From: a virus
Taxonomy: Duplodnaviria; Caudoviricetes
Strand: one strand, 5' to 3'
Length of the DNA stretch: 64,000 nt
Virus record (IMG/VR): IMGVR_UViG_3300042483_000388
In this document: positions 1-64,000 of the stretch, one piece after another
Position numbering within the stretch: the first letter of the stretch is position 1
Layout of the letters: every line of letters begins with the position of its first letter
The notes under the pieces: generated by a model
Databases searched by the model: none
What the model was told of the DNA's origin: nothing
Seen by the model: the letters and a program-made list of their open reading frames with translations, nothing else
Program-made: the position numbers and the translations under genes

Positions 1-393
1 AACCAAAATTGGTTTATATTGGACAATGATTTGCCACCCGAAAATCAACCTGGTTATTTCTATCAACCACACAACCCAATAGAAATATCATCCTTCTCCG
101 ATTATATAGAGGAAGGAAGTGGTGTTAATGTTGTTGGTATTCCGGATTACGCATATTACTCAACATTATCAGCACTTTTTAGATGGAGAGATAAGTATCC
201 ATATGGATATGTAGATACTGATGGGATTGGGGTTGATTACCCATTCTTAAACGGAAAACATTATCCATATGAGAATACAATATTTAGAGTTACCCCTGAG
301 GCATATAATATACCAAGTGATTATGCAACAATAGGATTGGTTCCACCGAACATAACAACAATAGCAGACCCGGCAGTAGATGAATGCGAATAA
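1..393 (+). CDS. C-terminal part of a probable virion structural protein (runs off the 5' edge of the window)
   Basis: Frame is open from base 1 to the stop at 393; overlaps the start of the next structural ORF. Confidence 0.7.
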   Translation, partial: NQNWFILDNDLPPENQPGYFYQPHNPIEISSFSDYIEEGSGVNVVGIPDYAYYSTLSALFRWRDKYPYGYVDTDGIGVDYPFLNGKHYPYENTIFRVTPEAYNIPSDYATIGLVPPNITTIADPAVDECE

Positions 394-1189
394 AATAAAA
401 ATAGTAAAAGCTGATTTAGATCAATATGTGAATATTCCGATCAACATGACTTGGGACTTCTTAGGTCGTGAAGATAGTATTGAGGAATATGAGGTTGAAA
501 TGATTAAAGAAGTTATTGGATCGGCAAATGATTTTGAAATTGCAAGATTTGCAAATAACATTGATTTAAATCAGGATAGCTCAATTAACTACGAATTTTA
601 TTTTTATGATAATATAAGTCCTATTAGTGCGGTTACGGTTACAAGTGCCAATTGGGGTATGTCATATTTAAATGAAGGGTTTTCGGTTCAGGATGTATAT
701 TACTATTCAAAACCTTTTACCAAATCATTTTTTAAATTAGATTTTTATGATACTGACAACGAAAAGACTCAACAAATATTTTTATCAATAATATTACCCG
801 TACAACAAGGTTTAACTGAAACGGTAACTTTATCACCAACATTACCACCTGTGGAAATTAAAAAACCTCAAATGGTATTGGATTATATTGGAGATAAAGA
901 AGGGTTCTTTATTTATTGGTTAAGAAATAGGGAGTTTGTTGATATTAATGAATTTTTTATGACAGGTAAGTTCTTTGACGGAAGACTCGGAGTATTTGTT
1001 CAAATGACAAACACACCACAAACTCAAATAACACCAAACAAATTTAACTTTAACAATGCAGATTATTATTACTACAAAGTTAAATTAGATTACAACACTA
1101 AAACTTACGAAGTGTTCTCAACGGCAACCAATCTTAGGGTTGGTGGTGCGACAACACCGATAAAATGGTATGAATACGTTAACCCATAA
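380..1189 (+). CDS. Putative virion structural protein, 269 aa
   Basis: Long ORF tightly coupled to neighbours in the tail/baseplate operon; no recognised catalytic motif. Confidence 0.6.
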   Translation: MNANKIKIVKADLDQYVNIPINMTWDFLGREDSIEEYEVEMIKEVIGSANDFEIARFANNIDLNQDSSINYEFYFYDNISPISAVTVTSANWGMSYLNEGFSVQDVYYYSKPFTKSFFKLDFYDTDNEKTQQIFLSIILPVQQGLTETVTLSPTLPPVEIKKPQMVLDYIGDKEGFFIYWLRNREFVDINEFFMTGKFFDGRLGVFVQMTNTPQTQITPNKFNFNNADYYYYKVKLDYNTKTYEVFSTATNLRVGGATTPIKWYEYVNP

Positions 1190-2364
1190 TGGAATTACAA
1201 CAATATAAGTTCATAGTCTCTCCTGAGAATATTAAATCAGATATCGTTTTTGTTAACTATACTGGCGATACAGACATAACGACCATTATTGATCCTTGTT
1301 GTTTAACATCAGCAACAACAATTACCGTTACCACAGGAACTACAGGTGTTTATCTACCTATGAGTTATGTGTTATCGGGAAATACTGGAGGGACTTCATT
1401 TCTAACGGGACTTACTGTTAATCTTTTGTTAACTGAAAGCACTGTTGATATAGGGTATTATTCTCCCTTTGATGGTGCTATTTTACAAAAGGAAGTGTTG
1501 AATAATTTTATTACAACGGCAGACACAATTAACCCATATACGTATATATTTTATAACACCTCAGACCTTGAACTCATAAAGTTCTTATCGTTGGTAACAT
1601 ATACTTTAAATTGGGGGGATGGATCACCAGAACAATTGGTTTTGGGTATTTCACCACTCAGTCACACTTACCCTGCAGCAAACAACACATATACAATTAC
1701 TTTAACCTCTAATTCTCCTTGGGGAAAATCAATAGTTCAAAAAACGGTAACCACCCCGTTCACAAATGTAACTATCCCAAACCCCGAAGGAAATATGGTA
1801 TTCTATCCTGTGGGTGGCAGTTGGAGTGGAACTCCTATCAGTTATGATTATATCTTTTCGGGAGACTCAAATACGAATATTAACGACTTTTATTCATACA
1901 ACTATACATCAGTGCCGTTTCCGGTTAGTGGGTATACGACATCCACTTTAAATGATATTGCTCAGTTTGGGCCAAAAATATATTTGTCAGGAGGAAAATA
2001 TAAATTAGGAATACAAGTAACGGGTACCACTGGAGCCGTTGGAACTTATTGGGGTGTTGATCCATCGGGTCTTTACAGTGCATATACAATCAATGGGGTA
2101 AATTATCTTGATTATGATGATTACACGGTTTACGTCACTGACTCTTATGGTTATGTTCCTGGTGAGATAATAATGACCGGGTTAACAAAAAACGAGGCCT
2201 TATTAAATGTTATTGACCAACCTGAGGTTATTACCAATCTTTATATTGAGAGGGGTAAAAACACTCCATTAGAAAATGTGATGAGAATAGGGGAAGTTGA
2301 TAATATGGGTGATTTAGAAAAGTATGGATACAAATATTTTACGATTAAAAAAGTGTCCACATAA
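1189..2364 (+). CDS. Putative tail/baseplate protein with a PKD/Ig-like domain
   Basis: PKD-like motif LNWGDGS...SHTY; Thr/Ser/Gly-rich; start overlaps the previous stop. Confidence 0.55.
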   Translation: MELQQYKFIVSPENIKSDIVFVNYTGDTDITTIIDPCCLTSATTITVTTGTTGVYLPMSYVLSGNTGGTSFLTGLTVNLLLTESTVDIGYYSPFDGAILQKEVLNNFITTADTINPYTYIFYNTSDLELIKFLSLVTYTLNWGDGSPEQLVLGISPLSHTYPAANNTYTITLTSNSPWGKSIVQKTVTTPFTNVTIPNPEGNMVFYPVGGSWSGTPISYDYIFSGDSNTNINDFYSYNYTSVPFPVSGYTTSTLNDIAQFGPKIYLSGGKYKLGIQVTGTTGAVGTYWGVDPSGLYSAYTINGVNYLDYDDYTVYVTDSYGYVPGEIIMTGLTKNEALLNVIDQPEVITNLYIERGKNTPLENVMRIGEVDNMGDLEKYGYKYFTIKKVST

Positions 2365-2395
2365 CTATTTATAAAAAAGAAAAAACAAATTTAAG

Positions 2396-3301
2396 ATGGC
2401 AACGGGAAACTATGGTGTAATAAGAGGCAGTGATGTTAGTCCTGAGGACGTAGAAATCATAATGACTTATACAGAGTCAAGAGATGATACTCAAAATTTC
2501 ATCCTAACAACTTTGAACGCACAAGACGTTCTAAGACCCTATTTTAATAATACGGCAACAGGTGGTAGTTCAGTGGAAATACTTGGTGGTTTATATAACC
2601 TTAAACTACCTGCAGACCAATTCAATAAACTTGGTATATATACCCTTTTAATTAGACCAGCTCAAATTAGAACTTCCATTACGGATTGTGGTGTATTATC
2701 CTCACTTCCAAATGTTAAGGGTATTGTGATAGATATTACAAATGTTCCAACACAATTTAAAAATAAATTTGTTAACCAAGGATTGGTTGGGTTTAGAGTT
2801 GAGTATTTAAACTCCGATGGGACTAAAATACCTAATTTCTTTAGAATTATAACATCATCGTTCTATTGTGAACCAGTTGTTCAAAATCTTACAAACACAA
2901 TACAAAAATCAATTAGATATAGATATGTTGAGGGTAATACTAACTTAATATTCTGCACTCTTTCACCATCTTCATCACCGACAAACAAACCAAGTGCGAC
3001 ACCATTTATTGGTCAACCGGCTCAAAACATTATTATAACAAACACATATTTTAATCCAATATCAACTGAAATTGAAATCGTAGATCAAGATATTTCGACA
3101 TTAGCAATTGCCCTTTATGGTAATCAAACCAAATCTATTGAAGATGGTATCTATACGATTTACGACTCTAGTAATAATATATATAAACAATACAACTTAT
3201 ACGAAATTAAAGACCAATTCAACGCATTGTTGTATGAGGTTAGACAAGATCGTGGTAATAACATTGATTTTTCAAAAGCATTTAACAATATAACCGTATA
3301 A
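2396..3301 (+). CDS. Putative baseplate/structural protein, 301 aa
   Basis: TATTTAT motif upstream at 2366; coupled to the large baseplate-like ORF. Confidence 0.55.
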   Translation: MATGNYGVIRGSDVSPEDVEIIMTYTESRDDTQNFILTTLNAQDVLRPYFNNTATGGSSVEILGGLYNLKLPADQFNKLGIYTLLIRPAQIRTSITDCGVLSSLPNVKGIVIDITNVPTQFKNKFVNQGLVGFRVEYLNSDGTKIPNFFRIITSSFYCEPVVQNLTNTIQKSIRYRYVEGNTNLIFCTLSPSSSPTNKPSATPFIGQPAQNIIITNTYFNPISTEIEIVDQDISTLAIALYGNQTKSIEDGIYTIYDSSNNIYKQYNLYEIKDQFNALLYEVRQDRGNNIDFSKAFNNITV

Positions 3302-6288
3302 TGGCAATAAATAAATTTACTTGTCCACCACAGAGTAGTGCAGCAAATCAGTTCTCTAACAACTTAGTTGGGGTACAACTTGTTGCTGGTGGTGGTTTAA
3401 CTCAGGCAAATTTTAATTTTACCACCGGAATAAGTGAAAAACAGAATAGAACTTTTACTATTGGGGCGTTTTCTGAACCAATTAATTTGGAATCAATTAA
3501 TATTGATACAATTGCCGAATCAAGAGAAATAATTGCCAAAAACTATAGGATTTACCCTAATTATGACTTATCTCAGGTAACGAACTTTACTCAATATGGT
3601 TCTTTAGTTAAAAGATTTTCAGTATCAATAGCGAAGATTATTAATTTTTTTCCGGCTGGTTTAGAAGTTTCGCCACAAACAGCGACTTTTTCAACACAAG
3701 AAACAGCACATAATATTTCATATAACCAAACAGAAAATGAGACCTACTTAGAGGTTAGTATTTCATCAATTAGAAACCCATTTGATATTGATTACACTGA
3801 AAGTGCGACAAGAAACTTTTTATTAAGAGAAAATGAGGTTTCCGTATTGAGAAATATGACGGAAAACTATAAGAAGTATGTCATATATTTAAATGGAATA
3901 GAGTATCCTATAAATTACTTATACCCAACAACAAGTACCTCAACAGAATTAAGGTTGATTGTTGATGGTAATCCTTTCGAGGGTAATCAAATAACTTACG
4001 ATTATTTAGTTATTAGACCTAACAATTATGAAGTAAATAAGGTGTTTAACATGGATTTTACACCTGTTGAGAACTTCTTACTTAACAGACAAATTACGCC
4101 GGCTTACACATCAACCTTTAAAGTGCCAATTCAAAATGAAGATGGGACATATACCATCACTAGTACGTTTGCCACTTTCCCTAAGAGTGGTATTTGGAAT
4201 TTGGACATTACGTCAGTTAGTTTTGATAACTATTTGATAAAGATCAATAACTTCGCAATAAATTTAGATACCTACAATACAAATATAATCTCAAGATTTT
4301 TAACAACAGGAGCCTTAAAAGAGTTTGACACTCCAGATCAAAAATATGAGAAATTGTTGCAAATATATGGTAGAAGTTTTGATGAGACAAGACAATTTAT
4401 TACCGCATTAGGAAACATGAATAGTGTTCATTATACAATTAAAAATGATATACCATCACAATTACTTAAAAATTTAGCTCAAACATTAGGGTGGACTACA
4501 AACTTTTCACCAATTTCAAACGAAGAATTATTACAAGCGGTCTTTACACACCAACCAAACACATTTGCCGGATTACAAATAGGTCAAACACCAGAAGAAT
4601 TAAATTATCAATTCTATAGAAACCTAATATTAAATTCCGCTTGGTTATTTAAGTCTAAAGGAACAAGAAAATCTATTGAGTGTTTATTAAGGATGGTTGG
4701 TGCGCCTGAGGCGTTAATTGATTTTAACGAGTATATTTATGTTGCCGACCAAAGAATTAATATGGGTGAGTTCCAACAACAATTTTTCCAAATAACGGGA
4801 GGAACTTACCAACAACAATTTTCGGTTTATGAAACTAGTAACGTATTTTCAATACATGGAGTACAATATACTGGATTTACAACAACTACATCAAACGAAA
4901 ATGTAACAACAATACGAAATGATTATCCTGTTGATGATTTTGGTTGTCCACAAATGCCAATCCCATCAGAAACGTATTTTTATCAAATTGGTGGTGGTTG
5001 GTTTGAATCAACACCAGAACATAGAATGCCGGCAGCATTCATACCAACCAATTTAACATTTACCGGAAACAACCCAAATTTTCAAACAACACTTTTACCA
5101 TTTAATTATGGTCTGGAGTATCTACAACGATATGAACAATTTCCGTTTATGGATTTAGGTTTCAAATTAAGAAGTGTTATTGATAATAAAAAAAGTTGGG
5201 TTAATAATGAACCAACATTAAGAAAAAGTTTTGATGGTGGATTTAATGCGTATTATTCTGTTGGAGAAGAATGTTTAACAATTAATGTAAAAAATGTTGA
5301 TGTGTTTATGAACCCATCACAAGGTCTTGTTTATGATGTTTGGACAATGTCAAGACAATATAATTACCCAATTCCGGAACAAGGACTATTCTACTCACCA
5401 CCATCACCTTGTAATATACCAAACCCATACCCAAAAATTGGTGGAATAGATTGGACAGTTATTATACCAAAACCAAAACAAAAAACATTCTTTGAGTTTG
5501 CTCAAACTTTTTGGCATAATATGATAAATGTTAGAAATCGTCAATACATTACGGATGGTAAAACTGGAGGGTATCCAACACTACAATCTATTTATTGGAA
5601 GTATTTGGAGTCAGGACAAACTATAGGAATTCCTAACGATAATTTTACATATCAAACGATGATTGATTATGTAAATGGTATGGGGGATTATTGGGTTAGA
5701 TTAGTGGAACAAATGATACCGGCAACCACAATTTGGAATACTGGTGTCAGACTTGAAAACTCAATATTCCATAGACAAAAATTCGTATGGAGAAGACAAG
5801 TTGGGTGTCAAATTATACCGGTTCCTTGCAAACCTTGTTCTCTTACCACACAACTATATGTTTATGATTGTCCAATACAACAGGTAACTTGTCCACTATA
5901 TCCTTGGAATAGTGATCCACAATCAACCTCATTTGGTGTTGTATTGAATAGTACTCTAGATAACTTCTATAGTGTTAATGGTTTAAATGCTTCTGTTTGT
6001 CAACCATCATCAGTTGTTACCACATGGTATGTGGATATAAGATTGAATGGTGTTCCATTGACACAATACCCTTTCTTTAATGGTATTGGTAATTTATCCG
6101 CACCAACAGATACTCAGTGGGTGGTAGCGTTAGAAGATGTGTTAGATAGTTTACTCACATTAGGATATAGTTATAATATAGATACGGACAATGATTTGGT
6201 TCAGGTATATAGTAATAATTGTCAACCAAACTCTGACGACTTTCAAATAAACGTAGGAATTTCCTTTGAATTATATTGTAATAACTAA
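3301..6288 (+). CDS. Baseplate wedge-like protein, 995 aa
   Basis: Segment LLKNLAQTLGW...LFKSKGTRKSIECLLRMVG resembles P2 gpI / T4 gp7-type wedge motifs; operon context. Confidence 0.55.
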   Translation: MAINKFTCPPQSSAANQFSNNLVGVQLVAGGGLTQANFNFTTGISEKQNRTFTIGAFSEPINLESINIDTIAESREIIAKNYRIYPNYDLSQVTNFTQYGSLVKRFSVSIAKIINFFPAGLEVSPQTATFSTQETAHNISYNQTENETYLEVSISSIRNPFDIDYTESATRNFLLRENEVSVLRNMTENYKKYVIYLNGIEYPINYLYPTTSTSTELRLIVDGNPFEGNQITYDYLVIRPNNYEVNKVFNMDFTPVENFLLNRQITPAYTSTFKVPIQNEDGTYTITSTFATFPKSGIWNLDITSVSFDNYLIKINNFAINLDTYNTNIISRFLTTGALKEFDTPDQKYEKLLQIYGRSFDETRQFITALGNMNSVHYTIKNDIPSQLLKNLAQTLGWTTNFSPISNEELLQAVFTHQPNTFAGLQIGQTPEELNYQFYRNLILNSAWLFKSKGTRKSIECLLRMVGAPEALIDFNEYIYVADQRINMGEFQQQFFQITGGTYQQQFSVYETSNVFSIHGVQYTGFTTTTSNENVTTIRNDYPVDDFGCPQMPIPSETYFYQIGGGWFESTPEHRMPAAFIPTNLTFTGNNPNFQTTLLPFNYGLEYLQRYEQFPFMDLGFKLRSVIDNKKSWVNNEPTLRKSFDGGFNAYYSVGEECLTINVKNVDVFMNPSQGLVYDVWTMSRQYNYPIPEQGLFYSPPSPCNIPNPYPKIGGIDWTVIIPKPKQKTFFEFAQTFWHNMINVRNRQYITDGKTGGYPTLQSIYWKYLESGQTIGIPNDNFTYQTMIDYVNGMGDYWVRLVEQMIPATTIWNTGVRLENSIFHRQKFVWRRQVGCQIIPVPCKPCSLTTQLYVYDCPIQQVTCPLYPWNSDPQSTSFGVVLNSTLDNFYSVNGLNASVCQPSSVVTTWYVDIRLNGVPLTQYPFFNGIGNLSAPTDTQWVVALEDVLDSLLTLGYSYNIDTDNDLVQVYSNNCQPNSDDFQINVGISFELYCNN

Positions 6289-8468
6289 TGGGATATATTA
6301 ATGTATATGGTTATAATGTAACCGGTGATTGTGAAAACATAGGTGTTGGTTCAGTAAGTTTTTTAATAAATGGAGATACACCACCTTTTGGGGTTACATG
6401 TGTTGGATCTGGTTGTACGTTACCAACATCGGCATCAACAACATCTTATAGTGCGGAGAACTTAACGGGAGGAACATATTTTTTACAAATAATAGATGGG
6501 TCATCCACATCAAGATTACAAACGGTTTATATTTCAACAGGGACTACCGCAACAATTGACTCATCAAATACTACCTGTGGATTTAATAATGGTACCGTAA
6601 CTGGATTCACTTCTGGAGTTTATGGTAATGCAACATTTGATCTCTACGATATTTTAAATAATGTAGTGTCTAGTGGTTCAACACCAAACTCTTATTTTGA
6701 ATTTACAAATTTATCTGCCGGAACATACTATATAGTCGCTAATGATGGTGGTGGGTGTACGGGAATTACGGCATCTGTTATTATCAACCCATCAACACCG
6801 TTTAATTTCGGTTATTATGTTGTTGATGATGCGGGATGTGCGTCATCAAGTGGTAAAATATTTATTACTGGTTTAACGCCTAGTTCGGCATATACATATA
6901 GTTGGTCATCTAATGTTGGGTCACAAACAGGGGATACAATGACAGGTTTAACCGCTGGTACCTATACGGTAACAATCACAAACCCTATTGATTGTGAGTC
7001 GTCAAGTGCGATAACAGTAACACAAGTACAGGCCGTTGGTAGTGCTGGATTTATTGTAACACCACCAAGTTGTTTCCAAAATGATGGTGTAGTTATTGCA
7101 ATTCTAACTGGAGGTACCGGACCATACTATTATAGTGGGTCAACAGGTGAAGTGGGAATATCTTTTGATACATCATTTACCTTTAGTGGTGTACCTACAG
7201 GCGTGTTTAATGTTTATGTTATGGATGCTGGTCTTTGTACTTATAGTGCTTCTGTTACTTTAAACACTCCAGGATCATTTAATTCTGTAAATGCTATAAC
7301 AACAAATTCCACCTGTTCTACAAACGACGGGACACTCCAAATTATTGTTGATAACGGAGCAACATCAGCCGTTAATTTACAAATACAAATATCTGGATCA
7401 ACAGGAATTATTCAAACGGGAACTGTTGGTAATGCAAATCAAACATTCTACGGATTACCAAATGGGACTTATATTTATGCCGTATCTTCAGTTGGGTGTA
7501 TATATACAGGAACTACAAGTATAATTTCGGTTAATAAATATACTGTTACAGCAACAACCGTTGGTACCACATGTGGATTTAATAATGGATCTTTAGAGGT
7601 TACAGTATCAACTGGTGGCACTTTACCATATAACTTTACGTTAACAGGGCCAACATACAATCCATCAACAACTAGTGGACCTATAGGTATATTTAATAAC
7701 CTGTTATATGGTAATTATACTTTAACCGTACAAGATTCTGGAATTCCGGCGTGTATACAAACTTACCCAATTTATATCAATTATAGTCAAAATATGTATT
7801 TTGATTTGAACCCTATTAATCCTGTGAATGGTAATGATGGTCAAATATCGACCACAATATATTCGGGAGTCCCTCCATTCACATTAAGTTGGAGTGGAAA
7901 TGTTATTGGTCAGACAGGATCAACAATAACTGGACTAACAAGTGGTACTTACGATTTAACAATAACTGATAGTAGTGGTTGTACACTAACAAAATCGGTT
8001 ACATTATTAGGAACCAAATTATATAGTGATTATATGTTCCATACAATATGTGAGGACATGTTTAAACCAAACGGATCTATTGGTGTAAGGAACATTAGGT
8101 CTATGTATTTGGAAGGTTTTGGAGACCTTACTAGTGGTGATACAAATTGTATTATAAATTCCGCAACATTCTCAATTTATACGGACGTTGATGGTGACAT
8201 TAAAATACAACCATTTTATGTGTCAACAGGAGCCACTGACTATCCAAATGATATTGTTTGGTCAGATAGTATTGTTGCAGCATTAGAAGAATATGTTGGT
8301 ATTACAGATGTTACGGTAGATTTAATATCAAATAGAATTACCTTAACATCTGGATGTGAAAAAATAACTAAGGATTGTATTTTACAACCATTCAATCCAC
8401 TACAAGATACCGAAATAACGGTTAAATTGGTTATTGATTATGAAATATCTTGTGTAACTTGTATATAA
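6288..8468 (+). CDS. Tail fibre/adhesin-like protein with SprB-type beta-sandwich repeats
   Basis: Repeated FTNLSAGTYYIVANDGGGC, GLTAGTYTVTITNPIDC and GLTSGTYDLTITDSSGC motifs. Confidence 0.6.
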   Translation: MGYINVYGYNVTGDCENIGVGSVSFLINGDTPPFGVTCVGSGCTLPTSASTTSYSAENLTGGTYFLQIIDGSSTSRLQTVYISTGTTATIDSSNTTCGFNNGTVTGFTSGVYGNATFDLYDILNNVVSSGSTPNSYFEFTNLSAGTYYIVANDGGGCTGITASVIINPSTPFNFGYYVVDDAGCASSSGKIFITGLTPSSAYTYSWSSNVGSQTGDTMTGLTAGTYTVTITNPIDCESSSAITVTQVQAVGSAGFIVTPPSCFQNDGVVIAILTGGTGPYYYSGSTGEVGISFDTSFTFSGVPTGVFNVYVMDAGLCTYSASVTLNTPGSFNSVNAITTNSTCSTNDGTLQIIVDNGATSAVNLQIQISGSTGIIQTGTVGNANQTFYGLPNGTYIYAVSSVGCIYTGTTSIISVNKYTVTATTVGTTCGFNNGSLEVTVSTGGTLPYNFTLTGPTYNPSTTSGPIGIFNNLLYGNYTLTVQDSGIPACIQTYPIYINYSQNMYFDLNPINPVNGNDGQISTTIYSGVPPFTLSWSGNVIGQTGSTITGLTSGTYDLTITDSSGCTLTKSVTLLGTKLYSDYMFHTICEDMFKPNGSIGVRNIRSMYLEGFGDLTSGDTNCIINSATFSIYTDVDGDIKIQPFYVSTGATDYPNDIVWSDSIVAALEEYVGITDVTVDLISNRITLTSGCEKITKDCILQPFNPLQDTEITVKLVIDYEISCVTCI

Positions 8469-8471
8469 GAC

Positions 8472-8963
8472 ATGAACGAAATAACAATATCTTCAATTTC
8501 AGGGTTAACCCCACCATTTAGTGCGTATTGTTGTAATGTTTATGGTAATCAATGTGTCTATGTTGGGTCGGGAGTAATGCCTCCTATTACTATAACATTA
8601 CCACCACAATTTAATACCGCACCTGCTGTTGGTTTATTAATAATAGACTCAATTGGGTGTGAAAGATTTGAAGAAATATATTGTATACCGACAACGCCAA
8701 CGCCCACACCTACCCCTACAGAAACGCCAACACCTACACCAACTCCCACACCAACTCCCACACCAACAATACCTTGTAATACTTATTGGTTATTTGAGGG
8801 TGGTCCAGCAGGGGCTACGTTTGATTATACAGATTGTGATGGGTTGTTACAAATACTTCTGGTTGGTATTGCTAGTTCCGAATATCGTTGTGGATACCTT
8901 TTACCCACCCCAACAATAATATCAGGTAGTGGGTCATTTTCAGATTCAGGACCTTGTCCTTAA
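8472..8963 (+). CDS. Cys-rich virion protein with a Pro-Thr linker
   Basis: (PT)n tract of about 30 aa between two small Cys-containing domains. Confidence 0.7.
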   Translation: MNEITISSISGLTPPFSAYCCNVYGNQCVYVGSGVMPPITITLPPQFNTAPAVGLLIIDSIGCERFEEIYCIPTTPTPTPTPTETPTPTPTPTPTPTPTIPCNTYWLFEGGPAGATFDYTDCDGLLQILLVGIASSEYRCGYLLPTPTIISGSGSFSDSGPCP

Positions 8964-9004
8964 TTTAGATTCACTTATTAAAAATAACGATTATTATTTC
9001 ACTA

Positions 9005-9985
9005 ATGAAAGAGATTTTATTTGTATCTGCCCAACCTGATGTTCCCTATTTTATTTGGCAAATTAAACTTTATGTTAACAACTTTATTGATAATGGTATT
9101 GACCCAAATCAAATACACGTTGTTTTAGGTTTAGTTCTTGGTAAAACAGAACCGTCTAAAGGGGCAAAAGAATTGGTTAATTTGGGGATAAATACACACT
9201 TTTTTATTGATAATAGAGTTAAAAAACATTATATCCCAAGTATTAAACCATATTTAATATCAAAATGGATACAATCAAACCCTGATTATGGGAAGATATT
9301 TTTCCTACACGATGCGGACATTATATTTAGGGAACTACCGAAATTTAATCGGTTGTTAAACGATGAGGTAAGTTATTTATCTGATACCATTGGATATATT
9401 GGTTATGATTACATTATGGATTGTTGTAAAAGATATGAATCAAAACACCCAAACTCAGAAAAGGGACAATTAATGTCTGAGATGGTTGAAGTAATTGGGG
9501 TTGATGTTGAAACAATAAAAGAAAACCAAGAAAATTCAGGTGGAGGACAATACCTGATCAAAAATACAACTTGTGAACTTTGGGATAAAATCTATAAAGA
9601 TTCAACCACATTATATGATAAGATGTTAGACTACCAAAAAAGATTCCCAATAAATCCAGGCCAAATACAATTTTGGACAGCAGAAATGTGGTCTCTTTTA
9701 TGGAACCTATGGATGTATGGGTTTAAAACAAAAATAACAAATGAGTTTGAATTTTGTTGGGCAACAGATGATATTAATAAGTACAATACCACACCAATAC
9801 TACATATGGCTGGAGTAACACAAGATATAAAAACTACAAAGTTTTTTAAAGGTGATTATATTAATATAGACCCAATTGAGGAATTAAGAAAAAACCCAAA
9901 CGTTTTTGATTATATAGATTCAAATAGTTCAACAATAAAATATATTGAGAATATGAAATCATATCTCCAAAAATCAAATATTTGA
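9005..9985 (+). CDS. GT-A fold glycosyltransferase, resembling the HPAT/SGT1 (GT95/GT96) type
   Basis: DxD motif FFLHDADIIF; KPYLISKWI; WTAEMWSLLW; PILHMAG. Confidence 0.6.
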   Translation: MKEILFVSAQPDVPYFIWQIKLYVNNFIDNGIDPNQIHVVLGLVLGKTEPSKGAKELVNLGINTHFFIDNRVKKHYIPSIKPYLISKWIQSNPDYGKIFFLHDADIIFRELPKFNRLLNDEVSYLSDTIGYIGYDYIMDCCKRYESKHPNSEKGQLMSEMVEVIGVDVETIKENQENSGGGQYLIKNTTCELWDKIYKDSTTLYDKMLDYQKRFPINPGQIQFWTAEMWSLLWNLWMYGFKTKITNEFEFCWATDDINKYNTTPILHMAGVTQDIKTTKFFKGDYINIDPIEELRKNPNVFDYIDSNSSTIKYIENMKSYLQKSNI

Positions 9986-10001
9986 TTATTTATCTAATAA
10001 G

Positions 10002-12059
10002 ATGGTAGAAAATTGTTACATACTTTATCCTGTTAATGGTAATTCAGAACCAATAGTTTCAAACTATAGTGGTTTAACTGCATATACTTCAGGTTTTGCT
10101 TATATTGAAACTACTGGAATAACAAGTCCAAGTGGTTGTTTTTATGTTTTAAATATTGGTGAGATAGAATGTGTTCCAACAGAAGAAATAACAATTGATA
10201 GTGGGACAACTTGTTCTGGGTTATGTTATTGTTATTTTATAAAAACCCAATCTGAAAATACCGATGTTACATATGTTGATTGCGATAACAATATCGTTGT
10301 TCAAAGTCTAATATCCGGATTAACATATAATCTTTGTAGTAGAATATATCCCCAATTTGATTCGGAATCTAATATACCGTTAAAGGTAACCGACATATGT
10401 GAAAACAATCAATGTCCACCAACATTACCAACGGTAAAACCAACAAACGAATGTGATGTAATAACGTTGTTCCCAATGAAAATACAATGTTTAACACAAC
10501 AACCAACCAGCATATTTTCTTATGATGGAGCCACAACTCTTTTAATAACTGGTGGAACACCACCATATACAGTATTTTGGGAAGTAGGTAGTTATGCTCC
10601 GGCATTAACAAACTTAAGTGTTGGTAGTTATACCGCAACGGTAACGGATTATTATGGGGACTTCACCGAAGTTACGACCTGTGTGTTAACAGCAGAAACA
10701 ATAGTTTATTCTGCAATGTGTTTTGTGGTTTCAGGTATAGTTGAAGAGAATGTTGTTTATATAACATCACAACCACAAGGAGTGAGAAATGGTAAACCTT
10801 ATTACATTTTAACATATGGGGTAACTACTTTAGGGTATGTTATATGGCAACCACAATACGAATATTGGTCATTCTGTCAATCAATGGAATGTCAAAACGG
10901 AACCTTCTATTCTTATTTGTTAGATAATGGCGATTTATACCCATCAGGATCTACTTGGCAAGTTTCGGCCTCAACACTATATCAAATAACGGAATCTTAT
11001 GTCGGGCCTTGTGAGATACCTGTGGTTCCTACCGATTATGGACCATTATGTGTTTCATTAGTTATTAGGAGTAATGAACTTGGATACCTATCACAAGAAC
11101 TACAAATAGAGGTATTACCAACGAATGACCTTAATGGTCAACCAACTTGGACATCTCTTGATAGTCAATATTTCATGTATTGGAATACAGGATCAACACC
11201 AAACCAATGGACATTCACAGGATATCCCGGTACAAATATTAGTTTGGTTAATAATGATCCTTCAGCACCACCATTAAGTAATTGGGTAATTTATGGTACT
11301 GGTGAAGTATTACAAATGACAGTTTTGTCGGGAGAATGTTCAGTAAATCAATTAGTGACTGTTAGTGTGACAAAAAATAACGCTCTTTGTGAAAACGATG
11401 GGAGTATTTCTGTTAGTGCTATTGGAGGAACGGCCCCGTATCAATATTCAATAGATGGGGGAATAACCTATCAAACATCTCCAATATTTTTAAATTTAGC
11501 ACCAGGATATTATGACGTATTTGTTAAGGATTCTAATAATGTTGTAGGTAGTACAACGACAATACAAATTACCTCAACACCATCAACGACATATTTCCTA
11601 ACATTATCGGTAAATACGATAAATGATACATTTGTGGTTACGGCACCGACATTACCGGCAGGTGTTACGATATCATTCAATTTGAATATGACATCAAACT
11701 TTAGTTATTATCCAACAACATTAAGTCCAGCCCCAACATATAATAACATAACAACAATAGATGGTTATGGAGTAATGACACTTTATAATACAACAAGTAG
11801 TGTGATACCATTATCGGGACCTTGTACCGCGGATGGACCAATTAACATAGCACAACAAAACCTACAATACCTTAATAATTTAACAATAGGAAGTAATCAA
11901 ACAATAACAGGATTTACAACAAATCAAATAATAAACGACCCAACAGGATATTGTGAAGATGCGATTCCTAATTACCAATTATATATCAGTAATGCCGTAA
12001 TAAATAATTGTAAGTGTTGTAAAATAAAATTTATAAACCCTGTTCCAACAAAAAATTAA
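10002..12059 (+). CDS. Cys-rich tail fibre-like protein with SprB-type repeats
   Basis: GGTPPYTVFW..NLSVGSYTATVTD and GGTAPYQYSIDGG...NLAPGYYDVFVKDS; TATTTAT upstream. Confidence 0.6.
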   Translation: MVENCYILYPVNGNSEPIVSNYSGLTAYTSGFAYIETTGITSPSGCFYVLNIGEIECVPTEEITIDSGTTCSGLCYCYFIKTQSENTDVTYVDCDNNIVVQSLISGLTYNLCSRIYPQFDSESNIPLKVTDICENNQCPPTLPTVKPTNECDVITLFPMKIQCLTQQPTSIFSYDGATTLLITGGTPPYTVFWEVGSYAPALTNLSVGSYTATVTDYYGDFTEVTTCVLTAETIVYSAMCFVVSGIVEENVVYITSQPQGVRNGKPYYILTYGVTTLGYVIWQPQYEYWSFCQSMECQNGTFYSYLLDNGDLYPSGSTWQVSASTLYQITESYVGPCEIPVVPTDYGPLCVSLVIRSNELGYLSQELQIEVLPTNDLNGQPTWTSLDSQYFMYWNTGSTPNQWTFTGYPGTNISLVNNDPSAPPLSNWVIYGTGEVLQMTVLSGECSVNQLVTVSVTKNNALCENDGSISVSAIGGTAPYQYSIDGGITYQTSPIFLNLAPGYYDVFVKDSNNVVGSTTTIQITSTPSTTYFLTLSVNTINDTFVVTAPTLPAGVTISFNLNMTSNFSYYPTTLSPAPTYNNITTIDGYGVMTLYNTTSSVIPLSGPCTADGPINIAQQNLQYLNNLTIGSNQTITGFTTNQIINDPTGYCEDAIPNYQLYISNAVINNCKCCKIKFINPVPTKN

Positions 12060-12082
12060 ATAAAACAATATTTATCATTTAA

Positions 12083-14581
12083 ATGGCATACATACTTAAA
12101 AATACGTCGGGGTTAGTAAATACTAGAGTTACTGATACAGGTAGACAAAGATTATCTGAGGGTAAATTTAATATCGTATATTTTACCATTGGTGATAGTG
12201 AAGTTTCATATAATGAATTACCTACCACTTATAATCAAACAAATAGCTTGATTTTAGAACCACAATTTAACGCTCAAAATTCATCTGGAGTTCCTGAATC
12301 AAATAGACAATATGTTAAGTATCCATATTTGGTTGATGAAGGGCAGACTAACATATTTGGAATACCATTTATGGATTCCACCGTAGATCCCGTTTATAAC
12401 AGAGCCGCAATGAGAGGATTTTTCTCTGGCATTACTTCAGCGTCGACAATAGAATGGAAAGCGTTAGTTAATAACCAATATGTTACAACACCAAATTATG
12501 TTGTTAGAATGTCGTCATTAATTGGTATAAATGAAATAAATGTAGAAAGACTTGATTGTAATTCACAAAATAACAATACACCACAAGTTGGTGATTTTAT
12601 AACGATATACTATGATGGTAGAGCAACAACAAACTGTAGTTGTGTTAATTTGCCAACACCAACACCAACACCATCTGTAAGTAATTCACCAACCGTTACG
12701 TTAACACCGACACCGTCATCAACAGACCCTTGTTCTTCGGCAACACCAACACCAACACCAACTCAAACACCTTGTTTTACTCCAACACCAAGTGCTCAGT
12801 GTCCATTACCGCCACCACCTGACTGTAATATGGAGGTTTATAGTTGTTTTTCTATTTTAACTTATAAAATTATTGCAGTTTGTGAGAATAAACTTACGTT
12901 AGATAGAAATACACCAGATTTTAGTGACTTATCTTCCGATTGTTTAGCAAGAACTTTAATATATCCGGCCCAAATGGTTCCATTTTATGATAGTTTCACA
13001 CCTGAACCACATTGGGATAGAAATGTAATTGATTTTGAATCTATTTGTGATACGGATCAGTTTGATGTTAAAGTTTGGAATATGAACATTCCTTGGACTG
13101 AAAATCCAGCAGGACTTTTCCCAACTCAATTTAATGGGTATGATAAATTTGGGTCAATAAATTATATTGGAACAAAAGAGTATCTTGGATATAATTCATC
13201 TAATGGTCAAACATCGACAGATGATGTTTATTATTATAATTCTTTTGGTGAAAAAATGGTTGTAACCGCTGAAGAACAAAAGGCAATATCAATCATACAT
13301 TATACAAATCAGACTATTGATTTTTTCTATGGTGAGAAATTTGCTTTAGAACCTTATGATAGTGCAAATCCTGAAAATACTCAAGGACAAGCAAGAAACT
13401 TTAAACTACACATACCAACTTTAATGTGGCATAAAAATCCACAATGTTGTTTTGGTCAAACATTTTGGGTAGACCCTCCAGGGTTTGAAGGTAAAGATCT
13501 ATTCAAAGTTCAATATACAAAATCAAAAATAGATCAGGATATGAATCAGCCTGGTTTAAGATACTATAATTTATGGGATACATTTTCACAACCAAACGGA
13601 CTCCCAAGTAGAATAGGAAAGGTATATCCTGACTCAAAAATGGTGGTTATTGATGATGAGGAAATTGTTGCAGCACTTTCATATAAGGCAAATAGAAATT
13701 GGACATTACCGGCGCCACAAGTTTCATTAATAACTCCAAACACATTTGGGACATCAAATTCGACCGGAATTTTAACTGGTGTTGGAGAAACTCTTTGGGT
13801 AACATATCGACTATCAAATAACACAACATTTACAAACTCACTTCATAGTAATTATTATTCTTATGTTGTGGGGAACGATCGTGTTTGTGGTCCCGATAGC
13901 CCTAAAAATGTAGCGGTTAGATTTGGAGGTGATTTCCCTTGTTTAGTTCAACCAGGATATTCGCCAACAACAACAACGACAACTTATAACCCTACAACAA
14001 CAACGACAACAACCATACCTTATACAACGACAACCACAACAGTATGTCAAGTGTGTACAGTACCAGCAGGATTTTATGCTACTGAGTTCCAAGTGTTAGC
14101 TCAAAAAGTGATAACAGGATTAAGACCAGACCCAACACAATGGAGATCTATTGATTTTACGAGTCAGGCAAGTCAATACTCAATAAATGGGTATTTAACC
14201 CAAGAATCTTTAACAGCAACAACATTTGTTATAACCGCCGAAAATTATGCGGCAGCACCCTACTACAACTTAAATGATTACATCGATTTAGTACCAATTA
14301 ACCAAACAGGTCAAGTTTTAAATTTTGGTGATGAATATTATTTTTATGGAAATTTAGAGACAGATATTCAAGCCACAATTTATGAAATGAAATATAAGAT
14401 CAATTTAAGTGAATCTGAGTTCTTAATTTCACAAAACCCAAGTTGGACTAAAGGGACTAAATCATATGTTAGTGAGATATCGTTAATGGATGAGAATAAG
14501 GATATTCTTGTCATTTCTAAACTACAATCACCAGTGTTGAGACAGGGAATACAACAGTATATAGTAAAGTTAGATTTCTAA
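12083..14581 (+). CDS. Large virion structural (tail/baseplate) protein with PT-rich and poly-Thr linkers
   Basis: PTPTP and TTTTT tracts; C-terminal ISLMDENKDILVISKLQSPV motif of the kind seen in large-phage structural proteins. Confidence 0.6.
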   Translation: MAYILKNTSGLVNTRVTDTGRQRLSEGKFNIVYFTIGDSEVSYNELPTTYNQTNSLILEPQFNAQNSSGVPESNRQYVKYPYLVDEGQTNIFGIPFMDSTVDPVYNRAAMRGFFSGITSASTIEWKALVNNQYVTTPNYVVRMSSLIGINEINVERLDCNSQNNNTPQVGDFITIYYDGRATTNCSCVNLPTPTPTPSVSNSPTVTLTPTPSSTDPCSSATPTPTPTQTPCFTPTPSAQCPLPPPPDCNMEVYSCFSILTYKIIAVCENKLTLDRNTPDFSDLSSDCLARTLIYPAQMVPFYDSFTPEPHWDRNVIDFESICDTDQFDVKVWNMNIPWTENPAGLFPTQFNGYDKFGSINYIGTKEYLGYNSSNGQTSTDDVYYYNSFGEKMVVTAEEQKAISIIHYTNQTIDFFYGEKFALEPYDSANPENTQGQARNFKLHIPTLMWHKNPQCCFGQTFWVDPPGFEGKDLFKVQYTKSKIDQDMNQPGLRYYNLWDTFSQPNGLPSRIGKVYPDSKMVVIDDEEIVAALSYKANRNWTLPAPQVSLITPNTFGTSNSTGILTGVGETLWVTYRLSNNTTFTNSLHSNYYSYVVGNDRVCGPDSPKNVAVRFGGDFPCLVQPGYSPTTTTTTYNPTTTTTTTIPYTTTTTTVCQVCTVPAGFYATEFQVLAQKVITGLRPDPTQWRSIDFTSQASQYSINGYLTQESLTATTFVITAENYAAAPYYNLNDYIDLVPINQTGQVLNFGDEYYFYGNLETDIQATIYEMKYKINLSESEFLISQNPSWTKGTKSYVSEISLMDENKDILVISKLQSPVLRQGIQQYIVKLDF

Positions 14582-14633
14582 AAACTACAATTTTTATATT
14601 TTATTCTTATAATATTTAAAAGACATTTTTTAT

Positions 14634-15239
14634 ATGACAAAAAATTTGAAGAATTCACCCAAAGTATTGGGGTTAGATGTATCAACCCGAACCATTGGAT
14701 GGGCTTTATTTGATATTATGAGTCAAGAACTTTTAGAGTTAACACATATTTCCCCACGACCTAAAATAGATAAAGATGAGGACAAATTAAAAGAATTACT
14801 TTTAAAGTCCGAAATATTTGCCGATAAATTAAAAGAATATAAGGATTTAGGTATTGTTAGAGTTATTATAGAAGAACCACTAATAAATTCTAACAATGTT
14901 TATACAGTTCAAACACTATTAAGATTTAATAGTTTTGTATTTAAAGAAATATATAATATATTAGGAATAATACCCGAATTCATTTCTACATATAACTCAA
15001 GAAAATTTGCGTTTCCAGAATTAGTTCAAGAGAACGATAAAAAGAAATTTGTGTTGTTTGGTGGATTACCTAAAGATGTTGATAAAAAAACAATTATTTG
15101 GGATAAGGTAGCTAAAAGAGAACCACAAATAAAATGGTTATACACAAAAAATAATACTTTAAAGAAAGAAAATTTTGACCAAACAGATGCTTATGCTTGT
15201 GTTTTAGGATTTATGAGGTTAAAAGAAGTGTGGAAGTAA
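14634..15239 (+). CDS. ruvC: RuvC-like Holliday junction resolvase
   Basis: RNase H-fold acidic triad: LGLDVSTRTIGWA, IIEEP, DQTDAYA; 201 aa. Confidence 0.75.
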   Translation: MTKNLKNSPKVLGLDVSTRTIGWALFDIMSQELLELTHISPRPKIDKDEDKLKELLLKSEIFADKLKEYKDLGIVRVIIEEPLINSNNVYTVQTLLRFNSFVFKEIYNILGIIPEFISTYNSRKFAFPELVQENDKKKFVLFGGLPKDVDKKTIIWDKVAKREPQIKWLYTKNNTLKKENFDQTDAYACVLGFMRLKEVWK

Positions 15240-15265
15240 TATAATTTAAAATACTCATAGTTATT

Positions 15266-15296
15266 AATATCGACCTTACAGTCGATATTTTTTTTT
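15266..15296. terminator. Intrinsic terminator between convergent genes
   Basis: AATATCGAC-cttaca-GTCGATATT followed by a T run. Confidence 0.85.
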
Positions 15297-16566
15297 AACA
15301 TACATTTTGTAAGTTAATTGCCGTGAAACTTAATGAAGGTGATGTTGGTATTGTTGTTGAACAAACAATAAAGTTTGTGTCCGCAGCTAAATTTGCCGAT
15401 ATTGAATTACCTAAACAATTTGTATAGCTGTACTTAATACTTGAAGGGCCAATATTTGTTACCCTATATTCTAATGATACGCAAGGGGATGGTGATGGGG
15501 TTGGTGTCGGTGTTGGTGTTGGTGTTGGAGAAGGGGTTGGACTAATTCCTGGATCACAATTAAGGCAAGATCCATCCGTTACAGGACCAATTTCAGTTAT
15601 TAACTCAATAACGTCAACACCACTAATATTCTCAAACAATCCTTGATAAATTGCACAATGACTTTGACCATTAATATTCATTTTATATACATAACCTTCT
15701 TTTGGTGTATTACCAAGTGGATCTAAAACAATATCCGAAGTATAATAATCAATACCTGTAAAACAATCTTTAAATAGTTTACTATTAGCACATTGTAATA
15801 CCTCACTAAATGAGTTGAAAATCACCTCACCCGAAAAAGAACATGGTCTTGTCACTTCTGGTGATGGTGAAGGTGTTGGTGTTTGAGTGGGTGAAGGTGT
15901 TGGGGTAATGCCTGTTACTGAAACACTCATTGATACTCCACCACAAATATTAGACACTGTTGGGGTTGGAGTCGGTGTAGGTGTTTGAGATGGTGATGGT
16001 GTTAGACTTGGTGTTGGCGTAACCAAACAATCAAAAATAGCCTCAAAATCAAAATTTTCACAAGCTGAGGTTGTTGTGGTTGTTGTTATACATATACCGG
16101 AATACATAACAGTGTCGTCAAAATCGGGACATTCGGAAGTGCTACCATAAGGACCAAATTGATCGCAAGGATTGCTAAGAGTTTGTGATAAGCACCACCT
16201 TGTTTCTCCTGATGAATAGTAAATAACGAATCCTGTTGTTTGTCCTGTGAAATAAGAATTGACATCATAAATTCCAGCATATTGGTAAGTATCATTATAG
16301 GTATCATCATTTTGAATACAATAAAATTGGGTGCACTCGCATGCTTCTATAAATTCGATCTTACCAGTTAAATCAGTCCCATATTTGGTTAAACCATCTG
16401 AAAAAGTTGAGGATGTCAACTCAGTTCCTGTGGTACAAGCAACGCTAGAATAAACTACTGTTCCTGATAACAAATCATTACCGTACAAGGTAGTTGTTAG
16501 TGCCGAAAAACACAGATTAACAAAATCAGTCCCAATCGAATAAATACCCAAATTATTACAAGCCAT
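15295..16566 (-). CDS. Cys-rich virion protein with three PT-rich linkers
   Basis: Repeated PTPSPTPTP tracts, poly-Thr and many Cys; same style as the ORFs at 8472 and 12083. Confidence 0.7.
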   Translation of the reverse strand: MACNNLGIYSIGTDFVNLCFSALTTTLYGNDLLSGTVVYSSVACTTGTELTSSTFSDGLTKYGTDLTGKIEFIEACECTQFYCIQNDDTYNDTYQYAGIYDVNSYFTGQTTGFVIYYSSGETRWCLSQTLSNPCDQFGPYGSTSECPDFDDTVMYSGICITTTTTTSACENFDFEAIFDCLVTPTPSLTPSPSQTPTPTPTPTVSNICGGVSMSVSVTGITPTPSPTQTPTPSPSPEVTRPCSFSGEVIFNSFSEVLQCANSKLFKDCFTGIDYYTSDIVLDPLGNTPKEGYVYKMNINGQSHCAIYQGLFENISGVDVIELITEIGPVTDGSCLNCDPGISPTPSPTPTPTPTPTPSPSPCVSLEYRVTNIGPSSIKYSYTNCLGNSISANLAADTNFIVCSTTIPTSPSLSFTAINLQNVC

Positions 16567-16567
16567 A

Positions 16568-16786
16568 TTAACTAAAAGTTTCTGTTACCACACAATCATT
16601 ATCGTCCACAACTTTCACCTCAAAAAACAACATTCCATTAAAAATTTGAGGTAAATCAAAAACATATGGAATATCGCCACTATCAATAGTTGCGATATAA
16701 ATACAAGTGGTAAAACCTGTATCGCAAGTGTATACGTCAAATGGAGTTGCCCCTGAGAGTCCGTTTATTGTTATTTGTGTTGGCAT
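16568..16786 (-). CDS. Small structural-type protein (MPTQITI...)
   Basis: Similar in style to the N-terminal domain of the 8472 ORF (ITI..SG.TP..Y.C); TATTTAT 7 nt upstream of this ATG. Confidence 0.6.
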   Translation of the reverse strand: MPTQITINGLSGATPFDVYTCDTGFTTCIYIATIDSGDIPYVFDLPQIFNGMLFFEVKVVDDNDCVVTETFS

Positions 16787-16861
16787 ATCAGTAATAAATA
16801 TAAAAGAAACCAAAAGTTTGTGTAGTTGATGTATTGAAACTTTATGATTATATTATAGGAG

Positions 16862-17761
16862 ATGGACGAGTTTGATACTATTGTTGAAATTATTAGTGAA
16901 TTTTTGGGTGAACCAAAAAAAGTTTATGAGAACACTTCACAGGTGTCTTGGGATTGTCCCGTGTGTGATGAAGGCGCAAATAAAGGTAATTTAGAGGTTA
17001 ATATAGAAAAGTCAGTCTTTCACTGCTGGAGTTGTGGTGACTATGAGGGAACTCACGGGTCTTTGGGTAAGTTATTTGACAAATTTGGTAATAAGAAACA
17101 AAAAAAATTATATCAGGTATTAAAACCTGAAACCATAGTAAAAAGAGAGAGAAAGAAAAAAACATTAAAACTCCCAGACGGGTTTACCCTATTCAAAGAC
17201 TCAAGTAAGGTTTATCCGATTAGAAGACAGGCAATGAATTACCTTAAAGATAGGGGAGTTACTGATGAGATGATAGAAAGACGTGGTATTGGTTTTTGTG
17301 ATAAGGGAGACCATTCAGGAAGAATCATCATACCATCCTTTAATAATGATGGAGTTTTAAATTATTATATTTCAAGGAGTTGGAACCCAATGAGTAAGGC
17401 TAAATACAAAAACCCCCAAGATGAAAAAGATAAGATTATATTTTGGGAAAACTTAATTGATTGGAATAAAGACATTTATTTGGTAGAAGGTGCTTTTGAT
17501 GGATTGTTTTTAGATAACTCAATACCAATGTTAGGTAAGCATATGTCAGAACTATTGTTTGAAACCATATATACAAAGGCTAAGGGTGATATTATACTAT
17601 GTCTTGACGCCGATGCATGGGAAAACTCCGTTAAACTATATCACGAATTAAATGGTGGTGAATTATGGGGACGGATTAAATTAATAAAACTACCTGACGA
17701 TTCCGACATTGCCGATTTAAGGGGTGAGATAAAAGATGAATATTACCATATTATACGATGA
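16862..17761 (+). CDS. DNA primase (Zn finger + TOPRIM)
   Basis: CPVC...HCWSC zinc finger; YLVEGAFD and CLDADA TOPRIM motifs. Confidence 0.9.
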   Translation: MDEFDTIVEIISEFLGEPKKVYENTSQVSWDCPVCDEGANKGNLEVNIEKSVFHCWSCGDYEGTHGSLGKLFDKFGNKKQKKLYQVLKPETIVKRERKKKTLKLPDGFTLFKDSSKVYPIRRQAMNYLKDRGVTDEMIERRGIGFCDKGDHSGRIIIPSFNNDGVLNYYISRSWNPMSKAKYKNPQDEKDKIIFWENLIDWNKDIYLVEGAFDGLFLDNSIPMLGKHMSELLFETIYTKAKGDIILCLDADAWENSVKLYHELNGGELWGRIKLIKLPDDSDIADLRGEIKDEYYHIIR

Positions 17762-18618
17762 TTAAATTAAAAAATGCTGCAACTGAAATATTAGATATTT
17801 TAGAAAAAACAAGACAACAACTTGAACTTACATTTGTTGAGGATACACACACTTATACAATGAGAGATTCTCAAGGAGAATTAAGAAGTGATTGGCCATC
17901 AGTAAGTAAGATAATGAAGTTATTTTACACAGAATTTGATTCGGAAGGTATATCTCTTAAAAAGGCTAAAGGTGATCCCGACATTCAACAACAATTATTA
18001 GAGGAATGGAAGGCAGCCGCAGATTATTCAATAAATGTTGGAAGTAGAACCCACTTTTTTTTAGAAAAGAAATCATTGGAGATGTTTGGGTTAGATAAAG
18101 AAGTTAGACAACCTGAGTTCCATTGTGATTTTGATCAGATATTACGTAGTGATTCTATGGTGTCTGCCGGAATCAACTTTTTAGAAATAATGAAAGAACG
18201 TGGTGCCTTATTATTAGATACTGAATTAATTCTTGGTGATAATGAATTTGGTTATACAGGAGCTCCCGATAAAGTGTGGTTAATTGAGAATAAAGATAAA
18301 ACAGAAATAGGGTTAATAGTGACAGACTGGAAATCAAATAAACCGAAGAACTTTGAAGCAGGTTATTTTACCAAAAAAATGAAATATCCCTTCCATAAGT
18401 TGGACGACACAGCCTTAGGGCATTACTCAACACAACTCCCTTTCTATGGTAAGTTATTACTTAAAATGTTACAAGGCACCAAATATGAAAATATTAAAGT
18501 ATATGGTTGTATTATTGTTTTGATTAAAGATGATGGGACATTTGAGGAGTTTAGAATATCCAAGGAAGTTCAAAACACAATTTTTGAAATGGATATGAAA
18601 AAATACTTGAAAAAATAA
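17758..18618 (+). CDS. PD-(D/E)XK family exonuclease
   Basis: GSRTHFFLE, GAPDKVW, VTDWKSNK and QLPFY motifs; no four-Cys Fe-S set. Confidence 0.75.
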   Translation: MIKLKNAATEILDILEKTRQQLELTFVEDTHTYTMRDSQGELRSDWPSVSKIMKLFYTEFDSEGISLKKAKGDPDIQQQLLEEWKAAADYSINVGSRTHFFLEKKSLEMFGLDKEVRQPEFHCDFDQILRSDSMVSAGINFLEIMKERGALLLDTELILGDNEFGYTGAPDKVWLIENKDKTEIGLIVTDWKSNKPKNFEAGYFTKKMKYPFHKLDDTALGHYSTQLPFYGKLLLKMLQGTKYENIKVYGCIIVLIKDDGTFEEFRISKEVQNTIFEMDMKKYLKK

Positions 18619-18734
18619 AAAATATTAGTTATATTTTATTATGGAAAATAATATAACACTAACGTGGGTATACACCACAACTTGGGACAGTAATTTCCCA
18701 AAAGGATTAACAATAAATTATATAATAAAATAAA

Positions 18735-18953
18735 ATGAACGACGAAATCATAAGACCAAAAATTAACTTGAAAGAACAAAAAACGATCAAGTGTGAAAAA
18801 TGCGAATCAAAATACTTTAAAGAAGTAACAATGTTAAAAAAAGTTCCTAAATTATTAACGGGAAGTCAAGAAGATACGATTGTCCCATTCCCAACTTATA
18901 TGTGTAATGAGTGTGGACATGTGAATATGGACTTTGAATTATTTATTGACTAA
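18735..18953 (+). CDS. Small zinc-ribbon protein
   Basis: CEKC and CNECGH pairs. Confidence 0.7.
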   Translation: MNDEIIRPKINLKEQKTIKCEKCESKYFKEVTMLKKVPKLLTGSQEDTIVPFPTYMCNECGHVNMDFELFID

Positions 18954-19099
18954 TGGAACTAAGTAAAATGACAATTAGCCAGGCGTATCCACATCTTAAA
19001 AATGTGGCGTTGGCGTATGGTTTAAATTTAAACAGGGTTAAGGATTTTAAGTTTGCTAGACTTATTTTGGTCAATCTTTATAATAGAGAATTATGTTAA
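18953..19099 (+). CDS. Small hypothetical protein, 48 aa (not in the ORF track)
   Basis: MELSKMTISQAYPHLK...; overlaps both neighbours in operon fashion. Confidence 0.55.
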   Translation: MELSKMTISQAYPHLKNVALAYGLNLNRVKDFKFARLILVNLYNRELC

Positions 19100-19338
19100 C
19101 ATACAAAGAATTTTATATTTGGTTAGATGGTTATTTAACTAATAAATTGGAAAATAAAGTTATAGATATTGCACCTATAGTTGAAAAAATGAATCAGGTT
19201 GATGAAAAAGAATGGGAATCGGTTAAAATTACGCCATTTGAAAGAATACCAATACCAATTAACCCTTTTCCAAATAAAGACCCATATTTACCTCCATTTG
19301 AAGTGTATTGTGGGGATAAAACACAATTAAATGACTAA
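19093..19338 (+). CDS. Hypothetical protein
   Basis: Operon-coupled ORF. Confidence 0.6.
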   Translation: MLTYKEFYIWLDGYLTNKLENKVIDIAPIVEKMNQVDEKEWESVKITPFERIPIPINPFPNKDPYLPPFEVYCGDKTQLND

Positions 19339-19612
19339 GATTATGAAAAAAAGAACACTTAATGAGTTAAGACAAGAAAAAGAATTTGGTTACAAACCAC
19401 CGTTAAAGGATAAATACGTAAGCTCAGAAATTAATGAGATGTTAATAGCCCAACAAATTAAAATCTCATTAGAAAATTCTAACTTAAATGTTGTTGTGAC
19501 TCCAATGATGTATAGTCCTGATGATTTTACACCTGTATTAGGTGTGTTAGTAAAAAACGAGGATTATAGTTATACTAGAAAATACACAATAACGGTTAAA
19601 CCGAACAATTAA
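19331..19612 (+). CDS. Hypothetical protein
   Basis: Operon-coupled ORF. Confidence 0.6.
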   Translation: MTKIMKKRTLNELRQEKEFGYKPPLKDKYVSSEINEMLIAQQIKISLENSNLNVVVTPMMYSPDDFTPVLGVLVKNEDYSYTRKYTITVKPNN

Positions 19613-20392
19613 ATGATTAAAACTTTAGTTCACTTTTCTGATTTACATATCAGATTATATAAAGATCACGATTTATACCGCTCAATATTAGAGACGGCAA
19701 TTGGTCAATGGAAAGAATTAGAACCTGATCGTATTATTTTTACGGGAGATTTAGTTCATTCTAAAAACCAAATGACACCTGAACTTATTGAGTTCGTTGC
19801 TTGGATTTTAACTGAATGTTCTAAAATTGCTAAAACAATTATTATACCTGGTAATCACGACTTTTTGGTAAACAATACTGAAAGATTGGACGCACTTACT
19901 CCTATTATTAATTCTTTGAATAATAAGGATATTGTATACTACCGAGATAGAGGTGTGTATGAAGATGAGAACATTAGTTGGTGTGTATACTCACAATACC
20001 AAGGAAATATTCCACCAGATATTATTGATGGTAAGGGAAGAAAGATTGGTTTATTTCATGGACCTATTTCAGGTTTAAAAACAGATCTTGGATTTGAGTT
20101 TGGTGAGGAGGCGTATGAGATTGAAAAGTTTGATGGGTTAGAAACCGTTTTATGTGGTGACATTCACAAACGAGCTGAGTTCCAAATTAAGGACGGTAAA
20201 GGTTATATGATTGGATCAACCATTCAAAACAACATTGGTGAAAGTATAGGTAGACACGGTTATGGTATATATGAAGTTGAAACAAAGGAGTATGGGTATG
20301 TTGATCTACCAAACCCAAAACCGTTTTTAAAGTTTACCATAAAATCTTTTGAAGACATTGAAAATGGAACTGAATTACTCAAAAATCTTTAA
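19613..20392 (+). CDS. Mre11/SbcD-like metallophosphoesterase nuclease (T4 gp47-like)
   Basis: FSDLH, FTGDLVH, PGNHD, LFHG and CGDIH motifs. Confidence 0.85.
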   Translation: MIKTLVHFSDLHIRLYKDHDLYRSILETAIGQWKELEPDRIIFTGDLVHSKNQMTPELIEFVAWILTECSKIAKTIIIPGNHDFLVNNTERLDALTPIINSLNNKDIVYYRDRGVYEDENISWCVYSQYQGNIPPDIIDGKGRKIGLFHGPISGLKTDLGFEFGEEAYEIEKFDGLETVLCGDIHKRAEFQIKDGKGYMIGSTIQNNIGESIGRHGYGIYEVETKEYGYVDLPNPKPFLKFTIKSFEDIENGTELLKNL

Positions 20393-21083
20393 TAAAGAAA
20401 CTCTCAGCAGTGTTGAGAGTTTTTGTAAACTCAATAATATTGATGATGTTGATAGTTTTATTAAAAACGTTTTTCAAGAAGGGTTTAACATAAAGAAGTA
20501 TGGTCTTTTGGGAAAAACACTTAATGAAGGTGAAAAAGGATTAAAAACGGGTATTGTTGGTGAAAAACAGGTAGAAATTGAGGTAATCCGTGAAATACGG
20601 GTGGAAGTACCAGTTGAAGTTATCAAAGAGGTTGAAAAAATAGTTGAAGTAGTTAAGGAGGTTCCTGTAGATAGAGTGGTTGAGAAAATAATCTATACCA
20701 CTGATGATATTCAAATAAACGAACTTGGCGGAAAAATTGCCAAGTTGGAACAAGAAAGACAAATATTTTCCACTAAAATTGCCAATTTGGAAGAAGAAAG
20801 ACAAATATTTTCCACTAAAACTGAAGAAATGGAAAATAATTTCCAAAATGAAATATCTAAAAAGGATAAAGAGTTAGATGATCTTAGACAAAAATTAGAT
20901 GACCCTGTAACAAATAATAACATAAATATGTTACAGAACACACTCCAAAAACTAAGGGGTGAGTTGTTAGATAAGAATCAAAAAATAAATGAGTTAGAAC
21001 AAATAAACAAAGGTCTCTCGGATAATCAACAAACATCAGGAGCCTACCTCTTACGAGGATCAAATTTAAATAAAAGAATATGA
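20364..21083 (+). CDS. Coiled-coil protein with VEVPV-type repeats
   Basis: VEVPVEVIKEVEKIVEVVKEVPV followed by heptad coiled coil. Confidence 0.7.
   Translation: MELNYSKIFNKETLSSVESFCKLNNIDDVDSFIKNVFQEGFNIKKYGLLGKTLNEGEKGLKTGIVGEKQVEIEVIREIRVEVPVEVIKEVEKIVEVVKEVPVDRVVEKIIYTTDDIQINELGGKIAKLEQERQIFSTKIANLEEERQIFSTKTEEMENNFQNEISKKDKELDDLRQKLDDPVTNNNINMLQNTLQKLRGELLDKNQKINELEQINKGLSDNQQTSGAYLLRGSNLNKRI
20733..20816 (+). repeat. In-frame 42-bp tandem duplication
   Basis: Two copies of aaaattgccaa(g/t)ttggaa(c/g)aagaaagacaaatattttccact. Confidence 0.9.
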
Positions 21084-21439
21084 TAACACAAATTTTAGTA
21101 TGGTTCATAATGAGTTATGGATTAATGAACATTATGGTCTACGGATCAATATTCCAAGGATTAAGAGATTTTTTCAAAAGATGGGGAGATAATAAACAAT
21201 TACCCTTTAACTTTTTAGGTAAGTTCCTATCAGGTTTAATCAATTGTCCATTATGTTTTTCAACATGGTCTGGATTTGTGTTATCCTTATTGATATTCTC
21301 ACCAACAAATCATATATTTAACACACCTTTAGGTTATTCATGGTTCTTTGATGGTATTACATCTGCAGGTGCTGTATGGGCAATCAATAGTATAATAGAA
21401 TGGTTTGAAGAAAATAGACCAAATAATAATAATAATTAA
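21080..21439 (+). CDS. Membrane protein, DUF1360-like
   Basis: Hydrophobic helices and LINCPLCFSTW motif. Confidence 0.55.
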   Translation: MITQILVWFIMSYGLMNIMVYGSIFQGLRDFFKRWGDNKQLPFNFLGKFLSGLINCPLCFSTWSGFVLSLLIFSPTNHIFNTPLGYSWFFDGITSAGAVWAINSIIEWFEENRPNNNNN

Positions 21440-21449
21440 TAAAAGTAAA

Positions 21450-21818
21450 ATGGGAAAGGAAGCAAAAAAACACAGAGCAAAAGTTGCAAAAAGAAATGCA
21501 AAAGTAAAAGAACAAAAATCTGGAATGCAAAAAGCGTTCGATTTATTGGTTCAAGAACAATTGAAAAAATTGGAGTCAGATAAAGAAATTTCCATCCAAC
21601 ACGAAGGTCAGGATTTAAACTTTGAGGTGGTTGAGGATAAAGTCGTTAATACAATATCAATTAAACCAAATGAGGTGGAATCGGCAAAAATCAACAAAGA
21701 GTTTGAAACGCAAACTTTACCTGAAGAAAACATTATGACAAATGTTGAATACAAGGAAAGAAATAGTGAAATGGTTTATGATTCAAAACACAACTCACCA
21801 ACAAAAGAAGAAAACTAA
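21450..21818 (+). CDS. Hypothetical protein with a basic N-terminus
   Basis: MGKEAKKHRAKVAKRN start; operon context. Confidence 0.6.
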   Translation: MGKEAKKHRAKVAKRNAKVKEQKSGMQKAFDLLVQEQLKKLESDKEISIQHEGQDLNFEVVEDKVVNTISIKPNEVESAKINKEFETQTLPEENIMTNVEYKERNSEMVYDSKHNSPTKEEN

Positions 21819-21824
21819 AATAAA

Positions 21825-24197
21825 ATGGATTTGTTTAATCCGCCAAGATTATTAAATTACAATATAATGATAAAAGATTTAGATTTTTCCAAGTTTGAAA
21901 ACCCAACGATACAAGTTGTATGGGAAGACCTACCTGAAAATTTCACTCAAGACAAGATCAAAAGTGTAAAACATTATTTCCAAAAGAAATATAATACCAC
22001 TAATGTAAATGTTTTAACTAAGGCAAAGAATGTTGAAACGCATGAAATGCAAAGTATTGATGTGTCAGTGAACATATCTGATTCAAATTATCAACTTGAC
22101 TTACTGAAGAAGTTTGTTGATGCCAAAGGGTATTCTAATTATCAAGATGATGTTTTATCAATCAATAAAATGGTTGAGAATAAAATGTCGGAAGAAGAAG
22201 GTAACCAGTCTCAGTTTAAGAAGTGGTACATTAGAAATATAGAATTCTCAAATTTCTTATCGTATGGTGAAAATCAAAAATTAGATTTTGATAAGCTGAA
22301 TGGTATTGTGGTGGTTGAATCAGATCCACCAAATTTTGGTGGTAAAACAATTTTAAGTGTAGACCTTCTAATGTTCTTATTCTTTAATGAAACCACAAAA
22401 ACAACAAAGGCGGAAGAAATATTTAATCGATTTACAGATAAAGATAAAGTAACGGTTAAAGGTGAAATCACAATTGACGGTGAGGATTATATCATTATTA
22501 GAAACATTGAAAGAAAGTTATCTAAGAAGAATGAATGGAACGTTAAAACCGAATTGGACTTCTTTAGGAAGTTATCTGATGGTAGTTTACAGAACTTTAC
22601 TGGTGAACAAAGAAGGGAGACAGAAGCGTTCATTAAAACGTCCATAGGAACCAAAGAAGACTTTCTAATGACAATCCTAACGACGGGATCAAATCTTGAA
22701 GAGTTGTTGGAGTCAAAACCAACAGCAAGAGGTCAGGTATTGTCTCGTTTTATGGGTCTTGAATTCTTAAAAAGAAAAGAGGAAGTTGCCAAAGAAATTT
22801 ACTCTGAGTTCTCAAAACAAAAGATATCAAACATCTATTCGTCAGAGTCATTAAAATCCGATAATGAAGGTTATGAAACCAAAATTACAGAGTTAAGTGG
22901 GGAAATTGTGAAATTTAACGCAGATTTGGTAGTTATTGATGCATCAATTTTAAAAGGGAAAGAATATCGTGATGACATAATAAAGAAAAAACACGGTAAT
23001 ATTGATAAGGAAATTAGCCTATTGGACCCAGAAAAAACTAAACAAACAATAGATGGGATTGGTGTTGAAAAATCTGAATACATTACCAAAATGAATGAAA
23101 TTAAGGTGGTTAAACCATCTGAGTTTTATGATGAGGATAAACACGATGAAGTAAAAGAACAATACAAAGAGGTTTATCAGGAGAAAGTTCAGATAGACAC
23201 AAATATTAAATCAATAGAAGAACTTAAAAGTTCAGTTGAGGGTGGTATCAAATGTGAGCATTGTGGTATTGAATTAATGAATGCTGCAATCACAAACGCA
23301 AAGATTGCCGAACTTGATGGTTATATCATACATAAAGACCAAAAAGAGGGGTTAATGCAGGTTTTAACTAGCAAAGAACAGTCATTTGTGCAACTTAAGA
23401 AAGACTTTGACGAATATGAGAAAAACAAACTCATTAAAGAGAAATATGAGTTGAGTGTTGAGAGTTGTGATCTTAAAATTGGTGGGTTAAAAGACAAACT
23501 TAAAAGGTGGGAGGAAGTTCAGGATAAAATTAAAGAGAATACCTCAATAGAATCAATGTTGATTAAAGCGGATCTTAGGCTGGAAGAATTGGAAATAAAA
23601 AAGAAAGGGATAAACACAAGTATTTCCGGAAATGAGTTTAACATTAAAAACTTGGTTGAGAAGATTAATAACAACAAAAAGATGATTGTTAAAATCAAAG
23701 AAGAAGACGAAAAAGAAAAGATATATAAAATATATTTGGAGGCATATGGTAAGAATGGCGTTACCAAAATTATTATGAAAACTATGATGCCGATTATTAA
23801 CTCGGAACTTCAAAGGTTAATGGAAGATAGTTGTTACTTCAAATTGGAGATCAGAATCAACGATAAGAATGAGGTTGAGTTTATAATGGTTGACAATGGT
23901 ACCGGTGTTGAAAAACTAATGACTTCAGGTTCTGGATATGAGAAGACAATTGCGTCTTTAGGTTTAAGGGCGGTCATGACTAAAATTTGCACATTACCAA
24001 AACCAAATTTGGTCGTGATGGATGAGGTATTTGGTAAAATATCTAACGACAATTTAGAAATGGTTTCTGAATTCTTTATTAAGATTAAAGAATATTTTGA
24101 GAAAGTTTTCGTGATTACTCACAACCCAATGGTTAGTCAGTGGGCGGATACTATTATTAATATCAAAAAAGAAAATAATATTTCAAAAATTTGTTAG
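21825..24197 (+). CDS. Rad50/SbcC-like SMC ATPase (T4 gp46-like) with an N-terminal extension
   Basis: IEFSNFLSYG, Walker A variant PNFGGKT, CEHC zinc hook, SGSGYEK signature, VMDEVFG Walker B, ITH. Confidence 0.9.
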   Translation: MDLFNPPRLLNYNIMIKDLDFSKFENPTIQVVWEDLPENFTQDKIKSVKHYFQKKYNTTNVNVLTKAKNVETHEMQSIDVSVNISDSNYQLDLLKKFVDAKGYSNYQDDVLSINKMVENKMSEEEGNQSQFKKWYIRNIEFSNFLSYGENQKLDFDKLNGIVVVESDPPNFGGKTILSVDLLMFLFFNETTKTTKAEEIFNRFTDKDKVTVKGEITIDGEDYIIIRNIERKLSKKNEWNVKTELDFFRKLSDGSLQNFTGEQRRETEAFIKTSIGTKEDFLMTILTTGSNLEELLESKPTARGQVLSRFMGLEFLKRKEEVAKEIYSEFSKQKISNIYSSESLKSDNEGYETKITELSGEIVKFNADLVVIDASILKGKEYRDDIIKKKHGNIDKEISLLDPEKTKQTIDGIGVEKSEYITKMNEIKVVKPSEFYDEDKHDEVKEQYKEVYQEKVQIDTNIKSIEELKSSVEGGIKCEHCGIELMNAAITNAKIAELDGYIIHKDQKEGLMQVLTSKEQSFVQLKKDFDEYEKNKLIKEKYELSVESCDLKIGGLKDKLKRWEEVQDKIKENTSIESMLIKADLRLEELEIKKKGINTSISGNEFNIKNLVEKINNNKKMIVKIKEEDEKEKIYKIYLEAYGKNGVTKIIMKTMMPIINSELQRLMEDSCYFKLEIRINDKNEVEFIMVDNGTGVEKLMTSGSGYEKTIASLGLRAVMTKICTLPKPNLVVMDEVFGKISNDNLEMVSEFFIKIKEYFEKVFVITHNPMVSQWADTIINIKKENNISKIC

Positions 24198-24228
24198 TAA
24201 TTAAACAAATAATAATATCTTTGTTATT

Positions 24229-24762
24229 ATGAGAACTAAACAAGAATGGGAGAAAAAATATCAATGTGTTAAAAGACTAATGTCCGTTATGGATACATTG
24301 TCTGAAGATTTTGAAAATGATACTGAAATATTGGAAACTTGTGCTACGATGTTAAGAAATCCAATTATATTTGACAATAATGTTAAGGAAGTTAAAATAC
24401 AACTTCCTTACCATATTGAAAGTATGGAGAATGAAACTGAGGATCACTTAATTGGTATTTCAAACATTGTTTTGTATATATACAAAAAAAAACTACACAA
24501 AAAATGGAATTCCGTTGAAGACTTTAAAAAAACATTAAAGGCATTAAATGTCTTACTACCAATTGAAAAAGTTTTGAATAATAGCAAAGTATTCAAAAAC
24601 GAATGGAAGTTTAATTATGATACCATTGAATCGTGTCTTCATTGGGATTATAAATTAGTATCTGTTGGTGTAACAGAATTGGTATGCAACAAAACAAATG
24701 AGAAAGTTTCTGTAACAAAAATTAGAGAAATGTGGTATGAAGAAAACAAAGAATATTTATAA
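24229..24762 (+). CDS. Hypothetical protein (probably leaderless)
   Basis: ATG lies 5 nt after TATCTTTG at 24216. Confidence 0.65.
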   Translation: MRTKQEWEKKYQCVKRLMSVMDTLSEDFENDTEILETCATMLRNPIIFDNNVKEVKIQLPYHIESMENETEDHLIGISNIVLYIYKKKLHKKWNSVEDFKKTLKALNVLLPIEKVLNNSKVFKNEWKFNYDTIESCLHWDYKLVSVGVTELVCNKTNEKVSVTKIREMWYEENKEYL

Positions 24763-24859
24763 ATTATGGAGTATAAGAATATATTAAATTTTTTATTAAA
24801 ATAATTTATATATAACCCAATTTTAATACTATATTTGTAAAACAATTAAAAACACACAT

Positions 24860-25390
24860 ATGAATTATTTACTTTTTACATACTACGACAACACGGTAGT
24901 AAACCCCGAAGAAAAAACAGATGAAATTGGTGGACAAATATCCAAAGCGATGACATCAAAAGAGGTTAAATTTATGTTTGGTGATAGACATTCGATCTTT
25001 CATTTTGCATCAGACCTATCCTTATCTGAAATGGGAGAATTTATGAATATCGTTTCGGATGAAATTACGGGATTTGAGTTTTTCCTAACACAAAAAACAA
25101 AAAATAACTTTTCAAACTTCCCAGAAGACAACTTAAATCACCTTTTGTCGTTAAGGAAGACCACAAAGAAAAAAAATGCACCAGTTCCACCAAAAAAACT
25201 CAAGTTTGATTTTAATCCTACTAACACAGAATTTTTTGACATTGCGGAGATGATCAAATTTATTTTACCGAATAATGTTTGTAACATGACATTGGATGAG
25301 TTATTAGATAAAATTGGTGAAGATGGGATTGAGTCACTATCAGAACAAGAAAGAAATAAATTAGATGAATATTCAAAATCACTTAACTAA
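24860..25390 (+). CDS. Hypothetical protein with a C-terminal DUF6576-like helical motif
   Basis: LDELLDKIGEDGIESLSEQERNKL. Confidence 0.55.
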   Translation: MNYLLFTYYDNTVVNPEEKTDEIGGQISKAMTSKEVKFMFGDRHSIFHFASDLSLSEMGEFMNIVSDEITGFEFFLTQKTKNNFSNFPEDNLNHLLSLRKTTKKKNAPVPPKKLKFDFNPTNTEFFDIAEMIKFILPNNVCNMTLDELLDKIGEDGIESLSEQERNKLDEYSKSLN

Positions 25391-25394
25391 ATAT

Positions 25395-26195
25395 ATGAAA
25401 GACAGAAATACAGGGGCACCAATCAATCAGGAAGAAATTTACCACTACCTTAAGGATATTAGAAAAATTAAGGTAATGACCGCAGAGCGTGAGCGAGATT
25501 TAGCGAAACGTATGAAATCTGACGATCTTACAGTCATTGAAAAACACGACATTGAACAAGAACTACTTGTTGGTAATCTTCGTTTTGTTATTACTGTGGC
25601 AAAACAATATCAAAATCAAGGATTAGACTTGTCGGATCTTATTGCTGAAGGTAATTTAGGGTTACTTAAAGCGATTAAAAACTTTGATTGGCACAAAGAC
25701 CTAAGATTTATATCTTACGCTGTCTGGTGGATTAAACAATCAGTTATTCAATCGCTTAATGATAACTCAAGGACTATTCGACTACCAGTTAATGTGGTTC
25801 AGGATTTACACAGGGCAAAAAAAGAAGTTGAGAAAACAGGTGTTAAATTATCCGATAAATTCTCAAATCTACCATCTATCATTGATTTGGATATGAATAT
25901 CAATGAAGAAGGAGACACTCTTATTGATATGATTGAAAATAAAGATGCTGAGGCTCCTGATGCAGGTTTTCACACAAAGGATATTCTTAAGGATAAGTTG
26001 TTTTCATTACTGAATGTGCTTGACGAAAGAGAGAAAGTTATCGTTGGTGATTACTTCGGACTTACAGGGACACCTCGTACTCTAGAAGATATTGGGTCGG
26101 ATTTTGGTCTAACAAAAGAGAGAGTTCGCCAAATTAAAGAGAAAGCACTTCGTAGATTACGAAATGATTGTTCCGAATTATTTGACTATTTATAA
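25395..26195 (+). CDS. Sigma-70 family RNA polymerase sigma factor (Bacteroidetes RpoD-like, no region 1.1)
   Basis: GNLRFVITVAKQY, DLIAEGNLGL, RFISYAVWWIKQS, RTLEDIG..FGLTKERVRQIKEKALRRLR. Confidence 0.95.
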   Translation: MKDRNTGAPINQEEIYHYLKDIRKIKVMTAERERDLAKRMKSDDLTVIEKHDIEQELLVGNLRFVITVAKQYQNQGLDLSDLIAEGNLGLLKAIKNFDWHKDLRFISYAVWWIKQSVIQSLNDNSRTIRLPVNVVQDLHRAKKEVEKTGVKLSDKFSNLPSIIDLDMNINEEGDTLIDMIENKDAEAPDAGFHTKDILKDKLFSLLNVLDEREKVIVGDYFGLTGTPRTLEDIGSDFGLTKERVRQIKEKALRRLRNDCSELFDYL

Positions 26196-26367
26196 AAAAG
26201 TTTGGTAGATATAAATAAAGTGTTTATCTTTGTATAACAAACGACGAGGGTTAAAAATCACTGATAATATTTAAGGTGATGGTTTGAGTTAGAAGTGATC
26301 TGAGGCGAAACAATCTCAGGTTGATAGAAAAATGGAAGACGATTAAGATACTAAAGTTCTGTCCTAC

Positions 26368-26790
26368 TCAATCCACCCAAATCACAAACTGGTCTTTACC
26401 AACCCTCATTGGGTTATTTTTACTTTCCCTCCATAATGTACCCAACCTCATAGACCAATAAGTACCCGATTCATGCGTTGGGTATATAGGAAAGGACAGT
26501 TCCCACTTTAACGATTTAACAACAAATGGGATTTCATTTTGTATATTACCGTAAATAATATTTTCCGCAATTTCTTTTTTAAGAAAATTTTCAATAAAGT
26601 ATTTTAATTCGGTGTTATCTATCTTTCTTTGGTTATATTCTTCACCTTGATCAGGCCTGGTTGATCTTGAATCCGCATGGGCATCTTTATGAAATTCAAA
26701 ATTAAAAATAACCTCCATTTTTGTTATAAGTTGAGCGATTCTCTTTTCTAATATTAAATGTTTTCGTACTATTTCTGTTATTAGATTCAT
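26368..26790 (-). CDS. Hypothetical protein with an N-terminal (I/L)xE peptide
   Basis: MNLITEIVRKHLILE; TATTTAA variant 4 nt upstream. Confidence 0.65.
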   Translation of the reverse strand: MNLITEIVRKHLILEKRIAQLITKMEVIFNFEFHKDAHADSRSTRPDQGEEYNQRKIDNTELKYFIENFLKKEIAENIIYGNIQNEIPFVVKSLKWELSFPIYPTHESGTYWSMRLGTLWRESKNNPMRVGKDQFVIWVD

Positions 26791-26834
26791 ATCATTAAAT
26801 ACTTCTAATACTATTTATATATAAAACAATTTAA

Positions 26835-28070
26835 ATGAATAAAAAATTTTTACCTTGGTTTTTATTGTTTTGTGCAATAGGACTATCAGGAACAGCAGCA
26901 TATTATAGTGTTGTTGGATTATCCATCATTTTCTCGACAGTTGCTATCCCCGTTATTATAATGGGATCATTTTTGGAGATATCAAAAATTGCCATAGCAA
27001 CATATCTTCACGATAAGTGGAAGGAAACATATAGATTATTGAAAATCTATTTAACAATTGCGTTGGTAATATTATCCGTCATAACATCAATCGGTATTTA
27101 CGGACTATTATCCAGCGGGTTCCAAAAGAACATTGCAGGACTTGAGATTAACAACAAGTTGGTTGATAACATTGGGGTTAAGAAAACAAGATTTGAGGAA
27201 ATCAAAGGTGACTACCAAAAAGAGAAAGAAGCGTTGGATAAAGATATAACTAACCTTAGAAATGCCCTTTCAAATAACACAACAACTCAAAGTATTGATA
27301 GAAGAACAGGTAAGGTTATCACTAGTGCAAATGGTGGTAATAGAAAGGCGTTTGAGTCTCAGTTGAATGTTGCCCAAAAAAATAGAGACATTATGTCCAA
27401 TAAAATAGAAGGGCTTAATGATAGTGTCACACGATTGGATATAGAAGTGTTGGACATTACATCCGAAGAAATTGAGTCTAGTGAGTTGGGAGCAATAAAA
27501 TATTTGAGTGAGGTTACGGGATGGGACATTAAAAAGACTGCAAACTTCTTTATACTAACTTTAGTGTTTGTTTTTGACCCATTAGCAATTGCCTTGGTAA
27601 TTTCCACAAACCAAGCATTTAAAAATATTAAAAGAAAAGAAGAAGAAGATGAGGTTAAACCTGAATATGAGGAATACCCATTCCAGGATGATATTGAGAT
27701 TCCCGAATGTTATTTAACACATGATACCGTACATGATACCGTACATGATACCGTACATGATACCATACAAGTAGAACCTGAAATTATTGAAAGAATTGTT
27801 GAGGTTCCTGTTGAAGTAATAAGAGAGGTTGAAAGAATTGTTGAAAAAATTGTTAATGTGCCATTTGATAGGGTTGTTGAAATTGAAAGGAGAATTGAAG
27901 TCCCGATAGATAGAATTGTTGAGGTGGATAAAATTATTGAAATACCATTTAAATATTATGTAAATGACAACGGGAATGTTTTTGACGATAAAGGAAATCA
28001 AGTTGATGATGAGACATTCAAAAATAAAATTGAGGAGATTGAAAAAAAAATATTAATGTATAAAAAATAA
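26835..28070 (+). CDS. Multi-pass membrane / coiled-coil protein with C-terminal VPV repeats
   Basis: Three N-terminal TM segments, coiled coil, FDPLAIALV TM, TVHD x3, VEVPVEVIREVERIVE repeats. Confidence 0.7.
   Translation: MNKKFLPWFLLFCAIGLSGTAAYYSVVGLSIIFSTVAIPVIIMGSFLEISKIAIATYLHDKWKETYRLLKIYLTIALVILSVITSIGIYGLLSSGFQKNIAGLEINNKLVDNIGVKKTRFEEIKGDYQKEKEALDKDITNLRNALSNNTTTQSIDRRTGKVITSANGGNRKAFESQLNVAQKNRDIMSNKIEGLNDSVTRLDIEVLDITSEEIESSELGAIKYLSEVTGWDIKKTANFFILTLVFVFDPLAIALVISTNQAFKNIKRKEEEDEVKPEYEEYPFQDDIEIPECYLTHDTVHDTVHDTVHDTIQVEPEIIERIVEVPVEVIREVERIVEKIVNVPFDRVVEIERRIEVPIDRIVEVDKIIEIPFKYYVNDNGNVFDDKGNQVDDETFKNKIEEIEKKILMYKK
27720..27764 (+). repeat. 12-bp tandem repeat (catgataccgta x3.7) encoding HDTV
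   Basis: Read directly from the sequence. Confidence 0.9.
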
Positions 28071-28073
28071 TAT

Positions 28074-28667
28074 ATGGAGGTTATTGAGAAAGTAATTGAA
28101 AATAATTTTAAAAATGGAAATAAAAAAACTCAGATAGTTCTTACCCATACTTCAAGAAATTTATTTGATTTTATGACGGCAATAAAACTTAGGTTTGGCG
28201 GTAAGCCAATCAAATTACCCCATTATTTAATAGGTAAAGATGGTAAAATATTACAAATATTAGATGACGATAAAAATGGTAAATACCTCAATACGGACAA
28301 GGTAAACAATAAAAGTATAGTCATTTGTTTAGAAAATCTAGGTTGGCTTGAAAAACAACCCCTAAAAAATTATCACATAAACTGGATTGGAACTATTTAT
28401 AGAGAAAAAGTTTTTGATCGTAAGTGGAGAAATTATTTTTTTTGGGATCCATACACTGAAATTCAGTTAGAAAAAACTGCTGAACTATGTAAGGAACTCT
28501 CAAAAAAACATGGGATTTTAACACAATTTATAGGGCACAACACAAAAATAAAAGGGGTTGAGTCTTATATGGGAATAATTACAAGATCAAACTTTGATGA
28601 GTTTGCTACGGATATAAGCCCGGCATTTGATTTTGAAAAATTTATAAAACTATTGGAAAATGAATAA
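28074..28667 (+). CDS. N-acetylmuramoyl-L-alanine amidase (Amidase_2-like), probable endolysin
   Basis: IVLTHT, PHYLIGKDGKILQ, SIVICLEN, GHN motifs. Confidence 0.7.
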   Translation: MEVIEKVIENNFKNGNKKTQIVLTHTSRNLFDFMTAIKLRFGGKPIKLPHYLIGKDGKILQILDDDKNGKYLNTDKVNNKSIVICLENLGWLEKQPLKNYHINWIGTIYREKVFDRKWRNYFFWDPYTEIQLEKTAELCKELSKKHGILTQFIGHNTKIKGVESYMGIITRSNFDEFATDISPAFDFEKFIKLLENE

Positions 28668-29250
28668 ATATGATGAAATAAAATCTTTAGTTGAGGCCTC
28701 AAGAAGAGCTTTAAATAAAGGAATGTTGAATGAGATGGTAGAAATTAGAAAAACTTATGGGTTTTTAAATGAACAAGCTATTGATATTGACAAAGAAAGT
28801 GATTTAACTAATGATGATGAGTTTGAAACTGCGCCAAAAGATTCTGATGAAATTGGTAAAAAAAGTGATAAACAAAGAACTTATAAGGTTATGGGTGATA
28901 TCATTGTTTTACATGGAAAAGACAAACCCAGCTTACAACTCACAACAGACGAGAAAAATGCCTTTACGGAAAGTATGGATGAATTTAGAGAGGAGGTTGC
29001 AGAAATTGTTGATTTTGGTAAATTAAGTGTGTTTGATGACAATGTTGAGTGGACAGGTAAAATTAAAGAGCTTGATTTAGAGTTCTTCTTTTCAATTAAC
29101 GAGTCCGATGGATTATATATAAATGGTCAGATGATACATATAGATCAAGACTATATGAATATGATTATGAAATTACAATCATATTATCAAAAATTTAAAA
29201 CCAAATGGAGTAAAGTAATTGCGTCGAGACAAAAAACAGATACTGAATGA
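28660..29250 (+). CDS. Hypothetical, possibly head-associated, protein
   Basis: N-terminal SLVE and MLNE motifs; operon context. Confidence 0.55.
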   Translation: MNKYDEIKSLVEASRRALNKGMLNEMVEIRKTYGFLNEQAIDIDKESDLTNDDEFETAPKDSDEIGKKSDKQRTYKVMGDIIVLHGKDKPSLQLTTDEKNAFTESMDEFREEVAEIVDFGKLSVFDDNVEWTGKIKELDLEFFFSINESDGLYINGQMIHIDQDYMNMIMKLQSYYQKFKTKWSKVIASRQKTDTE

Positions 29251-29600
29251 AAGAGTTTTTAAGTAAAAATTGGAAAACTATTGTCCTTGTATTTCTTGGG
29301 ATAATACTTATTTACCTACTTATTAGGGTTTTTACTCCGGCAAAAGACATTTCAGAGTTAAACAAATACAAATTAGAACAAATAGATAAAAATATAAATG
29401 AAATAAAAGAACTACAAAAAAATTTAAATGATTCTATACGATCATATGAACATAAGATTGGGTTGATTGATAAGAAACTTTCTAATATAAAAATTGAAAA
29501 AAAAGAAGTTAATAATTTTTATTTTGAGAAAAAAGAAGAAATAAAAAAAGCCAACAATAAACAGATTGATAGTTTATTACGAAAAAGATATGGATTTTAA
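29247..29600 (+). CDS. Membrane-anchored coiled-coil protein (spanin-like candidate)
   Basis: N-terminal TM helix followed by coiled coil; near the amidase. Confidence 0.45.
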   Translation: MKEFLSKNWKTIVLVFLGIILIYLLIRVFTPAKDISELNKYKLEQIDKNINEIKELQKNLNDSIRSYEHKIGLIDKKLSNIKIEKKEVNNFYFEKKEEIKKANNKQIDSLLRKRYGF

Positions 29601-29601
29601 T

Positions 29602-30015
29602 ATGAAAAAATTGGTTATATTATTTTTCTTTTTGATGGTATCGTCATTAACGATGTCACAAAAAAACGTTGTTGATACATCAGAGATCTGTATACCGTAT
29701 TCGGTAGCACAAAAAATCCTTCTTGATTTGAGTGATTATGATAGAATTAAAGAGATTAAAATATTAAACGAAAAAGAAATTAAGGAGTTGAATAATAAGA
29801 TTCAATACCAAGAAAAAATAATTATTATGTGGGAAGAAAAAGATTCTACAAATAATATTATTATTAATAATACAGAAGAAAAGTTTGAAATATATAAAGA
29901 GGAGAATAAAAGTTTATCTAAAGAAAATAAAAGACTAAAAACCAAAAATACTTTATTTTCCATAATTTCGGGAGTAATCATTGCCCCATTAACTTATTTA
30001 GTATTGTTTAAATAA
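29602..30015 (+). CDS. Exported coiled-coil protein with a C-terminal TM (spanin-like candidate)
   Basis: Signal peptide MKKLVILFFFLMVSSLTMS-Q, coiled coil, C-terminal hydrophobic helix. Confidence 0.5.
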   Translation: MKKLVILFFFLMVSSLTMSQKNVVDTSEICIPYSVAQKILLDLSDYDRIKEIKILNEKEIKELNNKIQYQEKIIIMWEEKDSTNNIIINNTEEKFEIYKEENKSLSKENKRLKTKNTLFSIISGVIIAPLTYLVLFK

Positions 30016-30260
30016 TGGCACTATCAACAACAGAAAAAAAAGAAATTGAAATCTTAATTAGAAAAGAAATTAAAGATTTTTTAGGATCAAATACGGCTAA
30101 ACAATTTGAGGACAAACTAATGGACAGAATATCTAAAGACATACAAAGAGGTAAAATGGAAAAAGATGTTAAAGAAGTCATAATCAAATCTTTCCGAGAA
30201 TTTTATACGTTGATGTATCAACAAAGAAGTTTTTGGGAATCTAAATTCAGAAATGCGTAA
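30015..30260 (+). CDS. Hypothetical protein
   Basis: Coupled ORF, 81 aa. Confidence 0.65.
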   Translation: MALSTTEKKEIEILIRKEIKDFLGSNTAKQFEDKLMDRISKDIQRGKMEKDVKEVIIKSFREFYTLMYQQRSFWESKFRNA

Positions 30261-31036
30261 TGGAAGATGTGATACAAAAAATGAAAGATGGTATCTCAAG
30301 TAAACTTGCTGGATCACCTGCAAGAACAGATACGTTAAAAGCATTTGAAAATTTGAAAGAGAGCGGTTATGATGATAACTTTGAACTAACTATTGATTTT
30401 TTAGATTTTTTAAAAAATAAAGAAGATATTGGTGAAATATATTTATTAATTAAAAACAAAAAATTATCTAATAACGAAATTAGAAAAAGATTAAAGACAT
30501 ATCTAAAAGATCCTGAAAATTTAAGAGATTTTTTAAACTCTATTTTAGACACCAACAAAGGTAAAAAAAGTGAAGAAAAAGAATCAACAGGATCTGGTAG
30601 TTCTGGAGGATATTCACAACCACTTTTCACAACCAAGCGTGATATTGTTAGAGGTGTGAAAACAGTTAGAGAACAATTGGAAATGGGTGAAACAACTGAA
30701 GAAGGTAATGATGATATGGTTAAAAAAGAAACTAAAGAAGCTACAAGTTCATCATCTTCAGGGCAATACAGCCAACCATCAATGTGGGCTAAATCCATGA
30801 GTAAAAAGAATTTTAGAGGATATTCTAAAACACAACTTCCTGGTGGTAAATTTGTTCAAGTTAAGAAGAAGTGTAAAAAGTTCCCATACTGTAATCAAGG
30901 AGATATAAAAGCCCTTAAAATATTTGAAAATGAGTCAGTGCAAAACGCGATAGATAGTGTCTCGAGTAGTTATGGGTTGGATAAAGAATATATTTCTGAA
31001 ATTGTATATCAAAAAATCAGAAAAAGACAAAAATAA
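30260..31036 (+). CDS. Hypothetical head/scaffold-like protein
   Basis: Repeated KE(S/A)T.S.SSG.YSQP motifs; charged; CKKFPYCNQG. Confidence 0.5.
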   Translation: MEDVIQKMKDGISSKLAGSPARTDTLKAFENLKESGYDDNFELTIDFLDFLKNKEDIGEIYLLIKNKKLSNNEIRKRLKTYLKDPENLRDFLNSILDTNKGKKSEEKESTGSGSSGGYSQPLFTTKRDIVRGVKTVREQLEMGETTEEGNDDMVKKETKEATSSSSSGQYSQPSMWAKSMSKKNFRGYSKTQLPGGKFVQVKKKCKKFPYCNQGDIKALKIFENESVQNAIDSVSSSYGLDKEYISEIVYQKIRKRQK

Positions 31037-31060
31037 AGATATTTATTAAAAAAAGAAAAG

Positions 31061-32284
31061 ATGAACAAACGTGAATACATACAATCAAGACTTGAAAAAA
31101 TCTTGAGAGAAAACATAAATGAGAAAGCTGACAATATCTTAAACAGATTAAACTATAATAAAGAGGCTCCTTTTAACCCAGAAGGTAGTTCATTTGATTA
31201 TGTTCAAGAAACAGAACATATGGAAGGTTCCAAAATGTGTGAATCATGTGGTGGAGAAATGAACGAAGGTGAGAATTGTGAAGAATGTGGTGCAGGGTAT
31301 GGAAAAGGAAATTTAAATGAGTTAGGTGATGATACGGAATTAGATGAAAGACTATATGGTAAACAACGTAGGATTGATAGAAATAAAAATGGAAGATTGG
31401 ATTCTGAAGACTTTAAAATGTTAAGGAATAAAAAAACAAGAAAAAATATTGAAGAATTTAATAATTACGAAAGTGAACAAGAGGAAGGAACTTTGTATGA
31501 AATACAAATTGAAAGACCAAATAAATTCAATCAAAATAAAATGGTTAAAGAATCTGCATTATTTACAGAGTCCGAAGTTATTGAGATGGTTGAAAGAATT
31601 ATTAATGAAGAAAATAAGAAATTTAACGCTGGACGACAACCTAAAGGGTATACTGAATATGAAAGAGTTCATAAAAAAGACAAAAAAGAAGAAGAGGATT
31701 ATTTTAAACTTTTAGCTAAAAAAATGAAAGATTATTTGAAAGACTCAACTAAAGGAGAATACAAAGAAAACCCGACTAATTTTCCTGAAAGTAATTATAC
31801 TCTAGATAAGAACGCTAAAGCTAAAAAATACACACCATCCGAAGCGGTTGACGATTATTTAGATGCGTTTTCTTATCCTGGCATGACCAACTTAGTTTAT
31901 GATGAAATTAAACCTAATGATGAGTGGATTGAGAACAATCTTAAAGGTTCATCTAAAACGGGAAATGCTCAAGTTGATAAAGATGGTAAGGCGTTAGGTA
32001 ATGTTGTACCAAGTAAGACTGGTGAGAAATTTTATAAAAACTACAAAGACAACCTTTATGGTCAAGAACAGCAAAATGCGTCATACAAAAGACAACCACA
32101 ACCTGTTGATCAAGCTGGTGAGGAAACAGAAAGAGGATCTTTAAAATCTAAAAGAGGTAAAAAAACGGCACAATCAGTTTTAAATAAAGTGGATGAAGGT
32201 TTTAATAATAAAGAATCTCAAAAATTAACTGAGGAGTTCGACAGAATGAAGTTGTTAATGGGTTATACCGATAAGACCCAATAA
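31061..32284 (+). CDS. Highly charged prohead core/scaffold-like protein
   Basis: CESCG..CEECG, EF-hand-like DRNKNGRLDSEDF, many (L/I)xE sites, C-terminal LTEEFDRMKLLMGY; TATTTAT upstream. Confidence 0.5.
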   Translation: MNKREYIQSRLEKILRENINEKADNILNRLNYNKEAPFNPEGSSFDYVQETEHMEGSKMCESCGGEMNEGENCEECGAGYGKGNLNELGDDTELDERLYGKQRRIDRNKNGRLDSEDFKMLRNKKTRKNIEEFNNYESEQEEGTLYEIQIERPNKFNQNKMVKESALFTESEVIEMVERIINEENKKFNAGRQPKGYTEYERVHKKDKKEEEDYFKLLAKKMKDYLKDSTKGEYKENPTNFPESNYTLDKNAKAKKYTPSEAVDDYLDAFSYPGMTNLVYDEIKPNDEWIENNLKGSSKTGNAQVDKDGKALGNVVPSKTGEKFYKNYKDNLYGQEQQNASYKRQPQPVDQAGEETERGSLKSKRGKKTAQSVLNKVDEGFNNKESQKLTEEFDRMKLLMGYTDKTQ

Positions 32285-32331
32285 TTTACAAATCATAGGT
32301 CATAACCTATAATTTTTTCATAGTTATACCT

Positions 32332-32799
32332 ATGGATAATTTTCTAAACTACCTAACAAAACATTTAGACCCTGAACAAGTTGATATCTGGTTCAGGGTT
32401 AATAATATTATACCGGAAAAGATGGAGTTGTATTACGAACTATCTTATTCCTTATATCTTTTAATATCAATTACTTATATGGGTAATTCTGACGTTGGTT
32501 CAGAAACAAATGTTAAGATGGACCCATCCGATAACCAAAAACATTTTGATTGGTGCTGGGACAAAAACCTTAAAAACTTCGGTAAAGAAAATATCCTATT
32601 TGAAGAAAGAGGAGAACACTACGATTATTTTCAAACATTCTTTAATGAAATATTTTATAATCAAGATAAGTTAACGATAAAAAACTCAATAGATGTATTT
32701 TTTGATGACCTTTTTAATAGGGACAAACCATTTACGCAAGTAGATTTAGATTTGATATTTAATATCTATAAAACTTTAGATAAAAATCTTACCATATAA
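32332..32799 (+). CDS. Hypothetical protein
   Basis: Preceded by TTTACA-N17-TATAAT (32285-32313). Confidence 0.65.
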   Translation: MDNFLNYLTKHLDPEQVDIWFRVNNIIPEKMELYYELSYSLYLLISITYMGNSDVGSETNVKMDPSDNQKHFDWCWDKNLKNFGKENILFEERGEHYDYFQTFFNEIFYNQDKLTIKNSIDVFFDDLFNRDKPFTQVDLDLIFNIYKTLDKNLTI

Positions 32800-32859
32800 A
32801 CTTTACAAAATAGGTAATAACATTTAATATAATACAAATAAACAATAATTTTAATAGAA

Positions 32860-33030
32860 ATGGAAACATTAGAGAAAATTAAAGAACTCACAGAACAATT
32901 GAGTGTAGACGTAACTAAATTCTACGAAGGAAATAATAGTGCTGGAACAAGGGCTAGAAAAACCTCACAAGATTTAAAAAACCTTATACAACAACTTAGA
33001 ACTGAGATCTTAGAAGAAAGAAAAAAATAA
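32860..33030 (+). CDS. Histone H1-like / Hc1-family nucleoid-associated protein, 56 aa (not in the ORF track)
   Basis: METLEKIKELTEQLSVDVTKFYEGNNSAGTRARKTSQDLKNLIQQLRTEILEERKK; carries the GN.AG.RARK signature of the Bacteroidetes Hc1-like family. Confidence 0.75.
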   Translation: METLEKIKELTEQLSVDVTKFYEGNNSAGTRARKTSQDLKNLIQQLRTEILEERKK

Positions 33031-33032
33031 TT

Positions 33033-33227
33033 ATGTTAAAATTGGATACTTTATTTCTTTATTTATTTGTATTGTCTACAATATTTTTATTTAACATTAT
33101 TTTAAAAATTGTGACTTCAATCCTGAGTAACACACCAAAACAAATACAATATAGTAAGTGGGAAATGGTATCCAATTATTTTTTCATATCTTATTTAATA
33201 ACCTATTTAATAATTAATTTAATATGA
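33033..33227 (+). CDS. Small two-TM membrane protein
   Basis: Two hydrophobic helices. Confidence 0.55.
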   Translation: MLKLDTLFLYLFVLSTIFLFNIILKIVTSILSNTPKQIQYSKWEMVSNYFFISYLITYLIINLI

Positions 33228-33643
33228 GTATGTATACCGAATTAAAAGATATTTTTCTTTATTTAGTTTCAGTTAGAAAACTTAAGAATTATATATCTAT
33301 TGATATACAATTCCCAAAACAATGGAAAATACCAAAAAAGTATGTCAATGAAGATAAAATAGTAGAAAATGAAAAAATTGATAACGATTGTAGATTTTTT
33401 TCATTTGTAAGCGAATTTGATGAGAAAAATCTTAATGACACTGTTGGTAATATTAAAAATATTATTTCATACAACAAAGAGATTGAAATGAAAGAAAGAT
33501 TATTAAAACAAAAAATTGACGAACTTAAGAGAATTTTTGAAACTGAAAAAATTGAAAGTTTACAAGGTTTAAAGTTTGACTTAATTGAAGAAAAAATTGA
33601 CGATGGAGAAGAAATTGTTAACACGGGAAGAGACTCAAATTGA
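33224..33643 (+). CDS. Hypothetical protein
   Basis: Coupled ORF. Confidence 0.65.
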   Translation: MSMYTELKDIFLYLVSVRKLKNYISIDIQFPKQWKIPKKYVNEDKIVENEKIDNDCRFFSFVSEFDEKNLNDTVGNIKNIISYNKEIEMKERLLKQKIDELKRIFETEKIESLQGLKFDLIEEKIDDGEEIVNTGRDSN

Positions 33644-33800
33644 GTGGCTTAAAAATGAAACCGAAAAAGATAAAATAGAACTTGAAAAAGAAAAACAAAG
33701 GACAATATTATCTTTAAAAAATTTCAAAAAAGAAGAAATTGTTAGACCAAAGGAGGAACTTACATTATGGAAGAGAATAAAGAAAGTGTTGTTGGGATAA
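33603..33800 (+). CDS. Small hypothetical coiled-coil protein
   Basis: Overlapping operon ORF. Confidence 0.55.
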   Translation: MEKKLLTREETQIEWLKNETEKDKIELEKEKQRTILSLKNFKKEEIVRPKEELTLWKRIKKVLLG

Positions 33801-34102
33801 TTGAACAATTGGTGATAGTAACTGACGCAACACAAACGATATTCCCAAATGGGAAAGTTATTATGGTTTTTGAATTGTCGGAGGTAGACTTCAAAAATGT
33901 GCAATCAAATTTTAGGGGTATTGATCATGGGTATAATAAATTCTCAATTGACATTTCTGGTGTAGAGTTGGTTTTTATTTTGGAAGGTCAAATTAGTTTT
34001 GATGAACCAAAAGAATTGATAAAAGAAGTTAAAATATCTTTTATGGGAAAATTAAGAAATCTATTTTCTGGGTCTAAAAGTAGTGGTCCTCCTGTAAAGT
34101 GA
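33767..34102 (+). CDS. Hypothetical protein
   Basis: Coupled ORF. Confidence 0.6.
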   Translation: MEENKESVVGIIEQLVIVTDATQTIFPNGKVIMVFELSEVDFKNVQSNFRGIDHGYNKFSIDISGVELVFILEGQISFDEPKELIKEVKISFMGKLRNLFSGSKSSGPPVK

Positions 34103-34699
34103 GGATTTTTTTATTCCCTTACTTTCTAACAGATCATACAGGTATTTTTTCTGTGGTTTAGATGTCTCACTAACAATTATTGAATCCATCCTTGAATTAT
34201 CCAACATAAATTCGCTTAAAGATGATAGAAACCTCAAAGATTCAGTTTCATTTTTAAAAGAAAATAAATTTATTTTATCGTCATTCTGTAAAATAACTTT
34301 ATTATTTATCCTTGAAATTAATTTAACATATGTTTTTGGTAGATATTTTTTTAGGAATGTATCAAAAGTTATTTTTTTATTTTCGTTAACATCAAAGATT
34401 TTATCGGGTAGTTTATAATTGGAAACCTGAATTAATTTGTAATCTGGATCATCCAACTCAACTTTAACCTGTCTACCAAGATTATCCCTTATGAAATAAA
34501 GATCAAAATTGGTTTTAGTCTTTTCCAGTAGACCCAATTCAAAAAAACAATCCTCAGCATTTTCAACACGAGTATCAAATACTACGGACTCACTCTCCTT
34601 TAATAACTTATTATAAAAGGCTTGTGCTCGTTCTTTAGTTACAAATTTATTGATTATTTTTTTTCTTTCCTTATTTTTGAATAATACCACTAAATAATT
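34061..34699 (-). CDS. Hypothetical protein (probable start MNYLVVLF)
   Basis: Long ORF divergent from DnaJ. Confidence 0.65.
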   Translation of the reverse strand, partial: NYLVVLFKNKERKKIINKFVTKERAQAFYNKLLKESESVVFDTRVENAEDCFFELGLLEKTKTNFDLYFIRDNLGRQVKVELDDPDYKLIQVSNYKLPDKIFDVNENKKITFDTFLKKYLPKTYVKLISRINNKVILQNDDKINLFSFKNETESLRFLSSLSEFMLDNSRMDSIIVSETSKPQKKYLYDLLESKGIKKSSLYRRTTTFRPRK

Positions 34700-34731
34700 C
34701 ATAATAGAAATATAAATAACAATACAAATAA

Positions 34732-35634
34732 ATGAACGCTGAAAATTATTACGAAATTTTGGGAGTCCCCGAAACGGCAACACAAGACGAATTAAAAAAG
34801 GCGTATAGAAAGTTAGCAAAAGAAAATCACCCAGATGTTGGTGGTAATGAGGACAAATTTAAAAAGATATCAAGCGCTTATGACATATTGGGTGATGAAC
34901 AAAAAAGACAACAATATGATCAACAAAGAAAAAATCCATTTGGTGATATGTTCTCAATGTTTAACCAACAAAGACCAAACCAACAAAGACAAGCTCATAC
35001 AACCACAATTTCAGTAAACATTGGGGTTTTGGATTCTTACAATGCGGATAAGAAAAATTTAACATATAAGAGACAAATTCCGTGTGATCCTTGTAGTGGG
35101 ACAGGTGGGGATAAAAAGTTGTGTAATGTTTGTGGTGGATCTGGTAATGTTGTTAGGCAAGTTGGTTCAGGTATGTTTGTACAAGTAATACAGATGGTTT
35201 GTGATAGTTGTCGAGGTACTGGTAAAATTATTATAACACCATGTTTTCTTTGTCAGGGCGCGGGAACTAAGGGGGATATTAAGAATTTAGAGATTAAATT
35301 ACCATATGGGATAGATAATGGTCAATTTGTTAGACTACAAGGAATGGGTGACTATAGAAATGGGGTATATGGTGATTTAATTGTTAGAATAAATGTTGAA
35401 CCACAAAATGGATTTGATAAAATTGATAACCATTTAATTTATAATGCTTTTTTAAATATGGAAGATCTTAAAAATGGTAATCTAATGGTTCCCCATCCAG
35501 ATGGCGATTTAAACTTAAAATTACCAAAAACGGTGGATACTTCAAGACCGTTAAGGGTTAAATCTAAAGGGTTTAAATTAGAAACCGTTGGAGACTTAAT
35601 TGTAAATCAGTTTGTTAAATTCCAAAGGGATTAA
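34732..35634 (+). CDS. dnaJ: DnaJ co-chaperone (J domain, Zn finger, C-terminal domain)
   Basis: YYEILGV...HPD motif and four CxxCxGxG repeats. Confidence 0.95.
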
Positions 35635-35792
35635 AATAAGGATATTAAATCTTTAATTGCTACTATAAACCCGTATATGGCAAAAAACGTAAAAATTCCA
35701 CCAAATATTAAAACAAATGTTTGTGTGTTCTTAACTTGTTTGCTATCTTTACATGTCGGACATTTAACTTGTGTTGATTCTTGACTCTCCAT
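35631..35792 (-). CDS. Small CxxC + TM protein, 53 aa (not in the ORF track)
   Basis: [53 protein letters not shown]. Confidence 0.55.
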
Positions 35793-35801
35793 ATTGTTAT
35801 T

Positions 35802-36293
35802 TTAAATTATATAGATAATAATATCACCTTTAATTATTTTAGTAAAGTTATTAACTTCAAAATCTTCTCTGATAACCGTTTCACCTGATTTGGTAATTAT
35901 AATTGTTTTATCGTTTTGGTTACTTGGTAAATTCTTTGGGTGACCAATTGATGTATTAATAGTTAAAAATAAATCACTATTTTTAGATTGAGTAACCCAA
36001 ATATGGTAATCAACACCTATCATATAGTCTTTAATTAAAATAGAATGGTCTTTATCTTGTATTTTACTTGGAGAATTAAGTATGTCTATGGATACCTCAA
36101 CAATGATGTCTAGAATGTCAACAATTGACTCCTTTATATCCTCAATTGATTGTCTACCGTATAATGAATTACTTATTGCCATATTTGAATGGTCATTATA
36201 AAAAATGTCAACGTTTAGACCATCAACTTCATATCTATCCAATAGTTGTTTTCCCTCAAGGATGATATTTTTTATTGTATTAAGTAATTTCAT
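35802..36293 (-). CDS. Hypothetical protein with an N-terminal (I/L)xE peptide (MKLLNTIKNIILEG)
   Basis: TATTTAT 6 nt upstream of this ATG; the longer track start lies inside a terminator hairpin. Confidence 0.65.
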   Translation of the reverse strand: MKLLNTIKNIILEGKQLLDRYEVDGLNVDIFYNDHSNMAISNSLYGRQSIEDIKESIVDILDIIVEVSIDILNSPSKIQDKDHSILIKDYMIGVDYHIWVTQSKNSDLFLTINTSIGHPKNLPSNQNDKTIIITKSGETVIREDFEVNNFTKIIKGDIIIYII

Positions 36294-36306
36294 ATTACTA
36301 TAAATA

Positions 36307-36334
36307 TAAAACCCCTCCATAAATGAAGGGGTTT
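36307..36334 (-). terminator. Intrinsic terminator closing the small RNA unit
   Basis: AAACCCCT-tcatttatg-GAGGGGTTTT on the minus strand. Confidence 0.7.
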
Positions 36335-36350
36335 CGCAAGATTATTTCAT

Positions 36351-36517
36351 TTATTCAATTGAGGTTATCAACCCGTGTCGACACACCCGACACCCGGCGT
36401 TCAGATTGTTAGTTAGGAGTACTGACATCCTGCGTTGACACACCCAACACCAGGCGTTCAGATTGTTAGTTAGGAGTACTGACATCCTTGTTTTCAGTAG
36501 TGTTACCCACATCAACA
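36351..36517 (-). ncRNA. Candidate structured small RNA with two identical 36-nt pseudoknot-like modules, each followed by a covarying hairpin
   Basis: TATCTTTG promoter at 36521-36528 (-), terminator at 36307-36334, 57-nt period, compensatory base changes between copies, GC-rich relative to the genome. Confidence 0.6.
36380..36488. repeat. Two ~52-bp direct repeats with a 57-bp period
   Basis: 36380-36431 and 36437-36488, differing at two positions. Confidence 0.95.
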
Positions 36518-36617
36518 ATACAAAGATAAGGAAGTTTTTGGTTCTACCAAAACATTTGTAATCTTTTTTTAAAAAACTTCCATTGACTGATTACCATAAA
36601 TATCTTATATTTTATCT

Positions 36618-37457
36618 ATGTTAAGTTATATAGGTGGTAAGAGTAAGATTGGAAAGTGGATAGTCCCTTTCTATGATAAAGATATGGAAACATACGTTGA
36701 AACATTTGGTGGTATGTTTTGGTGTTTCTTTAATATGGACTTAAAACAGTTCCCCAACCTAAAGAAAGTTGTTTACAACGACTTTAATCCGCTAAATTAT
36801 AACCTATTTAAGTGTATTCAAAACCCAACGGAGTTATTGATGGCGATCAACTCAATTGATTGTCAAAAATTTGGGGAAGAAGTAACACCTACAATCTATA
36901 AAGAACAATTTATAAGGTTTCAGGCTGAAATATTTGCCGAAAATTTCAGGGTAGAACCTGGTAATTATGATGTTGCGGCTAAATATGCGTATGTTTTAAC
37001 ACAAGTATTCTCAGGATCTAAACCTGAGACAAGTTCTTTTATTGACCTTAAAGGTAAGTACAAATCTAAATACTTAACATTCCGAGATAAGTTAATGAAA
37101 CCTGATTGGGTTGAACATTTCTTAAGAATAAGTGATGTGGAAAATATGGACTTTGCTGAAGTTATTGAAAAGTATGATTCACCTAACACTTATTTTTATG
37201 TGGATCCTCCATACTGGAAAACAGAAAACTATTACTCCAACCATGACTTTGATCGTAAAGACCACGAAAGACTTTCAAAATCTTTAACAAGTATGGAAGG
37301 TAAATTCAGTTTATCGTATTATGATTTTGAATTGTTACACGAATGGTTTCCTGAAGACCAATACATTTGGTCTAAAAAGAAATTTGCTAAGGCTGCTGCA
37401 GCTAAAAAGGGTAAGACTCAAACTATGGGTGAGGAATTATTAATAATGAATTATTAA
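36618..37457 (+). CDS. Dam/D12-class N6-adenine DNA methyltransferase
   Basis: SYIGGKSK, YVETFGG, VYNDFN, FYVDPPY, ELLIMNY. Confidence 0.9.
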   Translation: MLSYIGGKSKIGKWIVPFYDKDMETYVETFGGMFWCFFNMDLKQFPNLKKVVYNDFNPLNYNLFKCIQNPTELLMAINSIDCQKFGEEVTPTIYKEQFIRFQAEIFAENFRVEPGNYDVAAKYAYVLTQVFSGSKPETSSFIDLKGKYKSKYLTFRDKLMKPDWVEHFLRISDVENMDFAEVIEKYDSPNTYFYVDPPYWKTENYYSNHDFDRKDHERLSKSLTSMEGKFSLSYYDFELLHEWFPEDQYIWSKKKFAKAAAAKKGKTQTMGEELLIMNY

Positions 37458-37496
37458 TTTTTTCAATTAATCTAATATTTATATAGAAATATTATT

Positions 37497-38870
37497 ATGT
37501 CAATTCGTTTTACAAACATATTAAAAAATTTAATTATGGAACAATCAAGGTTCCAAGTTTTATACGATAAATTCGTAAAGCCACCAAAAGGGGGTAAAGG
37601 AATTATTCCTTTTGAAACTTTATTCGCACTTATTGCTGCCGACCCAACCACAAAAATTCCCGATGGAATGGATATTGATAATGTAAAACCACAAGATATG
37701 GACCGAGTTAAAATCGGTAAATACGCTCAGTGGTTAATCAAAAACTTTATTACGCCTAAGTTACCGGCAGATCATCCTTTAATGATTAGTGATCCCCAAT
37801 CAAGCCAATACAAACAAGCATTGGCACAATTCCAAGCCCTTTTCATGGAAGATTTATATAAGGTTACAACAAATCTTCAAAAATATGAAAGATTTAAAAA
37901 TAGGTTAGCACAAGAATATAGAGATATAAATAAATTAAGTATTGAGACTTTACAAGACCAAGTCAAAGATTTTAGTTTAGAAAAAACTAAAGCAACTGCT
38001 GACGAGAAAAAAGAAGCTTCTGTAACATATGCTCACCCTGGAGCAGACATCGTTTATAGAGGTCAAGATTGGACGGTTGCTAAAATCTCAAACACAGGTC
38101 CATTAGGTAAAGAAGCAGCATGTTTCTATGGTGGATCTCATAATGAGGGAAGACGAGGGGAAACTACTTGGTGCACATCATCACCTGGATATACTTGGTT
38201 TGAAAGATATATTGCCAAAGGACCTTTATATGTTGTAATTCCAAACACACCATCAACTTTCAAAACTTACGGAAAAGAAACTGGTGAGGTTTCAGGACTT
38301 CCGGCAAATCGTTATCAATTCCACTTCCCTGATAATCAATACATGGACGCTGATGATAGACAAATCAATTTAATTGACTTTTTAAACACAAATGAAGAAG
38401 GTTTAAAACAATTCTTTAAACCAGAATTTATGTCATCATTAACAGGTGAAAAGGGGACAAAAGTACAAGTTGAATATCCTAATGACTCAGCATCTAAGTT
38501 CATCGCTCTTTATGGGTTTGATGAATTCTTTGACTCTTTACCTCAAAATATACAAAGATTTACATTTAAGAATTCAGGGAAAGATAAAATATCTTTGAAT
38601 GTTCCTAACGACATTTCAAAATTTAAGGAATTAACCGCAATTAATTTTGTTGGTTGTGTTGCTTCTATCCCCGAATCAATATGTGATTTACCAAAGTTAC
38701 AATATTTGTCATTGGTTGATAACCCAAATCTACAACAAATACCGGAGTGTTTAGCAAATATGCCAAACTTGATGGTTGTTAATATTCCTGGTGCCTCCGG
38801 TAAAAACATTATCCCCCAAGCTTTATATGATCGGGATAATATTGATGATGATTTCCATATCTTCGAATAA
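37497..38870 (+). CDS. Protein with an N-terminal (I/L)xE peptide, central WCT motif domain and C-terminal leucine-rich repeats
   Basis: LIMEQ; TTWCTSS; IPESICDLPKLQYLSLVDNPNLQQIPECLANMPNL. Confidence 0.7.
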   Translation: MSIRFTNILKNLIMEQSRFQVLYDKFVKPPKGGKGIIPFETLFALIAADPTTKIPDGMDIDNVKPQDMDRVKIGKYAQWLIKNFITPKLPADHPLMISDPQSSQYKQALAQFQALFMEDLYKVTTNLQKYERFKNRLAQEYRDINKLSIETLQDQVKDFSLEKTKATADEKKEASVTYAHPGADIVYRGQDWTVAKISNTGPLGKEAACFYGGSHNEGRRGETTWCTSSPGYTWFERYIAKGPLYVVIPNTPSTFKTYGKETGEVSGLPANRYQFHFPDNQYMDADDRQINLIDFLNTNEEGLKQFFKPEFMSSLTGEKGTKVQVEYPNDSASKFIALYGFDEFFDSLPQNIQRFTFKNSGKDKISLNVPNDISKFKELTAINFVGCVASIPESICDLPKLQYLSLVDNPNLQQIPECLANMPNLMVVNIPGASGKNIIPQALYDRDNIDDDFHIFE

Positions 38871-38889
38871 AAACAGAAAAAACATAATT

Positions 38890-38918
38890 AAACCCACCTT
38901 TAGTGGGTTTTTCTTTTT
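38890..38918 (+). terminator. Intrinsic terminator
   Basis: AAACCCAC-cttta-GTGGGTTT followed by a T-rich tail. Confidence 0.8.
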
Positions 38919-38938
38919 ACGAACTATTTATTTATGGT

Positions 38939-39310
38939 ATGAAAATAATTATTACAGAGGATCAACTTAAAACTGCAGTATTTCAAAATACTGTTGATAT
39001 GGCACTTGATGATATTAAACAAAAATGTGATAAGATAAATGATGTTGGTGCTGATGCTGGAGAAATAATAAGTTTTGATGTTTGTGATCAATTGGAATCA
39101 ATTAAAAGAATTGAAATTGTAACCGTATATAAAACAAACAATATAATTGAAATGGGTCTTATAGTTTATTATGATAGTATTTTTCCATCAATGGATGCTG
39201 GTGATTATCTTTATGAGTTGGAGCATCATTTAAGAGAATATTTGGGTAAAGGAAATTTTAAATTGAAACTACTTAATGTTATAAACGAAAATCCAAGAAG
39301 TGATTGGTAA
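38939..39310 (+). CDS. MKIIITE-type protein
   Basis: MKIIITEDQL start, with TATTTAT 3 nt upstream. Confidence 0.7.
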   Translation: MKIIITEDQLKTAVFQNTVDMALDDIKQKCDKINDVGADAGEIISFDVCDQLESIKRIEIVTVYKTNNIIEMGLIVYYDSIFPSMDAGDYLYELEHHLREYLGKGNFKLKLLNVINENPRSDW

Positions 39311-39897
39311 TGAAAATAATAATAACAGAAAATCAATACAATAATTTAACTCAGGAAAAAATAAAAAATTTCCTATTTAAATTATGGGATAGACAACAGG
39401 AAAACGGTGAAGAACCTAATTTGGGTGAAATCATTTATGATGTTTTAGACATAAACTATGGTAGTGAGATGGACCATAAATTAGTTAGGCCACTTTGGTA
39501 TGAGTATAATGGTGGATCTGAAAAAGTTATAAATAAGATTAAAGACCAGATATTAGGTAAAGTGTTTAAAATTAAGGGAGAACAAAACCTAACAATGTTT
39601 GTAAGGATAGATGAAATTACGAATGATAATTATGAATATAATGAATATGTTGAGGTTAGTTTAGAGTTTAAAGGTAGTATTTTAGGTGGGAATGTTGATT
39701 TTATTGGAACGGATGACTATGGGAATGAAGGAGAAACTGAAGTTTTAGAGTTAGGTGATATTTATAACGAACTGGAGTATCAAGAACTTAGTGATTTTGA
39801 AGAATTTTTACGAGATGAAGCTCATGAATATTTTTGGTATAAGTTTGTAAAAAAATATGGAACTCCGTTTAATATTGAACTTGATAATAAGTTTTAA
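39310..39897 (+). CDS. MKIIITE-type acidic protein
   Basis: MKIIITENQY start; coupled to the previous ORF. Confidence 0.7.
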   Translation: MKIIITENQYNNLTQEKIKNFLFKLWDRQQENGEEPNLGEIIYDVLDINYGSEMDHKLVRPLWYEYNGGSEKVINKIKDQILGKVFKIKGEQNLTMFVRIDEITNDNYEYNEYVEVSLEFKGSILGGNVDFIGTDDYGNEGETEVLELGDIYNELEYQELSDFEEFLRDEAHEYFWYKFVKKYGTPFNIELDNKF

Positions 39898-39915
39898 AAT
39901 TAATATACTTTTAAT

Positions 39916-40155
39916 ATGGGACCAATTGAAAAAAAAATATTAGAATTATCAAAAACAGAAGGACTTTCTGAAGAAACAATAATGGCTTTGACTATATTAA
40001 AAAATCAAATTAAAGATGATGAGCGAAGACTTGCAAACAATGCATATGAAAAGGGTTATCACGATAAAGAAATGAGACGAAGCCCTACTTGGAATTACTT
40101 TGAAAATAACTATAGTAGTTATTTGTCAAATATTAAATTTGGCAAGATAAGTTAA
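39916..40155 (+). CDS. Hypothetical protein (probably leaderless)
   Basis: TTGATA-N17-TATACT ends 6 nt before the ATG. Confidence 0.6.
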   Translation: MGPIEKKILELSKTEGLSEETIMALTILKNQIKDDERRLANNAYEKGYHDKEMRRSPTWNYFENNYSSYLSNIKFGKIS

Positions 40156-40173
40156 ATTTTGTATCTTTGTGAT

Positions 40174-40458
40174 ATGGAAGACTTAACTAAACTTGAATTA
40201 CCCGAAATTAAAATTCTTTGTAAAAAATACGGAATAAGTATTGTTGGAGATCAAAAATCTTTAATCAAAAAACTCAAATATTTCTTAGATCCAATAGAAG
40301 ACGTATTGAATACGCATCCTGGTAGAAAAATACAGAAAAATCAAAAAATTGTTGGTGTTAAAGTAAGTGAGAAAGAAAAGATTAATAATATATTAAAAAA
40401 TAAAGGTCAGTTTCTTTATTATTCTTTGGGATATCAATATTATTTGGAACAAGATTAA
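40174..40458 (+). CDS. SAP/HeH-like small DNA-binding protein (probably leaderless)
   Basis: LTKLELPEIKILCKKYGI...LIKKLK; ATG 4 nt after TATCTTTG. Confidence 0.5.
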   Translation: MEDLTKLELPEIKILCKKYGISIVGDQKSLIKKLKYFLDPIEDVLNTHPGRKIQKNQKIVGVKVSEKEKINNILKNKGQFLYYSLGYQYYLEQD

Positions 40459-40487
40459 ACTATGAAGTATTTATATATAAAAAGTCT

Positions 40488-41006
40488 ATGAAAAAGAGTA
40501 TTAATGAAGAATTGAATAGTATTAAATTTTTGTTCAAATATAAGGCGGGTAAAGTATTATCTGAACAAGAACAATTTGAATCCGAAGATGTGGGTTTTGA
40601 AGAAATTGATTTAGATGAAGAATATGATGATGTAGATATGGACACTAGAACTCCTGAAGAAAGAGAAAGGGATGGGCTAGATATAGATATGGACACTAGA
40701 ACTCCTGAAGAAAGAGAAAGGGATGGGCTAGATATAGATATGGACACAGGTGAAGATTTAGCACCTTCTTTTGATTCAGATGGTAATTTTTTAGGTATGG
40801 TAAAACCTAATCGAGATGGTATGGAAGTTGATGGGGATTTAATTGAAAATAGAGAATTAGAGGTTCCAGTTAAACCTGGTACAAAAACACCAACTAAACC
40901 CGATAAGGATTCACCATACAAACCTAAACCTGGACCTAAAAAAGCTCCTAAAGCCAAAATGCCGAAGTGGTTATCATTTGCTGCTATCGGTGTTAATATT
41001 AATTAA
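40488..41006 (+). CDS. Acidic/Pro-Lys low-complexity protein with an INEEL N-terminus
   Basis: MKKSINEELNSIKFLFKY; internal 17-aa duplication; PK-rich tail. Confidence 0.65.
   Translation: MKKSINEELNSIKFLFKYKAGKVLSEQEQFESEDVGFEEIDLDEEYDDVDMDTRTPEERERDGLDIDMDTRTPEERERDGLDIDMDTGEDLAPSFDSDGNFLGMVKPNRDGMEVDGDLIENRELEVPVKPGTKTPTKPDKDSPYKPKPGPKKAPKAKMPKWLSFAAIGVNIN
40633..40747 (+). repeat. Perfect 51-bp in-frame tandem duplication (DMDTRTPEERERDGLDI x2 plus a partial copy)
   Basis: Identical copies at 40633-40683 and 40684-40734. Confidence 0.95.
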
Positions 41007-41009
41007 GTT

Positions 41010-42254
41010 ATGAGAAATATAAAAAGAAAATTATTCACAGAAGGTTTAACCAAAAAAGAATTTTTGCGTCTTGTTGAAGCTCCTATTGATTATGAAGGTT
41101 CAGAAAGAATGGAACCCGGAATTGAAAGAAAGATTACAGGTAAAGAGACTCCTTATCACGGATTTCCTGCAATTCCAAATATGGATAGAGACTTTATTGA
41201 GTTAATATCATCTAAAAGATTTAAAGACTCAGTTGATAAAGTTAGAAATGCTATGGGTGATACCAGAGTAATACAAGGACAAAATCCACTTAATGGTTTG
41301 ATGAATACGGTAATGCAGTCTATGCAAAGACTCGTTATGATTCAAATGCAAAACAAAAAAGTTTTAGAAGATCTTGCGATTGATTTGGTAACAAAAGAAT
41401 TGGGTATTCCAGAAGGTTCATTACAATTCAAAGTTGAGTTAATGCCACAACCAATGTCGGCAGCCAAAGGAATGAAAGAAGAACCTGAAATGCCATCTGA
41501 AGAAGAGATAGAAGAATTCATGGGAGACATGGAAGAATTTGATCTTGAGAGATCAAAAAGAAGATTCATTAATTCTCTTATTCAGGGAGCGGCCTTCAAG
41601 GGAGGTCATATGTTTAACTTGGTTAGAAATGAGCTCAACGATATTAACCCACAACTCATGGACTTGTATGCAGTCACACAATCTTTGATGGAACATGCGT
41701 ATTGGATATTTCCTGACATGGAAGGAATGGCCGGAGGCGGCGGAGGTCAAATGGGACAATCGGAAGTTGATGAAGAAACAGATCCACCAACAGTAAAAGC
41801 TAAAGCTGTTACTTTCCCACTTTTAATTCACGAAATGGTTAAAGGTGTTTATGAAATATTTGGGACACATGGATTGCCTGACGACCCAAAACAACAAGAG
41901 ATGATATTGAATGCTGAAGATACGTTACCAGCAGAAATATGGGATTCAAGATTGGGGCCAATATTTTGGGAGAAATTCGTAGCGACATATCCGATGGAGT
42001 TATACGATGAAGATAAAAAACACATACAACATTATTTGTTTATGAGATTCTCAGCTCTTGACGCTAAAGAGTTTATGATGGTTGCAAAACTTATCTTAAA
42101 TGGAGATCCTAAAGGAAACAAATTCATTCAAAACATGGTTAACGACATTGCAAGAGATTTACAAAGACAAGAGTACAAGGATGCAATGGGGGATGAAGAT
42201 GATGAAGATGATGATAATTTAAGTGGGGTTGATTTTAGTGATATAGATCTTTAA
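41010..42254 (+). CDS. Conserved-looking hypothetical protein, possibly head-associated, 414 aa
   Basis: Long ORF with LFTE/LVE motifs near the N-terminus and an acidic tail. Confidence 0.65.
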   Translation: MRNIKRKLFTEGLTKKEFLRLVEAPIDYEGSERMEPGIERKITGKETPYHGFPAIPNMDRDFIELISSKRFKDSVDKVRNAMGDTRVIQGQNPLNGLMNTVMQSMQRLVMIQMQNKKVLEDLAIDLVTKELGIPEGSLQFKVELMPQPMSAAKGMKEEPEMPSEEEIEEFMGDMEEFDLERSKRRFINSLIQGAAFKGGHMFNLVRNELNDINPQLMDLYAVTQSLMEHAYWIFPDMEGMAGGGGGQMGQSEVDEETDPPTVKAKAVTFPLLIHEMVKGVYEIFGTHGLPDDPKQQEMILNAEDTLPAEIWDSRLGPIFWEKFVATYPMELYDEDKKHIQHYLFMRFSALDAKEFMMVAKLILNGDPKGNKFIQNMVNDIARDLQRQEYKDAMGDEDDEDDDNLSGVDFSDIDL

Positions 42255-42293
42255 TTTTTTGACACACAACTATAAAAAGTATATATTTAAAGT

Positions 42294-42578
42294 ATGAAGA
42301 ATATAGATTGCGAAATATATATAAGTCAGATGATAACGTTTTTTTCGAACAATCCTGGCGATTTTATGGATTTGGTTGGAGATGCCCAAAAAGAAGAGTT
42401 TTACCAAAAGATTAGAGAAAGAAGTTTGAAAAACTTGGAAGATGGTGATGATTGTGTTTTAACTAAACAACAAATTATAGATATTGTTATTGAATTAAAG
42501 GTTCCTGAATTAAGTAATAGAAAAAAAATAGAAAAACACATCTTTAAAACAAAGTTTGGTGATATAAATTTAAACTAA
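42294..42578 (+). CDS. Hypothetical protein (probably leaderless)
   Basis: TTGACA-N17-TATATT ends 6 nt before the ATG. Confidence 0.65.
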   Translation: MKNIDCEIYISQMITFFSNNPGDFMDLVGDAQKEEFYQKIRERSLKNLEDGDDCVLTKQQIIDIVIELKVPELSNRKKIEKHIFKTKFGDINLN

Positions 42579-42585
42579 TGAAGAG

Positions 42586-42613
42586 ACCACGAATAAAATC
42601 GTGGTTTTTTTTT
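42586..42613 (+). terminator. Intrinsic terminator
   Basis: ACCACGA-ataaaa-TCGTGGT followed by T8. Confidence 0.85.
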
Positions 42614-42683
42614 GTAAATTATTTTGTAGATTAGAAATATGTGTTATCTTTGTAAGAGTTAAACAAAAAGAAATATATGAGTT

Positions 42684-42794
42684 ATGAAAACAATAGAGGT
42701 AACAATGCAGGAAATATGGCAAGCCACTAGACCTATCATACAAAAAAGTAAGAAGGCATATACTCGCAAACAAAAACACAAAACACAAAACTAA
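42684..42794 (+). CDS. Small basic peptide, 36 aa (not in the ORF track)
   Basis: MKTIEVTMQEIWQATRPIIQKSKKAYTRKQKHKTQN, downstream of the TATCTTTG promoter at 42645. Confidence 0.5.
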   Translation: MKTIEVTMQEIWQATRPIIQKSKKAYTRKQKHKTQN

Positions 42795-42804
42795 AAAATA
42801 AACT

Positions 42805-43563
42805 ATGAAATACACACCTGAACTTATTAAATCTATTGCTCCGGCAATATATGCAACTGCCCCATCTATAAAGATGACAAACAAATATGAGTTTGTCCCT
42901 ACCAATGAGGTAATAGACATCTTTGAACGTGAGGGGTGGGAATTGACATCGGTCAAACAAACAGGACGTGGTGTTCACAATGTACACGAGTTAAAGTTTA
43001 GAAATGGACAACTACCAAATGTTGGGGACACTGCGGCGGAGGCTATCATCCGTAACTCACACGACGGGACGGCAGCTTTCTCAATGGGAGCCGGATTATA
43101 CAGATTAGCATGTAGCAACGGATTGGTAGTCCCAACATCGGTGGTGGAACGATTCTCGATCAAACACAATCACTTCTCTTATGGTGATATAAAAGGGTTA
43201 GTTGAAGAATTTTCAAAGAAACTGCCAAAAATTGAAGAATCTGTTAAGAAAATGATGGAACGTGAGTTGTCAGAAAAAGAAAAACTTCGTTTGGTTAAGG
43301 CGGCGATTAATATCCGTTGGGCGGTTGGAAATGCTCCCGAATCAATTGACGTGAGCGACCTCCTAACACCATTTAGACCTGACGATGAGGGAAGTGACTT
43401 ATGGAGAGTATTTAATGTAATCCAAGAGAAAATGATGAGAGGTGGGTTTTCATATAAAACACCAAAAGGGAGAATAACCAAATTACGTGGGATTAAAAGT
43501 ATTCAAGCATCAAACAGATTAAACACCAAACTTTGGGAAGCGGCTGAGTTAATGTTAGTATAA
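42805..43563 (+). CDS. DUF932/DUF945-family phage/plasmid protein
   Basis: YEFVPT, IIRNSHDGTAAF, GLYRLACSNGLV, LWRVFNVIQEK, LNTKLWEAA. Confidence 0.8.
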   Translation: MKYTPELIKSIAPAIYATAPSIKMTNKYEFVPTNEVIDIFEREGWELTSVKQTGRGVHNVHELKFRNGQLPNVGDTAAEAIIRNSHDGTAAFSMGAGLYRLACSNGLVVPTSVVERFSIKHNHFSYGDIKGLVEEFSKKLPKIEESVKKMMERELSEKEKLRLVKAAINIRWAVGNAPESIDVSDLLTPFRPDDEGSDLWRVFNVIQEKMMRGGFSYKTPKGRITKLRGIKSIQASNRLNTKLWEAAELMLV

Positions 43564-43570
43564 AAAACAC

Positions 43571-43590
43571 GGGGGTAAAATACCCCCTTT
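43571..43590 (+). terminator. Intrinsic terminator
   Basis: GGGGGTA-aaa-TACCCCC followed by TTT. Confidence 0.65.
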
Positions 43591-43595
43591 ATGTT

Positions 43596-43937
43596 ATGGA
43601 AAATAAATTATTTAGAATAGAAAAGAAAATATTGGATAACCTTACAGATCAGGAAGGTATCATATATTCTGAGATTAGGGTGTCAAACAATCCTCTAACA
43701 ATAGATGAATTAACTAAAAGAGATAAATTCAAGCCCGTTTATTATGATAGTATAATGCATGATGATAAAATAATTCATGCTGAAGCAATTTTTTTAAATA
43801 CTTCTAACTTTTATTTATATTTATCAAGAGAGGATTATAATATTAATAGTTATGAGATGAAAATATATTATAAGGCTTCAGACCTAAATGAAGTAAATTT
43901 CTTTATAATGGGATTAAAACGATTAAAACAAAAATAA
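43596..43937 (+). CDS. Hypothetical protein
   Basis: ORF coupled to thioredoxin. Confidence 0.6.
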   Translation: MENKLFRIEKKILDNLTDQEGIIYSEIRVSNNPLTIDELTKRDKFKPVYYDSIMHDDKIIHAEAIFLNTSNFYLYLSREDYNINSYEMKIYYKASDLNEVNFFIMGLKRLKQK

Positions 43938-43938
43938 A

Positions 43939-44256
43939 ATGGAAATTAATAGTGTAGATTTACAACAAAAAATTAACAACGGTGAGAAAGTAATTGTTGA
44001 GTTCTGGGCCGAATGGTGTGGTCCGTGCAAGATGATGAAACCTATATTTGAAAAAGTTGCAAATAGTAATGAAAATGGTGACGCTCAAATGTATACAATG
44101 AATATTGATTTAAATAGAGAAGTTGGGGCGTCATTGGGGATTAGAAGTATTCCAACAATTAAAGTTTTTAATGGTGGGTCAGTTATTGACACCAAAGTTG
44201 GGATGTTAAATGAGACATCCATAAAAGATATGGTAAAAGAATTAATAAATGGATAA
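43939..44256 (+). CDS. trxA: Thioredoxin
   Basis: VEFWAEWCGPCKMM active site; GIRSIPT. Confidence 0.95.
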   Translation: MEINSVDLQQKINNGEKVIVEFWAEWCGPCKMMKPIFEKVANSNENGDAQMYTMNIDLNREVGASLGIRSIPTIKVFNGGSVIDTKVGMLNETSIKDMVKELING

Positions 44257-44536
44257 GATAGCAGTTATTTTTACTATGAAGGGGTGTCCCCATTGTATTA
44301 TTCTTAAAGAGATGTTAGAGAAGGATGGGATTGACTATATTGATAGAGACATCAATGATTATGAAGAGGAGTATGATATGTTTGTAGAAGCCACAGGAAA
44401 CGATTTTGTTCCGGCATTTATGTTAATTGAAAATCCTGAGAGTGAAAAACCTAACACGGGGTTATATGCCCCTGATAGAGACTTTGAAGATGTGGAACAC
44501 GGATTAAAGATAATCAAAGAATTTTTTGAGAGATAA
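44249..44536 (+). CDS. Glutaredoxin/NrdH-like redoxin
   Basis: GCPHC motif; FVPAF. Confidence 0.8.
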   Translation: MDKIAVIFTMKGCPHCIILKEMLEKDGIDYIDRDINDYEEEYDMFVEATGNDFVPAFMLIENPESEKPNTGLYAPDRDFEDVEHGLKIIKEFFER

Positions 44537-44537
44537 T

Positions 44538-44570
44538 AAAAAACCCCTCCGTTAAGAGGGGGTATTTTTT
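44538..44570. terminator. Bidirectional intrinsic terminator
   Basis: A-run, CCCCTC-cgttaa-GAGGGG, T-run, between convergent genes. Confidence 0.85.
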
Positions 44571-45264
44571 ATATAATAATCACGTCCTTTAAACGATCCT
44601 GAACCATGAATGGTTTATCTTTTGTTTGATCAAAAACATCATGGAAAAACTCGTAATCGGCAAATCTTTCATTAAAGGACTCCAAGTCCATATCAAACAC
44701 ATCTAAAACTAAACTCTCAATTTTATCGTTATCGATATGTGAATTACAAGATACTTTAATTTTGCGATCCCCATCTTCATTTTCTTCATTAGTATAGTAT
44801 AAATAAACTTGATCTACATTAAGTAATGAATACATATGGTTAAACATATATTGTGAGTAATAAACAATTGACCTACCGCACCCTAAACTATGTCCATATG
44901 GAAACTCTGAACTACAAGTTAGTTCAGAAATGGGTTCGTCTTCAACGGTGTATAGATCCTTATGTGTTGAAATCCATTTATTATCAAAATTCTTAATATC
45001 TTGATCGTATTTGATAATATCAATTACGTTTAAATTTTTTCTGTTAACTTCTGTTAACACATCATCGAACCAATTTGAAAAATCAGTTTTTAGTTCATTT
45101 AAATCCAACACTTCTTTACTTGTTGTCATACCATTAACAACAATAAATGTTTCACAATCTGTTACTTGGATTATTGTGTTGTCCTTCTTATCAAATTTAG
45201 AAAGGATGTAGTCGGCAAATAGATTCACAAAGTATCTTCGTGTGTTTTTTTCTAATTTTCTCAT
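44569..45264 (-). CDS. Degenerate S-adenosylmethionine synthetase (MetK)-like protein
   Basis: Segments align by eye to the MetK N-terminal, central and extreme C-terminal regions, but GHPDK, GAGDQG and GGGAFSGKD are absent. Confidence 0.5.
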   Translation of the reverse strand: MRKLEKNTRRYFVNLFADYILSKFDKKDNTIIQVTDCETFIVVNGMTTSKEVLDLNELKTDFSNWFDDVLTEVNRKNLNVIDIIKYDQDIKNFDNKWISTHKDLYTVEDEPISELTCSSEFPYGHSLGCGRSIVYYSQYMFNHMYSLLNVDQVYLYYTNEENEDGDRKIKVSCNSHIDNDKIESLVLDVFDMDLESFNERFADYEFFHDVFDQTKDKPFMVQDRLKDVIII

Positions 45265-45313
45265 ATTTTTTATTTTTATAATTAATATGAGTTTTATTTG
45301 GATTTATAAATAG

Positions 45314-46444
45314 TTAGATATAATCAACAAACATTTCGTTTATGTATTTTTGAGTTGTAGACCAATCTGGATAATCAGGAGTGCTAAAATCTATACAATC
45401 AAAATCATCATCGTAGATTAGTTGTTTCATCAAAGTAGTATAACTACCAAAATAATCTAAATATGAATCACTATAAGATCGACCTTTTTGTATTTCTAAA
45501 AATGCTGTAATGTTTCCAACAAAATCTCTAATTTTAATATAATTTAAGTATGTGGTTACTTTTTTACCATCCGATTTGGTAGTTTCTTTTGGTACTTCAT
45601 CAATTTTTCCTTCAAAGTATTCATTTAAACCATCATATACTAATTCATATATTTCATTTTCATATGCAGAATTATAAGCGTTCCAATAAATATTTTTTAA
45701 TTCTTGACCTAACTCACTTAAATCATTTTCACATAGTTCGTTTATTGCGTCGGAATCTTTAATTAATTCATTTAAGTCTTCAGCTTGAATTTTAAAATAA
45801 CCTTCAGTTCCCTGTTCTTCAGATAAACTTTCAAAAAAATCAGAGCTATAATCCTCTAAAGATAATTCAACATTACCAATTTCTTTAAAAATAGCATCTT
45901 TTAAATGAATGGTATTTTTTTCATTTAAATCGTCAATAACTTCAGATGGTTTTGTATCATTATCAAAATACCAATCATTACCTAAACCATCTTCACTAAA
46001 TACTCGTTTTGCAACATCTTCAGGAGAACTATCACGACGAGAGGAACCGCAGAAAAAATCAGCTAACTCATCCCTATCATTACCTAAATATAGGTAGAAC
46101 CCATCAGGTCTAATTTCAACATCACTTAAAAGGTTGCTTGTAATATATTTAACGGTATTTTCATAGTTATATTCTAAACCATGTAGTAAATAATTGTTTT
46201 GAAACTCTTCAGGAACAGAATTATAGTCTAAATTAGCCATAATACCATTCTCAACCAAATAATCAAACAATTCATTACTAAAATCATCAGAAGGTATAGA
46301 TCCTAAATCAAGGTCATCTAAAAGATTGTATTTTTTAATGAATTTAAAAAAATTTATTAATGTATTGAAGTATGGTTTTATTTCATTTTCATAATCACCA
46401 TCATTGAATAATTCTATTAAATTTTTTACCCTCTCTAAACTCAT
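45314..46444 (-). CDS. Acidic hypothetical protein (MSLERVKNLIE)
   Basis: Long ORF; TATTTAT 5 nt upstream. Confidence 0.7.
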   Translation of the reverse strand: MSLERVKNLIELFNDGDYENEIKPYFNTLINFFKFIKKYNLLDDLDLGSIPSDDFSNELFDYLVENGIMANLDYNSVPEEFQNNYLLHGLEYNYENTVKYITSNLLSDVEIRPDGFYLYLGNDRDELADFFCGSSRRDSSPEDVAKRVFSEDGLGNDWYFDNDTKPSEVIDDLNEKNTIHLKDAIFKEIGNVELSLEDYSSDFFESLSEEQGTEGYFKIQAEDLNELIKDSDAINELCENDLSELGQELKNIYWNAYNSAYENEIYELVYDGLNEYFEGKIDEVPKETTKSDGKKVTTYLNYIKIRDFVGNITAFLEIQKGRSYSDSYLDYFGSYTTLMKQLIYDDDFDCIDFSTPDYPDWSTTQKYINEMFVDYI

Positions 46445-46521
46445 ATTTTATAAATATCTATTAAACAAAAAAAAAAGGCGTTCTAAAACAGAACACCTTA
46501 ATTTCGATGATACACAAAATA

Positions 46522-46680
46522 TTATTTTCTATAATATTTATTAATAATTTTTTTCACAGATTCTTGCACATTTGAACCATTTGGTGGTGATTGAGGTTGT
46601 GCTTGAGGTTGAGCTTGAGGTTGTGCTTGAGGTTGTTGAGCTTGTTGGTTTTGTTTGTTTTTACATCCACATCCGGCCAT
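46522..46680 (-). CDS. Small MxGCGC protein with a QPQA repeat
   Basis: MAGCGCKNKQNQQAQQPQAQPQAQ...; TATTTAT at 46713-46719 (-). Confidence 0.65.
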   Translation of the reverse strand: MAGCGCKNKQNQQAQQPQAQPQAQPQAQPQSPPNGSNVQESVKKIINKYYRK

Positions 46681-46786
46681 AACGATTATTTTTAATAAGT
46701 TTATTTTTATATATAAATATATCCATAATAAGATTACTTTAAGTTTTTTAAATGTCAATTATTAGTTATTGTTATATTTATAATAT

Positions 46787-48001
46787 ATGTCACTAAAAAC
46801 ATTTTTTAAAAATTACCTAATAGAACAAGATGAGAATCTTGTTAGTGTTACTCCCGAACAATATGTTGAAACATTGGGAGATGTTGGTGGCATTGCAGAT
46901 AGAATTGCTAAACTAAAACAATATAGGGGTAAAGGTATTGTTATTACTGGACCACTAAGTGTTACTAACTACAAAAACATTGGGCCACTAACAGGTGTTG
47001 TTAGAGTAATGGGTAGATTAGATATTTCTCATACCAATATTTCAAATCTTAATGGAATTACAGTCGATGGTTATGTTAGTGATTATGGATCTTCTATGTG
47101 GAAGATTAAAATGCAACAAAAATTAAATGAAAAACTTTCAGACTTGGATGAAAAAAGAAGAGAAGATGAATGGAATGTTGAAAACCAAGATGATGAATCT
47201 GAAAGAACTGAAGCCGTATACAAATATTTAAATCAACATGGTGATGTGGATATGGTTGAAGACGACGAAGGAAATGAAGTTCCTGAAGATAAGTATTATA
47301 TCAATCCTAATGGAAGGGCAACCTATGGTTACGGAAAACAATATGAATGGTTAGGAGGTGGTAATGGGTTTAATCCCAATGAATATGATGTTTATACTGA
47401 AGATGAGGCAGATAGTGCCGCAAGACAAGCTGTTGAAAATTTAGTTGATGATTCAGGAATGGATGCGTTTAGTTCGTGGGCATTCAATGATGCTTTAAAT
47501 GATAGACAATGGTATGATTGGTTATATGATTACTACGATGATTATATTAGATCATCTCCTGAGGATTTTGATATACCTTTAGAACTATCAAATCAACAAA
47601 TGACACAAGTTCAACAACTACAATCAAACATAGATTCACTTAATAAAAGATTAGAAAGTGAAGATTTACCTGATGAAAAATATGAAGAAATTGAAATAAA
47701 AATTGAAGGGTTGGAAGAAATAATTCAAGAAATCAATGATGACCCACAAGGTGAATATGATGTAAGTTCAATTGAAAATGAAATTACAGGTAGAGTTGAT
47801 GAATACAAAGACGACATTTACGGGTTTATTGATCATCATGGTTATGATAAAGACTTTATCATGGATTTTATTGATTTAGATAAACTAACGGAAACGGTAG
47901 TAAGTTCTGACGGATATGGTAGTATGTTAAATTCTTACGATGGTGATTATGATACTTTTAATATAAATGGAACTGAGTATTACGTAATGAGGGTCTCTTA
48001 G
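46787..48001 (+). CDS. Acidic hypothetical protein with a short solenoid-like repeat (MSLKTFFKNYLIEQ)
   Basis: LIEQ motif; ITGPLSV...VMGRLDISHTNISNL; TATTTAT 5 nt upstream. Confidence 0.7.
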   Translation: MSLKTFFKNYLIEQDENLVSVTPEQYVETLGDVGGIADRIAKLKQYRGKGIVITGPLSVTNYKNIGPLTGVVRVMGRLDISHTNISNLNGITVDGYVSDYGSSMWKIKMQQKLNEKLSDLDEKRREDEWNVENQDDESERTEAVYKYLNQHGDVDMVEDDEGNEVPEDKYYINPNGRATYGYGKQYEWLGGGNGFNPNEYDVYTEDEADSAARQAVENLVDDSGMDAFSSWAFNDALNDRQWYDWLYDYYDDYIRSSPEDFDIPLELSNQQMTQVQQLQSNIDSLNKRLESEDLPDEKYEEIEIKIEGLEEIIQEINDDPQGEYDVSSIENEITGRVDEYKDDIYGFIDHHGYDKDFIMDFIDLDKLTETVVSSDGYGSMLNSYDGDYDTFNINGTEYYVMRVS

Positions 48002-48041
48002 GGCTTTATTTGTTTTATAATTTACATTATTTTTATTTTTA

Positions 48042-48827
48042 ATGACACGTAGAAAAAAAATACAATTTTTAATGAACACCGATTGGATGTTTGAAAGACC
48101 AATTGACCGAGAACACAAAGAATATAGATTACTATCCTTTTTCCAAAAAATGGGAGAAAAATTGGATAACCTTGAGTTATATCCAGGGTTCATTGAATTA
48201 TCATTACATTTAATGAACGTCCAATCTCTAATTAAAGACAAAAATATTGTTTATACCGATAAGAAATTTGCCGGAATAGATGATGAGTTATTGGTTAAAG
48301 ATTTAAAGTTAAAACAATTACCAGATATGACGGAGGGAGAAACAAAAGAATTCATTGAAATTCTAAATTTCTCAGCACCAAGAATAATTGAATACTTTAA
48401 TATTGCAAAGTCTGTTTGGACAATAGTGTTTGATTCTATTGGTATGAAAATAAAGAAGAACCAAAATAACATTCTAAACCCGAAAGGTTTCTTTTATTAT
48501 ATGGATGAAAAAACAAAAAAATATTATGTTTGGCAATACATTCTTAAAAAAGAAGCCAAATCTACTACAGAAAAAATGTCTAACATCAATTTAATTTATA
48601 ATGATGAATTAAGTGGTTTAACCCTAACAAAAATTATATCCAAATTTTCCACATTTGATCCTTCATATATTAAGGTGTCACCGGTTTTTCATATGATATC
48701 CTCAGGGGAGTTTCCAATTAACGAAACGTTATATCCAATGTTTAAAAGACGAATAGCCGCACACATATCACAAACAAAAGTATTATCTCAATATAATGAG
48801 AACAAAGAAAACTATAAAATGAAATAA
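48042..48827 (+). CDS. Hypothetical protein
   Basis: 261-aa ORF. Confidence 0.65.
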   Translation: MTRRKKIQFLMNTDWMFERPIDREHKEYRLLSFFQKMGEKLDNLELYPGFIELSLHLMNVQSLIKDKNIVYTDKKFAGIDDELLVKDLKLKQLPDMTEGETKEFIEILNFSAPRIIEYFNIAKSVWTIVFDSIGMKIKKNQNNILNPKGFFYYMDEKTKKYYVWQYILKKEAKSTTEKMSNINLIYNDELSGLTLTKIISKFSTFDPSYIKVSPVFHMISSGEFPINETLYPMFKRRIAAHISQTKVLSQYNENKENYKMK

Positions 48828-48866
48828 AATTTTGACAAAGAAGATTTAATTGTTTAAATTTTTAGT

Positions 48867-48995
48867 ATGATAGAAATAGATGTATTTAAAATAATTAAAG
48901 ACTTAATTGCGGAATACCCAAATGATACAGATTTGGGAAAAAAAGTTAGAGATCTAGTTTATGGAATTAAAAAAATAAAACAAAATGGGATTTAA
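48867..48995 (+). CDS. Small YPND-type phage protein, 42 aa (not in the ORF track)
   Basis: MIEIDVFKIIKDLIAEYPNDTDLGKKVRDL...; TTGACA-N17-TAAATT ends 6 nt upstream. Confidence 0.6.
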   Translation: MIEIDVFKIIKDLIAEYPNDTDLGKKVRDLVYGIKKIKQNGI

Positions 48996-49167
48996 TAAAA
49001 GAACAATTTCTAAAAAACATATCCTTAATAATGTGGATAACATAATGAATTATTTAGACGCTGATGCGGTATTCACCACCGACGAATTCTCACTCAACGT
49101 TTATAGAATGTTCAATCAAGGAAAATCAGAAGAAGAAATAGTAGAATACATAAATAATAATATATGA
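48985..49167 (+). CDS. Small hypothetical protein
   Basis: Coupled ORF (MGFNKRTI). Confidence 0.6.
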   Translation: MGFNKRTISKKHILNNVDNIMNYLDADAVFTTDEFSLNVYRMFNQGKSEEEIVEYINNNI

Positions 49168-50294
49168 AATTTTTTTTAGAATACGTGTGGCTTGACGGAT
49201 ATAAACCAGAGCCAAATCTTAGAAGTAAAGTTAAGATTGTTGAATACGAATCGATTAAGACCTTAAAAATTGAAGATTTTCCTGTATGGAATTTTGATGG
49301 GTCATCAACTAATCAAGCAGAGACAGGTAAGTCCGATTGTTTATTAAAACCGGTTAGACTTTATAAATCGGAATCTTTTCCATTGGAAAGAAGCGTTCTT
49401 TATGTGTTTTGTGAGGTATTAAATCCTGATGGAACACCTCACGAGTCAAATAAAAGATCAAGTATTAGTGAAGGTTTTGAAGATCTTTGGTTTGGTTTTG
49501 AACAAGAGTATTTTATTCGTGAAGAAGTTAATGGAAGAATTTTAGGTCACAATAGAAAGATTCTAAAAGGTCAAGGTGAATATTACTGTGGTGTGGGTCA
49601 TAATGTTGTTGGTCGTGAGTTTGTTGAACAACATACAAATATGTGTTTAGATTATGGTATTGGTATTACCGGAACAAACGCTGAGGTTGCTTTAGGTCAG
49701 TGGGAATACCAAGTTTTTTCTAAAGGTAAATTAAAAGGTGGTGACGATCTTTGGATGACTAGATACTTCCTTCATAAAATTGCCGAGAAATATGAATACC
49801 AAATAGAACTTCACCCAAAACCAGTACTACATAATGAATGGAATGGATCAGGTCTTCACACAAACTTTTCAACAGACATAATGAGATTAGATGGTAACGA
49901 AGAATACTTCATGGCATTATTCAACGCATTTGAATCAAGACACGAAGACCATATTAAGGCTTATGGGTCAAACAATCACTTACGATTGACCGGTGAATAT
50001 GAAACTCAAGCAATTGATAAATTTAGTTGGGGTGTATCTGATCGTGGAGCGTCAATTAGAGTTCCTCAGGACACAGCAAAAGAATGGAAAGGTTATATTG
50101 AAGATAGAAGACCAGGTTCAAATGCCGATCCTTACAAGATTATTCGTGAGATTGTTAAATCACTTGATGTCACACAACAAATATATGATACAAAACATAT
50201 GATGACTTCATTTGTTGATATGAATGGTCTTACCGGGAAATACGGCACAATGTCTAACGATGAGTTATTAAAAGAATATAGAGAAGAAGAATGA
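49164..50294 (+). CDS. glnII: Glutamine synthetase type II (GSII), auxiliary metabolic gene
   Basis: LEYVWLDG, WNFDGSST, WFGFEQEY, NAEVALGQWEYQ, WNGSGLHTNFS, RGASIRVP, EDRRPGSNADPY. Confidence 0.93.
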   Translation: MKFFLEYVWLDGYKPEPNLRSKVKIVEYESIKTLKIEDFPVWNFDGSSTNQAETGKSDCLLKPVRLYKSESFPLERSVLYVFCEVLNPDGTPHESNKRSSISEGFEDLWFGFEQEYFIREEVNGRILGHNRKILKGQGEYYCGVGHNVVGREFVEQHTNMCLDYGIGITGTNAEVALGQWEYQVFSKGKLKGGDDLWMTRYFLHKIAEKYEYQIELHPKPVLHNEWNGSGLHTNFSTDIMRLDGNEEYFMALFNAFESRHEDHIKAYGSNNHLRLTGEYETQAIDKFSWGVSDRGASIRVPQDTAKEWKGYIEDRRPGSNADPYKIIREIVKSLDVTQQIYDTKHMMTSFVDMNGLTGKYGTMSNDELLKEYREEE

Positions 50295-50512
50295 TTGAAC
50301 AAGTAAACCATCCACAACATTACGGAGGAGAAAATAATGAATATGAGACAATTAAGGTTATTGATGCTTGGGGATTAGGATTCTCATTGGGTAATACTGT
50401 AAAGTATATCTCAAGAGCTGGAAAGAAAGAAAAGGATAAAGAGTTACAAGACCTTAAGAAAGCTTTATTTTATTTAAAACATCATATTGATAATTTAGAA
50501 AAAAATGTCTAA
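50291..50512 (+). CDS. DUF3310-family protein
   Basis: VNHPQHY...ETIKVI...GNTVKYISRAGKK...DLKKALFYL. Confidence 0.85.
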   Translation: MIEQVNHPQHYGGENNEYETIKVIDAWGLGFSLGNTVKYISRAGKKEKDKELQDLKKALFYLKHHIDNLEKNV

Positions 50513-50720
50513 AATGAAATTAACTGAAGAACAAAAAAATCAGATCCTCAATCAATATGAGGGGTTAAAAAATGACGAACAAACACTTGGTGAAGTACAC
50601 GGAATAATTGTTGATTTTTGTGTTGATGAACACATTGTTGACTTATCAGATGATGAGGATGGTGACCTTTACGAAGAGTTTTCAAATGAAGCATGGGATT
50701 TTTTAGAGAGTATTAAATAA
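50505..50720 (+). CDS. Small acidic hypothetical protein
   Basis: Coupled ORF. Confidence 0.6.
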   Translation: MSKMKLTEEQKNQILNQYEGLKNDEQTLGEVHGIIVDFCVDEHIVDLSDDEDGDLYEEFSNEAWDFLESIK

Positions 50721-50725
50721 TAGAA

Positions 50726-51577
50726 ATGATAGAAACAGGAAAAATAATAAATGGTGATTGTGTTGAGGTAATGAAAACATTACCTGAAGGTAGTGTTGAT
50801 TTGGTTGTGACATCGCCACCCTATAATTGTGGGATTAATTATGATACCCATATTGATACTTTACCTATGGATGATTATTGGGGTTGGACAAAAGAATGGT
50901 TAGAGGAAGCTTACCGATTACTTAAAGATGATGGGAGAGTATCAATTAACATACCTTACGAAACAAATGTTCAAGGTAGAGGTGGAAGAGTATTTTTTGT
51001 TTCAGAATTTTATCAGGTAATGAAACAGGTTGGTTTTAAATTTTTTGGGGTCGTTGATCTTGAGGAACAATCACCACACAGAAGTAAGACTACGGCTTGG
51101 GGTTCTTGGATGAGTCCGTCTAGTCCATATATTTATAACCCAAAAGAATGTGTAATATTGGCATATAAAAAACAACACATTAAAAAAATTAAAGGTGAAC
51201 CACAATGGAAAGGGGTTCCTACTGAAATTGAACAGGAGGATGGGACTATAAAAAAGAAAGTGGTTTATGAGGAACAAGACAAGAAAGAGTTTATGGAACT
51301 TGTGTTTGGTCAGTGGAATTACTTTGCGGACACTAAATCATTAACTAAGGCCACGTTTAGTATGGACATCCCGACAAAGGCAATTAAGATATTATCTTAC
51401 AAGAACGATGTGATTTTGGATCCATTTGCTGGGTCAGGAACTAGTATGGTATCGGCAGAGATATTAGATCGTCGTTGGTTGGGAATTGAATTATCTCCGA
51501 ATTACGCTGATATTGCAAGAAAAAGAGTTCAAGCATTTGTTGATGAGAAAAACCAAGTTAAGATTGAATATCAATAG
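50726..51577 (+). CDS. Beta-class N4-cytosine/N6-adenine DNA methyltransferase
   Basis: GDC, VTSPPY catalytic motif, ILDPFAGSGTS SAM-binding motif. Confidence 0.92.
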   Translation: MIETGKIINGDCVEVMKTLPEGSVDLVVTSPPYNCGINYDTHIDTLPMDDYWGWTKEWLEEAYRLLKDDGRVSINIPYETNVQGRGGRVFFVSEFYQVMKQVGFKFFGVVDLEEQSPHRSKTTAWGSWMSPSSPYIYNPKECVILAYKKQHIKKIKGEPQWKGVPTEIEQEDGTIKKKVVYEEQDKKEFMELVFGQWNYFADTKSLTKATFSMDIPTKAIKILSYKNDVILDPFAGSGTSMVSAEILDRRWLGIELSPNYADIARKRVQAFVDEKNQVKIEYQ

Positions 51578-51905
51578 AATCGCCTTCCTTAATACCGTAT
51601 TTTTTACATTCACCACCACGTAATTCAAGAACCATATCACCATTACCTTCAAAATTTTCGCAGTCATCGGAATTACAAGGTTTACAATTATGATGTATTT
51701 TTGTTATATTACCTTTATCTATGAAGATGATATCGAGATTGGTTATACAATTCTTCATCCAAAATGATTGAGGGCCATCCTTCATTAAAAATAACATACC
51801 ATCAAATGTGTTATCAAACTTTCTACCCATCATACCTTTTTGAATATCCTTTCCGGTGATAACCAATTTGGTCTTGTAAATATTATCATTTATCTTTATA
51901 TCCAT
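51558..51905 (-). CDS. DUF192 (UPF0127) family protein
   Basis: KGMMGR, GMLF, FWMKNC, LDIIFID, VLELRGG. Confidence 0.85.
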   Translation of the reverse strand: MDIKINDNIYKTKLVITGKDIQKGMMGRKFDNTFDGMLFLMKDGPQSFWMKNCITNLDIIFIDKGNITKIHHNCKPCNSDDCENFEGNGDMVLELRGGECKKYGIKEGDSIDIQS

Positions 51906-51988
51906 ACCTATAAATATATGAGAAAATAATTGTCAAATAATTTTTTTGATAAGGAAAGTTTTATTATATTTGTAGAAATAAGACACAT

Positions 51989-52261
51989 ATGACAAAGGCA
52001 GTATTCAATATTAAAGTTATGAACGAAAAGTTTGGAACATTGCTTTCCGAAACTTTTGTTGATGGGACTCAATTTAAAATTTTCTTAATGATGATTGATG
52101 GGGCTTTAAACTTAAAAGAAGATTTGTCTTATTTTGATGGTAACACATTCTTGGTTCATATACCTCACAAGATTTTAAAAGAATCTGTGATTGTAACTGG
52201 AACAGAAGAGATATCGTTGGTGGAGCAAGTTAGAAATAGAATTGAAACTTTAGTAGGATAA
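51989..52261 (+). CDS. Hypothetical protein
   Basis: Downstream of TATATTTG at 51965. Confidence 0.65.
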   Translation: MTKAVFNIKVMNEKFGTLLSETFVDGTQFKIFLMMIDGALNLKEDLSYFDGNTFLVHIPHKILKESVIVTGTEEISLVEQVRNRIETLVG

Positions 52262-52263
52262 TT

Positions 52264-52698
52264 ATGAAAAATATACAGTATATAATATTATTTATGTTGT
52301 TTTTGGCTTCTTGTATTAAACGGGAGTTTAAACCTCAACAACCATTGGCGCCACAACCAATTATAACGGACTCAACCTTTATTGACTCTACCGTTAGTTT
52401 GAAGAACACAACTTGGGTAATTAAAAAAGTGTTAAACACTCAAATGGATGATGAGTCAAGATCCGATACACTAAAGTTTATAACCAATACAATCTATTCA
52501 TTTAATGGTGTTCAGGCAACATATAGTATTTATTCAACACCATCAGGATATAAGTTGAATTTGAATAATACTGAGTGGGGACATATTTGTGGTAACTTGG
52601 TTGATTATAATTTAACGAGTGGTAGAATTGAAAATAGACAATTTAATGATATCTTTACTAATGAATTTGTGGTTAAGATTTGGATGTATAAGGAATAG
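52264..52698 (+). CDS. Putative lipoprotein
   Basis: MKNIQYIILFMLFLAS-C lipobox. Confidence 0.7.
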   Translation: MKNIQYIILFMLFLASCIKREFKPQQPLAPQPIITDSTFIDSTVSLKNTTWVIKKVLNTQMDDESRSDTLKFITNTIYSFNGVQATYSIYSTPSGYKLNLNNTEWGHICGNLVDYNLTSGRIENRQFNDIFTNEFVVKIWMYKE

Positions 52699-52756
52699 TT
52701 TCTTTGTTTGATCTTTAAAATAAAGTGGTGGAGATCTGACATTCAATGTTGGTCCT

Positions 52757-52789
52757 AAAAAAAAGGTGGGAGAAATCTCACCTTTTTTT
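52757..52789. terminator. Intrinsic terminator
   Basis: A-run, AAGGTG(G)GAG-aaat-CTCACCTT, T-run. Confidence 0.8.
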
Positions 52790-52823
52790 GTTTTGTATGT
52801 ATTTATATAATAAAAATTCTAAT

Positions 52824-53843
52824 ATGAAAAATAAATTATTTTTAGAGGAAGGAGAAATTTCAAGAATTCTTAATATGCACAAAAGGGCTATTAATGAAGA
52901 ACTTAATATTAATGGTAGAGAAGTTGGAAACAAAAGGGGTATATTAAATGAAATAACTGAAGATGAAAAGTTAACTGCAGATGGTGTCGGTACAAAAATT
53001 CAGGCATTATATAAATTTTGTAATGTTGGTATCCCCGGATTAGCTCATGTCAAATGTGCTACTGATATGAATGCTCAACTAAAGTTATTAAAAACCAAAG
53101 AACAATTTGATATTGCCGGCAAGAAAACAAGTTACTGGTATACGGGTGACTGGGCCAGAAGTTTAGGAGACTTTTTAAAACAACTAATGAAAAATGGGGT
53201 TGTTTCTCAATTATCCAAAACAGTTGGTACGCCGCAAGGTGAAATGGCTATTAAAATTGCACAAATTTATGCCTCAACATTTAAAGTTGCGGGAGGAACC
53301 TTAACTTTTAAAAAAGTTAATGACGCCAATGGTAATCCAACTTTAGATCCTGAGTCTTTTAAATTATCTTGGGGAACCCCGGCACCTATAGTAGGAGGAG
53401 GTGCAGCACCTGTAGTAACTACCAATAATGCCGCTTGTGATAAGGAGGGATTTAAACTGTCAACAAACAATAGTTGGTACTTCTCAACAAAAGAAACTTA
53501 TGATGCTGCCCCTGCGGATAAACGTAGGGCTTGGACATGTAGTTTGGATAAAAATGTAATATTGTATTGGGTGGATAGAGTTTGGCATGATACTGTTTAT
53601 ATTAAAACTAAAGGAAAAAGTGGTGGTAGTGGAACTGGTGGTGGAACTGGAGGAGGTGGTAGAACCGGAACCAGAAAAAAATACACCTTTGATGTTGCGG
53701 CAGTAAATAAATTAATAGATGAAAAATGTTCTAAGGATAAAAAACCAAATGTGGGTAGTGGAGGTATTGATCTTGATGTTACTGGTACACAAACACAAAC
53801 ACCAATACCTAATATGCCAAAAGATATACTTGGATCCTTATAA
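52824..53843 (+). CDS. Duplicated cassette copy 1, large ORF (MKNKLFLEEG...) with a divergent annexin-like segment
   Basis: Shares the N-terminal ~25 aa and C-terminal ~50 aa with the 54210 ORF; start placed after TATTTAT at 52800. Confidence 0.7.
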   Translation: MKNKLFLEEGEISRILNMHKRAINEELNINGREVGNKRGILNEITEDEKLTADGVGTKIQALYKFCNVGIPGLAHVKCATDMNAQLKLLKTKEQFDIAGKKTSYWYTGDWARSLGDFLKQLMKNGVVSQLSKTVGTPQGEMAIKIAQIYASTFKVAGGTLTFKKVNDANGNPTLDPESFKLSWGTPAPIVGGGAAPVVTTNNAACDKEGFKLSTNNSWYFSTKETYDAAPADKRRAWTCSLDKNVILYWVDRVWHDTVYIKTKGKSGGSGTGGGTGGGGRTGTRKKYTFDVAAVNKLIDEKCSKDKKPNVGSGGIDLDVTGTQTQTPIPNMPKDILGSL

Positions 53844-53863
53844 AACTAATAAAAAAAATAGAT

Positions 53864-54079
53864 ATGAGCAAAATTAAAATAACGCAAAGACAAATGATAA
53901 GGATCCAAAAGTTTCTTAATGAGAGCATTATTATGGAGCAAACCTCAGACGAGATTATCAATATTCAAAACAGGTTAAACTCATGTTTTAATGCTGGATT
54001 AAAAGCTGATGGTAAAATGGGACCAAAAACCGCATCGGCTATTGAAACATATACTGGTTATGATGTTTCTGTTTCATAA
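53864..54079 (+). CDS. Duplicated cassette copy 1, 71-aa protein with a peptidoglycan-binding (PG_binding_1-like) motif
   Basis: IQNRLN..GLKADGKMGPKTASAI. Confidence 0.65.
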   Translation: MSKIKITQRQMIRIQKFLNESIIMEQTSDEIINIQNRLNSCFNAGLKADGKMGPKTASAIETYTGYDVSVS

Positions 54080-54096
54080 GTTTAAAAAAAAATAAT

Positions 54097-54121
54097 AAGG
54101 GAGATCAATCTCCCTTTTTTT
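54097..54121 (+). terminator. Intrinsic terminator, copy 1
   Basis: AAGGGAGAT-ca-ATCTCCCTT followed by a T run; identical to 55538. Confidence 0.85.
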
Positions 54122-54209
54122 ATGCGGTTTTTTTTGTGATATGGAAAAATACTACTATATTATTATTCTTTTTTGGTTTATCATATATTTATATAATAAA
54201 AATTATAAT

Positions 54210-55286
54210 ATGAAAAATAAATTATTTTTAGAGGAAGGGGAAATTTCAAGAATTCTTAATATGCATAAAAGGGCAATCCGAGAAGAACTTAATGTTAATG
54301 GTGATGAAGTTGAGAACAATCAAGTTCAAATGGATGAGGAATTAAGTGAAGATGGTCAAGTACAAAAAACCTTGGCCGGAGCAGCTATTGGATCCGCAGC
54401 AGGTTCTTTTATTCCTGGTGTTGGTACTGTTGCCGGAGCAATAATTGGAGGATCCATAGGTTATTTTGGTAGTTTGATGAATAGTTATAGTTTAGAGGGG
54501 GCTAAAAAAATATTACAAGCTTGTTCGGCTAAAAAAGCTGAAATGGGAGAACCAACAATGAATTCAGCGACTTTAGCTAAGATTGCTGACGATATTAACT
54601 ACGGTGTTGAAGGTAGTGGAACATATGAAAAGACTATTGCCTCAGGTTTGAGACAGACCAAATATATGCCCAATCTATGTGCTATGGCGGCAGTTTATAA
54701 ACAGAGACAAGGTGAAAGTTTATTTGATGCGATTGATGGGGACATAGATTCTGATTATCAATGGAAAACGTATGTGTTTTTGCCTTTATTAGATGTTTAT
54801 AATAATAGTGTGGAATTGGGTAAAAAAATGTTAAAACAACAACCACAACAACAAAAAACTGGAGGAGGAGGAGCACCAACATCAGGTGAGGTGTACCAAA
54901 AGTGTCACACAGCAATAATTGACCCTATGGTTAAAAAATATGGATATACTTACGTAACTTTAGATGTGTTTAATCAAGCTCCGGCCGATAAGAAAACATA
55001 TAAATGGTGTCCTGCAGGGAAGAGTAACGTATACTTCACTAAAGGATGGAGTGGTGGTAGTACTGAAACTGCACCTACTGGTACTGAAACTCGTGTTTAT
55101 AGTGGCGGAGGTGGAGGAGGTGGAAAAACATACACCTTTGATGTTGCAGCAGTAAATAAATTAATAGATGAAAAATGTTCTAAGGATGGAAAACCTGGAG
55201 GAACAGGTGTTAATCTTGATGCTACTGGCACACCAACACCAACACCAATACCTAATATGCCAAAAGACGTATTTGACATCACATAA
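54210..55286 (+). CDS. Duplicated cassette copy 2, large ORF with a glycine zipper and an annexin-like repeat
   Basis: GAAIGSAAGSFIPGVGTVAGAIIGG; GVEGSGTYEKTI...YKQRQGESLFDAIDGDI. Confidence 0.7.
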   Translation: MKNKLFLEEGEISRILNMHKRAIREELNVNGDEVENNQVQMDEELSEDGQVQKTLAGAAIGSAAGSFIPGVGTVAGAIIGGSIGYFGSLMNSYSLEGAKKILQACSAKKAEMGEPTMNSATLAKIADDINYGVEGSGTYEKTIASGLRQTKYMPNLCAMAAVYKQRQGESLFDAIDGDIDSDYQWKTYVFLPLLDVYNNSVELGKKMLKQQPQQQKTGGGGAPTSGEVYQKCHTAIIDPMVKKYGYTYVTLDVFNQAPADKKTYKWCPAGKSNVYFTKGWSGGSTETAPTGTETRVYSGGGGGGGKTYTFDVAAVNKLIDEKCSKDGKPGGTGVNLDATGTPTPTPIPNMPKDVFDIT

Positions 55287-55305
55287 AACTAATAAAAAAA
55301 TATAT

Positions 55306-55521
55306 ATGAGCAAAATTAAAATAACGCAAAGACAAATGATAAGGATCCAAAAGTTCCTTAATGAAAGTATTATTATGGAACAAACCTCAGATGAGATTAC
55401 CAATATCCAAAACAGGTTAAATACTTGTTTTAATGCTGGATTAAAAGCTGATGGTAAAATGGGACCAAAAACCGCATCGGCTATTGAAACATATACTGGT
55501 TATGATGTTTCTGTTTCATAA
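55306..55521 (+). CDS. Duplicated cassette copy 2, 71-aa PG-binding-like protein
   Basis: 69/71 aa identical to 53864..54079. Confidence 0.7.
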   Translation: MSKIKITQRQMIRIQKFLNESIIMEQTSDEITNIQNRLNTCFNAGLKADGKMGPKTASAIETYTGYDVSVS

Positions 55522-55537
55522 GTTTAAAAAAAATAAT

Positions 55538-55562
55538 AAGGGAGATCAATCTCCCTTTTTTT
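55538..55562 (+). terminator. Intrinsic terminator, copy 2
   Basis: Identical to 54097-54121. Confidence 0.85.
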
Positions 55563-55590
55563 ATGCGGTTTTTTTTCTTATATTTGTGAT

Positions 55591-55980
55591 ATGGAAAAAA
55601 TGATATATCTTGTTAGAGGAATACCGGGAAGTGGTAAATCAACATTTGCAAAACAACTAACTTCAAATGTGTTTGAGGCGGACCATTATTTTTATGATAA
55701 TGATGGAAACTACAATTTTATTGCGTCTGAAATAAAAGAGGCACATAAAGAGTGTCAACAATATGTTGGATACGCAATGGAATCAAACACACCAAAAATT
55801 GCGGTGTCAAACACATTCACACAAGAGTGGGAACTCCAACCTTATTATGAATTGGCAATTAAGTATGGTTATTATGTGACCTCTATTATTGTGGAAAATA
55901 GACATGGTGGTGTTAACGAGCATGGAGTTCCTGAAGATAAGATTCAATTAATGAAAAACCGTTTTGAGATAAAAATATAA
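55591..55980 (+). CDS. AAA_33 / polynucleotide-kinase-like P-loop kinase
   Basis: VRGIPGSGKST, EADHYF, VSNTFTQEWE, RHGGVNEHGVP. Confidence 0.8.
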   Translation: MEKMIYLVRGIPGSGKSTFAKQLTSNVFEADHYFYDNDGNYNFIASEIKEAHKECQQYVGYAMESNTPKIAVSNTFTQEWELQPYYELAIKYGYYVTSIIVENRHGGVNEHGVPEDKIQLMKNRFEIKI

Positions 55981-55983
55981 GAA

Positions 55984-56637
55984 ATGAAATTTGATAAAAT
56001 ATTAACTAGTGGTAAGGTATGGATTACTTCAGATACGCACTATTCGCACAAAAACATTTGTAGAGGAGTTACGGTTTGGAGAACCATAGATGGGGATATT
56101 CCAATCGGTGCAACCAGAGATTTTCCTAATTTGGATGTAATGGATAGTGTTATTGTTGATAACATTAATGAGAAGGTAGGGCCTGATGATACTTTAATTC
56201 ACTTGGGTGACGTGGCTTTTGGTGGTGTTGAAAAGATAGGACAATTTTTGGATCGTTTAGTTTGTAAAAACGTTCACCTTGTTTTGGGTAATCACGATCA
56301 GAACATAAAAAAAAATAGAGAGAACAACAACGATAAATTTTTATCTATTCAAAACTACTTGGAGGTTAATATTGGTGGTGTTGATTTTGTGTTATCACAT
56401 TATCCTTTATCAAGTTGGAACCAACTAAATAAAGGTTCAATTCACCTTCATGGACACGTACATCTACCAAGAAGTAAAAGATTTGGTAAAGGTAAAAAAT
56501 TAGATGTTGGTATGGATGGTAATAATCTTTATCCGTATAGTATAAGTGAGATTGTTCATATGATGGATAAACGATGTGTTGCGTCCGAGATGAATGGAGA
56601 TCACCACTTAGATGTTATTATTGATCTTGTGGGTTAA
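55984..56637 (+). CDS. Calcineurin-like metallophosphoesterase
   Basis: TSDTHYSH, HLGDV, LGNHD, SHYP, LHGHVH. Confidence 0.85.
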   Translation: MKFDKILTSGKVWITSDTHYSHKNICRGVTVWRTIDGDIPIGATRDFPNLDVMDSVIVDNINEKVGPDDTLIHLGDVAFGGVEKIGQFLDRLVCKNVHLVLGNHDQNIKKNRENNNDKFLSIQNYLEVNIGGVDFVLSHYPLSSWNQLNKGSIHLHGHVHLPRSKRFGKGKKLDVGMDGNNLYPYSISEIVHMMDKRCVASEMNGDHHLDVIIDLVG

Positions 56638-56663
56638 ATCGTAATTACAATATATTTATTGGT

Positions 56664-57914
56664 ATGAGAAATATTGTTATAACTGAAAATCAATTAAGGA
56701 TAATTACGGAAGCTTTAGGGGTTCCTGATAACATTTTGGATGCTGCCGATATGTTATATGACATTGTTGAAAGAGACATCAAATCAATAAGAGACATTCA
56801 AGATGTGTATAACTTTGATGGTGAAATAGAATTTGAATTAGGTGATAAGAAAAAAATCAAAATTGATTCATATACTCTTACAGTAAAAATTGAGGAGATT
56901 GATGATGAAGAAGGGGTCTTAGATATTATCTCAATGGGAATGGAAGGTGCTTTTGGATTTAATAGGGATGTTTATATGAAAGAAAACGAACCCTCAACAA
57001 TTTTGGGATTAACAATAACATTTGCTGTTGGTGAAAATTGGAAACCTGAAGGACTTATTCAAAAAATGGAAGAAGAAAGAGACGAACATGTCGCATCTTT
57101 AGCTCATGAAATAAAACACAAATACGATAAACAATCAAAACAATTTGGTTTAATTGGTCAAGACGCCGAATATCAAGCAACACAAAGAAGAGGTAGTTTT
57201 GGAATACCGGTAATTGATAGAGTTTTTTTTAGATACTTATATTATATTTCCGGTATTGAAAATCTTGTAAGACCAACTGAAGTGGCTTACAAGTTAAAAA
57301 GAAAAAATATTACAAAGTCACAATTCAAAGAATTTTTAGAAAATAATGTAGTTTATAAAGAACTCGTTGAAATTAAAAACTTCACATTTGAAGACTTCAT
57401 CAATCAATTAAAAGAAAGTGAAGATAGGTTAGACGTTATTATTGACCACATTGGTGAAGACCCATCCAACATGACAATAGATGAAAAAATTAATAGAGTA
57501 TTAGAAGTTGCTTATATTGATTTAGTTAATAATAGAATGCAAATGTTTATGACAATGACGGAACATGGAATGGATGATGTTATAAAATTTGGAACTCAAC
57601 TTGGTATTTTACCTCCAGGGTTAGAAGGAAATTTGGAGGGAATTCAAAAGACAGATGCGATTAGACAAAAGTTTTTGAAATATGTTATGAAATACGAAAA
57701 AAACCCAACCAAATTTTTTGAAGATGAAATTGAAAACTTTCAATATGTCGCAAATAAAATGATAAAGAAAATATCAAAACTCTATGCTATGGCAAAAGAT
57801 GATGAACAAGTTAGTGAATCAATTATCAATTGGGAACTTCATCAACAAATTATGGAGAAAAAATACGGTAAAAGAAAAATAGAAACAAAATACAAAAATT
57901 GGAATCTTAAATAA
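56664..57914 (+). CDS. MRNIVITE-type protein with an HExxH zincin-like motif
   Basis: ITENQLRIITEA start; SLAHEIKH; E in RPTEV; TATTTAT 4 nt upstream. Confidence 0.6.
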   Translation: MRNIVITENQLRIITEALGVPDNILDAADMLYDIVERDIKSIRDIQDVYNFDGEIEFELGDKKKIKIDSYTLTVKIEEIDDEEGVLDIISMGMEGAFGFNRDVYMKENEPSTILGLTITFAVGENWKPEGLIQKMEEERDEHVASLAHEIKHKYDKQSKQFGLIGQDAEYQATQRRGSFGIPVIDRVFFRYLYYISGIENLVRPTEVAYKLKRKNITKSQFKEFLENNVVYKELVEIKNFTFEDFINQLKESEDRLDVIIDHIGEDPSNMTIDEKINRVLEVAYIDLVNNRMQMFMTMTEHGMDDVIKFGTQLGILPPGLEGNLEGIQKTDAIRQKFLKYVMKYEKNPTKFFEDEIENFQYVANKMIKKISKLYAMAKDDEQVSESIINWELHQQIMEKKYGKRKIETKYKNWNLK

Positions 57915-58073
57915 TAATCTAAAGTCATAGTTTGCTCAATACATGGATTTATTAACCACTAATCTCAATTGTATTCGTATTTATTAGTGAGCTCAACCTG
58001 CCCGTGGAATATGGGGGTTTCCTAAAAAGATTCTTCAAGAGAGTAAATAATTTTAATTTTATTTATTTTTACT

Positions 58074-60815
58074 ATGAAGAATATATTGCTTGGACTTTTT
58101 GTCCTGTTTTCTACTTTCACATTTTCACAATCATGTCTCCACACTATTCGACGAACTGATACCTTTGGTGATGGTTGGAATGGAGGAACTGTAGCTGTTT
58201 CCGTTAATGGAGTAACTGTTTTATCCGGATTATCTTGTGTTGGAGCCGGTCCTACTTCTTCAACATTTAGTGCTGCAGTAGGATCAACAATTAGAGTGTA
58301 CCGAACAGCTGCCGGACTTTACCCTACAGAAATGCGTATACAAGTTCTCAGTGGTGCTGGTGCCATTATACTCAATACTGTTCAACCACTTGCTGGATCT
58401 GCAATTTCAGGAGGGTGGACAGTATTAGGAAGTTGTGCGGCAGCAGGACCTTGTACCAATACCTCATCATATGGTTCAGCTACTGCTCCATCTACACCAA
58501 CAACAGTAGTTATTAGTACATGTCAATTTCAGTCAGAGTACAGTACAATTTATTCTTGCATAGCAGGTCGAACATATCAATCGGCTTACAATTTAGGGGG
58601 ATTCATAACGGTTAGATCGGGAACATACAATGGTGCTGTAGTTGCTAGTGGAAACAGCCCACTAAATTGGGTGTGCCCAACCTCAGGAACATATTTTGTC
58701 CATTATAATACAAATAATACTTGTGGGACAGCATCTTCTTGTGGGACATCTTCTATTTCTTGTTTAACTTGTTTGGCGCCAACTGCCCCACCAAATGATT
58801 TAGTGTGTAATTCAACATCTATTACTTGTGGTCAAACACTATCAGGAACTACTATAGATGCAACCAACACTGGAACGGGTGAAGGTGGATTTTGTTCTGT
58901 AAGTCAAACACAACCCGGTGTTTGGTATGTTATTCCAGGAAACGGACAAATTATGACGGCAAATCTTTGTGCGACGGCATGGGATAGTAAAATGTCTGTA
59001 TTTAGTGGCCCTAATTGCTCTACATTGTCATGTGTTGGAGGAAATGATGATTTTGGGCCCGCTTGTGCTAGTTCGTCCGCCTCATTTTCATGGTCATCGG
59101 TAGTTGGAACAAATTACTATATATTAGTTCATGGGTATAGTGCAAGTAGTACTTTTTCTATTAACCTAACTTGTATGTCTCCCCCACCACCAAATCCTAC
59201 ATCAATATCTGCAACACAAAATACTATTTGTAATGGATCATCTACCACCCTAACCGCAAATGGTGCTGTGGGTGTGGTTTATTGGTATGTAGGAGGTTGT
59301 GCTTCCACTTTCGTATCAACCGGAAATTCCATTTCGGTAAGTCCTGCATCAACCACCACATACTACGCAAGAAATCTAAACGGAGGTCTTTTTAGTGGTG
59401 GGTGTGCTTCAACAACAATAACGGTTAATCCCAATCCCAATGTAACCATAAGTTCGGTAACCAATACAATATGTGATGGATCAAACACCCAATTAATATC
59501 TAACATTAGTGGTGTGTCATCCCCAGGAAATCTTGTTGTGACCATATCCAGTGGTGGATTCTTAGATGAAAGTTCTTGGACTTTAACAAATAGTTTAGGT
59601 GCTGTAATTGGTTCAGGTGGACCTTATGGTTTAGGGTCAACAAATATAATTCCAATCGGTTCATCGGCAAATGGTCCATACACACTTAATGTGGAAACTC
59701 AAGGAATATGGAATGACAACACGGCAAATTATTTGGTAACTTGTAACGGAACAACGGTCCTAAGTGGAAGTTTAGTTGGTGGGCAGAGCATAACACAATC
59801 AATCTCATCTTGTGGGTCTTCTCCTGGTGTAACATATCTATGGACACCTTCAAACGGACTTACAAATGCAAGTGCCCCAAGTCCATTTGCTTCTCCTACG
59901 ACTACACAGACCTATCAGTTAACCGTAACTGCAAATGGGTGTTCAGTATCAACCTCCACAACAATAACCGTAAATCCTTCTGTTGGTTTTGTGTCTACAA
60001 TATCTGGTAATAATACCATAATTGCCGGAACACAAGGAAGTTATTCAATAACACCGGTAGCAAACTCAAATTATCAATGGGCATACACCGAGTCCGTAAC
60101 TGTGCCACTATGGATAAACGTTCCGAACTCTAACTCACCATCAATAACATTTACTTGGCCACAGACAACAACTAATGGTTCGGCTAGAGTTATTATCAGT
60201 AATGCTTATGGGTGTGGAACTCAAACCAGATTTTTTAATATTGTTACTAATGGTGCTCTTCCTGTTGAACTATTAAGTTTTGTTGGGGTTTGTGATAACA
60301 ATTTAATATCATTAACTTGGAAAACGGCAAGTGAACATAATTCTGATTATTTTGAAGTTCTTAAATCAAGAGATGGTTTAAATTGGTCAATATTAACCAC
60401 TTTAAATTCGGCTGGTAATTCAACCCAAGAATTAACTTATACCACAAAAGATGAAAACGCCATTGACGGGGATAACTATTATAAACTTCTTCAATATGAT
60501 ATTGATGGACAATCAAAAGAGTATGGGCCAATAAATGTAATGTGTAATGAAAACAAAAAAGGTTACTTTTCAATATTTCCTAATCCAAGTTCAGGATCTT
60601 TCCAAGTTGTGTTAAACAATAAAAATATGGTTGGTGATGGAAAATTAATTATTAAAGACACAAAAGGATCTGAAATACTTAATAAAGAAATTAATATTGT
60701 TTCAGGGATTAATTTATATAATATTGGAGATTTAAATATGGTGGATGGAATTTATTATGTTCAGGTAAGTAACGGAAATTTTTCAACACAAGTAATAAAA
60801 CAAATAATAAAATAA
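58074..60815 (+). CDS. Secreted multi-Ig/Cys-rich protein with a T9SS (Por) C-terminal sorting domain
   Basis: Signal peptide MKNILLGLFVLFSTFTFS-Q; PPNDLVCN motif; LPVELLSF...TWKTASEHNSDYF; FSIFPNPSSG...GIYYVQV...KQIIK. Confidence 0.85.
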   Translation: MKNILLGLFVLFSTFTFSQSCLHTIRRTDTFGDGWNGGTVAVSVNGVTVLSGLSCVGAGPTSSTFSAAVGSTIRVYRTAAGLYPTEMRIQVLSGAGAIILNTVQPLAGSAISGGWTVLGSCAAAGPCTNTSSYGSATAPSTPTTVVISTCQFQSEYSTIYSCIAGRTYQSAYNLGGFITVRSGTYNGAVVASGNSPLNWVCPTSGTYFVHYNTNNTCGTASSCGTSSISCLTCLAPTAPPNDLVCNSTSITCGQTLSGTTIDATNTGTGEGGFCSVSQTQPGVWYVIPGNGQIMTANLCATAWDSKMSVFSGPNCSTLSCVGGNDDFGPACASSSASFSWSSVVGTNYYILVHGYSASSTFSINLTCMSPPPPNPTSISATQNTICNGSSTTLTANGAVGVVYWYVGGCASTFVSTGNSISVSPASTTTYYARNLNGGLFSGGCASTTITVNPNPNVTISSVTNTICDGSNTQLISNISGVSSPGNLVVTISSGGFLDESSWTLTNSLGAVIGSGGPYGLGSTNIIPIGSSANGPYTLNVETQGIWNDNTANYLVTCNGTTVLSGSLVGGQSITQSISSCGSSPGVTYLWTPSNGLTNASAPSPFASPTTTQTYQLTVTANGCSVSTSTTITVNPSVGFVSTISGNNTIIAGTQGSYSITPVANSNYQWAYTESVTVPLWINVPNSNSPSITFTWPQTTTNGSARVIISNAYGCGTQTRFFNIVTNGALPVELLSFVGVCDNNLISLTWKTASEHNSDYFEVLKSRDGLNWSILTTLNSAGNSTQELTYTTKDENAIDGDNYYKLLQYDIDGQSKEYGPINVMCNENKKGYFSIFPNPSSGSFQVVLNNKNMVGDGKLIIKDTKGSEILNKEINIVSGINLYNIGDLNMVDGIYYVQVSNGNFSTQVIKQIIK

Positions 60816-60860
60816 GAAAATATCTTTATAATATTAAATTAAAGTCATAAAAAGAATATA

Positions 60861-60890
60861 AAGCCCCCAAATAAAAAGTGGGGGTTTTTT
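60861..60890 (+). terminator. Intrinsic terminator
   Basis: AAGCCCC...GGGGTT followed by a T run. Confidence 0.7.
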
Positions 60891-60924
60891 GTTTTTATTA
60901 GAAAAACTTTATTATCTTTGTATT

Positions 60925-61113
60925 GTGAAAAAACCATGCAAAGAATGTCCCCACGTTATTAAGAATCGTCATAATGATATGATTGTTGAATTTGGTCGTA
61001 GGACCGGCAAACAACATAATTGTCATATGACAGAGGGTGTAAAAGATTTGTGGAATGTTACAGATAAAAAATTAGAATGTTATGGATCAAAGGAGATATC
61101 AAATGGAAAGTAA
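60925..61113 (+). CDS. Small Cys/His metal-binding protein (GTG start, probably leaderless)
   Basis: KKPCKECPH...HNCH; GTG 4 nt after TATCTTTG. Confidence 0.6.
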   Translation: MKKPCKECPHVIKNRHNDMIVEFGRRTGKQHNCHMTEGVKDLWNVTDKKLECYGSKEISNGK

Positions 61114-61462
61114 AGAATGTGGTCACGAGGATAGGTGTAATTGCGTAACAAAATACCCAATGCCTGAGTATGATCCATACACAGGAGAAAAAAATCCGTT
61201 ATTGGAAACTACCACAAAACCGGTTAAAGATAAATCACACCAAATGGTTAGAGAATTTATATACGGAGTGTGTGATAAGACTGGATCTTGTGATTCCTAC
61301 TTTGGGTTTTTCAAAAATGAAAAAGATGCTGAACACGAAGTTGAGGTTCAATCTAATAGACTCAAGGAAGACTTGGGTATGATGGAAATTGAGATAAAAA
61401 AAGATAGAGCATTGTTTAACAATAAATTAGTAATAGTAATTCATTCATATGTGTTAAGATGA
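61103..61462 (+). CDS. Hypothetical protein
   Basis: MESKECGHEDRCNC start; coupled to neighbours. Confidence 0.6.
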   Translation: MESKECGHEDRCNCVTKYPMPEYDPYTGEKNPLLETTTKPVKDKSHQMVREFIYGVCDKTGSCDSYFGFFKNEKDAEHEVEVQSNRLKEDLGMMEIEIKKDRALFNNKLVIVIHSYVLR

Positions 61463-62286
61463 TAAACCCAACAGGAAAAAAATTAGAAAAAATTATCTTT
61501 AAATTGTTTGACGATGCAAGTCAAGGTGTTGATAGATATAATCACAATGGCAGTCTATGGGCTATCTTTACCGATGAAATGAGATGGGTTGTTGAATACA
61601 CTAAAGACCAAACTCTATGGTATAACTATAACTTCTTTAAAGATGAGATGGATTTAATTGGTTTGGATTGTGTTGAAAATAAAGACCTTATTCAAAAATG
61701 GTTTGAGTCAAGATTCTTAAATATTAATTCAGTTGAAGACACCATTCAAAATGGGGTGAAACACACCCATTCAAACCCAATTCCCTTGACTTTCTCTGTT
61801 GAAGACACCATTCAAAATGGGGTGAAACACACCGAGGAGGGATTGAGGCCTGATGACTCTGACGTTGAAGATACCATTCAAAATGGGGTGAAACACACCC
61901 TAGACATCGAACATGGGAATTATCTAAAGGTTGAAGACACCATTCAAAATGGGGTAAGACACACCCGGACAAGTTTCTTAAATCCATCCCTGCTAGTTGA
62001 AGACACCATTCAAAATGGGGTGAAAGAAACAACACCTAGTGGTTATTTGGGTTCAATAGAGATGAAAGGTAAAATAGTTCATCAAATTGAATCTCCAAAA
62101 CAAAATAATGAGGTTGAAGACACCATTCAAAATGGTGTGAAAGAGACTATTGGCACACTACGGCGTACTGCTAAGTGGGGTGTTGATGACATCATCCAAA
62201 ATGGTGTAAAAGAAACTCATGACGATTGTTCAAATAACATTGCAAGAGTTGAAGGTATAGTTAGAATAGGTGAAAAATTAAATTAA
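61459..62286 (+). CDS. Protein with a ~90-aa N-terminal domain and VEDTIQNGVK(H/E)T repeats separated by hypervariable 10-aa inserts
   Basis: Frame stays open through the whole repeat array; several repeat variants are synonymous. Confidence 0.7.
   Translation: MINPTGKKLEKIIFKLFDDASQGVDRYNHNGSLWAIFTDEMRWVVEYTKDQTLWYNYNFFKDEMDLIGLDCVENKDLIQKWFESRFLNINSVEDTIQNGVKHTHSNPIPLTFSVEDTIQNGVKHTEEGLRPDDSDVEDTIQNGVKHTLDIEHGNYLKVEDTIQNGVRHTRTSFLNPSLLVEDTIQNGVKETTPSGYLGSIEMKGKIVHQIESPKQNNEVEDTIQNGVKETIGTLRRTAKWGVDDIIQNGVKETHDDCSNNIARVEGIVRIGEKLN
61732..62283. CRISPR. CRISPR-like repeat-spacer array (36-nt repeat, mostly 30-nt unique spacers) embedded in-frame in an ORF; no cas genes in the window
   Basis: Repeat GTTGAAGACACCATTCAAAATGGGGTGAAACACACC at 61732, 61798, 61864, 61930, 61996, 62113 and 62182, degenerate at 62248; spacers 30,30,30,30,81,33,30 nt. 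The repeat structure is certain; the CRISPR function is not. Confidence 0.5.
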
Positions 62287-62334
62287 TAATAGAAGTAGTA
62301 AACATTATTAGAAAATAATACGTATATTTGTGGA

Positions 62335-62511
62335 ATGGAAAAAGAAGATAAAATAGAAATTAATGTAAAAAATGGTGACAATTTTCATATGGATAAAGAT
62401 GTGTATATTCAATGGTTAAAAGCATTTATGGTACTAAATCTTGAAAAAGAGAATTATGATGAGTGTGCCAAGTTAAGGGATGAAATAAAATCTTTAGGTG
62501 AAGATTTTTAA
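62335..62511 (+). CDS. Small protein with a UVR (UvrB/UvrC) motif, 58 aa (not in the ORF track)
   Basis: LEKENYDECAKLRDEIK; ATG 4 nt after TATATTTG. Confidence 0.7.
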   Translation: MEKEDKIEINVKNGDNFHMDKDVYIQWLKAFMVLNLEKENYDECAKLRDEIKSLGEDF

Positions 62512-62525
62512 AATAATAAATTGTT

Positions 62526-62840
62526 ATGAAAACAAGAGAAACAAAATTTGGAACATATATAGAAATGGAAACAGAAACAAGCACAAAATTAACTGGTGAT
62601 AAGATTACGGTATTTGTGGAAAGATTGAAAAAAATTGGAATTGAAGTTAAACTATCAGGAAACTTTCCTTGGGTATATATTACTGAAATCTGTGGTAAAA
62701 GAGTAACTGAAAAGTTTGAAGGGAATCACGGGTTTACATTAATATTTTTACCAGGTAGAAACGATAGCCCACCATCTGATTTTACTGATATTACAGAGAT
62801 ATTTAAACTAATAAGAAAATATACAAATGAAACTAATTAA
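62526..62840 (+). CDS. Hypothetical protein
   Basis: Operon ORF (GNFPWVYI). Confidence 0.65.
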   Translation: MKTRETKFGTYIEMETETSTKLTGDKITVFVERLKKIGIEVKLSGNFPWVYITEICGKRVTEKFEGNHGFTLIFLPGRNDSPPSDFTDITEIFKLIRKYTNETN

Positions 62841-63069
62841 ATTAACATCATATAGTGACAACGGTCCCATCTACATTAATATAAATGAAATCGGACATTT
62901 CAACGAAGGAGAAGGATACAAAATGAATTCTAATGGTGTGGGACATAAAATGGAAAAATATACACAAGTAGGTGTAACAACACATAATGATGGTGGTTTT
63001 AAAGTTAAAGAAACACCATCAGAAATAATTGATAAAATTTGGAACCTAATTAATAAACGAATAATATGA
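62827..63069 (+). CDS. Small hypothetical protein (FlbD-like beta pattern)
   Basis: MKLIKLT...IYININEIGHF...VKETPSEII. Confidence 0.55.
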   Translation: MKLIKLTSYSDNGPIYININEIGHFNEGEGYKMNSNGVGHKMEKYTQVGVTTHNDGGFKVKETPSEIIDKIWNLINKRII

Positions 63070-63590
63070 ATTTAGACAAACTAACAATGGACGAACTTAT
63101 TTCATTAAGAAATGAAATTCAAGGAAAAATACATTCCTATGAAGATGGGTATTTGTATATCTGTTCTGTTCGTCAGTTTGGTAGTGTGTGGGAAGAAAAA
63201 CCAAGTAGTTTATATGGTTTAAAAGAACTTTGTGATTCATATTACGGTGACAATGGTATTGTTGATGTTTATACTAACAACCCAAATTTAGAATTTCCTG
63301 AAATGGAGTTTGAAAACTATGGTGACGTTATGTTTATTAAATCAGAAGATGATTACCGTGACTGGGTTAAATACAACAAAGAAAAAAACTTTATTGATGA
63401 TGTAACACAACGACTTGATGAGTGGGATGAAAGTAAAAATTCACCATTTAAATATCGCCCTTCTTTTGCGCCAATTTGGACAAGAGAAGATCTTAATGAA
63501 TGGGTTACAGAGTTTGAAAGTAAGACATGGGATTTTACCGAACCAAAATCTATGAAGATAAATTATTCCGAAGAAGATGGTGAAGATTAA
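63066..63590 (+). CDS. Hypothetical protein
   Basis: Coupled ORF. Confidence 0.65.
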   Translation: MNLDKLTMDELISLRNEIQGKIHSYEDGYLYICSVRQFGSVWEEKPSSLYGLKELCDSYYGDNGIVDVYTNNPNLEFPEMEFENYGDVMFIKSEDDYRDWVKYNKEKNFIDDVTQRLDEWDESKNSPFKYRPSFAPIWTREDLNEWVTEFESKTWDFTEPKSMKINYSEEDGED

Positions 63591-63614
63591 AAAAATAATT
63601 AATATATTTGTAAT

Positions 63615-64000
63615 ATGGAAAAAGTTAAAATTTATTTAGATGATGTTCGTACGCCGGTAGACCCAAGTTGGGTCGTTGTTCGTTCTTACGATGAGTTTGT
63701 TGAAAAAATAAATGAGATTGGTTTGGAGAACATTGAACTAATATCTTTGGATCACGATTTGGGTGATAGTGCAATTGATGAATGGAAAAAAAATGTTTAT
63801 ACAAATTACACAATTGATTACGATAACATTACAGAAAAAACAGGTATGGATTGCACTAAATGGTTAGTGAATCAATGGTTAGATGGTAAACCTATCGTTG
63901 AGGTTGTGGTTCATTCTGCAAACGCAGTAGGGTCGGGTAATATGATGGGTTATTTGAATAATTACCGACACTTGAATAGAATGGAACAAAATTGTGTTAG
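63615..64000 (+). CDS. Cyclic-phosphate processing receiver-domain protein (partial; not in the ORF track)
   Basis: MEKVKIYLDDVRTP...ISLDHDLGD...TGMDCTKWL...VHSANAVG; runs off the window end. Confidence 0.75.
   Translation, partial: MEKVKIYLDDVRTPVDPSWVVVRSYDEFVEKINEIGLENIELISLDHDLGDSAIDEWKKNVYTNYTIDYDNITEKTGMDCTKWLVNQWLDGKPIVEVVVHSANAVGSGNMMGYLNNYRHLNRMEQNCV

Follow-up and report, generated by a model that had tools for sequence, protein, structure and literature searches.

Three promoter types in a large Bacteroidota phage: host-type, E. coli-like and single-box

The promoter rules of Bacteroidota phages are almost unknown, and the present lineage is abundant in lakes; the locus considered here, a window of 64,000 nt (the whole stretch of DNA that was analysed) from the genome of about 300 kb of an uncultured Bacteroidota phage from a lake, raises the question of how many kinds of promoter such a phage carries and of which sigma factors might read them. 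Freshwater Bacteroidetes phages that encode bS21, have genomes of up to 331 kbp and have Flavobacteriia as predicted hosts have been described in a paper in which the words promoter, sigma and motif are absent (Chen et al. 2022, PMC9723584); the present phage, given its lake-water origin and its size of about 300 kb, probably belongs to the same or to a neighbouring lineage. A sequence-only reading of the window had claimed three distinct promoter grammars, and the claim is borne out: TAT[AC]TTTG, TATTTAT and a strict -35/-10 pair are each more frequent in the upstream regions than in dinucleotide shuffles of these (P<0.001), and the three grammars, namely a host type (class I), an E. coli-like type (class II) and a single-box type (class III), are separable by statistics.

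The primary sigma factor of Bacteroidota (sigmaA, or sigma-ABfr) uses promoters composed of a -33 TTTG and a -7 TAnnTTTG box (PMC6847099 and its references), and class I of the phage is the same in both sequence and geometry. In the window TAT[AC]TTTG is found in 6 of 43 upstream regions, as compared to 0.22 expected; in the relative G001, 35 TAnnTTTG boxes are found in sense orientation upstream of genes, with a distance from TTG to TA that peaks at 20 nt (11 sites) and, next, at 19 nt (4 sites), the class I spacer being 16 or 17 nt when measured from hexamer to hexamer. In the window itself, the -33 TTG box is seen at only one or two class I sites. On the plus strand, the box reads TATCTTTG at 24216..24223, in a leaderless-type position 5 nt before the ATG at 24229, and TATATTTG at 24830..24837 (22 nt before the ORF 24860-25390, which runs into the gene of a phage sigma factor), at 51965..51972 (before 51989, whose G001 orthologue has TTG-17-TATCTTTG), at 55579..55586 (4 nt before the ATG at 55591, directly 3' of a terminator and conserved in G001) and at 62323..62330 (4 nt before the ATG at 62335); on the minus strand, TATCTTTG at 36521..36528, with TTG 19 nt upstream, precedes the small ORF 36518-36351. 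As a host control, a sample of 920 kb of Flavobacterium chromosome with 772 ORFs was used, Flavobacterium being a candidate host genus and not a proven host; the same box is enriched before its genes (203 TAnnTTTG in sense vs 91 in antisense orientation). The phage has the clearer -33 box: TTG stands 16-17 nt upstream in 29 of 107 phage TAnnTTTG sites located at most 100 nt from a start, as compared to 17 of 219 sites in the Flavobacterium sample. Class I would be the promoter of the host sigmaA, driving small accessory genes and the operon of the phage sigma factor, which would hence be made early.

Class II, defined as TTGA(C/T)N-17-TATANT, is unlike the code of the host phylum. The five sigma70-like pairs quoted in the sequence-only reading are all present at the coordinates given there, each with exactly 17 nt between the hexamers; four of them carry one or two mismatches to TTGACA/TATAAT among the 12 positions and one carries three. 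The distance from the end of the -10 hexamer to the ATG is 6-7 nt in four cases and 18 nt in the fifth. All on the plus strand, they are TTGATG-17-TATATT at 16826..16854, 7 nt before the ATG of the primase (16862); the class II-like TTTACA-17-TATAAT at 32285..32313, 18 nt before 32332, a gene whose G001 orthologue has a class I box; TTGACT-17-TATATT at 36583..36611, 6 nt before the ATG of a Dam-class methyltransferase (36618); TTGATA-17-TATACT at 39881..39909, 6 nt before the ATG at 39916 (79 aa); and TTGACA-17-TATATT at 42259..42287, 6 nt before the ATG at 42294 (94 aa). As to the gene names attached to these pairs, the primase (16862) and the D12/Dam-class methyltransferase (36618) were correctly recognised; the labels glycosyltransferase and histone-like Hc1 had to be dropped, the sequences after 32285, 39881 and 42259 being unlike either and without a Pfam or PHROG match. 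Overall, the class II genes belong to DNA metabolism (primase, Dam-class and N6/N4 methylases, gp32).

The class II signal is confined to strict, position-aware tests. In the window alone, strict TTGA[CT]N-17-TATANT was found in 4 of 84 upstream regions vs 0.047 expected (P<0.001), other spacings giving 0-1; when two complete relatives are taken together with the window (820 ORFs), the pairs TTGA[CT]N-Nx-TATANT located before starts number 18 for x=17 and 0-2 for any other spacing in the range 11-24. Loose matches are at chance level: the window contains 695 sigma70-like matches at up to 3 mismatches, and a generic scan of 26-46 kb gave 115 as compared to 110.5 +/- 11 expected. Conservation follows the same boxes; indeed, among the 51 distinct upstream variants contained in 81 primase sequences (the window and 80 relatives), 47 keep TTGAnn-17-TATAnT at 6-7 nt from the ATG, the boxes being high and the drifting spacer low in information content, and at the methylase TTGAnn-17 is maintained across divergent upstream families. 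In the Flavobacterium sample class II gave one site at 17 nt and no spacing peak, so that it looks phage-specific.

Classes I and II might nevertheless be a single class, read throughout by the host sigmaA, in which the absence of G-5 from the -7 box is made up for by a strong -35 box. TTG at -35 to -33 and TA at -12/-11 are common to the two classes; TTG followed after 20 nt by TA, the modal TAnnTTTG geometry in G001, is also that of TTGACA-17-TATAAT, and the Bacteroidota sigmaA retains the RERVRQ of region 4.2. Hybrid promoters are found as well, several methylase variants joining TTGAnn-17 to a full TAnnTTTG, and these, with the swap of class between orthologues at 32332, are compatible with one holoenzyme and compensating boxes. 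Compensation leaves unexplained, however, a number of differences between the classes: the -35 box has A as its fourth base in 17/22 class II-like vs 4/29 class I sites (Fisher p 7.7e-6) and, in G001 alone, in 10/11 vs 1/15 (p 2e-5), although the split does not reach significance in G002, a more distant relative (3/7 vs 3/13), a point in favour of the single class; a T precedes TTG in 25/29 class I vs 5/15 class II sites; and class I accepts spacers of 16-17 nt, class II of 17 only. G at -5 belongs to the class I box and not to TATANT, and it is nearly invariant among the mapped promoters of F. johnsoniae (PMC6847099), which speaks against a host factor that dispenses with it; the near absence of class II before the 772 Flavobacterium genes does so too. 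Moreover, both boxes switch together, since the single primase variant with TATCTTTG also has TTTGGA at -33. On this evidence we regard a single class as unlikely, albeit a serious alternative.

If class II is a class of its own, a candidate to read it is encoded within the window. The sigma gene at 25395..26195 (plus strand) probably starts at 25395, as judged from its homologues, most of which have 266 aa, though the ORF opens at 25365. The factor had been called Bacteroidetes-type, and the comparison with known sigmas supports the name: it is 45-50% identical to Bacteroidota sigmas over regions 1.2-3 and about 34% identical to enterobacterial RpoD, and its region 2.4 (WWIKQSVIQSL; WWIRQSILQAL in the host, WWIRQAITRSI in E. 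coli) bears the signature S/I/Q, as compared to A/T/R in E. coli. Regions 1.2, 2 and 4 are present, PF00140, PF04542 and PF04545 all scoring above the Pfam cut-offs; region 1.1 is lacking, the size of 266-276 aa being near that of the Bacteroidota sigmaA type (about 285 aa), and region 3 is incomplete, about 25 residues that correspond to region 3.1 being absent when the protein is aligned with the sigmas of Bacteroidota and E. coli. Region 4.2 reads KERVRQ and is invariant among relatives. Of 45 related contigs, 44 encode a homologue; in a search that scored at least 8000 homologues, all of the 120 matches listed are at least 80% identical. The first gene of the sigma operon is a 176-aa ORF with a DUF6576 C-terminus (24860..25390, plus strand; Pfam E 3.9e-11), a homologue of which precedes the sigma gene in G001, ORFs of similar size occupying the place in G002. 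The operon is under a class I promoter in the window, G001 and G002, with a full TTG-16-TAnnTTTG in the two relatives at the place of 24830..24837, and this position behind a host-type promoter fits a factor that is made early and serves a later class.

The earlier suggestion that this sigma had switched its specificity to class II or class III can be narrowed: class II is the preferred target and class III the weaker option, given that relatives carry a gp55-like sigma and that the single box of class III is like the late promoters of T4. Class II would most likely be read by the host core polymerase with this phage sigma, whose sequence keeps the host-like region 2.4 and in itself demonstrates no changed -10 specificity. 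It is improbable that, instead, a phage activator bound to the TTGAnn box redirects the host sigmaA in the manner of MotA/AsiA, leaving the phage sigma to some other role. T4-like phages do appropriate the host sigma for the same gene set, and class II does stand before replication genes; the MotA box, however, is located at -30, unlike the -35 box of class II, whose canonical position and exact 17-nt spacer are what binding by sigma region 4 predicts, and the conservation in those 44 contigs of a phage sigma with an intact region 4.2 argues in the same direction.

Class III is the most widespread of the motifs. TATTTAT, proposed earlier as a class, was found in 12 of 43 upstream regions of the window vs 2.6 expected in shuffles (P<0.001), and its A/T composition does not account for this, as neither the reverse complement nor any of six further A/T 7-mers is enriched in the window. 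A de novo search of the upstream regions of G001 ranks it first among 7-mers (82 regions vs 6.4 expected), and 11 of 11 orthologous genes of that relative conserve the box; over the 820 ORFs there are 204 sites, that is, at about one quarter of the genes, their distances to the start forming sharp peaks at 4-5 and 14-15 nt, whereas the control with the reverse complement is flat and devoid of any positional peak. The consensus is (A/G)TATTTAT(A/T); a -35 element was sought and none was found, the TTG histogram being flat and no upstream columns conserved. In the Flavobacterium sample TATTTAT is not enriched (30 sense vs 48 antisense). The plus-strand sites of the window lie at 2366..2372 (before 2396), 9987..9993 (before 10002, 685 aa with an SprB repeat), 12069..12075 (before 12083, 832 aa), 26812..26818 (before 26835), 31040..31046 (before 31061), 37476..37482 (before 37497), 40468..40474 (before 40488), 46775..46781 (5 nt before the ATG at 46787), 56653..56659 (4 nt before the ATG at 56664) and 58060..58066 (7 nt before 58074, 913 aa with a type IX secretion sorting domain); those of the minus strand lie at 45306..45312 (before 45264-44569), 46450..46456 (5 nt before the ATG at 46444) and 51910..51916 (4 nt before the ATG at 51905). 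For most of the genes behind TATTTAT no annotation was possible.

Class III would constitute the late class, read most likely by a gp55-like sigma encoded outside the window. Such a protein, of 248 aa, is predicted in the relatives: phrog_234 matches were found in 5 of 5 relatives searched, with weak E values (1.5e-4 to 6e-3), hhalign against T4 gp55 gave 57% probability (E 1e-4), and an AlphaFold model (pLDDT 90) aligns to sigma factors over nearly its full length, its best 50 Foldseek matches all being sigma factors. The weakness of the similarity to gp55 suggests another possibility, namely that this protein is not the late sigma and that the sigmaA-like factor of the window reads TATTTAT; in this factor region 3.1 is missing and region 1.2 departs from that of the host. 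Nonetheless, class III has no -35 box, yet region 4.2 of the window sigma is invariant among relatives, and the five relatives searched all share a second sigma-fold protein that aligns to T4 gp55, so that we hold this exchange of roles to be improbable. That the motifs merely reflect chance in an A+T-rich genome, as the frequency of loose sigma70 matches might suggest, is scarcely credible in view of the shuffle, orientation, spacing, orthologue and host-genome controls. On balance, we consider it somewhat more likely than not that the host sigmaA reads class I, the phage sigmaA-like factor class II and the gp55-like protein class III, and that many of the resulting mRNAs are leaderless; we infer an early, middle and late order. 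The RNA found for relatives consists of short lake metatranscriptome contigs only.

The proposed scheme recalls phage T4, in which early genes are read by the host sigma70, middle genes with MotA-AsiA and late genes by gp55-gp33-gp45 on TATAAATA. In both phages host-type promoters precede small accessory genes, a separate class precedes replication genes, and a late class made of one box, with no -35 element, goes along with gp55 or, in the relatives, with a candidate gp55-like sigma. Unlike in T4, the middle-type class of the present phage has no MotA box but a canonical -35/-10 pair spaced by 17 nt, and a full sigmaA-like factor is encoded; T4 gp55 has 185 aa, as compared to the 248 aa of the gp55-like protein. 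The T4 late box is not matched either, since the phage has TATTTAT(A/T) on the coding strand, an 8-mer that differs from TATAAATA at the two central positions and equals its reverse complement. In the sigma cascade of Bacillus phage SPO1 (gp28, then gp33/gp34), successive phage sigmas redirect the host core polymerase to classes of promoter specific to the phage, the first sigma being made from host-type promoters, as would be the case here; phage and host are unrelated to the present ones, one sigma here derives from the primary sigma of the host phylum, and the promoters presumed to be its own are similar to the general bacterial consensus, which the host phylum itself does not use. We tentatively propose, as a possibility, that a copy of a host-type primary sigma was turned into a reader of TTGA(C/T)N-17-TATANT, alongside a gp55-like sigma with a re-tuned late box and systematically leaderless mRNAs. 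If true, few changes would separate the promoter code of Bacteroidota from the general bacterial one, and the phage would hold a natural orthogonal sigma/promoter pair for Bacteroidota, class II and the small phage sigma forming an orthogonal switch, ready for use, for expression in Flavobacteria and Bacteroides; with the three box definitions, the temporal class could be predicted gene by gene in hundreds of uncultured genomes.

A last property is common to the three classes: in many promoters the box ends 4-7 nt before the ATG, so that many mRNAs would start at or beside the start codon, that is, would be leaderless, the start site of F. johnsoniae lying 4-5 nt after G-5 (PMC6847099). In 23% of the phage sites, as compared to 5.5% of the host ones, TAnnTTTG lies 3-6 nt away from the start codon, class I thus adjoining the ATG four times more often than in the host. 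This geometry offers a testable link to translation without Shine-Dalgarno sequences; the start codon is ATG in 84 of the 90 ORFs in which it is found.

The window (31% G+C, about 85 ORFs, densely coding with a non-coding share of 6%) is without a close counterpart among the phages of INPHARED in a megablast comparison, and two related phage genomes served as independent test sets for the promoter rules: G001, a complete, syntenic relative of 304,365 bp with 65-80% nucleotide identity to the window, and the more distant G002 (291,867 bp). In G001, segment 301496-304365 repeats 399-3453, so that the genome start recurs at its end, as would be expected if the genome is complete and either terminally redundant or circularly permuted.

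The three promoter grammars proposed by the sequence-only reading are confirmed by shuffling, spacing, conservation and host controls; they are the Bacteroidota sigmaA-type promoter with -33 TTTG and -7 TAnnTTTG (class I), a -35/-10 pair of the form TTGA(C/T)N, 17 nt, TATANT (class II) and a single TATTTAT box (class III). Strict, position-aware matching against shuffled upstream sequence, a check of the kind which that reading had suggested, reveals the enrichment of all three in the window: TATTTAT is found in 12/43 upstream regions (2.6 expected), TAT[AC]TTTG in 6/43 (0.22 expected) and TTGA[CT]N-17-TATANT in 4/84 (0.047 expected from shuffles; other spacings give 0-1), the reverse complement of TATTTAT and six control A/T 7-mers being without enrichment in the window upstream regions. 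A loose sigma70 consensus with up to 3 mismatches is uninformative in such A+T-rich DNA (695 matches in the window), and a generic promoter scan of 26-46 kb yields no excess (115 observed, 110.5 expected). All five class II sites originally quoted exist where they had been placed, each with a spacer of 17 nt; as to the genes assigned to them, the primase and the Dam-class methylase stand, while the designations "glycosyltransferase" and "Hc1-like" found no support.

Class II is a real promoter class with a strict spacing rule. Among the 820 ORFs pooled from the window, G001 and G002, the pattern lies within 40 nt of the start 18 times at the 17-nt spacer and 0-2 times at each other spacer from 11 to 24; the genes downstream include the primase, the Dam-class methylase, gp32 and an N6/N4 methylase. 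Among the primase promoters of 80 related contigs, 47/51 distinct upstream variants keep TTGAnn-17-TATAnT at 6-7 nt before the ATG, and the information content almost reaches its maximum in the boxes but is low in the spacer; upstream of the methylase gene (80 contigs), several unrelated-looking sequence families are present, nearly all of them carrying TTGAnn, 17 nt and then a TA-box. Directly upstream of the primase -35 box, a block AAA(A/G)(C/T)TTGTG(T/A)AG (window 16790-16826) is kept in most relatives (primase loci L278-L357); it overlaps the start of a divergent small ORF (16813-16568), and may be either coding sequence or a regulatory site.

As to class III, TATTTAT is the top-enriched upstream 7-mer found de novo in G001 (82 regions, 6.4 expected), and it is kept in G001 at 11/11 window sites with a homologous gene, despite diverged flanks. 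Over the window, G001 and G002, 204 sites are counted, whose distances to the start codon form two sharp peaks, one at 4-5 nt (46 sites) and one at 14-15 nt (37 sites), the reverse complement giving a flat profile in the same genomes; most sites carry a purine directly 5' of the box, and no -35-like signal is seen upstream of the 204.

A rival view, considered less likely, takes classes I and II as one continuum read by the host sigmaA. Such a continuum would explain why the modal geometry of the TAnnTTTG promoters of G001 (TTG, 20 nt, TA) equals that of TTGACA-17-TATAAT, and why both kinds of -10 box occur, in different relatives, before the methylase gene; it is the -35 base, the spacer and the host genome that speak against it. 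In the pooled sites, full TAnnTTTG promoters carry a T or G after TTTG and accept a spacer of either 16 or 17 nt, whereas TATANT sites without G-5 (the G of the -7 box) have A at -35 position 4, no preferred T before TTG and 17 nt only. A is the fourth -35 base in 17/22 class II-like sites vs 4/29 class I sites (p 7.7e-6) and, in G001 alone, in 10/11 vs 1/15; in G002 the difference reaches no significance. The sole primase variant with TATCTTTG carries TTTGGA upstream, which indicates that the two boxes switch as a pair.

The host-genome control consisted of 920 kb of a Flavobacterium chromosome (33-34% G+C, 772 ORFs), taken from a candidate host genus and not from a proven host. There TAnnTTTG shows enrichment upstream of genes (203 sense vs 91 antisense), the class II pattern occurs once at the 17-nt spacer, without any spacing peak across the 772 ORFs, and TATTTAT, with 30 sense vs 48 antisense sites, is not enriched; the missing class II peak and the missing TATTTAT enrichment make classes II and III look phage-specific, at least by comparison with this candidate genus. 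Between classes I and II, hybrid promoters and class swaps do occur at orthologous genes, so that one class can replace the other in evolution, and their functions may overlap. The presence of two or more classes before one gene is rare: 173 genes have class III only, 62 class I only, 13 class II only, and 10 are mixed.

Many boxes lie so close to the start codon that their mRNAs would be leaderless. In F. johnsoniae, the distance from G-5 to the transcription start is 4-5 nt, and leaders of more than 10 nt make up 87% (PMC6847099). In the phage, 23% of the TAnnTTTG sites end at 3-6 nt from the start codon, vs 5.5% in the Flavobacterium sample; in 4/5 class II sites of the window the distance to the ATG is 6-7 nt, the class III distances have their first peak at 4-5 nt, and where a box ends 4-5 nt upstream of the start, that start is ATG in 84/90 ORFs.

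The phage sigma (ORF 25365/25395-26195) is primary-sigma-like, with regions 1.2, 2 and 4, and has thousands of metagenomic homologues; its gene lies downstream of a class I promoter in the window, G001 and G002 (3/3). Alignment with Bacteroidota sigmaA and E. coli sigma70 shows the Bacteroidota substitutions in region 2.4; in region 4.2 the -35-contacting residues are kept with one exception, Lys for Arg584 of E. coli sigma70. This Lys and the loss of the region 3.1 helix-turn-helix (about 25 residues) are invariant in nine aligned sequences (the window, four relatives and four metagenomic homologues). The part most unlike the host sigmaA is region 1.2 which, in E. coli sigma, touches the non-template base at -5; its divergence would fit a relaxed requirement for G-5. 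Co-occurrence of the sigma with class II is uninformative, since nearly all related contigs (44/45) carry the gene. A 176-aa ORF with a DUF6576 C-terminus (24860-25390) overlaps the sigma gene in the same orientation, and its product may serve the phage sigma as partner or regulator; in G001 a homologue of this ORF lies ahead of the sigma gene, and ORFs of similar size are found at that place in G002.

Relatives also encode a 248-aa protein whose similarity to the T4 late sigma, gp55, is weak but consistent. With T4 gp55 as direct query, G001 gives a match (E 0.0045) and G002 none; a five-sequence profile of the protein reaches an hhalign probability of 6% and has no PDB matches, a 66-sequence profile reaches 57% across 113 gp55 columns and matches sigma factors and gp55 in the PDB. 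The best 50 Foldseek matches of its model (pLDDT 90) are sigma factors in 50/50 cases; among cultured phages, two remote matches only are found. Its gene is the last of a long glycosyltransferase operon, and has no recognisable promoter.

The phage sigma and the gp55-like protein, alongside classes II and III, suggest two phage sigmas for two phage-specific promoter classes. By analogy with T4 and SPO1, the phage sigma, having a conserved region 4.2, would most naturally pair with class II, which has a -35 element, and the gp55-like sigma with the single box of class III; an early, middle and late order of the classes may be proposed on the same analogy. The cascade originally envisaged, in which the phage sigma may have switched to class II or III, finds partial support and becomes more specific: the phage sigma of the window would read class II, and a second sigma class III. 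In the literature searched, no paper connects TATTTAT to late promoters of phages, none connects phage sigmas to the promoters of Bacteroidota, and none, including PMC9723584 on what is probably the same lineage, describes these promoters; the phage sigma cascade is a known theme, of which this would be a variant, in a phylum from which none is known to have been described. A search with window 36000-45999 listed no RNA library. The only RNA found came from two lake-water metatranscriptome runs, from two studies, which contain short contigs over window 30000-49999, most of them 90-95% identical to several of its genes, and cover a small share of 36300-38200; sequences of relatives are present in these RNA libraries, which may also contain DNA, and the contigs, showing no transcript starts or ends, are not evidence either way on the promoter classes.

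Several lines of evidence speak for a Bacteroidota host: phage genes with type IX secretion sorting domains and SprB repeats, the nearest cellular relatives of the phage sigma, one phage fragment binned with a Flavobacterium MAG, and published work on the lineage to which the phage probably belongs (PMC9723584). When genome contigs were scanned for the phage sigma with two word patterns, the top matches were phage contigs binned into MAGs.

Two large proteins of the window have TATTTAT upstream: one of 685 aa (10002-12059) with a SprB repeat, found in Bacteroidota gliding-motility adhesins, and one of 913 aa (58074-60815) that combines an Ig-like CHU_C-associated domain with a weak C-terminal sorting domain for type IX secretion. 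The latter segment may be a recent acquisition from the host, as its G+C content (40.6% vs about 31% in the phage) would suggest; G002 encodes a CHU_C/SprB protein resembling its product, but with a class II promoter upstream. Finally, a direct repeat of about 345 nt (53800-54142 and 55243-55583; 240-nt core 95% identical) flanks gene 54141-55286, with a small ORF and a terminator in each copy; TATATTTG closes the second, with an ATG 4 nt on, the box being lost from the first, and the pair looks like a cassette insertion or duplication.

Follow-up and report, generated by a model that had tools for sequence, protein, structure and literature searches.

Interchangeable N-terminal peptide tags on diverse, putatively late proteins of T4-like Bacteroidota phages

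Short helical peptides of 10–25 residues, falling into at least five related classes, stand at the start of about 15–17% of all genes, or roughly one in six, in a phage genome fragment and its relatives. These tags are real, N-terminal, selected as peptides, and interchangeable. By analogy with the capsid-targeting sequence (CTS) of phage T4, they probably load late cargo proteins into the head and are then cut off. The fragment, here called the window, is a stretch of 64,000 nt from an uncultured member of the Caudoviricetes (IMG/VR record IMGVR_UViG_3300042483_000388). An earlier note had proposed that its region 26368–57914 encodes unrelated late proteins sharing an N-terminal peptide that ends in (I/L)xE, an observation that we could confirm in part and an interpretation that is partly supported. 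The phage is large and belongs to an uncultured T4-like lineage of Bacteroidota with complete relatives of about 270–300 kb, two of which (272 and 304 kb; G001, rated 100% complete, and G002, rated 93%) were used for comparison.

Tag classes, cargos, and exchange

Tag profiles were trained on G001 and G002 only, without the window, and scored on the window against the reversed window as a control, in which the best scores were 3.1–5.8 bits. The relatives' profiles match five window genes (named here by start position), each exactly at the start Met: 39310 with 22.0 bits, 38939 with 19.8 bits, 52824 with 17.8 bits, 54210 with 16.3 bits, and 56664 with 11.7 bits. Extended over the window and both complete relatives, the scan with N-terminal profiles that the earlier note had suggested returns start-Met matches above control, with tags of five classes on 123 ORFs. 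Each related genome has 49–68 tagged ORFs, corresponding to roughly 50–70 distinct cargo proteins. The classes read MKIIITExQ[LY], often followed by ..L[IL]xE (class T1); MKKvIRLTESDLtRIVkRVInE (class T2); MK[ED]LIRhILKEE (class T3); ..ILISEEEKxRILgMH..INE (class T4); and ..EIxRIKxLMGLLxE (class T5). In six-frame scans of the three sequences, all 30 above-control matches of the class T1 profile were N-terminal, as were 20 of 20 class T2 and 30 of 38 class T3 regular-expression matches.

All 13 start positions and peptides quoted in the earlier note occur in the sequence exactly. Of its description of these N-termini as basic and amphipathic, the second term holds, the mean helical hydrophobic moment being 0.68 for tagged versus 0.48 for untagged N-termini (p = 5e-20); the first applies only partly, with net charges between −3 and +5 over the first 20 residues. 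The specific tags lie far beyond chance, but the literal (I/L)xE motif proposed as their shared mark is too loose: 23% of internal 24-residue windows contain one, and a bare motif is therefore weak evidence. It is present in 53% of N-termini with a nearby TATTTAT versus 33% of those without (p = 5.5e-7, three sequences pooled), and in the window only the counts are 10/19 versus 19/67 (p = 0.059). Within the tags, however, its placement is specific: [IL]xE lies between residues 4 and 34 in 120 of 123, at positions fixed within each class (T1, E7; T2, E9 and E22; T3, E11/13), and many tags have two such sites. In class T2, the P3 Ile and the Glu are invariant in 18 of 18 aligned tags, whereas P2 varies. 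The observed/expected ratio of the motif is 2.35 in tag regions versus 1.24 in untagged N-termini.

Behind the 123 tags, blastp distinguishes 97 cargo clusters, mostly singletons, with cargo sizes from 48 to more than 1000 aa. In IMG/VR, at least 105 ORFs start with MKIIITExQ[LF], and these fall into at least 38 cargo clusters. For 66 of 70 cargos no Pfam match was found; the domains recognized include PG_binding_1 in the window and Phage_lysozyme and OmpA in relatives, which suit delivered proteins. Orthologous cargos occur with different tags, and their homology begins at, or no more than three residues from, the h-x-E, as in the pairs LVE/APIDY and IKE/APIDY, VINE/NQ and LIE/NQ, and ILRE/DISTSLPI and LLKE/QTISLPI (a slash marks where the peptide ends). 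A swap is also seen in the 52824 family, some orthologues of which have a class T1-like start, MGKIILTERQY..., and a 1018-aa protein contains a further copy of one cargo module, preceded there by FLNE/. Tagged cassettes at 52.8–55.5 kb are missing from relatives with 92–96% identical flanks, and tagged genes cluster in tandem, ten of them within 14 kb of G001.

Conserved tag residues are encoded by mixed synonymous codons (Arg by AGA, CGT, CGA, and AGG; Leu by TTA, CTA, and TTG; Ser by TCA and AGT; Ile by ATA, ATT, and ATC), substitutions are conservative (I/V/L, T/S), and the upstream DNA of several tagged genes is quite different, which points to selection on the tag peptide and not on the DNA. 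Of 119 tagged genes, 111 lie behind a TATTTAT or in its operon chain; among untagged genes the figure is 320 of 679 (odds ratio 15.6, p = 9e-24). The same motif is found 5' of protease, portal, scaffold-like, and terminase genes. As read from this promoter motif alone, the tagged genes would be expressed late, together with the head genes. In the window, TATTTAT stands 3–17 nt before the ATG of nine genes (36293, 37497, 38939, 40488, 46444, 46787, 52824, 54210, and 56664), with 39310, 53864, and 55306 directly downstream of genes so preceded, in agreement with the context given in the earlier note. Its idea that diverse cargo carries a modular tag is likewise well supported by the N-terminal position, the selection on the peptide, the number of cargo clusters, the swaps at h-x-E, and the late-type promoter.

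Tagged genes of the window

The class T1 genes form an operon. The first (38939–39310, + strand, 123 aa, tag MKIIITEDQL) has TATTTAT 3/7 nt upstream and retains its tag in the G002 orthologue; the second (39310–39897, + strand, 195 aa, tag MKIIITENQY) has an orthologue with only 35% identity that nevertheless retains MKIIITEKQY. Gene 56664 (56664–57914, + strand, 416 aa) carries a two-part tag, MRNIVITENQLRIITE/ALGVP, and its product is 69% and 41% identical to those of the two relatives. The N-termini recovered from 79 IMG/VR loci keep the tag even where overall identity is as low as 41%, and in the AF2 model residues 1–18 have a pLDDT below 50, with helix 8–17 unpacked from the body. The product had been called zincin-like; an invariant HExxH (HEIKH at residue 148) is the sole basis for this label, and a fold match was not found.

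Genes 52824 (52824–53843, + strand, 339 aa, class T4 tag MKNKLFLEEGEISRILNMHKRAINE/E) and 54210 (54210–55286, + strand, 358 aa, same class T4 tag) are paralogues with 42% identity over 153 aa, the latter having a glycine-zipper segment with a weak Pfam Gly-zipper match. Between and behind them lie 53864 (53864–54079, + strand, 71 aa), in which the tag MSKIKITQRQMIRIQKFLNESIIME/Q is followed by a peptidoglycan-binding domain (Pfam PG_binding_1, E = 8.9e-5, as the earlier label had it), and its 95% identical second copy 55306 (55306–55521, + strand, 71 aa). Orthologues of these two read MSKIKLTEDQYKRLKNNLIESSILNEQ, and MSKIKLTEDQY... in G002 scores 15.9 bits, so that the tag, supported via the orthologues, is plausible. 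Apart from these two related pairs, the cited proteins are unrelated by blastp past the first 28 residues, as had been claimed. Gene 41010 (41010–42254, + strand, 414 aa), absent from the earlier list, has the tag MRNIKRKLFTEGLTKKEFLRLVE/APIDY, while its G001 orthologue has a different, class T3 tag, MVDKDLERLIRKIIKE/APIDY, with cargo homology beginning directly after the Glu.

In four further genes, no tag profile reached control level; each has its own N-terminus with an h-h-E conserved in orthologues, which makes a tag plausible. Gene 46787 (46787–48001, + strand, 404 aa) has a short conserved N-terminus, ..F.KN[YF]hhE/QDEN, which is kept in 18 distinct N-termini of orthologues with identities as low as 52%. 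Gene 37497 (37497–38870, + strand, 457 aa, N-terminus MSIRFTNILKNLIME/Q) retains h-h-E in the G002 orthologue (LIVE/S). A G001 late gene (MKLVKILSSVIVE/N) resembles a further orthologue, for which tblastn gave no match. The LRR label of 37497 is upheld by a weak Pfam match and by Atlas LRR clusters at 0.98. Gene 36293 (35802–36293, − strand, 163 aa, N-terminus MKLLNTIKNIILE/G) retains SIIVE/S in a G001 orthologue of 37% identity. Gene 40488 (40488–41006, + strand) encodes a 172-aa acidic repeat protein with a class T5-like N-terminus, MKKSINEELNSIKFLFKYKAGKVLSE/QEQ, that is conserved in G002 and scores 4.3 bits with the T5 profile, under the 5.8-bit control.

Tag-like helices are not restricted to N-termini. 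The 407-aa product of 31061 (31061–32284, + strand) has an N-terminal helix, ..RLEKILRENINE, an internal class T2-like helix (nt 31544–31621; 13.3 bits versus a 3.1-bit control), and a C-terminal EEFDRMKLLMGY..KTQ; its orthologues in G002 and G001 retain all three. Gene 50505 (50505–50720, + strand, 71 aa, MSKMKLTEEQKNQILNQYEGLKNDE/Q), scoring 15.1 bits with class T4 and 8.6 bits with class T1, is uncertain as a tagged gene and has neither a late-type promoter nor a late operon. Six of the window examples in the earlier list are tied by profile to no tag class. Beside its strong cases, that list includes two at chance level: 26790 (26368–26790, − strand, 140 aa, MNLITEIVRKHLILEK), which is unsupported, with no orthologue in the loci compared and a best profile score of 2.7 bits, and 46444 (45314–46444, − strand, 376 aa, MSLERVKNLIEL), which we reject as tagged because most orthologues have another residue in place of the LIE Glu (LIES, LVDS, LVQL, LRDS). 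For an annexin-like label, also given there, no support was found.

Head machinery and possible roles of the tags

Head genes are absent from the 64,000-nt window; those for the protease and the capsid protein come from its relatives. Both G001 and G002 encode a Peptidase_S77, the gp21-type prohead protease (79.6 and 81.1 bits), which is also phrog_207 head maturation protease, along with a portal, a large terminase, and a capsid protein of gp23 type. The N-terminal propeptide of the relatives' capsid protein holds five [IL]xE sites in 60 residues, versus three to four in the mature part of about 570 residues, and its end, FLINE/ASSDG, directly precedes the segment alignable with gp23* of phage T4. 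In phage T4, gp21 cleaves after L/I-x-E, and CTS propeptides of 10 residues are enough for packaging (PMC9026906). The analogy to phage T4 drawn in the earlier note therefore has a real basis in the relatives' protease, portal, and capsid propeptide ending in I-N-E/A.

On this analogy, tagged proteins would be made late, the tag helix would bind to the core of the assembling prohead and so bring the cargo inside, the gp21-type protease would cut behind the Glu that closes the terminal [IL]-x-E, and the freed cargo would remain in the head and exit with the DNA at infection. We infer core binding, cleavage, packaging, and ejection alike from the sequences. The cargo bodies are not depleted in [IL]xE (observed/expected 1.12 versus 1.14–1.19 in other proteins), so protease exposure has left no detectable trace there. 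In addition, classes T1 and T2 keep residues past the first [IL]xE (Q9, L/Y10), for which a bare cut site does not account. Since the number of cargos is far above the three to four of phage T4 (IPI–III, Alt), some tags may serve another purpose.

It is possible, though unlikely, that the tags are docking or pro-sequences for a late process other than head loading, such as binding to a chaperone or hub, assembly of the tail, baseplate, or membrane-associated structures, or timed proteolytic activation without packaging. The very large share of tagged genes, the existence of several distinct classes, the conserved residues past the first cut-type site, and the three tag-like helices of 31061 would fit such a role. 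However, every class ends in the motif used by the clade's own capsid propeptide, the classes replace one another on the same cargo, and for short N-terminal late tags ending in [IL]xE in a phage that has a gp21-type protease, head loading is the sole known precedent (PMC9026906). That the tags reflect common descent only, being the first helix of one diverged paralogous family without an address function, is improbable: the tandem clusters and the prevalence of orphan cargos could be read in this way, but unrelated known domains (PG_binding_1, Phage_lysozyme, OmpA, and LRR), the wide range of cargo sizes, different tag classes on orthologous cargos with sharp junctions at h-x-E, and the module recurring after FLNE/ in the 1018-aa protein all speak against it.

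Conservation at the level of the mRNA, with the first codons kept for leaderless initiation or as part of the promoter, would imply that late transcripts begin only a few bases upstream of the ATG. Although many tagged genes do have TATTTAT 3–7 nt ahead of their ATG, we consider this reading highly improbable in light of the free synonymous variation in codons for conserved residues, the six-fold ones of Arg, Leu, and Ser among them, the changes that are conservative at the protein level, the operon-internal tagged genes with unrelated upstream DNA, the conservation over 22 codons in class T2, and the untagged structural late genes that share the promoter. A leader for a modifying enzyme, such as a radical-SAM/SPASM maturase, is scarcely credible, as Radical_SAM (PF04055) and SPASM (PF13186) were unmatched in G001–G004, while control genomes match. 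Head loading in the manner of the T4 CTS is thus the reading that we prefer.

Comparison with known systems

The internal-protein CTS of phage T4 was reportedly described by Mullaney and Black in 1996. It is found on IPI, IPII, and IPIII and as the propeptide of Alt, and is removed by gp21 (PMC9026906, PMC3012670). In both systems, a short N-terminal peptide ending in L/I-x-E stands on proteins that are late (here judged by promoter motif), poorly conserved, and apart from the peptide unrelated. In the present lineage, it is the relatives that encode a gp21-family protease and a capsid protein of gp23 type, with L/I-x-E at the end of its propeptide. Conservation of the T4 internal proteins across related phages is poor (PMC9026906), and the tagged cassettes are likewise highly variable between close relatives. 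Unlike phage T4, with three to four such proteins, each related genome here has its 49–68 tagged ORFs in at least five classes of 10–25 residues, many with two [IL]xE sites and known from sequence alone; similar helices are found at internal positions and at a C-terminus as well, and the hosts are Bacteroidota. To our knowledge, there is no evident similarity between the T4 CTS sequence and the tags.

In the giant phages phiKZ, 201phi2-1, and SPN3US, propeptides of inner-body and ejection proteins are cut by gp175/gp245 (PMC5694885, PMC10052503). As is proposed for the present lineage, these phages load tens of proteins into the head, and a gp21-related protease takes off their N-terminal propeptides behind a Glu; the extreme N-termini are conserved among paralogues, and the propeptides contain several cut sites. 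Their motif, however, is S/A/G-x-E (PMC9026906, PMC5694885), in contrast to Ile/Leu at P3 here. Their propeptides mostly exceed 100 residues and their cargo set is largely conserved, whereas the tags are short and shuffled among cargos; the P3 residue and the length of 10–25 residues set the tags apart from phiKZ-type propeptides. Encapsulin cargo-loading peptides are short and portable and direct diverse cargo into an HK97-fold shell, as proposed for the tags. In contrast to the proposed action of the tags, they are usually C-terminal, remain uncut, and bind the shell protein directly, without protease or DNA. The tag system would thus appear to be an expanded variant of the capsid-targeting sequence that phage T4 uses with three to four proteins.

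N-terminal tags, their classes and their cargo

The protein encoded by window ORF 56664 (ORFs are named here by start position) retrieved 79 related loci from IMG/VR, on contigs as long as 304 kb; the related genomes G001 (304 kb, CheckV 100% complete) and G002 (272 kb, CheckV 93%) were used for comparison. The 64 kb window itself is AT-rich (about 31% GC) and gave no megablast match to deposited phage genomes (INPHARED). Besides many orphan proteins, its genes include a primase, an exonuclease, SbcCD and a sigma factor. Pfam and PHROGs searches of the proteins cited in the earlier note returned almost nothing.

That note had proposed that N-termini ending in (I/L)xE on at least 14 unrelated putative late proteins form a modular tag for head loading. 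Each peptide that it quoted was found in place, but the motif in the first 10–25 residues is not specific, as 23% of internal 24-residue windows carry it as well, and the bare definition, taken alone, is a weak finding. Across the window, G001 and G002, [IL]xE occurs in 53% of N-termini with TATTTAT nearby versus 33% of those without (p = 5.5e-7); in the window alone, the counts are 10 of 19 and 19 of 67, respectively (p = 0.059).

Recurrent tags, i.e., short N-terminal helices ending in (I/L)xE, fall into five classes. For T1 (MKIIITExQ[LY]), the regular expression [ILVM]3-[TS]-[EKNQ]-x-Q matched 24 times when run on every six-frame ORF of these three sequences, with 20 of the matches immediately behind a start Met-Lys. 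A T1 profile derived from the matches scored approximately 33 ORFs above 10 bits, all at the start Met, compared with a top reversed-sequence score of 9.8. Four more classes emerged on listing N-termini downstream of TATTTAT: T2 (MKKvIRLTESDLtRIVkRVInE; N-terminal in 20/20 regex matches), T3 (MK[ED]LIRhILKEE; 30/38), T4 (..ILISEEEKxRILgMH..) and T5 (..EIxRIKxLMGLLxE). T1 is similar to the N-terminal half of T2, and T3 to the C-terminal half, which the T3 profile indeed matches. Tagged N-termini are more amphipathic than other N-termini, and [IL]xE is present in 120 of 123 tags, at positions that are fixed per class. Among all 18 aligned T2 tags, P2 varies while neither the P3 Ile nor the Glu does.

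Conservation of these stretches at the mRNA level is contradicted by the codons used. At conserved tag residues these vary freely (Ile ATA/ATT/ATC; Thr ACA/ACT/ACC/ACG; Arg AGA/CGT/CGA/AGG; Leu TTA/CTA/TTG; Ser TCA/AGT), residue changes are conservative, and the upstream DNA is unrelated for several operon-internal tagged genes. Selection therefore acts on the peptide, as opposed to a promoter-leader cassette or some signal for translation. A radical-SAM leader function was rejected because such enzymes are absent from the related genomes. The shared N-termini might also reflect paralogy only, a reading contradicted by exchanges of tags and by cargos (the remainders of the tagged proteins) that contain known domains unrelated to one another. 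The 123 ORFs with an above-control tag (68 in G001, 49 in G002 and 6 in the window) carry cargos that form 97 blastp clusters, and a Pfam match was obtained for only 4 of the 70 larger cargos, namely DUF6576 (twice), Phage_lysozyme and OmpA. Orthologous or paralogous cargos bear different tags, with homology beginning at the Glu, as in ...LRLVE↓APIDY of window ORF 41010 versus ...KIIKE↓APIDY in G001 (↓, putative cut point), RVINE↓NQ versus EILIE↓NQ, and ILRE↓DISTSLPI versus LLKE↓QTISLPI. The cargo of one small tagged protein reappears within a 1018-aa protein with FLNE↓ ahead of it, and the family of 52824 has a T4 tag in some members and a T1-like tag in others. The number of cargo clusters and the swaps with their junction at Glu thus bear out a modular tag on diverse cargo. 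Scanning IMG/VR with a DNA pattern of MKIIITExQ[LF] yielded at least 105 tagged ORFs in at least 38 cargo clusters; among the matches listed, at least 61 show another h-x-E whose Glu is residue 15 or 16.

Tagged genes in the window

The window was scanned with profiles trained on G001 and G002 only, for which the best reversed-window scores were 3.1–5.8 bits. ORFs 39310, 38939 and 56664 scored 22.0, 19.8 and 11.7 bits as T1; 52824, 54210 and 50505 scored 17.8, 16.3 and 15.1 bits as T4, the last also 8.6 bits as T1; and a helix internal to the protein encoded at 31061-32284 scored 13.3 bits as T2. The candidates 36293, 26790, 37497, 46787, 46444 and 40488 failed to pass these profiles, and all of them except 46444 also stayed below control level with an iterated T3 profile on N-termini. 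Orthologue comparison showed a strongly conserved N-terminus, F.KN[YF]hhE↓QDEN, for 46787, retention of h-h-E by distant orthologues of 37497 and 36293, and conservation of the 40488 N-terminus in G002. For 26790, no orthologue was found among the loci compared, and 46444 was rejected as a tagged gene, its Glu being lost in most orthologues. The list in the earlier note therefore has a strong core along with some items at chance level; it had missed 41010, which is tagged on the basis of its swap relative to G001. Orthologues of 53864 and 55306, both of which have PG_binding_1, read MSKIKLTEDQYKRLKNNLIESSILNEQ. The gene at 40488-41006 encodes a very acidic 172-aa protein containing an exact repeat, DIDMDTRTPEERERDGL, twice.

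The AF2 model of the 56664 protein (pLDDT 71.5) is of low confidence at residues 1–18, and its tag helix does not pack against the body; Foldseek searches against the PDB, VIA-align wide and AFDB clusters gave generic helical matches only. The protein may be zincin-like. At 52746-55521, a two-gene cassette encoding a tagged 340-360-aa protein and a tagged 71-aa PG-binding protein is duplicated in tandem. The closest relative has the tagged cassettes of 52.8-55.5 kb, but relatives with flanks that are 92–96% identical lack them; the region is a hyperplastic island.

In the protein encoded at 31061-32284, the N-terminus has a tag-like helix, the middle holds a conserved T2-like one (nt 31544-31621), and the extreme C-terminal end is a conserved T5-like ...EEFDRMKLLMGYTDKTQ. 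In its orthologues, the stretches separating the three helices are highly variable. This protein is possibly a polyprotein or else a component of the core.

A 913-aa protein (58074-60815) combines a signal peptide, Ig_7 and a T9SS C-terminal sorting domain (Por_Secre_tail), which indicates a Bacteroidota host. GC content around this gene rises to 40% compared with about 31% for the genome, and the gene looks as if it was acquired from such a host. The phage also encodes a glutamine-synthetase-like protein (49164-50294; Pfam Gln-synt_N and Gln-synt_C).

Head machinery and the late motif

In T4, the prohead protease gp21 cleaves after L/I-x-E, and a 10-residue capsid targeting sequence (CTS) is enough for head loading (PMC9026906). 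A Peptidase_S77 prohead protease (phrog_207) is present in both G001 and G002 (in the latter at L091:4046-4774, minus strand), adjoined by genes for a portal, a large terminase, a very acidic scaffold-like protein and a gp23-type capsid protein. Five [IL]xE sites lie in the first 60 residues of the capsid protein, compared with 3–4 in the remaining ~570, and this N-terminal stretch ends in FLINE↓ASSDG, 12 residues ahead of a block that aligns to residues 28–61 of mature T4 gp23*. Between the protease and capsid genes of G002 (L091:2170-3693), the scaffold-like protein has 507 residues, an extremely acidic, Met/Asp/Glu-rich centre and a T3-like N-terminal helix, ...EEIRQLVKESLRE / ...MSEEIRQLVKESLREQ. 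Cargo bodies, examined for a shortage of [IL]xE as a trace of protease exposure, showed none.

TATTTAT, directly or heading the operon, precedes 111 of 119 tagged genes versus 320 of 679 untagged genes (p = 9e-24), and it precedes the head genes as well. Its total of 58 is not above that in shuffles (52); its position relative to gene starts alone is non-random. In many genes it ends 3–7 nt before the ATG (56653-56664, 46775-46787, 38929-38939 and others), so that these late mRNAs would have little or no leader.

Wherever sequence-level comparison could be made, these features agree with the head loading proposed earlier, and that reading is partly supported; the protease was found in the relatives only. 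The helices may instead dock proteins to something besides the prohead core, or head loading may be limited to some classes; the very large count of tagged proteins and the conservation of residues past the first cut site leave room for this. Going beyond head loading as such, we think it rather improbable that the five classes, instead of being redundant forms of a single signal, make up an address code, in which each would bind a different core component, more than 50 cargos would be layered or ordered for ejection, the tags might copy scaffold helices such as the T3-like one, and the head would be a programmable, ordered delivery device with swappable payloads.

Comparison with known systems

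Judged by capsid protein, the nearest cultured relative is Flavobacterium phage immuto (41% identity), in which T1 and T2 tags are absent and T5- or T3-like N-termini are few, e.g., MKKQILSEQFKRMQFLAGIITES. A tblastn search of deposited phage genomes with a 25-residue T2 tag gave no match at E <= 1, and a literature search found no paper with the tag strings and none on such tags in metagenomic jumbo phages.

If the tags load the head, about one-sixth of the genes of this lineage would encode proteins delivered with the DNA, almost all without a known family. Hundreds of orphan genes would then be marked as first-minute effectors, for instance in anti-defence, in host take-over or with action on the cell wall, a simple sequence rule would spot such cargo in metagenomes, and new portable tags would be at hand to package foreign proteins in Bacteroidota phages. 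The three-protein system of T4 would be the small end of a far larger strategy.

The tags differ from phiKZ-type propeptides in motif and length. With the CTS of T4 internal proteins, which it probably resembles in function, the system, known here from sequence, agrees in every feature compared at that level. It differs from the T4 system in scale, with 49–68 tagged ORFs per related genome (~15–17% of genes), in its division into several classes of tag, many of which contain two cut sites, in having tag-like helices that are also internal and at a C-terminus, and in the phylum of its host.

Follow-up and report, generated by a model that had tools for sequence, protein, structure and literature searches.

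A small RNA of large freshwater phages, composed of pseudoknotted units and commonly neighboured by a small protein gene

Layout of the locus

The locus lies within a 64,000-nucleotide stretch of phage DNA (hereafter the window), and all of its features are read on the minus strand. It opens with a Bacteroidota sigma-A-type promoter (36521–36551) that matches the full consensus and is kept in nearly all homologues; the –33 TTTG (36551–36548) is separated by a 19-nt spacer from the –7 box TATCTTTG (36528–36521), and the full consensus is matched 12 times in the window against 4.7 expected. There follow a 5' hairpin (36489–36517), which in the MFE fold has an outer stem UGUU/AACA and an inner stem GUGG/CUAC, two tandem repeat units, and an intrinsic terminator of 12 pairs plus a U tract (36308–36335) that is found at the same place in most homologues and varies in sequence. 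This strong host-type promoter and the terminator would give a transcript of ~205 nt, with a GC content of 42–48% compared with ~30% in the surroundings. The original prediction had placed a promoter and a terminator on this strand and both are indeed present, the promoter as a consensus match. The data support a self-contained non-coding transcription unit of pseudoknotted modules.

The tandem units are each 57 nt long (36432–36488 and 36375–36431) and 89% identical. Both contain an exact 36-mer that occurs twice in the window (0 expected) and nowhere else in it, in agreement with the two exact sequence copies originally described. The first of the two (module 1) is a short unit occupying 36432–36488, scoring 56 bits over model positions 1–57. 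The second (module 2) is the core of a full unit (36338–36431, 111 bits) in which positions 36375–36431 are followed by a P3 hairpin (36362–36374), a P4 mini-hairpin (36349–36359) and the conserved tail GAAAUAAUC (36340–36348).

A gene starting ~15 nt past the terminator (35802–36293, minus strand) encodes a 163-aa protein whose phage family is uncharacterised, and is linked to the RNA as described below. The motif TATATTTAT (36300–36308) is positioned 6 nt ahead of its ATG. There are 13 copies of this motif in the window against 4.5 expected, and eight of them precede the ATG of a long ORF by 4–21 nt; in one case the motif lies directly past a terminator. Examples of other sites are 4732, 16794, 46773, 51910, 52798, 54184 and 56651. 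The motif has the appearance of a promoter or gene-start signal specific to the phage, resembling the host –7 box without the –33, and a sigma-like protein of the phage itself (25395–26195) may take part in reading it. Because TATATTTAT precedes the 163-aa gene and is enriched before ATGs, this gene probably has its own start signal.

Two plus-strand genes flank the module, a full-length phage DnaJ with J domain, zinc-finger and C-terminal domain (34732–35631) and a Dam-type N6-adenine methyltransferase (36618–37454). The gene order methylase, RNA, 163-aa gene, ~50-aa gene and DnaJ is preserved in the homologous loci L052, L054 and L057.

Unit architecture and covariation

Comparison with homologues shows the module originally described to be shorter than the basic unit, a full unit being ~92–97 nt. 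Its 5' part consists of P1 (AGGA/UCCU, with GUCAG in the loop), a 10-nt A-rich joint and CUGAM-CGCY; then come two free nucleotides and the 6-bp P2 hairpin with loop GGUGNRN, followed by P3, a CA dinucleotide, P4 (a 3–4-bp mini-hairpin) and the tail. P3 is GGGU/ACCU, and its loop (GAU, UAAU or GAAA) is not fixed in length. Module 1 of the window accordingly contains P1, pseudoknot 1 (PK1, formed by the loop GUCAG with CUGA), the 10-nt A-rich joint, CGCC, and a P2 of GUGUUG/CAACGC with loop GGUGUGU, and in module 2 the P2 stem is GUGUCG/CGACAC. A second pseudoknot (PK2), which the original prediction did not claim, is formed by CGCC (CGCY among homologues) with GGUG of the P2 loop. Since both pseudoknots use one continuous strand, this single 9-nt strand bridges the P1 and P2 loops; as judged from sequence comparison, CUGAMCGCY pairs with both hairpin loops, making each unit a compact double pseudoknot. 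Pairing of the loop GGUGUGU with ACACACC of 16S rRNA was dismissed, only GGUG being conserved.

Homologues contain one, two or three units, a single full unit being the commonest arrangement, and repeats of both the short (57 nt) and long (about 92–97 nt) types are found. The window has one short unit, running from P1 to P2, followed by a full unit; L044 has two short units and one full unit, and L052 and L054 have two full units each.

We counted covariation in 38 distinct homologous units, aligned to nested helices only. In this set 94% of cells are paired, compared with 29–48% when the partners are slid by 1–3 columns. P2 has compensatory changes at 6/6 pairs with 98% of cells paired, so that the covariation predicted for the hairpin following each copy (GUGUUG/CAACGC and GUGUCG/CGACAC) extends across the homologues. 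Compensatory changes are present at three pairs of P4, and the closing pair of P3 alternates between G-U, G-C and A-U. PK2 was left out of the model, yet 100% of its cells are paired; the one-sided variants CAUU, CAUC and CACU all keep the pairing, and compensatory variants are seen in L058 (CGUU/AACG), L059 (U-A) and L075 (CGCU/GGCG). PK1 is invariant in the main clade and has four different complementary versions overall, the distant copies having GUUAGG/CCUAAC, GUUGAG/CUCAAC, GUUGGG/CCCAAC, and UUGAC with a G-U pair. P1 is GGGA/UCCC in L016 and L057. The AGGA/TCCT stem and its loop pseudoknot with CTGA, which are near-invariant in close relatives, are both upheld by these complementary variants of distant relatives. 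The original prediction had named an absence of covariation among homologues as evidence against it; P2, P4, the 5' hairpin, PK1 and PK2 are all supported. The unpaired nucleotides of the RNA are near-invariant, and the L2 loop residues beside the pseudoknot vary in length and sequence.

The 5' hairpin usually stands ahead of the units, and among homologues it differs widely in sequence and length while its pairing is retained: the window has UGUU/AACA with an inner stem, L025 has UGUGAU/AUCACA, L015 has UGUUGAU/AUCAACA, and L029, L046 and L057 have UGUGUU/AACACA. A closing stem had been proposed between the 5' TTGA..GGT and the 3' ACCTCAA, and this had to be abandoned: the 5' half changes wholly among homologues and ACCUCAA is constant, and the two halves lie instead in separate hairpins, the 5' segment in the covarying one and the 3' segment in its own. 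An additional 5' domain of ~75 nt is present in the minus-strand RNAs of L059 (852–925), L072, L073 and L075, which are convergent with the protein gene; it contains a GNRA-capped hairpin that covaries (CGUC-GAAA-GAUG, CAUU-GAAA-GAUG and CGUC-GUAA-GACG).

Distribution of the RNA and its protein neighbour

We collected ~35 distinct versions of the RNA, all of them from contigs that are viral or metagenomic. With a 17-mer taken from the module we retrieved nine IMG/VR loci, each a true homologue (9/9), and a degenerate module pattern retrieved 18 loci of viral and 27 of metagenome origin, most of them from lakes and on contigs of up to 311 kb; a pattern match in L048 was set aside as a chance match. 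More distant RNA copies were reached through relatives of the neighbouring protein. The same module pattern gave only two chance matches in one representative genome each of 185,579 prokaryote species, and covariance model R1 matched none of 151 sampled Bacteroidota genomes, so the RNA family is known only from phage-like contigs. A host antitoxin repeat resembling the module, of the kind that the original prediction proposed for comparison, was found in neither set. GenBank phage records gave no match to the RNA, and the region matches huge-phage records weakly.

No Rfam 15 family matched in the window at either gathering or permissive thresholds, which agrees with the earlier suggestion of an undescribed class of non-coding RNA; the best sub-threshold match, the rnk leader, was driven only by the terminator. 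A scan of nine related loci against Rfam gave a single match, a tRNA elsewhere on L032, and there is no tRNA or tmRNA at the window locus. We conclude that large freshwater phages carry a genuine small structured RNA that had not been catalogued before, and the covariance model obtained here can seed a new RNA family. Readings of it as a preQ1-I, pistol, xrRNA-like or CRISPR-repeat (Racr-like) RNA received no support from any tool, and the variable L2 loop and the absent Rfam match argue against the first two.

Small parts of the region are present in three metatranscriptomes. One 87-nt contig corresponds exactly to 36396–36482 and a second covers 36297–36393 at 100% identity, whereas pieces of flanking genes in those runs are only ~89% identical to the window; these are assembled contigs with a depth of ~2, and report presence in RNA libraries rather than transcript ends or abundance. 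A contig from marine metatranscriptome run X20 joins 36327–36357 to 35848–35904 with 63 unrelated letters between, and its sequence indicates a relative whose 163-aa gene has for the most part been replaced.

The RNA was originally described as standing alone, but the conserved 163-aa gene just past its terminator travels with it in most loci. Among 26 distinct first-round loci, ~20 have the gene directly 3' of the RNA, at amino-acid identities as low as 35–40%, and a 304-kb phage record rated complete has exactly one RNA copy and one protein gene, which are adjacent. Among eight further family members with usable surrounding DNA, five (P0039, P0041, P0043, P0050 and P0057) carry the RNA upstream, and the neighbourhood of P0050 differs from the Dam methylase/DnaJ synteny of the window. 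In a distant subfamily (P0074, P0075, P0078 and P0081) the two are convergent at 4/4 loci (L059, L072, L073 and L075), with the RNA on the opposite strand immediately downstream of the gene, and these convergent RNAs have their own promoter, the extra 5' domain and their own terminator. Adjacency is kept across three neighbourhoods and two orientations, and in the main clade it could in part be inherited synteny. RNA and gene decay together in one metatranscriptome contig and in L024, where the RNA is cut at its 5' end and only a 17-aa gene remnant is left. Each is also found alone: RNA copies lacking the 163-aa gene belong to the L018 group, L029, L032 (twice), L042 and L046 (first copy), and L060 has a family gene without the RNA. 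Conservation is much stronger in the RNA core than in the protein, with a near-invariant 36-mer compared with 30–40% amino-acid identity.

In L032 (6150–6660, minus strand), L029 and L033 the RNA unit begins directly past the stop codon of an upstream ORF without a terminator, and is followed by ~230 nt more of conserved non-coding sequence with hairpin potential. The second copy in L032 (5463–5556) is 1 kb away and has its own promoter-like box and terminator.

The protein family is small, comprising 49 clusters at 50% identity, all unnamed. The 163-aa protein has no match in Pfam, PHROG or PADLOC, a profile search against PDB sequences returned nothing relevant, and the protein was not found in 401 sampled Bacteroidota genomes; longer 'family' matches proved to be spurious and of low complexity. 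In a wide alignment R47, T114 and S115 are invariant and E13, D89, D95 and H118 near-invariant, and the family has the motif INTSIxHPK. Two AlphaFold (AF2) models agree, with pLDDT values of 78 and 81. Foldseek found nothing in the PDB and nothing decisive among Swiss-Prot models or ESM Atlas features, and the shape matches in the Atlas and AFDB are other uncharacterised phage proteins. With an exhaustive structural aligner, about 16 of the best 26 rows are RelE, ParE, HigB, YafQ, YoeB, BrnT, CdiA-CT, a colicin-type RNase and T4 RegB, all matching residues 26–124 with Z scores of 3.4–5.0, the tool's reliability level being Z 8; a Foldseek search of BFVD gave a T4-type 'site-specific RNA endonuclease', a RegB homologue, with a probability of 0.93 and an E value of 0.03. 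The modelled core has the beta-alpha-alpha-beta-beta-beta order of the BECR fold shared by the RelE superfamily and RegB, a small early RNase of phage T4; it differs from BECR-fold RNases in the lack of sequence similarity, in the low Z scores and in its extra N- and C-terminal strands. We take the predicted RNase-like core of RelE/RegB type as a weak lead. ToxN, CptN and TenpN are not among the structural matches listed, and the protein shows neither sequence nor fold match to them.

Interpretation of the RNA and its neighbour

Type III toxin–antitoxin loci are organised as a promoter, tandem pseudoknotted repeats, a terminator and a small protein gene (PMC5086642); they occur in viruses, and their repeats can be imperfect (PMC12283969). 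The window locus resembles ToxIN, CptIN and TenpIN in its promoter, tandem units, Rho-independent terminator and ~160-aa protein gene, and in units of varying number that are predicted to fold as H-type pseudoknots (PK1 and PK2) with A-rich single strands. It differs from them in that the units are 57–97 nt rather than about 34–45 nt long, with two pseudoknots plus accessory hairpins in each, and in that many loci have a single unit, although the window has two in tandem; the module is moreover found only on phage contigs. Membership of the type III group fails because the protein, which has no similarity to ToxN/AbiQ, CptN or TenpN and a weak likeness to another RNase fold (RelE/RegB), is not a relative of their toxins, and because the operon plan is not kept, L059, L072, L073 and L075 being convergent and the gene having its own start motif. 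Pseudo-ToxI of phage PhiTE is likewise a phage-encoded repeated pseudoknot RNA; the phage reportedly escapes ToxIN by RNA mimicry, pseudo-ToxI being a near copy of the host antitoxin repeat. Unlike pseudo-ToxI, the module described here has no counterpart in the prokaryote genomes scanned, and the RNA has a conserved candidate protein partner of its own.

The explanation that we tentatively put forward, and that could well prove wrong, is that the locus is a two-part phage RNA–protein module that is similar to type III toxin–antitoxin systems without belonging to them, and whose RNA is stable and probably abundant. By analogy, each RNA unit would bind one copy of the 163-aa protein, which from its model may be a small RNA-binding protein of nuclease-like type, its core resembling RelE/RegB; following type III toxin–antitoxin logic, the RNA might restrain the protein, or the protein might cut the RNA into unit-length pieces that stay bound. 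Host polymerase would make the RNA early, and the protein would be made from the phage-type start signal or by terminator read-through, so that the RNA would be in excess. In favour of such a pair, RNA and gene remain neighbours through rearrangements, including the convergent layout, and they decay together; the covarying structure, the modular units, the RNases among the structural matches and the type III-like plan of the window locus also speak for it. Against it stand the low Z scores of the fold resemblance, the lack of a match to ToxN, CptN or TenpN, the orphan RNA copies and the RNA-less L060; the case is further weakened because conservation of the RNA core greatly exceeds that of the protein, a pattern that a conserved partner from outside the locus would explain no less well.

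It is possible, as the original prediction proposed, that the RNA is a decoy for some host RNA-binding protein. An early, abundant, trans-acting RNA would then soak up a defence nuclease or a global regulator of the host, and the neighbouring protein would be incidental. Several observations are consistent with this: a consensus host promoter and a terminator belong to the RNA itself, unit number varies from one to three as in sponge RNAs, unpaired nucleotides are near-invariant while the neighbouring protein diverges, copies without the protein gene occur, sometimes two per contig, and pieces with 100% identity are present in two metatranscriptomes. However, no host RNA with the motif that it might mimic was found in the 185,579 species or the 151 Bacteroidota genomes, and the adjacency of RNA and protein in three neighbourhoods and two orientations is difficult to explain if the protein is irrelevant; we regard a decoy with an incidental neighbour as unlikely, but as one to be taken seriously. 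The narrower form in the original prediction, an early phage mimic of a ToxI-class host antitoxin, is unsupported, there being no host copy in these sets, units of 57–97 nt with extra hairpins, and many homologues with a single unit.

The order of promoter, structured leader, terminator and gene, with ~15 nt from terminator to ATG, would also suit a cis-regulatory leader (riboswitch or attenuator), in which the units would be metabolite or ion aptamers controlling read-through into the 163-aa gene. As with tandem riboswitch aptamers of the glycine and preQ1-I-like types, an invariant core is combined with covarying stems in both single and tandem versions, and the succession of P1, loop, A-rich tail and pseudoknot resembles preQ1-I. 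Unlike these aptamers, the RNA matches no model in Rfam 15, is not always upstream of the gene, and has no expression platform that we could find: no conserved alternative pairing of unit and terminator (antiterminator) was seen by eye, terminator sequences vary freely, and the L2 loop residues flanking the pseudoknot are variable in length and sequence. The gene is preceded by a recurrent start motif of its own, TATATTTAT, RNA and gene are convergent in the four distant-subfamily loci, and the second copy in L032 and first copy in L046 each have their own terminator and no gene behind. A purely cis-acting leader is disfavoured because of this convergent layout and these orphan copies with their own terminators, and we think it improbable. 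We give very little credence to the proposition that the conserved element is a small protein or a DNA-level repeat such as an iteron or protein-binding site. An internal ORF (36351–36518) would encode 55 aa, and the repeat length of 57 nt is divisible by 3, but the frame is broken in 8/18 homologues by 1-nt loop indels and the start would be a TTG within the promoter. We therefore rejected the ORF as a conserved protein, and the broken frames also speak against the 53-aa ORF (36351–36512) that the original prediction had named as a possible conserved product. Substitutions in the stems are compensatory and include many G-U pairs; as these would be A-C mismatches in the complementary strand, it is the minus-strand transcript that is under constraint.

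Returning to the RNA–protein pair, a more specific form of it seems doubtful to us, namely that the locus represents a new toxin–antitoxin-like class of lytic jumbo phages in which, by analogy, an RNA of 1–3 double-pseudoknot units neutralises, or is processed by, a RelE/RegB-fold endoribonuclease. If true, it would provide the first RNA partner for the RelE/RegB toxin superfamily, and the phage might use the module for timed destruction of host or rival-phage RNA; we know of no RelE-type toxin with an RNA partner. Even in its general form, the pair would mean that lytic jumbo phages are using such modules themselves, whereas an RNA targeting a host factor would be a new candidate anti-defence RNA of Bacteroidota phages. 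To our knowledge very few structured phage RNAs have known partners, and a small RNA with strong covariation, two pseudoknots on one bridging strand and an obvious candidate partner is directly testable.

A further feature of the RNA promoter is an inverted repeat, TTTTGG-N5-CCAAAA (36536–36552), overlapping its –33 element. The other TTTG..TATCTTTG promoters of the window lack this repeat, which is conserved in most homologues of the RNA locus and is possibly an operator.

Follow-up and report, generated by a model that had tools for sequence, protein, structure and literature searches.

The gene and the domain architecture of its product

The stretch of DNA analysed (hereafter the window; 64,000 nucleotides of a caudovirus record of IMG/VR) carries on its plus strand, at 58074-60815, an open reading frame that encodes a 913-aa protein. 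The preliminary description of the locus had reported an SPI signal with Gln at +1, and both are present. The Sec/SPI signal peptide (residues 1-18; 58074-58127) reads MKNILLGLFVLFSTFTFS followed by QSC, with cleavage predicted before Gln19 at a site read by eye; S18, Q19 and C21 are invariant across 18 relatives. The position of Gln19 agrees with the Bacteroidetes Q-rule (Bochtler et al. 2018, PMC5837995), and the corresponding cleavage site of a bacterial homologue lies between AYA and QC.

The signal peptide is followed by an N-terminal binding module of three Cys-containing beta-sandwich domains (58131-59189, plus strand), D1 at residues 20-125 with the motif TDTxGDGWNGG, D2 at 126-237 and D3 at 238-372 with NDxxC...GGNDD. 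The AF2 model of D1-D3 has a pLDDT of 88.4. Foldseek retrieved ColG collagen-binding domains, CUB domains and HA70 with this module, the AFDB matches were to a "T9SS-like galactose binding domain" and to PPC domains, and no enzyme fold was found for it in either structure comparison. Next come a CHU_C-associated Ig-like domain (Ig_7) and a second Ig-like domain (residues 373-478; 59190-59507, plus strand). PF19081 matches residues 373-453 at 36.1 bits, above its cut-off; the preliminary description had noted Cys-rich and Ig-like repeats.

An optional insert domain (residues 479-573; 59508-59792, plus strand) is missing in the class of relatives of about 818 aa, and natural variants lacking 59509-59831 turned up in several DNA runs independent of each other and in a single RNA library. 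D1 and the insert showed no significant similarity to one another. The block that follows (residues 574-728; 59793-60257, plus strand) is conserved in relatives and, judging by its sequence pattern, probably comprises two more Ig-like domains. The "LPVELLSF" domain of the preliminary description is real and FN3-like (residues 729-830; 60258-60563, plus strand): the C-terminal part that contains it was modelled with a pLDDT of 87.6, and its structural matches are FN3 tandems. This domain regularly stands N-terminal of a CTD in proteins of Flavobacteriales MAGs, and it is found too in the huge phages LR756500-504. The last domain (residues 831-913; 60564-60812, plus strand) is a type A C-terminal sorting domain (CTD) of type IX secretion systems (T9SS). 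The passenger contains no enzyme domain; as modelled, it strings together CUB/PPC-like and Ig/FN3-like binding modules, which would make it an adhesin. A search of PHROGs with the 913-aa protein gave a weak match only.

Upstream motif, leader and terminator

The promoter-like motif TATTTAT, reported earlier upstream of the gene, is indeed present 8 nt before the ATG (58060-58066, plus strand). That copy, however, occurs in the window's close relatives only; the one kept in most related loci lies at 57978-57984 (plus strand), 7 nt 5' of a conserved leader. TATTTAT is 4.2-fold enriched 5' of the window's genes and was seen in 12 of 68 upstream regions. It is absent 5' of the capsid gene in a syntenic relative (G001), and a sigma-70 scan stayed at chance level.

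The leader itself spans 52 nt (57992-58043, plus strand; CTCRACCKGCCCRTGG..ATGGGGGTTTC-loop-GATTCTTCAAGNGAG) and is probably a 5' UTR. Among 22 distinct sequences, collected via the protein and not via the motif, 39 columns are invariant. A hairpin model pairs 98.6% of cells, vs at most 58.5% when slid, and includes one compensatory pair (CG 30, UA 22, UG 4, other 11); an invariant GAUUCUUCAAG, single-stranded in the model, follows the hairpin. A covariance-model search of Rfam with the leader gave no match, the best E value (2.2) being far under the gathering scores. Reading the leader as an upstream ORF (ATG GAA GAT GGG GGT TTC ... TGA) was rejected in view of 1-nt indels, non-synonymous changes and a stop that is lost in the window. 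The leader is phage-specific: it occurs in one copy per complete phage genome and on more than 100 contigs, with no occurrence in the 401 Flavobacteriales-order genomes searched or in 78 bacterial homologue loci. It accompanies the gene into non-syntenic phages and also precedes other secreted cargo genes. Phage T9SS cargo itself has already been published; the new part is this phage-only leader before the gene and before other secreted cargo.

We tentatively suggest that the leader is a phage-specific cis-regulatory RNA, made of a 5'-terminal hairpin and the invariant single-stranded GAUUCUUCAAG, and that it labels a portable "secretion cassette head" in which an MKN-type signal peptide comes after the leader. 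Such a head may be exchanged among large Bacteroidota phages before many T9SS cargos, from 1350-aa adhesins to 110-aa signal-peptide-plus-CTD proteins that are possible T9SS plugs. If true, large phages would possess a programme of their own that is devoted to seizing host type IX secretion in infection.

Leader-headed mini-proteins of 110-191 aa consist solely of a signal peptide joined by a short linker to a type A CTD, and score 25.7-50.2 bits with TIGR04183. They would suit a role in interference rather than adhesion, in which a CTD product occupies T9SS/PorV, blocks the export of host receptor-adhesins and stops gliding, giving superinfection exclusion and preventing the entrapment of progeny on debris. 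Such a role fits with the resistance to many phages that gliding and T9SS mutants of Flavobacterium display. For the 913-aa protein we nevertheless regard interference as rather unlikely, since conservation is highest in its 480-residue N-terminal module, on which purifying selection acts, and this would be unexpected if only the CTD mattered. To the earlier idea that the product competes for T9SS, the mini-proteins lend indirect colour and no proof.

Downstream of the gene, the terminator that had been proposed is real, a GC hairpin with a U-run at 60860-60897 (plus strand; fold -20.5 kcal/mol, z = -4.16). It was overlooked by the automatic scan because its loop is 9 nt long. A 10-mer flanking the gene, TAAAGTCATA, was not enriched with one mismatch allowed (8 found vs 11.8 expected). 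A 20-nt imperfect repeat was also seen.

The type A T9SS C-terminal domain

The CTD had been called textbook. Its homology at the level of the family is strong, but the wording is slightly overstated because the protein's own scores lie below both HMM cut-offs. Residues 834-910 align to the entire TIGR04183 model (1-72 of 72) at 22.7 bits, a narrow miss of the cut-off of 23, and PF18962 (Por_Secre_tail) gives 20.8 bits vs 27. TIGR04183 matched 17 of 18 relatives (best E value, 1.7e-8). The family profile matches solved T9SS CTDs, namely 8glk_D (E 2.8e-10), 8glj_D (2.9e-6) and that of mirolase (8qb1). In the AF2 model (pLDDT 87.6) the region folds as a beta-sandwich of seven strands. The motifs expected of such a domain, PxP, GxY and a terminal basic stretch, lie on this C-terminal beta-sandwich of about 80 aa: in the family alignment P117-N118-P119 is almost invariant, G173 and Y175 are invariant, and the 913-aa protein ends in ...KQIIK. 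About one third of relatives carry instead of a full CTD a tail of about 40 residues, ending ...GIIIEIYEDGSIKKIIK, that is unrecognised by any T9SS model; full T9SS targeting is therefore not universal in the family.

The sub-threshold scores and the short-tail variants would suit a protein that is exported by Sec without T9SS, with the C-terminal domain as one more beta-sandwich module and the product periplasmic or released on lysis. We find this improbable. The TIGR04183 match is full length and sits at the extreme C-terminus, relatives and leader-sharing proteins exceed the cut-off with scores of up to 50 bits, 8glk_D and 8glj_D are CTDs that were solved as separate chains, and bacterial FN3+CTD tandems are homologous to the C-terminal part of the phage protein.

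Residency in phage genomes

The gene had been described as sitting between phage genes, and its neighbours are phage-type: a DNA methyltransferase, a PNK-like ATPase (phrog_2071), a phosphoesterase (phrog_547) and an SbcC-like protein. When synteny was checked, as had been proposed, the gene proved to have the same neighbours on either side in about 25 IMG/VR contigs. The stretch was found in 20 lake metagenome runs. Gp23 capsid genes were detected both in the syntenic relative G001 (291,867 bp, 99% complete; E 3.6e-64, T4-type) and in a non-syntenic 166-kb DTR record, G004, that has the gene and the leader (E 1.6e-74). A blastn search against 50,697 phage records returned no close relative. 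Synteny, the two Gp23 genes, the PHROG-type neighbours and the independent assemblies place the gene in a bona fide phage genome.

About 500 relatives of the gene family were found among metagenome proteins, and the family occurs in T4-like jumbo phages, in the 166-kb phage and in what is probably a huge phage of 520 kb. The last of these, a 519.7-kb contig with P0014, was first taken as bacterial on account of SmpB and a Fapy glycosylase; this was rejected given phrog_4191 (8e-76), a collagen-like tail fibre and the phage leader. Each domain, signal peptide and CTD among them, has a dN/dS of 0.07-0.31. Variability between related phage variants, as considered by Bellas et al., is evident in the length classes of the relatives (about 622, 765, 818, 913 and 1345 aa), in a mosaic of dS within the gene and in the deletion variant present in reads. 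No RNA library was listed as containing the whole stretch. One freshwater metatranscriptome (X24) shared 6% of its words, and the only RNA-library contigs are 90-95% relatives that could be DNA carry-over.

A phage gene with these domains could also encode a virion fibre or decoration protein, its Ig/FN3-like domains binding the host or the particle and its signal peptide and CTD being relics of capture from a host. Ig-like and FN3-like domains are both common on phage particles, as Fraser et al. reportedly described in 2006; Foldseek also returned FN3 domains of lambda and T5 tail fibres, and many relatives lack the full CTD. The signal peptide and CTD, however, are under purifying selection, and S18-Q19 is invariant. 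Moreover, a terminator and a leader belong to the gene itself, it stands among nucleotide-metabolism genes, not in a structural module, its product carries an export signal, and the same leader heads the signal-peptide-plus-CTD mini-proteins, which cannot be virion fibres. We consider a virion protein very improbable.

The chance that bacterial DNA was joined to a phage contig, by chimeric assembly or host contamination, is practically negligible: the GC content of 0.41 at 58-60 kb, vs about 0.31 around it, and the homologues in Bacteroidota MAGs would fit such a join, but the GC excess is driven by amino acids, GC3 of the gene equals the phage norm (0.209 vs 0.238 +/- 0.046 across the remaining genes of the window), synteny is kept in the related viral contigs, both junctions are bridged by contigs of independent lake metagenomes with no chimeric join of the kind the preliminary description had named as refuting, and 0 of 78 bacterial loci share the window's neighbour genes around the homologue. 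Nor is the raised GC taken to indicate recent transfer, given the phage-like GC3.

The cassette, comprising TATTTAT, the 52-nt structured leader, the ORF and the terminator, is a genuine, long-resident phage unit in a T4-like freshwater lineage of about 290 kb. The lineage would infect Bacteroidota, judging by the homologues and the Q-rule only, and probably Flavobacteriales.

Bacterial homologues and origin

The homologue with true chromosomal neighbours (RecJ, MlaD and a CTD-bearing subtilase) is 63% identical to the phage protein over 483 aa. It is encoded as a protein of 1200 aa (L036) in a Flavobacteriia MAG from Lake Pavin. Another, L039 (1041 aa), has the same overall architecture as the phage protein and matches Por_Secre_tail at 46 bits. 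The phage clade is nested within the Bacteroidota homologues. Two of the 78 bacterial loci have one or two unrelated window-like genes. The Bacteroidota homologues are T9SS surface proteins, and the gene is therefore host-derived, though long resident in phage.

Proposed export route and role

With a probability of roughly 80%, the locus is a genuine, long-resident phage cassette for a T9SS-exported adhesin that alters the surface of the infected cell. The central proposal of the preliminary description, that the phage encodes a protein for the host T9SS to export, is supported in silico, on the grounds of synteny, bridged junctions, phage-like codon usage, purifying selection, CTD homology and the bacterial homologues.

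Type A cargo that has been characterised suggests, by analogy, the following route. The cassette would be transcribed by the phage in infection, and Sec would carry the pre-protein over the inner membrane. Signal peptidase I would cleave before Gln19, which would be cyclised to pyroglutamate, and the Cys-containing beta-sandwich domains would fold in the periplasm. The host T9SS translocon would then recognise the C-terminal domain, the CTD would be removed and the protein would either stay attached to the cell surface or be set free from it. Most likely the product alters the binding or the exposed features of the infected cell's surface, through adhesion or aggregation or by masking receptors against further phage. 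The preliminary description had put forward receptor masking, aggregation, competition for T9SS and an adhesin for progeny as possible roles.

In Bacteroidota, the surface coat, the adhesins and the machinery for gliding are made of T9SS cargo, some of which serves as phage receptors. The abundance of the family and of leader contigs, the conservation of the gene and its spread over T4-like jumbo, 166-kb and probable 520-kb phages suggest that large freshwater phages commonly remodel the surface of infected cells by way of the host T9SS. The leader defines a phage gene set that includes the CTD-only mini-proteins, and it offers a handle for work in Flavobacterium on secretion, gliding, aggregation and superinfection.

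Comparison with known systems

Phage-encoded T9SS cargo proteins were described in "Cryophage" (Bellas et al. 2020, Nat Commun, PMC7468147), and ORFs with T9SS sorting domains in crAss-like cluster 2 phages (de Jonge et al. 2019, PMC6949934). These too are phage genes with a type A T9SS domain that vary between close variants, and use of the host T9SS is presumed. Their passengers are an endoglucanase, GH39, a PA14 protein or BACON repeats, whereas here the passenger would be a CUB/PPC-like and Ig/FN3 adhesin with no enzyme. The 52-nt phage-specific leader and the spread of the gene among unrelated large phages also set the present case apart. Phages of Porphyromonas gingivalis encode secreted proteins in line with the Bacteroidetes Q-rule (Matrishin et al. 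2023, PMC10367356); cleavage exposes Gln, as here, which indicates adaptation to Bacteroidota export. Those are other phages and hosts, and no T9SS CTD is mentioned in PMC10367356.

The adhesin-like surface proteins of Bacteroidota have the same D1-D3, Ig_7, FN3-like domain and CTD as the phage protein. They differ in being chromosomal, in having no 52-nt leader and in their lengths and domain counts, and a protein of 2636 aa from Flavobacterium chungnamense (L109; fn3/GBD_T9SS_assoc/CHU_C) carries a type B (CHU_C) signal. Phage morons and lysogenic-conversion cassettes are likewise self-contained, with their own terminator and a promoter-like motif, lie between unrelated genes and are mobile between phages. 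The present cassette differs in that its carriers are large T4-like and huge phages that appear to be lytic, and in that its structured leader is common to different cargo genes.

Domain Organization and Predicted Export

The intact open reading frame at window 58074-60815 (+) comprises 913 codons. Its N-terminus reads by inspection as a classical signal peptide (MKNILLGLFVLFSTFTFS|QSC), as the preliminary description had it, with S18, Q19, and C21 invariant in 18 relatives and AYA|QC at the matching cleavage position of a bacterial homolog (L036, from a Lake Pavin Flavobacteriia MAG). This signal peptide appears to fit the Bacteroidetes Q-rule, by which a Gln exposed by signal peptidase I cleavage is then cyclised (PMC5837995).

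Residues 20-375 were modeled by AlphaFold2, with 39 phage and bacterial sequences as input, as three beta-sandwich domains (D1-D3; pLDDT 88.4). The model resembles ColG collagen-binding domains, CUB domains, and clostridial HA70 in the PDB, and a "T9SS-like galactose binding domain" and PPC domains in the AlphaFold DB; no catalytic fold was found among the Foldseek matches of this module in either database. Of the Ig-like repeats described earlier, Pfam recognizes an Ig_7 domain at residues 373-453, and the "LPVELLSF" domain corresponds to an FN3-like fold that precedes a seven-stranded sandwich in the model of residues 729-913 (pLDDT 87.6). An optional insert (residues 479-573) is missing from the ~818-aa relatives. 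A natural variant without about 321-327 nt (window 59503/59509 to 59831; insert domain, residues ~479-586) was recovered from independent DNA runs of lake water and from a single metatranscriptome library. The length classes of the family are ~622, ~765, ~818, ~913, and ~1345 aa.

The C-terminal domain (CTD) of the protein scores 22.7 bits with TIGR04183 and 20.8 with PF18962, narrowly missing both curated cut-offs (23 and 27 bits, respectively). The "textbook" sorting domain of the preliminary description is thus borne out for the family and not for the score of the protein itself. We file the C-terminus as a putative type A CTD, an assignment that is strong at the family level and misses the curated-score test by 0.3 bit, because the TIGR04183 model is matched over its entire length at the extreme C-terminus, 17 of 18 relatives match it (best E 1.7e-8), a profile of residues 720-913 and relatives matches solved T9SS CTDs (8glk_D, E 2.8e-10; 8glj_D, 2.9e-6), the PNP and GxY motifs are kept, and the same FN3-like/CTD tandem terminates many Flavobacteriales MAG proteins. 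The CTDs of a GH167, a lipase, an ice-binding protein, and mirolase are also matched by this profile. In the 622- and 765-aa classes, a ~40-residue tail (...NLLGQEINENATGIIIEIYEDGSIKKIIK) substitutes for the full CTD, and L036 is similarly shortened. A 726-aa ORF at window 6288-8468 (+) gave weak repeated CTD-profile matches (E 3.5e-5 across five stretches), which are probably due to Ig-like repeats rather than to a sorting domain.

Following the established behavior of type A cargo, the pre-protein would cross via Sec, be cleaved by signal peptidase I, and fold in the periplasm, where the T9SS would recognize the CTD; the CTD would then be removed and the protein anchored on the surface or released.

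A Conserved Leader and the Genes It Heads

When the 170 nt upstream of the gene were aligned for 16 relatives, themselves found via the protein, a block emerged, CTCRACCKGCCCRTGG-loop-ATGGGGGTTTC-loop-GATTCTTCAAGNGAG, that is conserved far above the coding sequence. This leader (57992-58043, +) lies ~30 nt ahead of the ATG. It is preceded by a TATTTAT at 57978-57984 (+), distinct from the copy noted previously, which lies at 58060-58066. The gene's own terminator is found as a strong intrinsic terminator at 60860-60897. The leader and the cassette layout are new relative to the preliminary description. An imperfect 20-nt direct repeat (85% identity; 57910-57929 and 60830-60849) directly follows the stop codons of the upstream gene and of the studied gene; the window contains exactly two copies of its core, TAAAGTCATA. 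The repeat may mark the cassette boundaries or be due to chance in AT-rich DNA. Some relatives have a small gene for a DPBB_1 (double-psi beta-barrel) protein between the leader and the homolog of the preceding 416-aa gene (L149:7416-7787 and L153:7429-7836); the window is without it.

Across 67 distinct sequences, 98.6% of cells are paired in the leader hairpin model vs. at most 58.5% with slid partners. Three pairs alternate between G-U and A-U, one is compensatory (CG 30, UA 22, UG 4, unpaired 11), and both the length and the sequence of the loops are variable. Transcription starting just after TATTTAT would make the hairpin 5'-terminal, as in classical mRNA stabilisers. A small ORF is ruled out by 1-nt indels and non-synonymous changes. 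No Rfam family matches the leader.

Pattern scans retrieved 36 IMG/VR and 89 metagenome stretches, some contigs being in both collections. The leader is a phage-specific, almost invariant 52-nt element that the gene shares with other secreted or T9SS cargo genes, on over 100 contigs of viral or metagenome origin. Because the pattern used in later scans itself set columns 24-34 and 43-52, their invariance is independent in the first 22 sequences only. One copy was found per phage record searched, two of these being complete. The leader was absent from 78 bacterial loci searched with a covariance model, from the upstream region of the L036 homolog, and from all 401 genomes searched in the order of L036. 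It accompanies the gene in non-syntenic phages as well (L006, L007, L015, and L022), and in L151, a 519,707-bp ENA contig with phage-like neighbors that carries SmpB, phage peptidase phrog_4191, and a collagen-like tail fibre and is probably a huge phage. As the L151 copy is 82% identical to an 812-aa phage form (P0006) and has the leader, the cassette moves between very different phage lineages.

The leader heads the studied family in 64/81 informative metagenome stretches and in all informative IMG/VR stretches except L130 and L144. The remaining leader-headed genes encode other signal-peptide proteins. Four of these (L185, L211, L216, and L169) place different passengers on the same Ig/FN3/CTD tail. 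Others are mini-proteins (110-191 aa) in which a short linker joins a signal peptide directly to a type A CTD, with nothing else (L172:134-499 (+), L178:10714-11043 (+), L207:139-498 (-), and L208:4168-4740 (-); TIGR04183 25.7, 28.5, and 50.2 bits for L172, L207, and L208, respectively). Since its genes encode signal-peptide/CTD proteins, the leader marks a secreted, mostly T9SS-type, cargo set of phages. It is not universal for CTD genes: in G001, a phage record carrying the studied gene, the single leader copy lies elsewhere than at a second CTD protein. This second, unrelated type A cargo (G001:C1:287643-287882 (-), equivalent to L013:23-262; open frame 661 aa, TIGR04183 53 bits) lies ~10 kb from the G001 copy of the studied gene.

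The mini-proteins are possibly T9SS decoys or partners, and such CTD-only leader-mates make it worth testing whether the studied protein itself interferes with T9SS traffic, which is a real alternative. We favor surface remodeling by an adhesin as its likely role, given that conservation within the protein is highest in the 480-residue binding module.

Phage-encoded T9SS cargo of putative function is of a known kind: "Cryophage" encodes an endoglucanase, a GH39, and a PA14 protein that differ between variants (PMC7468147), and crAss-like phages have ORFs with a T9SS sorting domain (PMC6949934). Q-rule signal peptides have also been described in P. gingivalis phage proteins (PMC10367356). The present case adds an adhesin-type passenger, a wide distribution, spread among unrelated large phages, and a common leader.

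Phage Residency and Origin

The gene had been placed between phage genes, and its neighbors match phage families (DNA methyltransferase phrog_67, ATPase phrog_2071, phosphoesterase phrog_547, and SbcC-like phrog_77). Gene order is kept in ~25 of the 35 IMG/VR loci encoding relatives, with a homolog of the 416-aa gene (56664-57914) before and homologs of 61082, 62526, and 63066 after. T4-type Gp23 capsid genes are present in the syntenic G001 (291,867 bp, 99% complete; E 3.6e-64) and in G004, a 166-kb DTR record (E 1.6e-74) that has the gene and leader yet none of the window's neighboring genes. The stretch was present in 20 lake-water metagenome runs, and both gene junctions are spanned by contigs (57698-58414, 57750-58793, 59599-60985 with zero mismatches, and 60435-61070), taken only from runs that cannot be the source of the record. 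GC reaches 0.41 at 58-60 kb vs. ~0.31 around; codon positions 1 and 2 (0.466) account for this, GC3 (0.209) being within the phage's 0.238 ± 0.046. A chimeric join with host DNA, named at the outset as a refuting outcome, is ruled out by the synteny, the Gp23-bearing relatives, the phage neighbors, the independent bridging contigs, and the phage-like GC3.

Searching a single genome for each prokaryote species returned 175 stretches encoding relatives, nearly all from Bacteroidota MAGs and many from Flavobacteriales (Crocinitomicaceae, Fluviicola, and Lishizhenia). At none of the 78 bacterial loci do the window's neighboring genes surround the homolog; two have one or two unrelated window-like genes. 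The closest homolog, L036 (1200 aa; 63% identity across 483 aa), is surrounded by RecJ, MlaD, Fe-S/CCG genes, and a CTD-bearing subtilase. Another, of 1041 aa (L039), shares the architecture of the studied protein (Por_Secre_tail 46 bits), and in a cultured Flavobacterium D1 lies within a 2636-aa fn3/GBD_T9SS_assoc/CHU_C protein. A tree built from the N-terminal module places the phage sequences together with the metagenome ones in a clade that is nested in Bacteroidota homologs; L036 falls inside this clade with weak support.

When phage copies are compared in pairs, dN/dS ranges from 0.07 to 0.31 in every domain, the signal peptide and CTD among them, with dS up to 1.3 between distant copies. 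Against the phage copy L001, dS is mosaic within the gene (0.7 in D1-D2, 0.15 in the C-terminal half), a pattern suggestive of recombination.

Other Intergenic Elements of the Window

A near-identical ~65-nt intergenic element (GTTTCATAAGTTTAAAAAAAATAATAAGGGAGATCAATCTCCCTTTTTTTATGCGGTTTTTTTT, with a terminator-like hairpin) is found at ~54061-54140 and ~55511-55590, upstream of both 54141 and 55591, and thus brackets gene 54141-55286. Upstream of 51989, 55591, 62335, and 63615, a promoter motif of the Bacteroidota -7 type, TAnnTTTG (here TATATTTG), is found 5-20 nt ahead of the start codons, while TATTTAT(A) is found instead upstream of 44569, 45314, 46787, 56664, and 58074; the two gene sets may represent two promoter classes.
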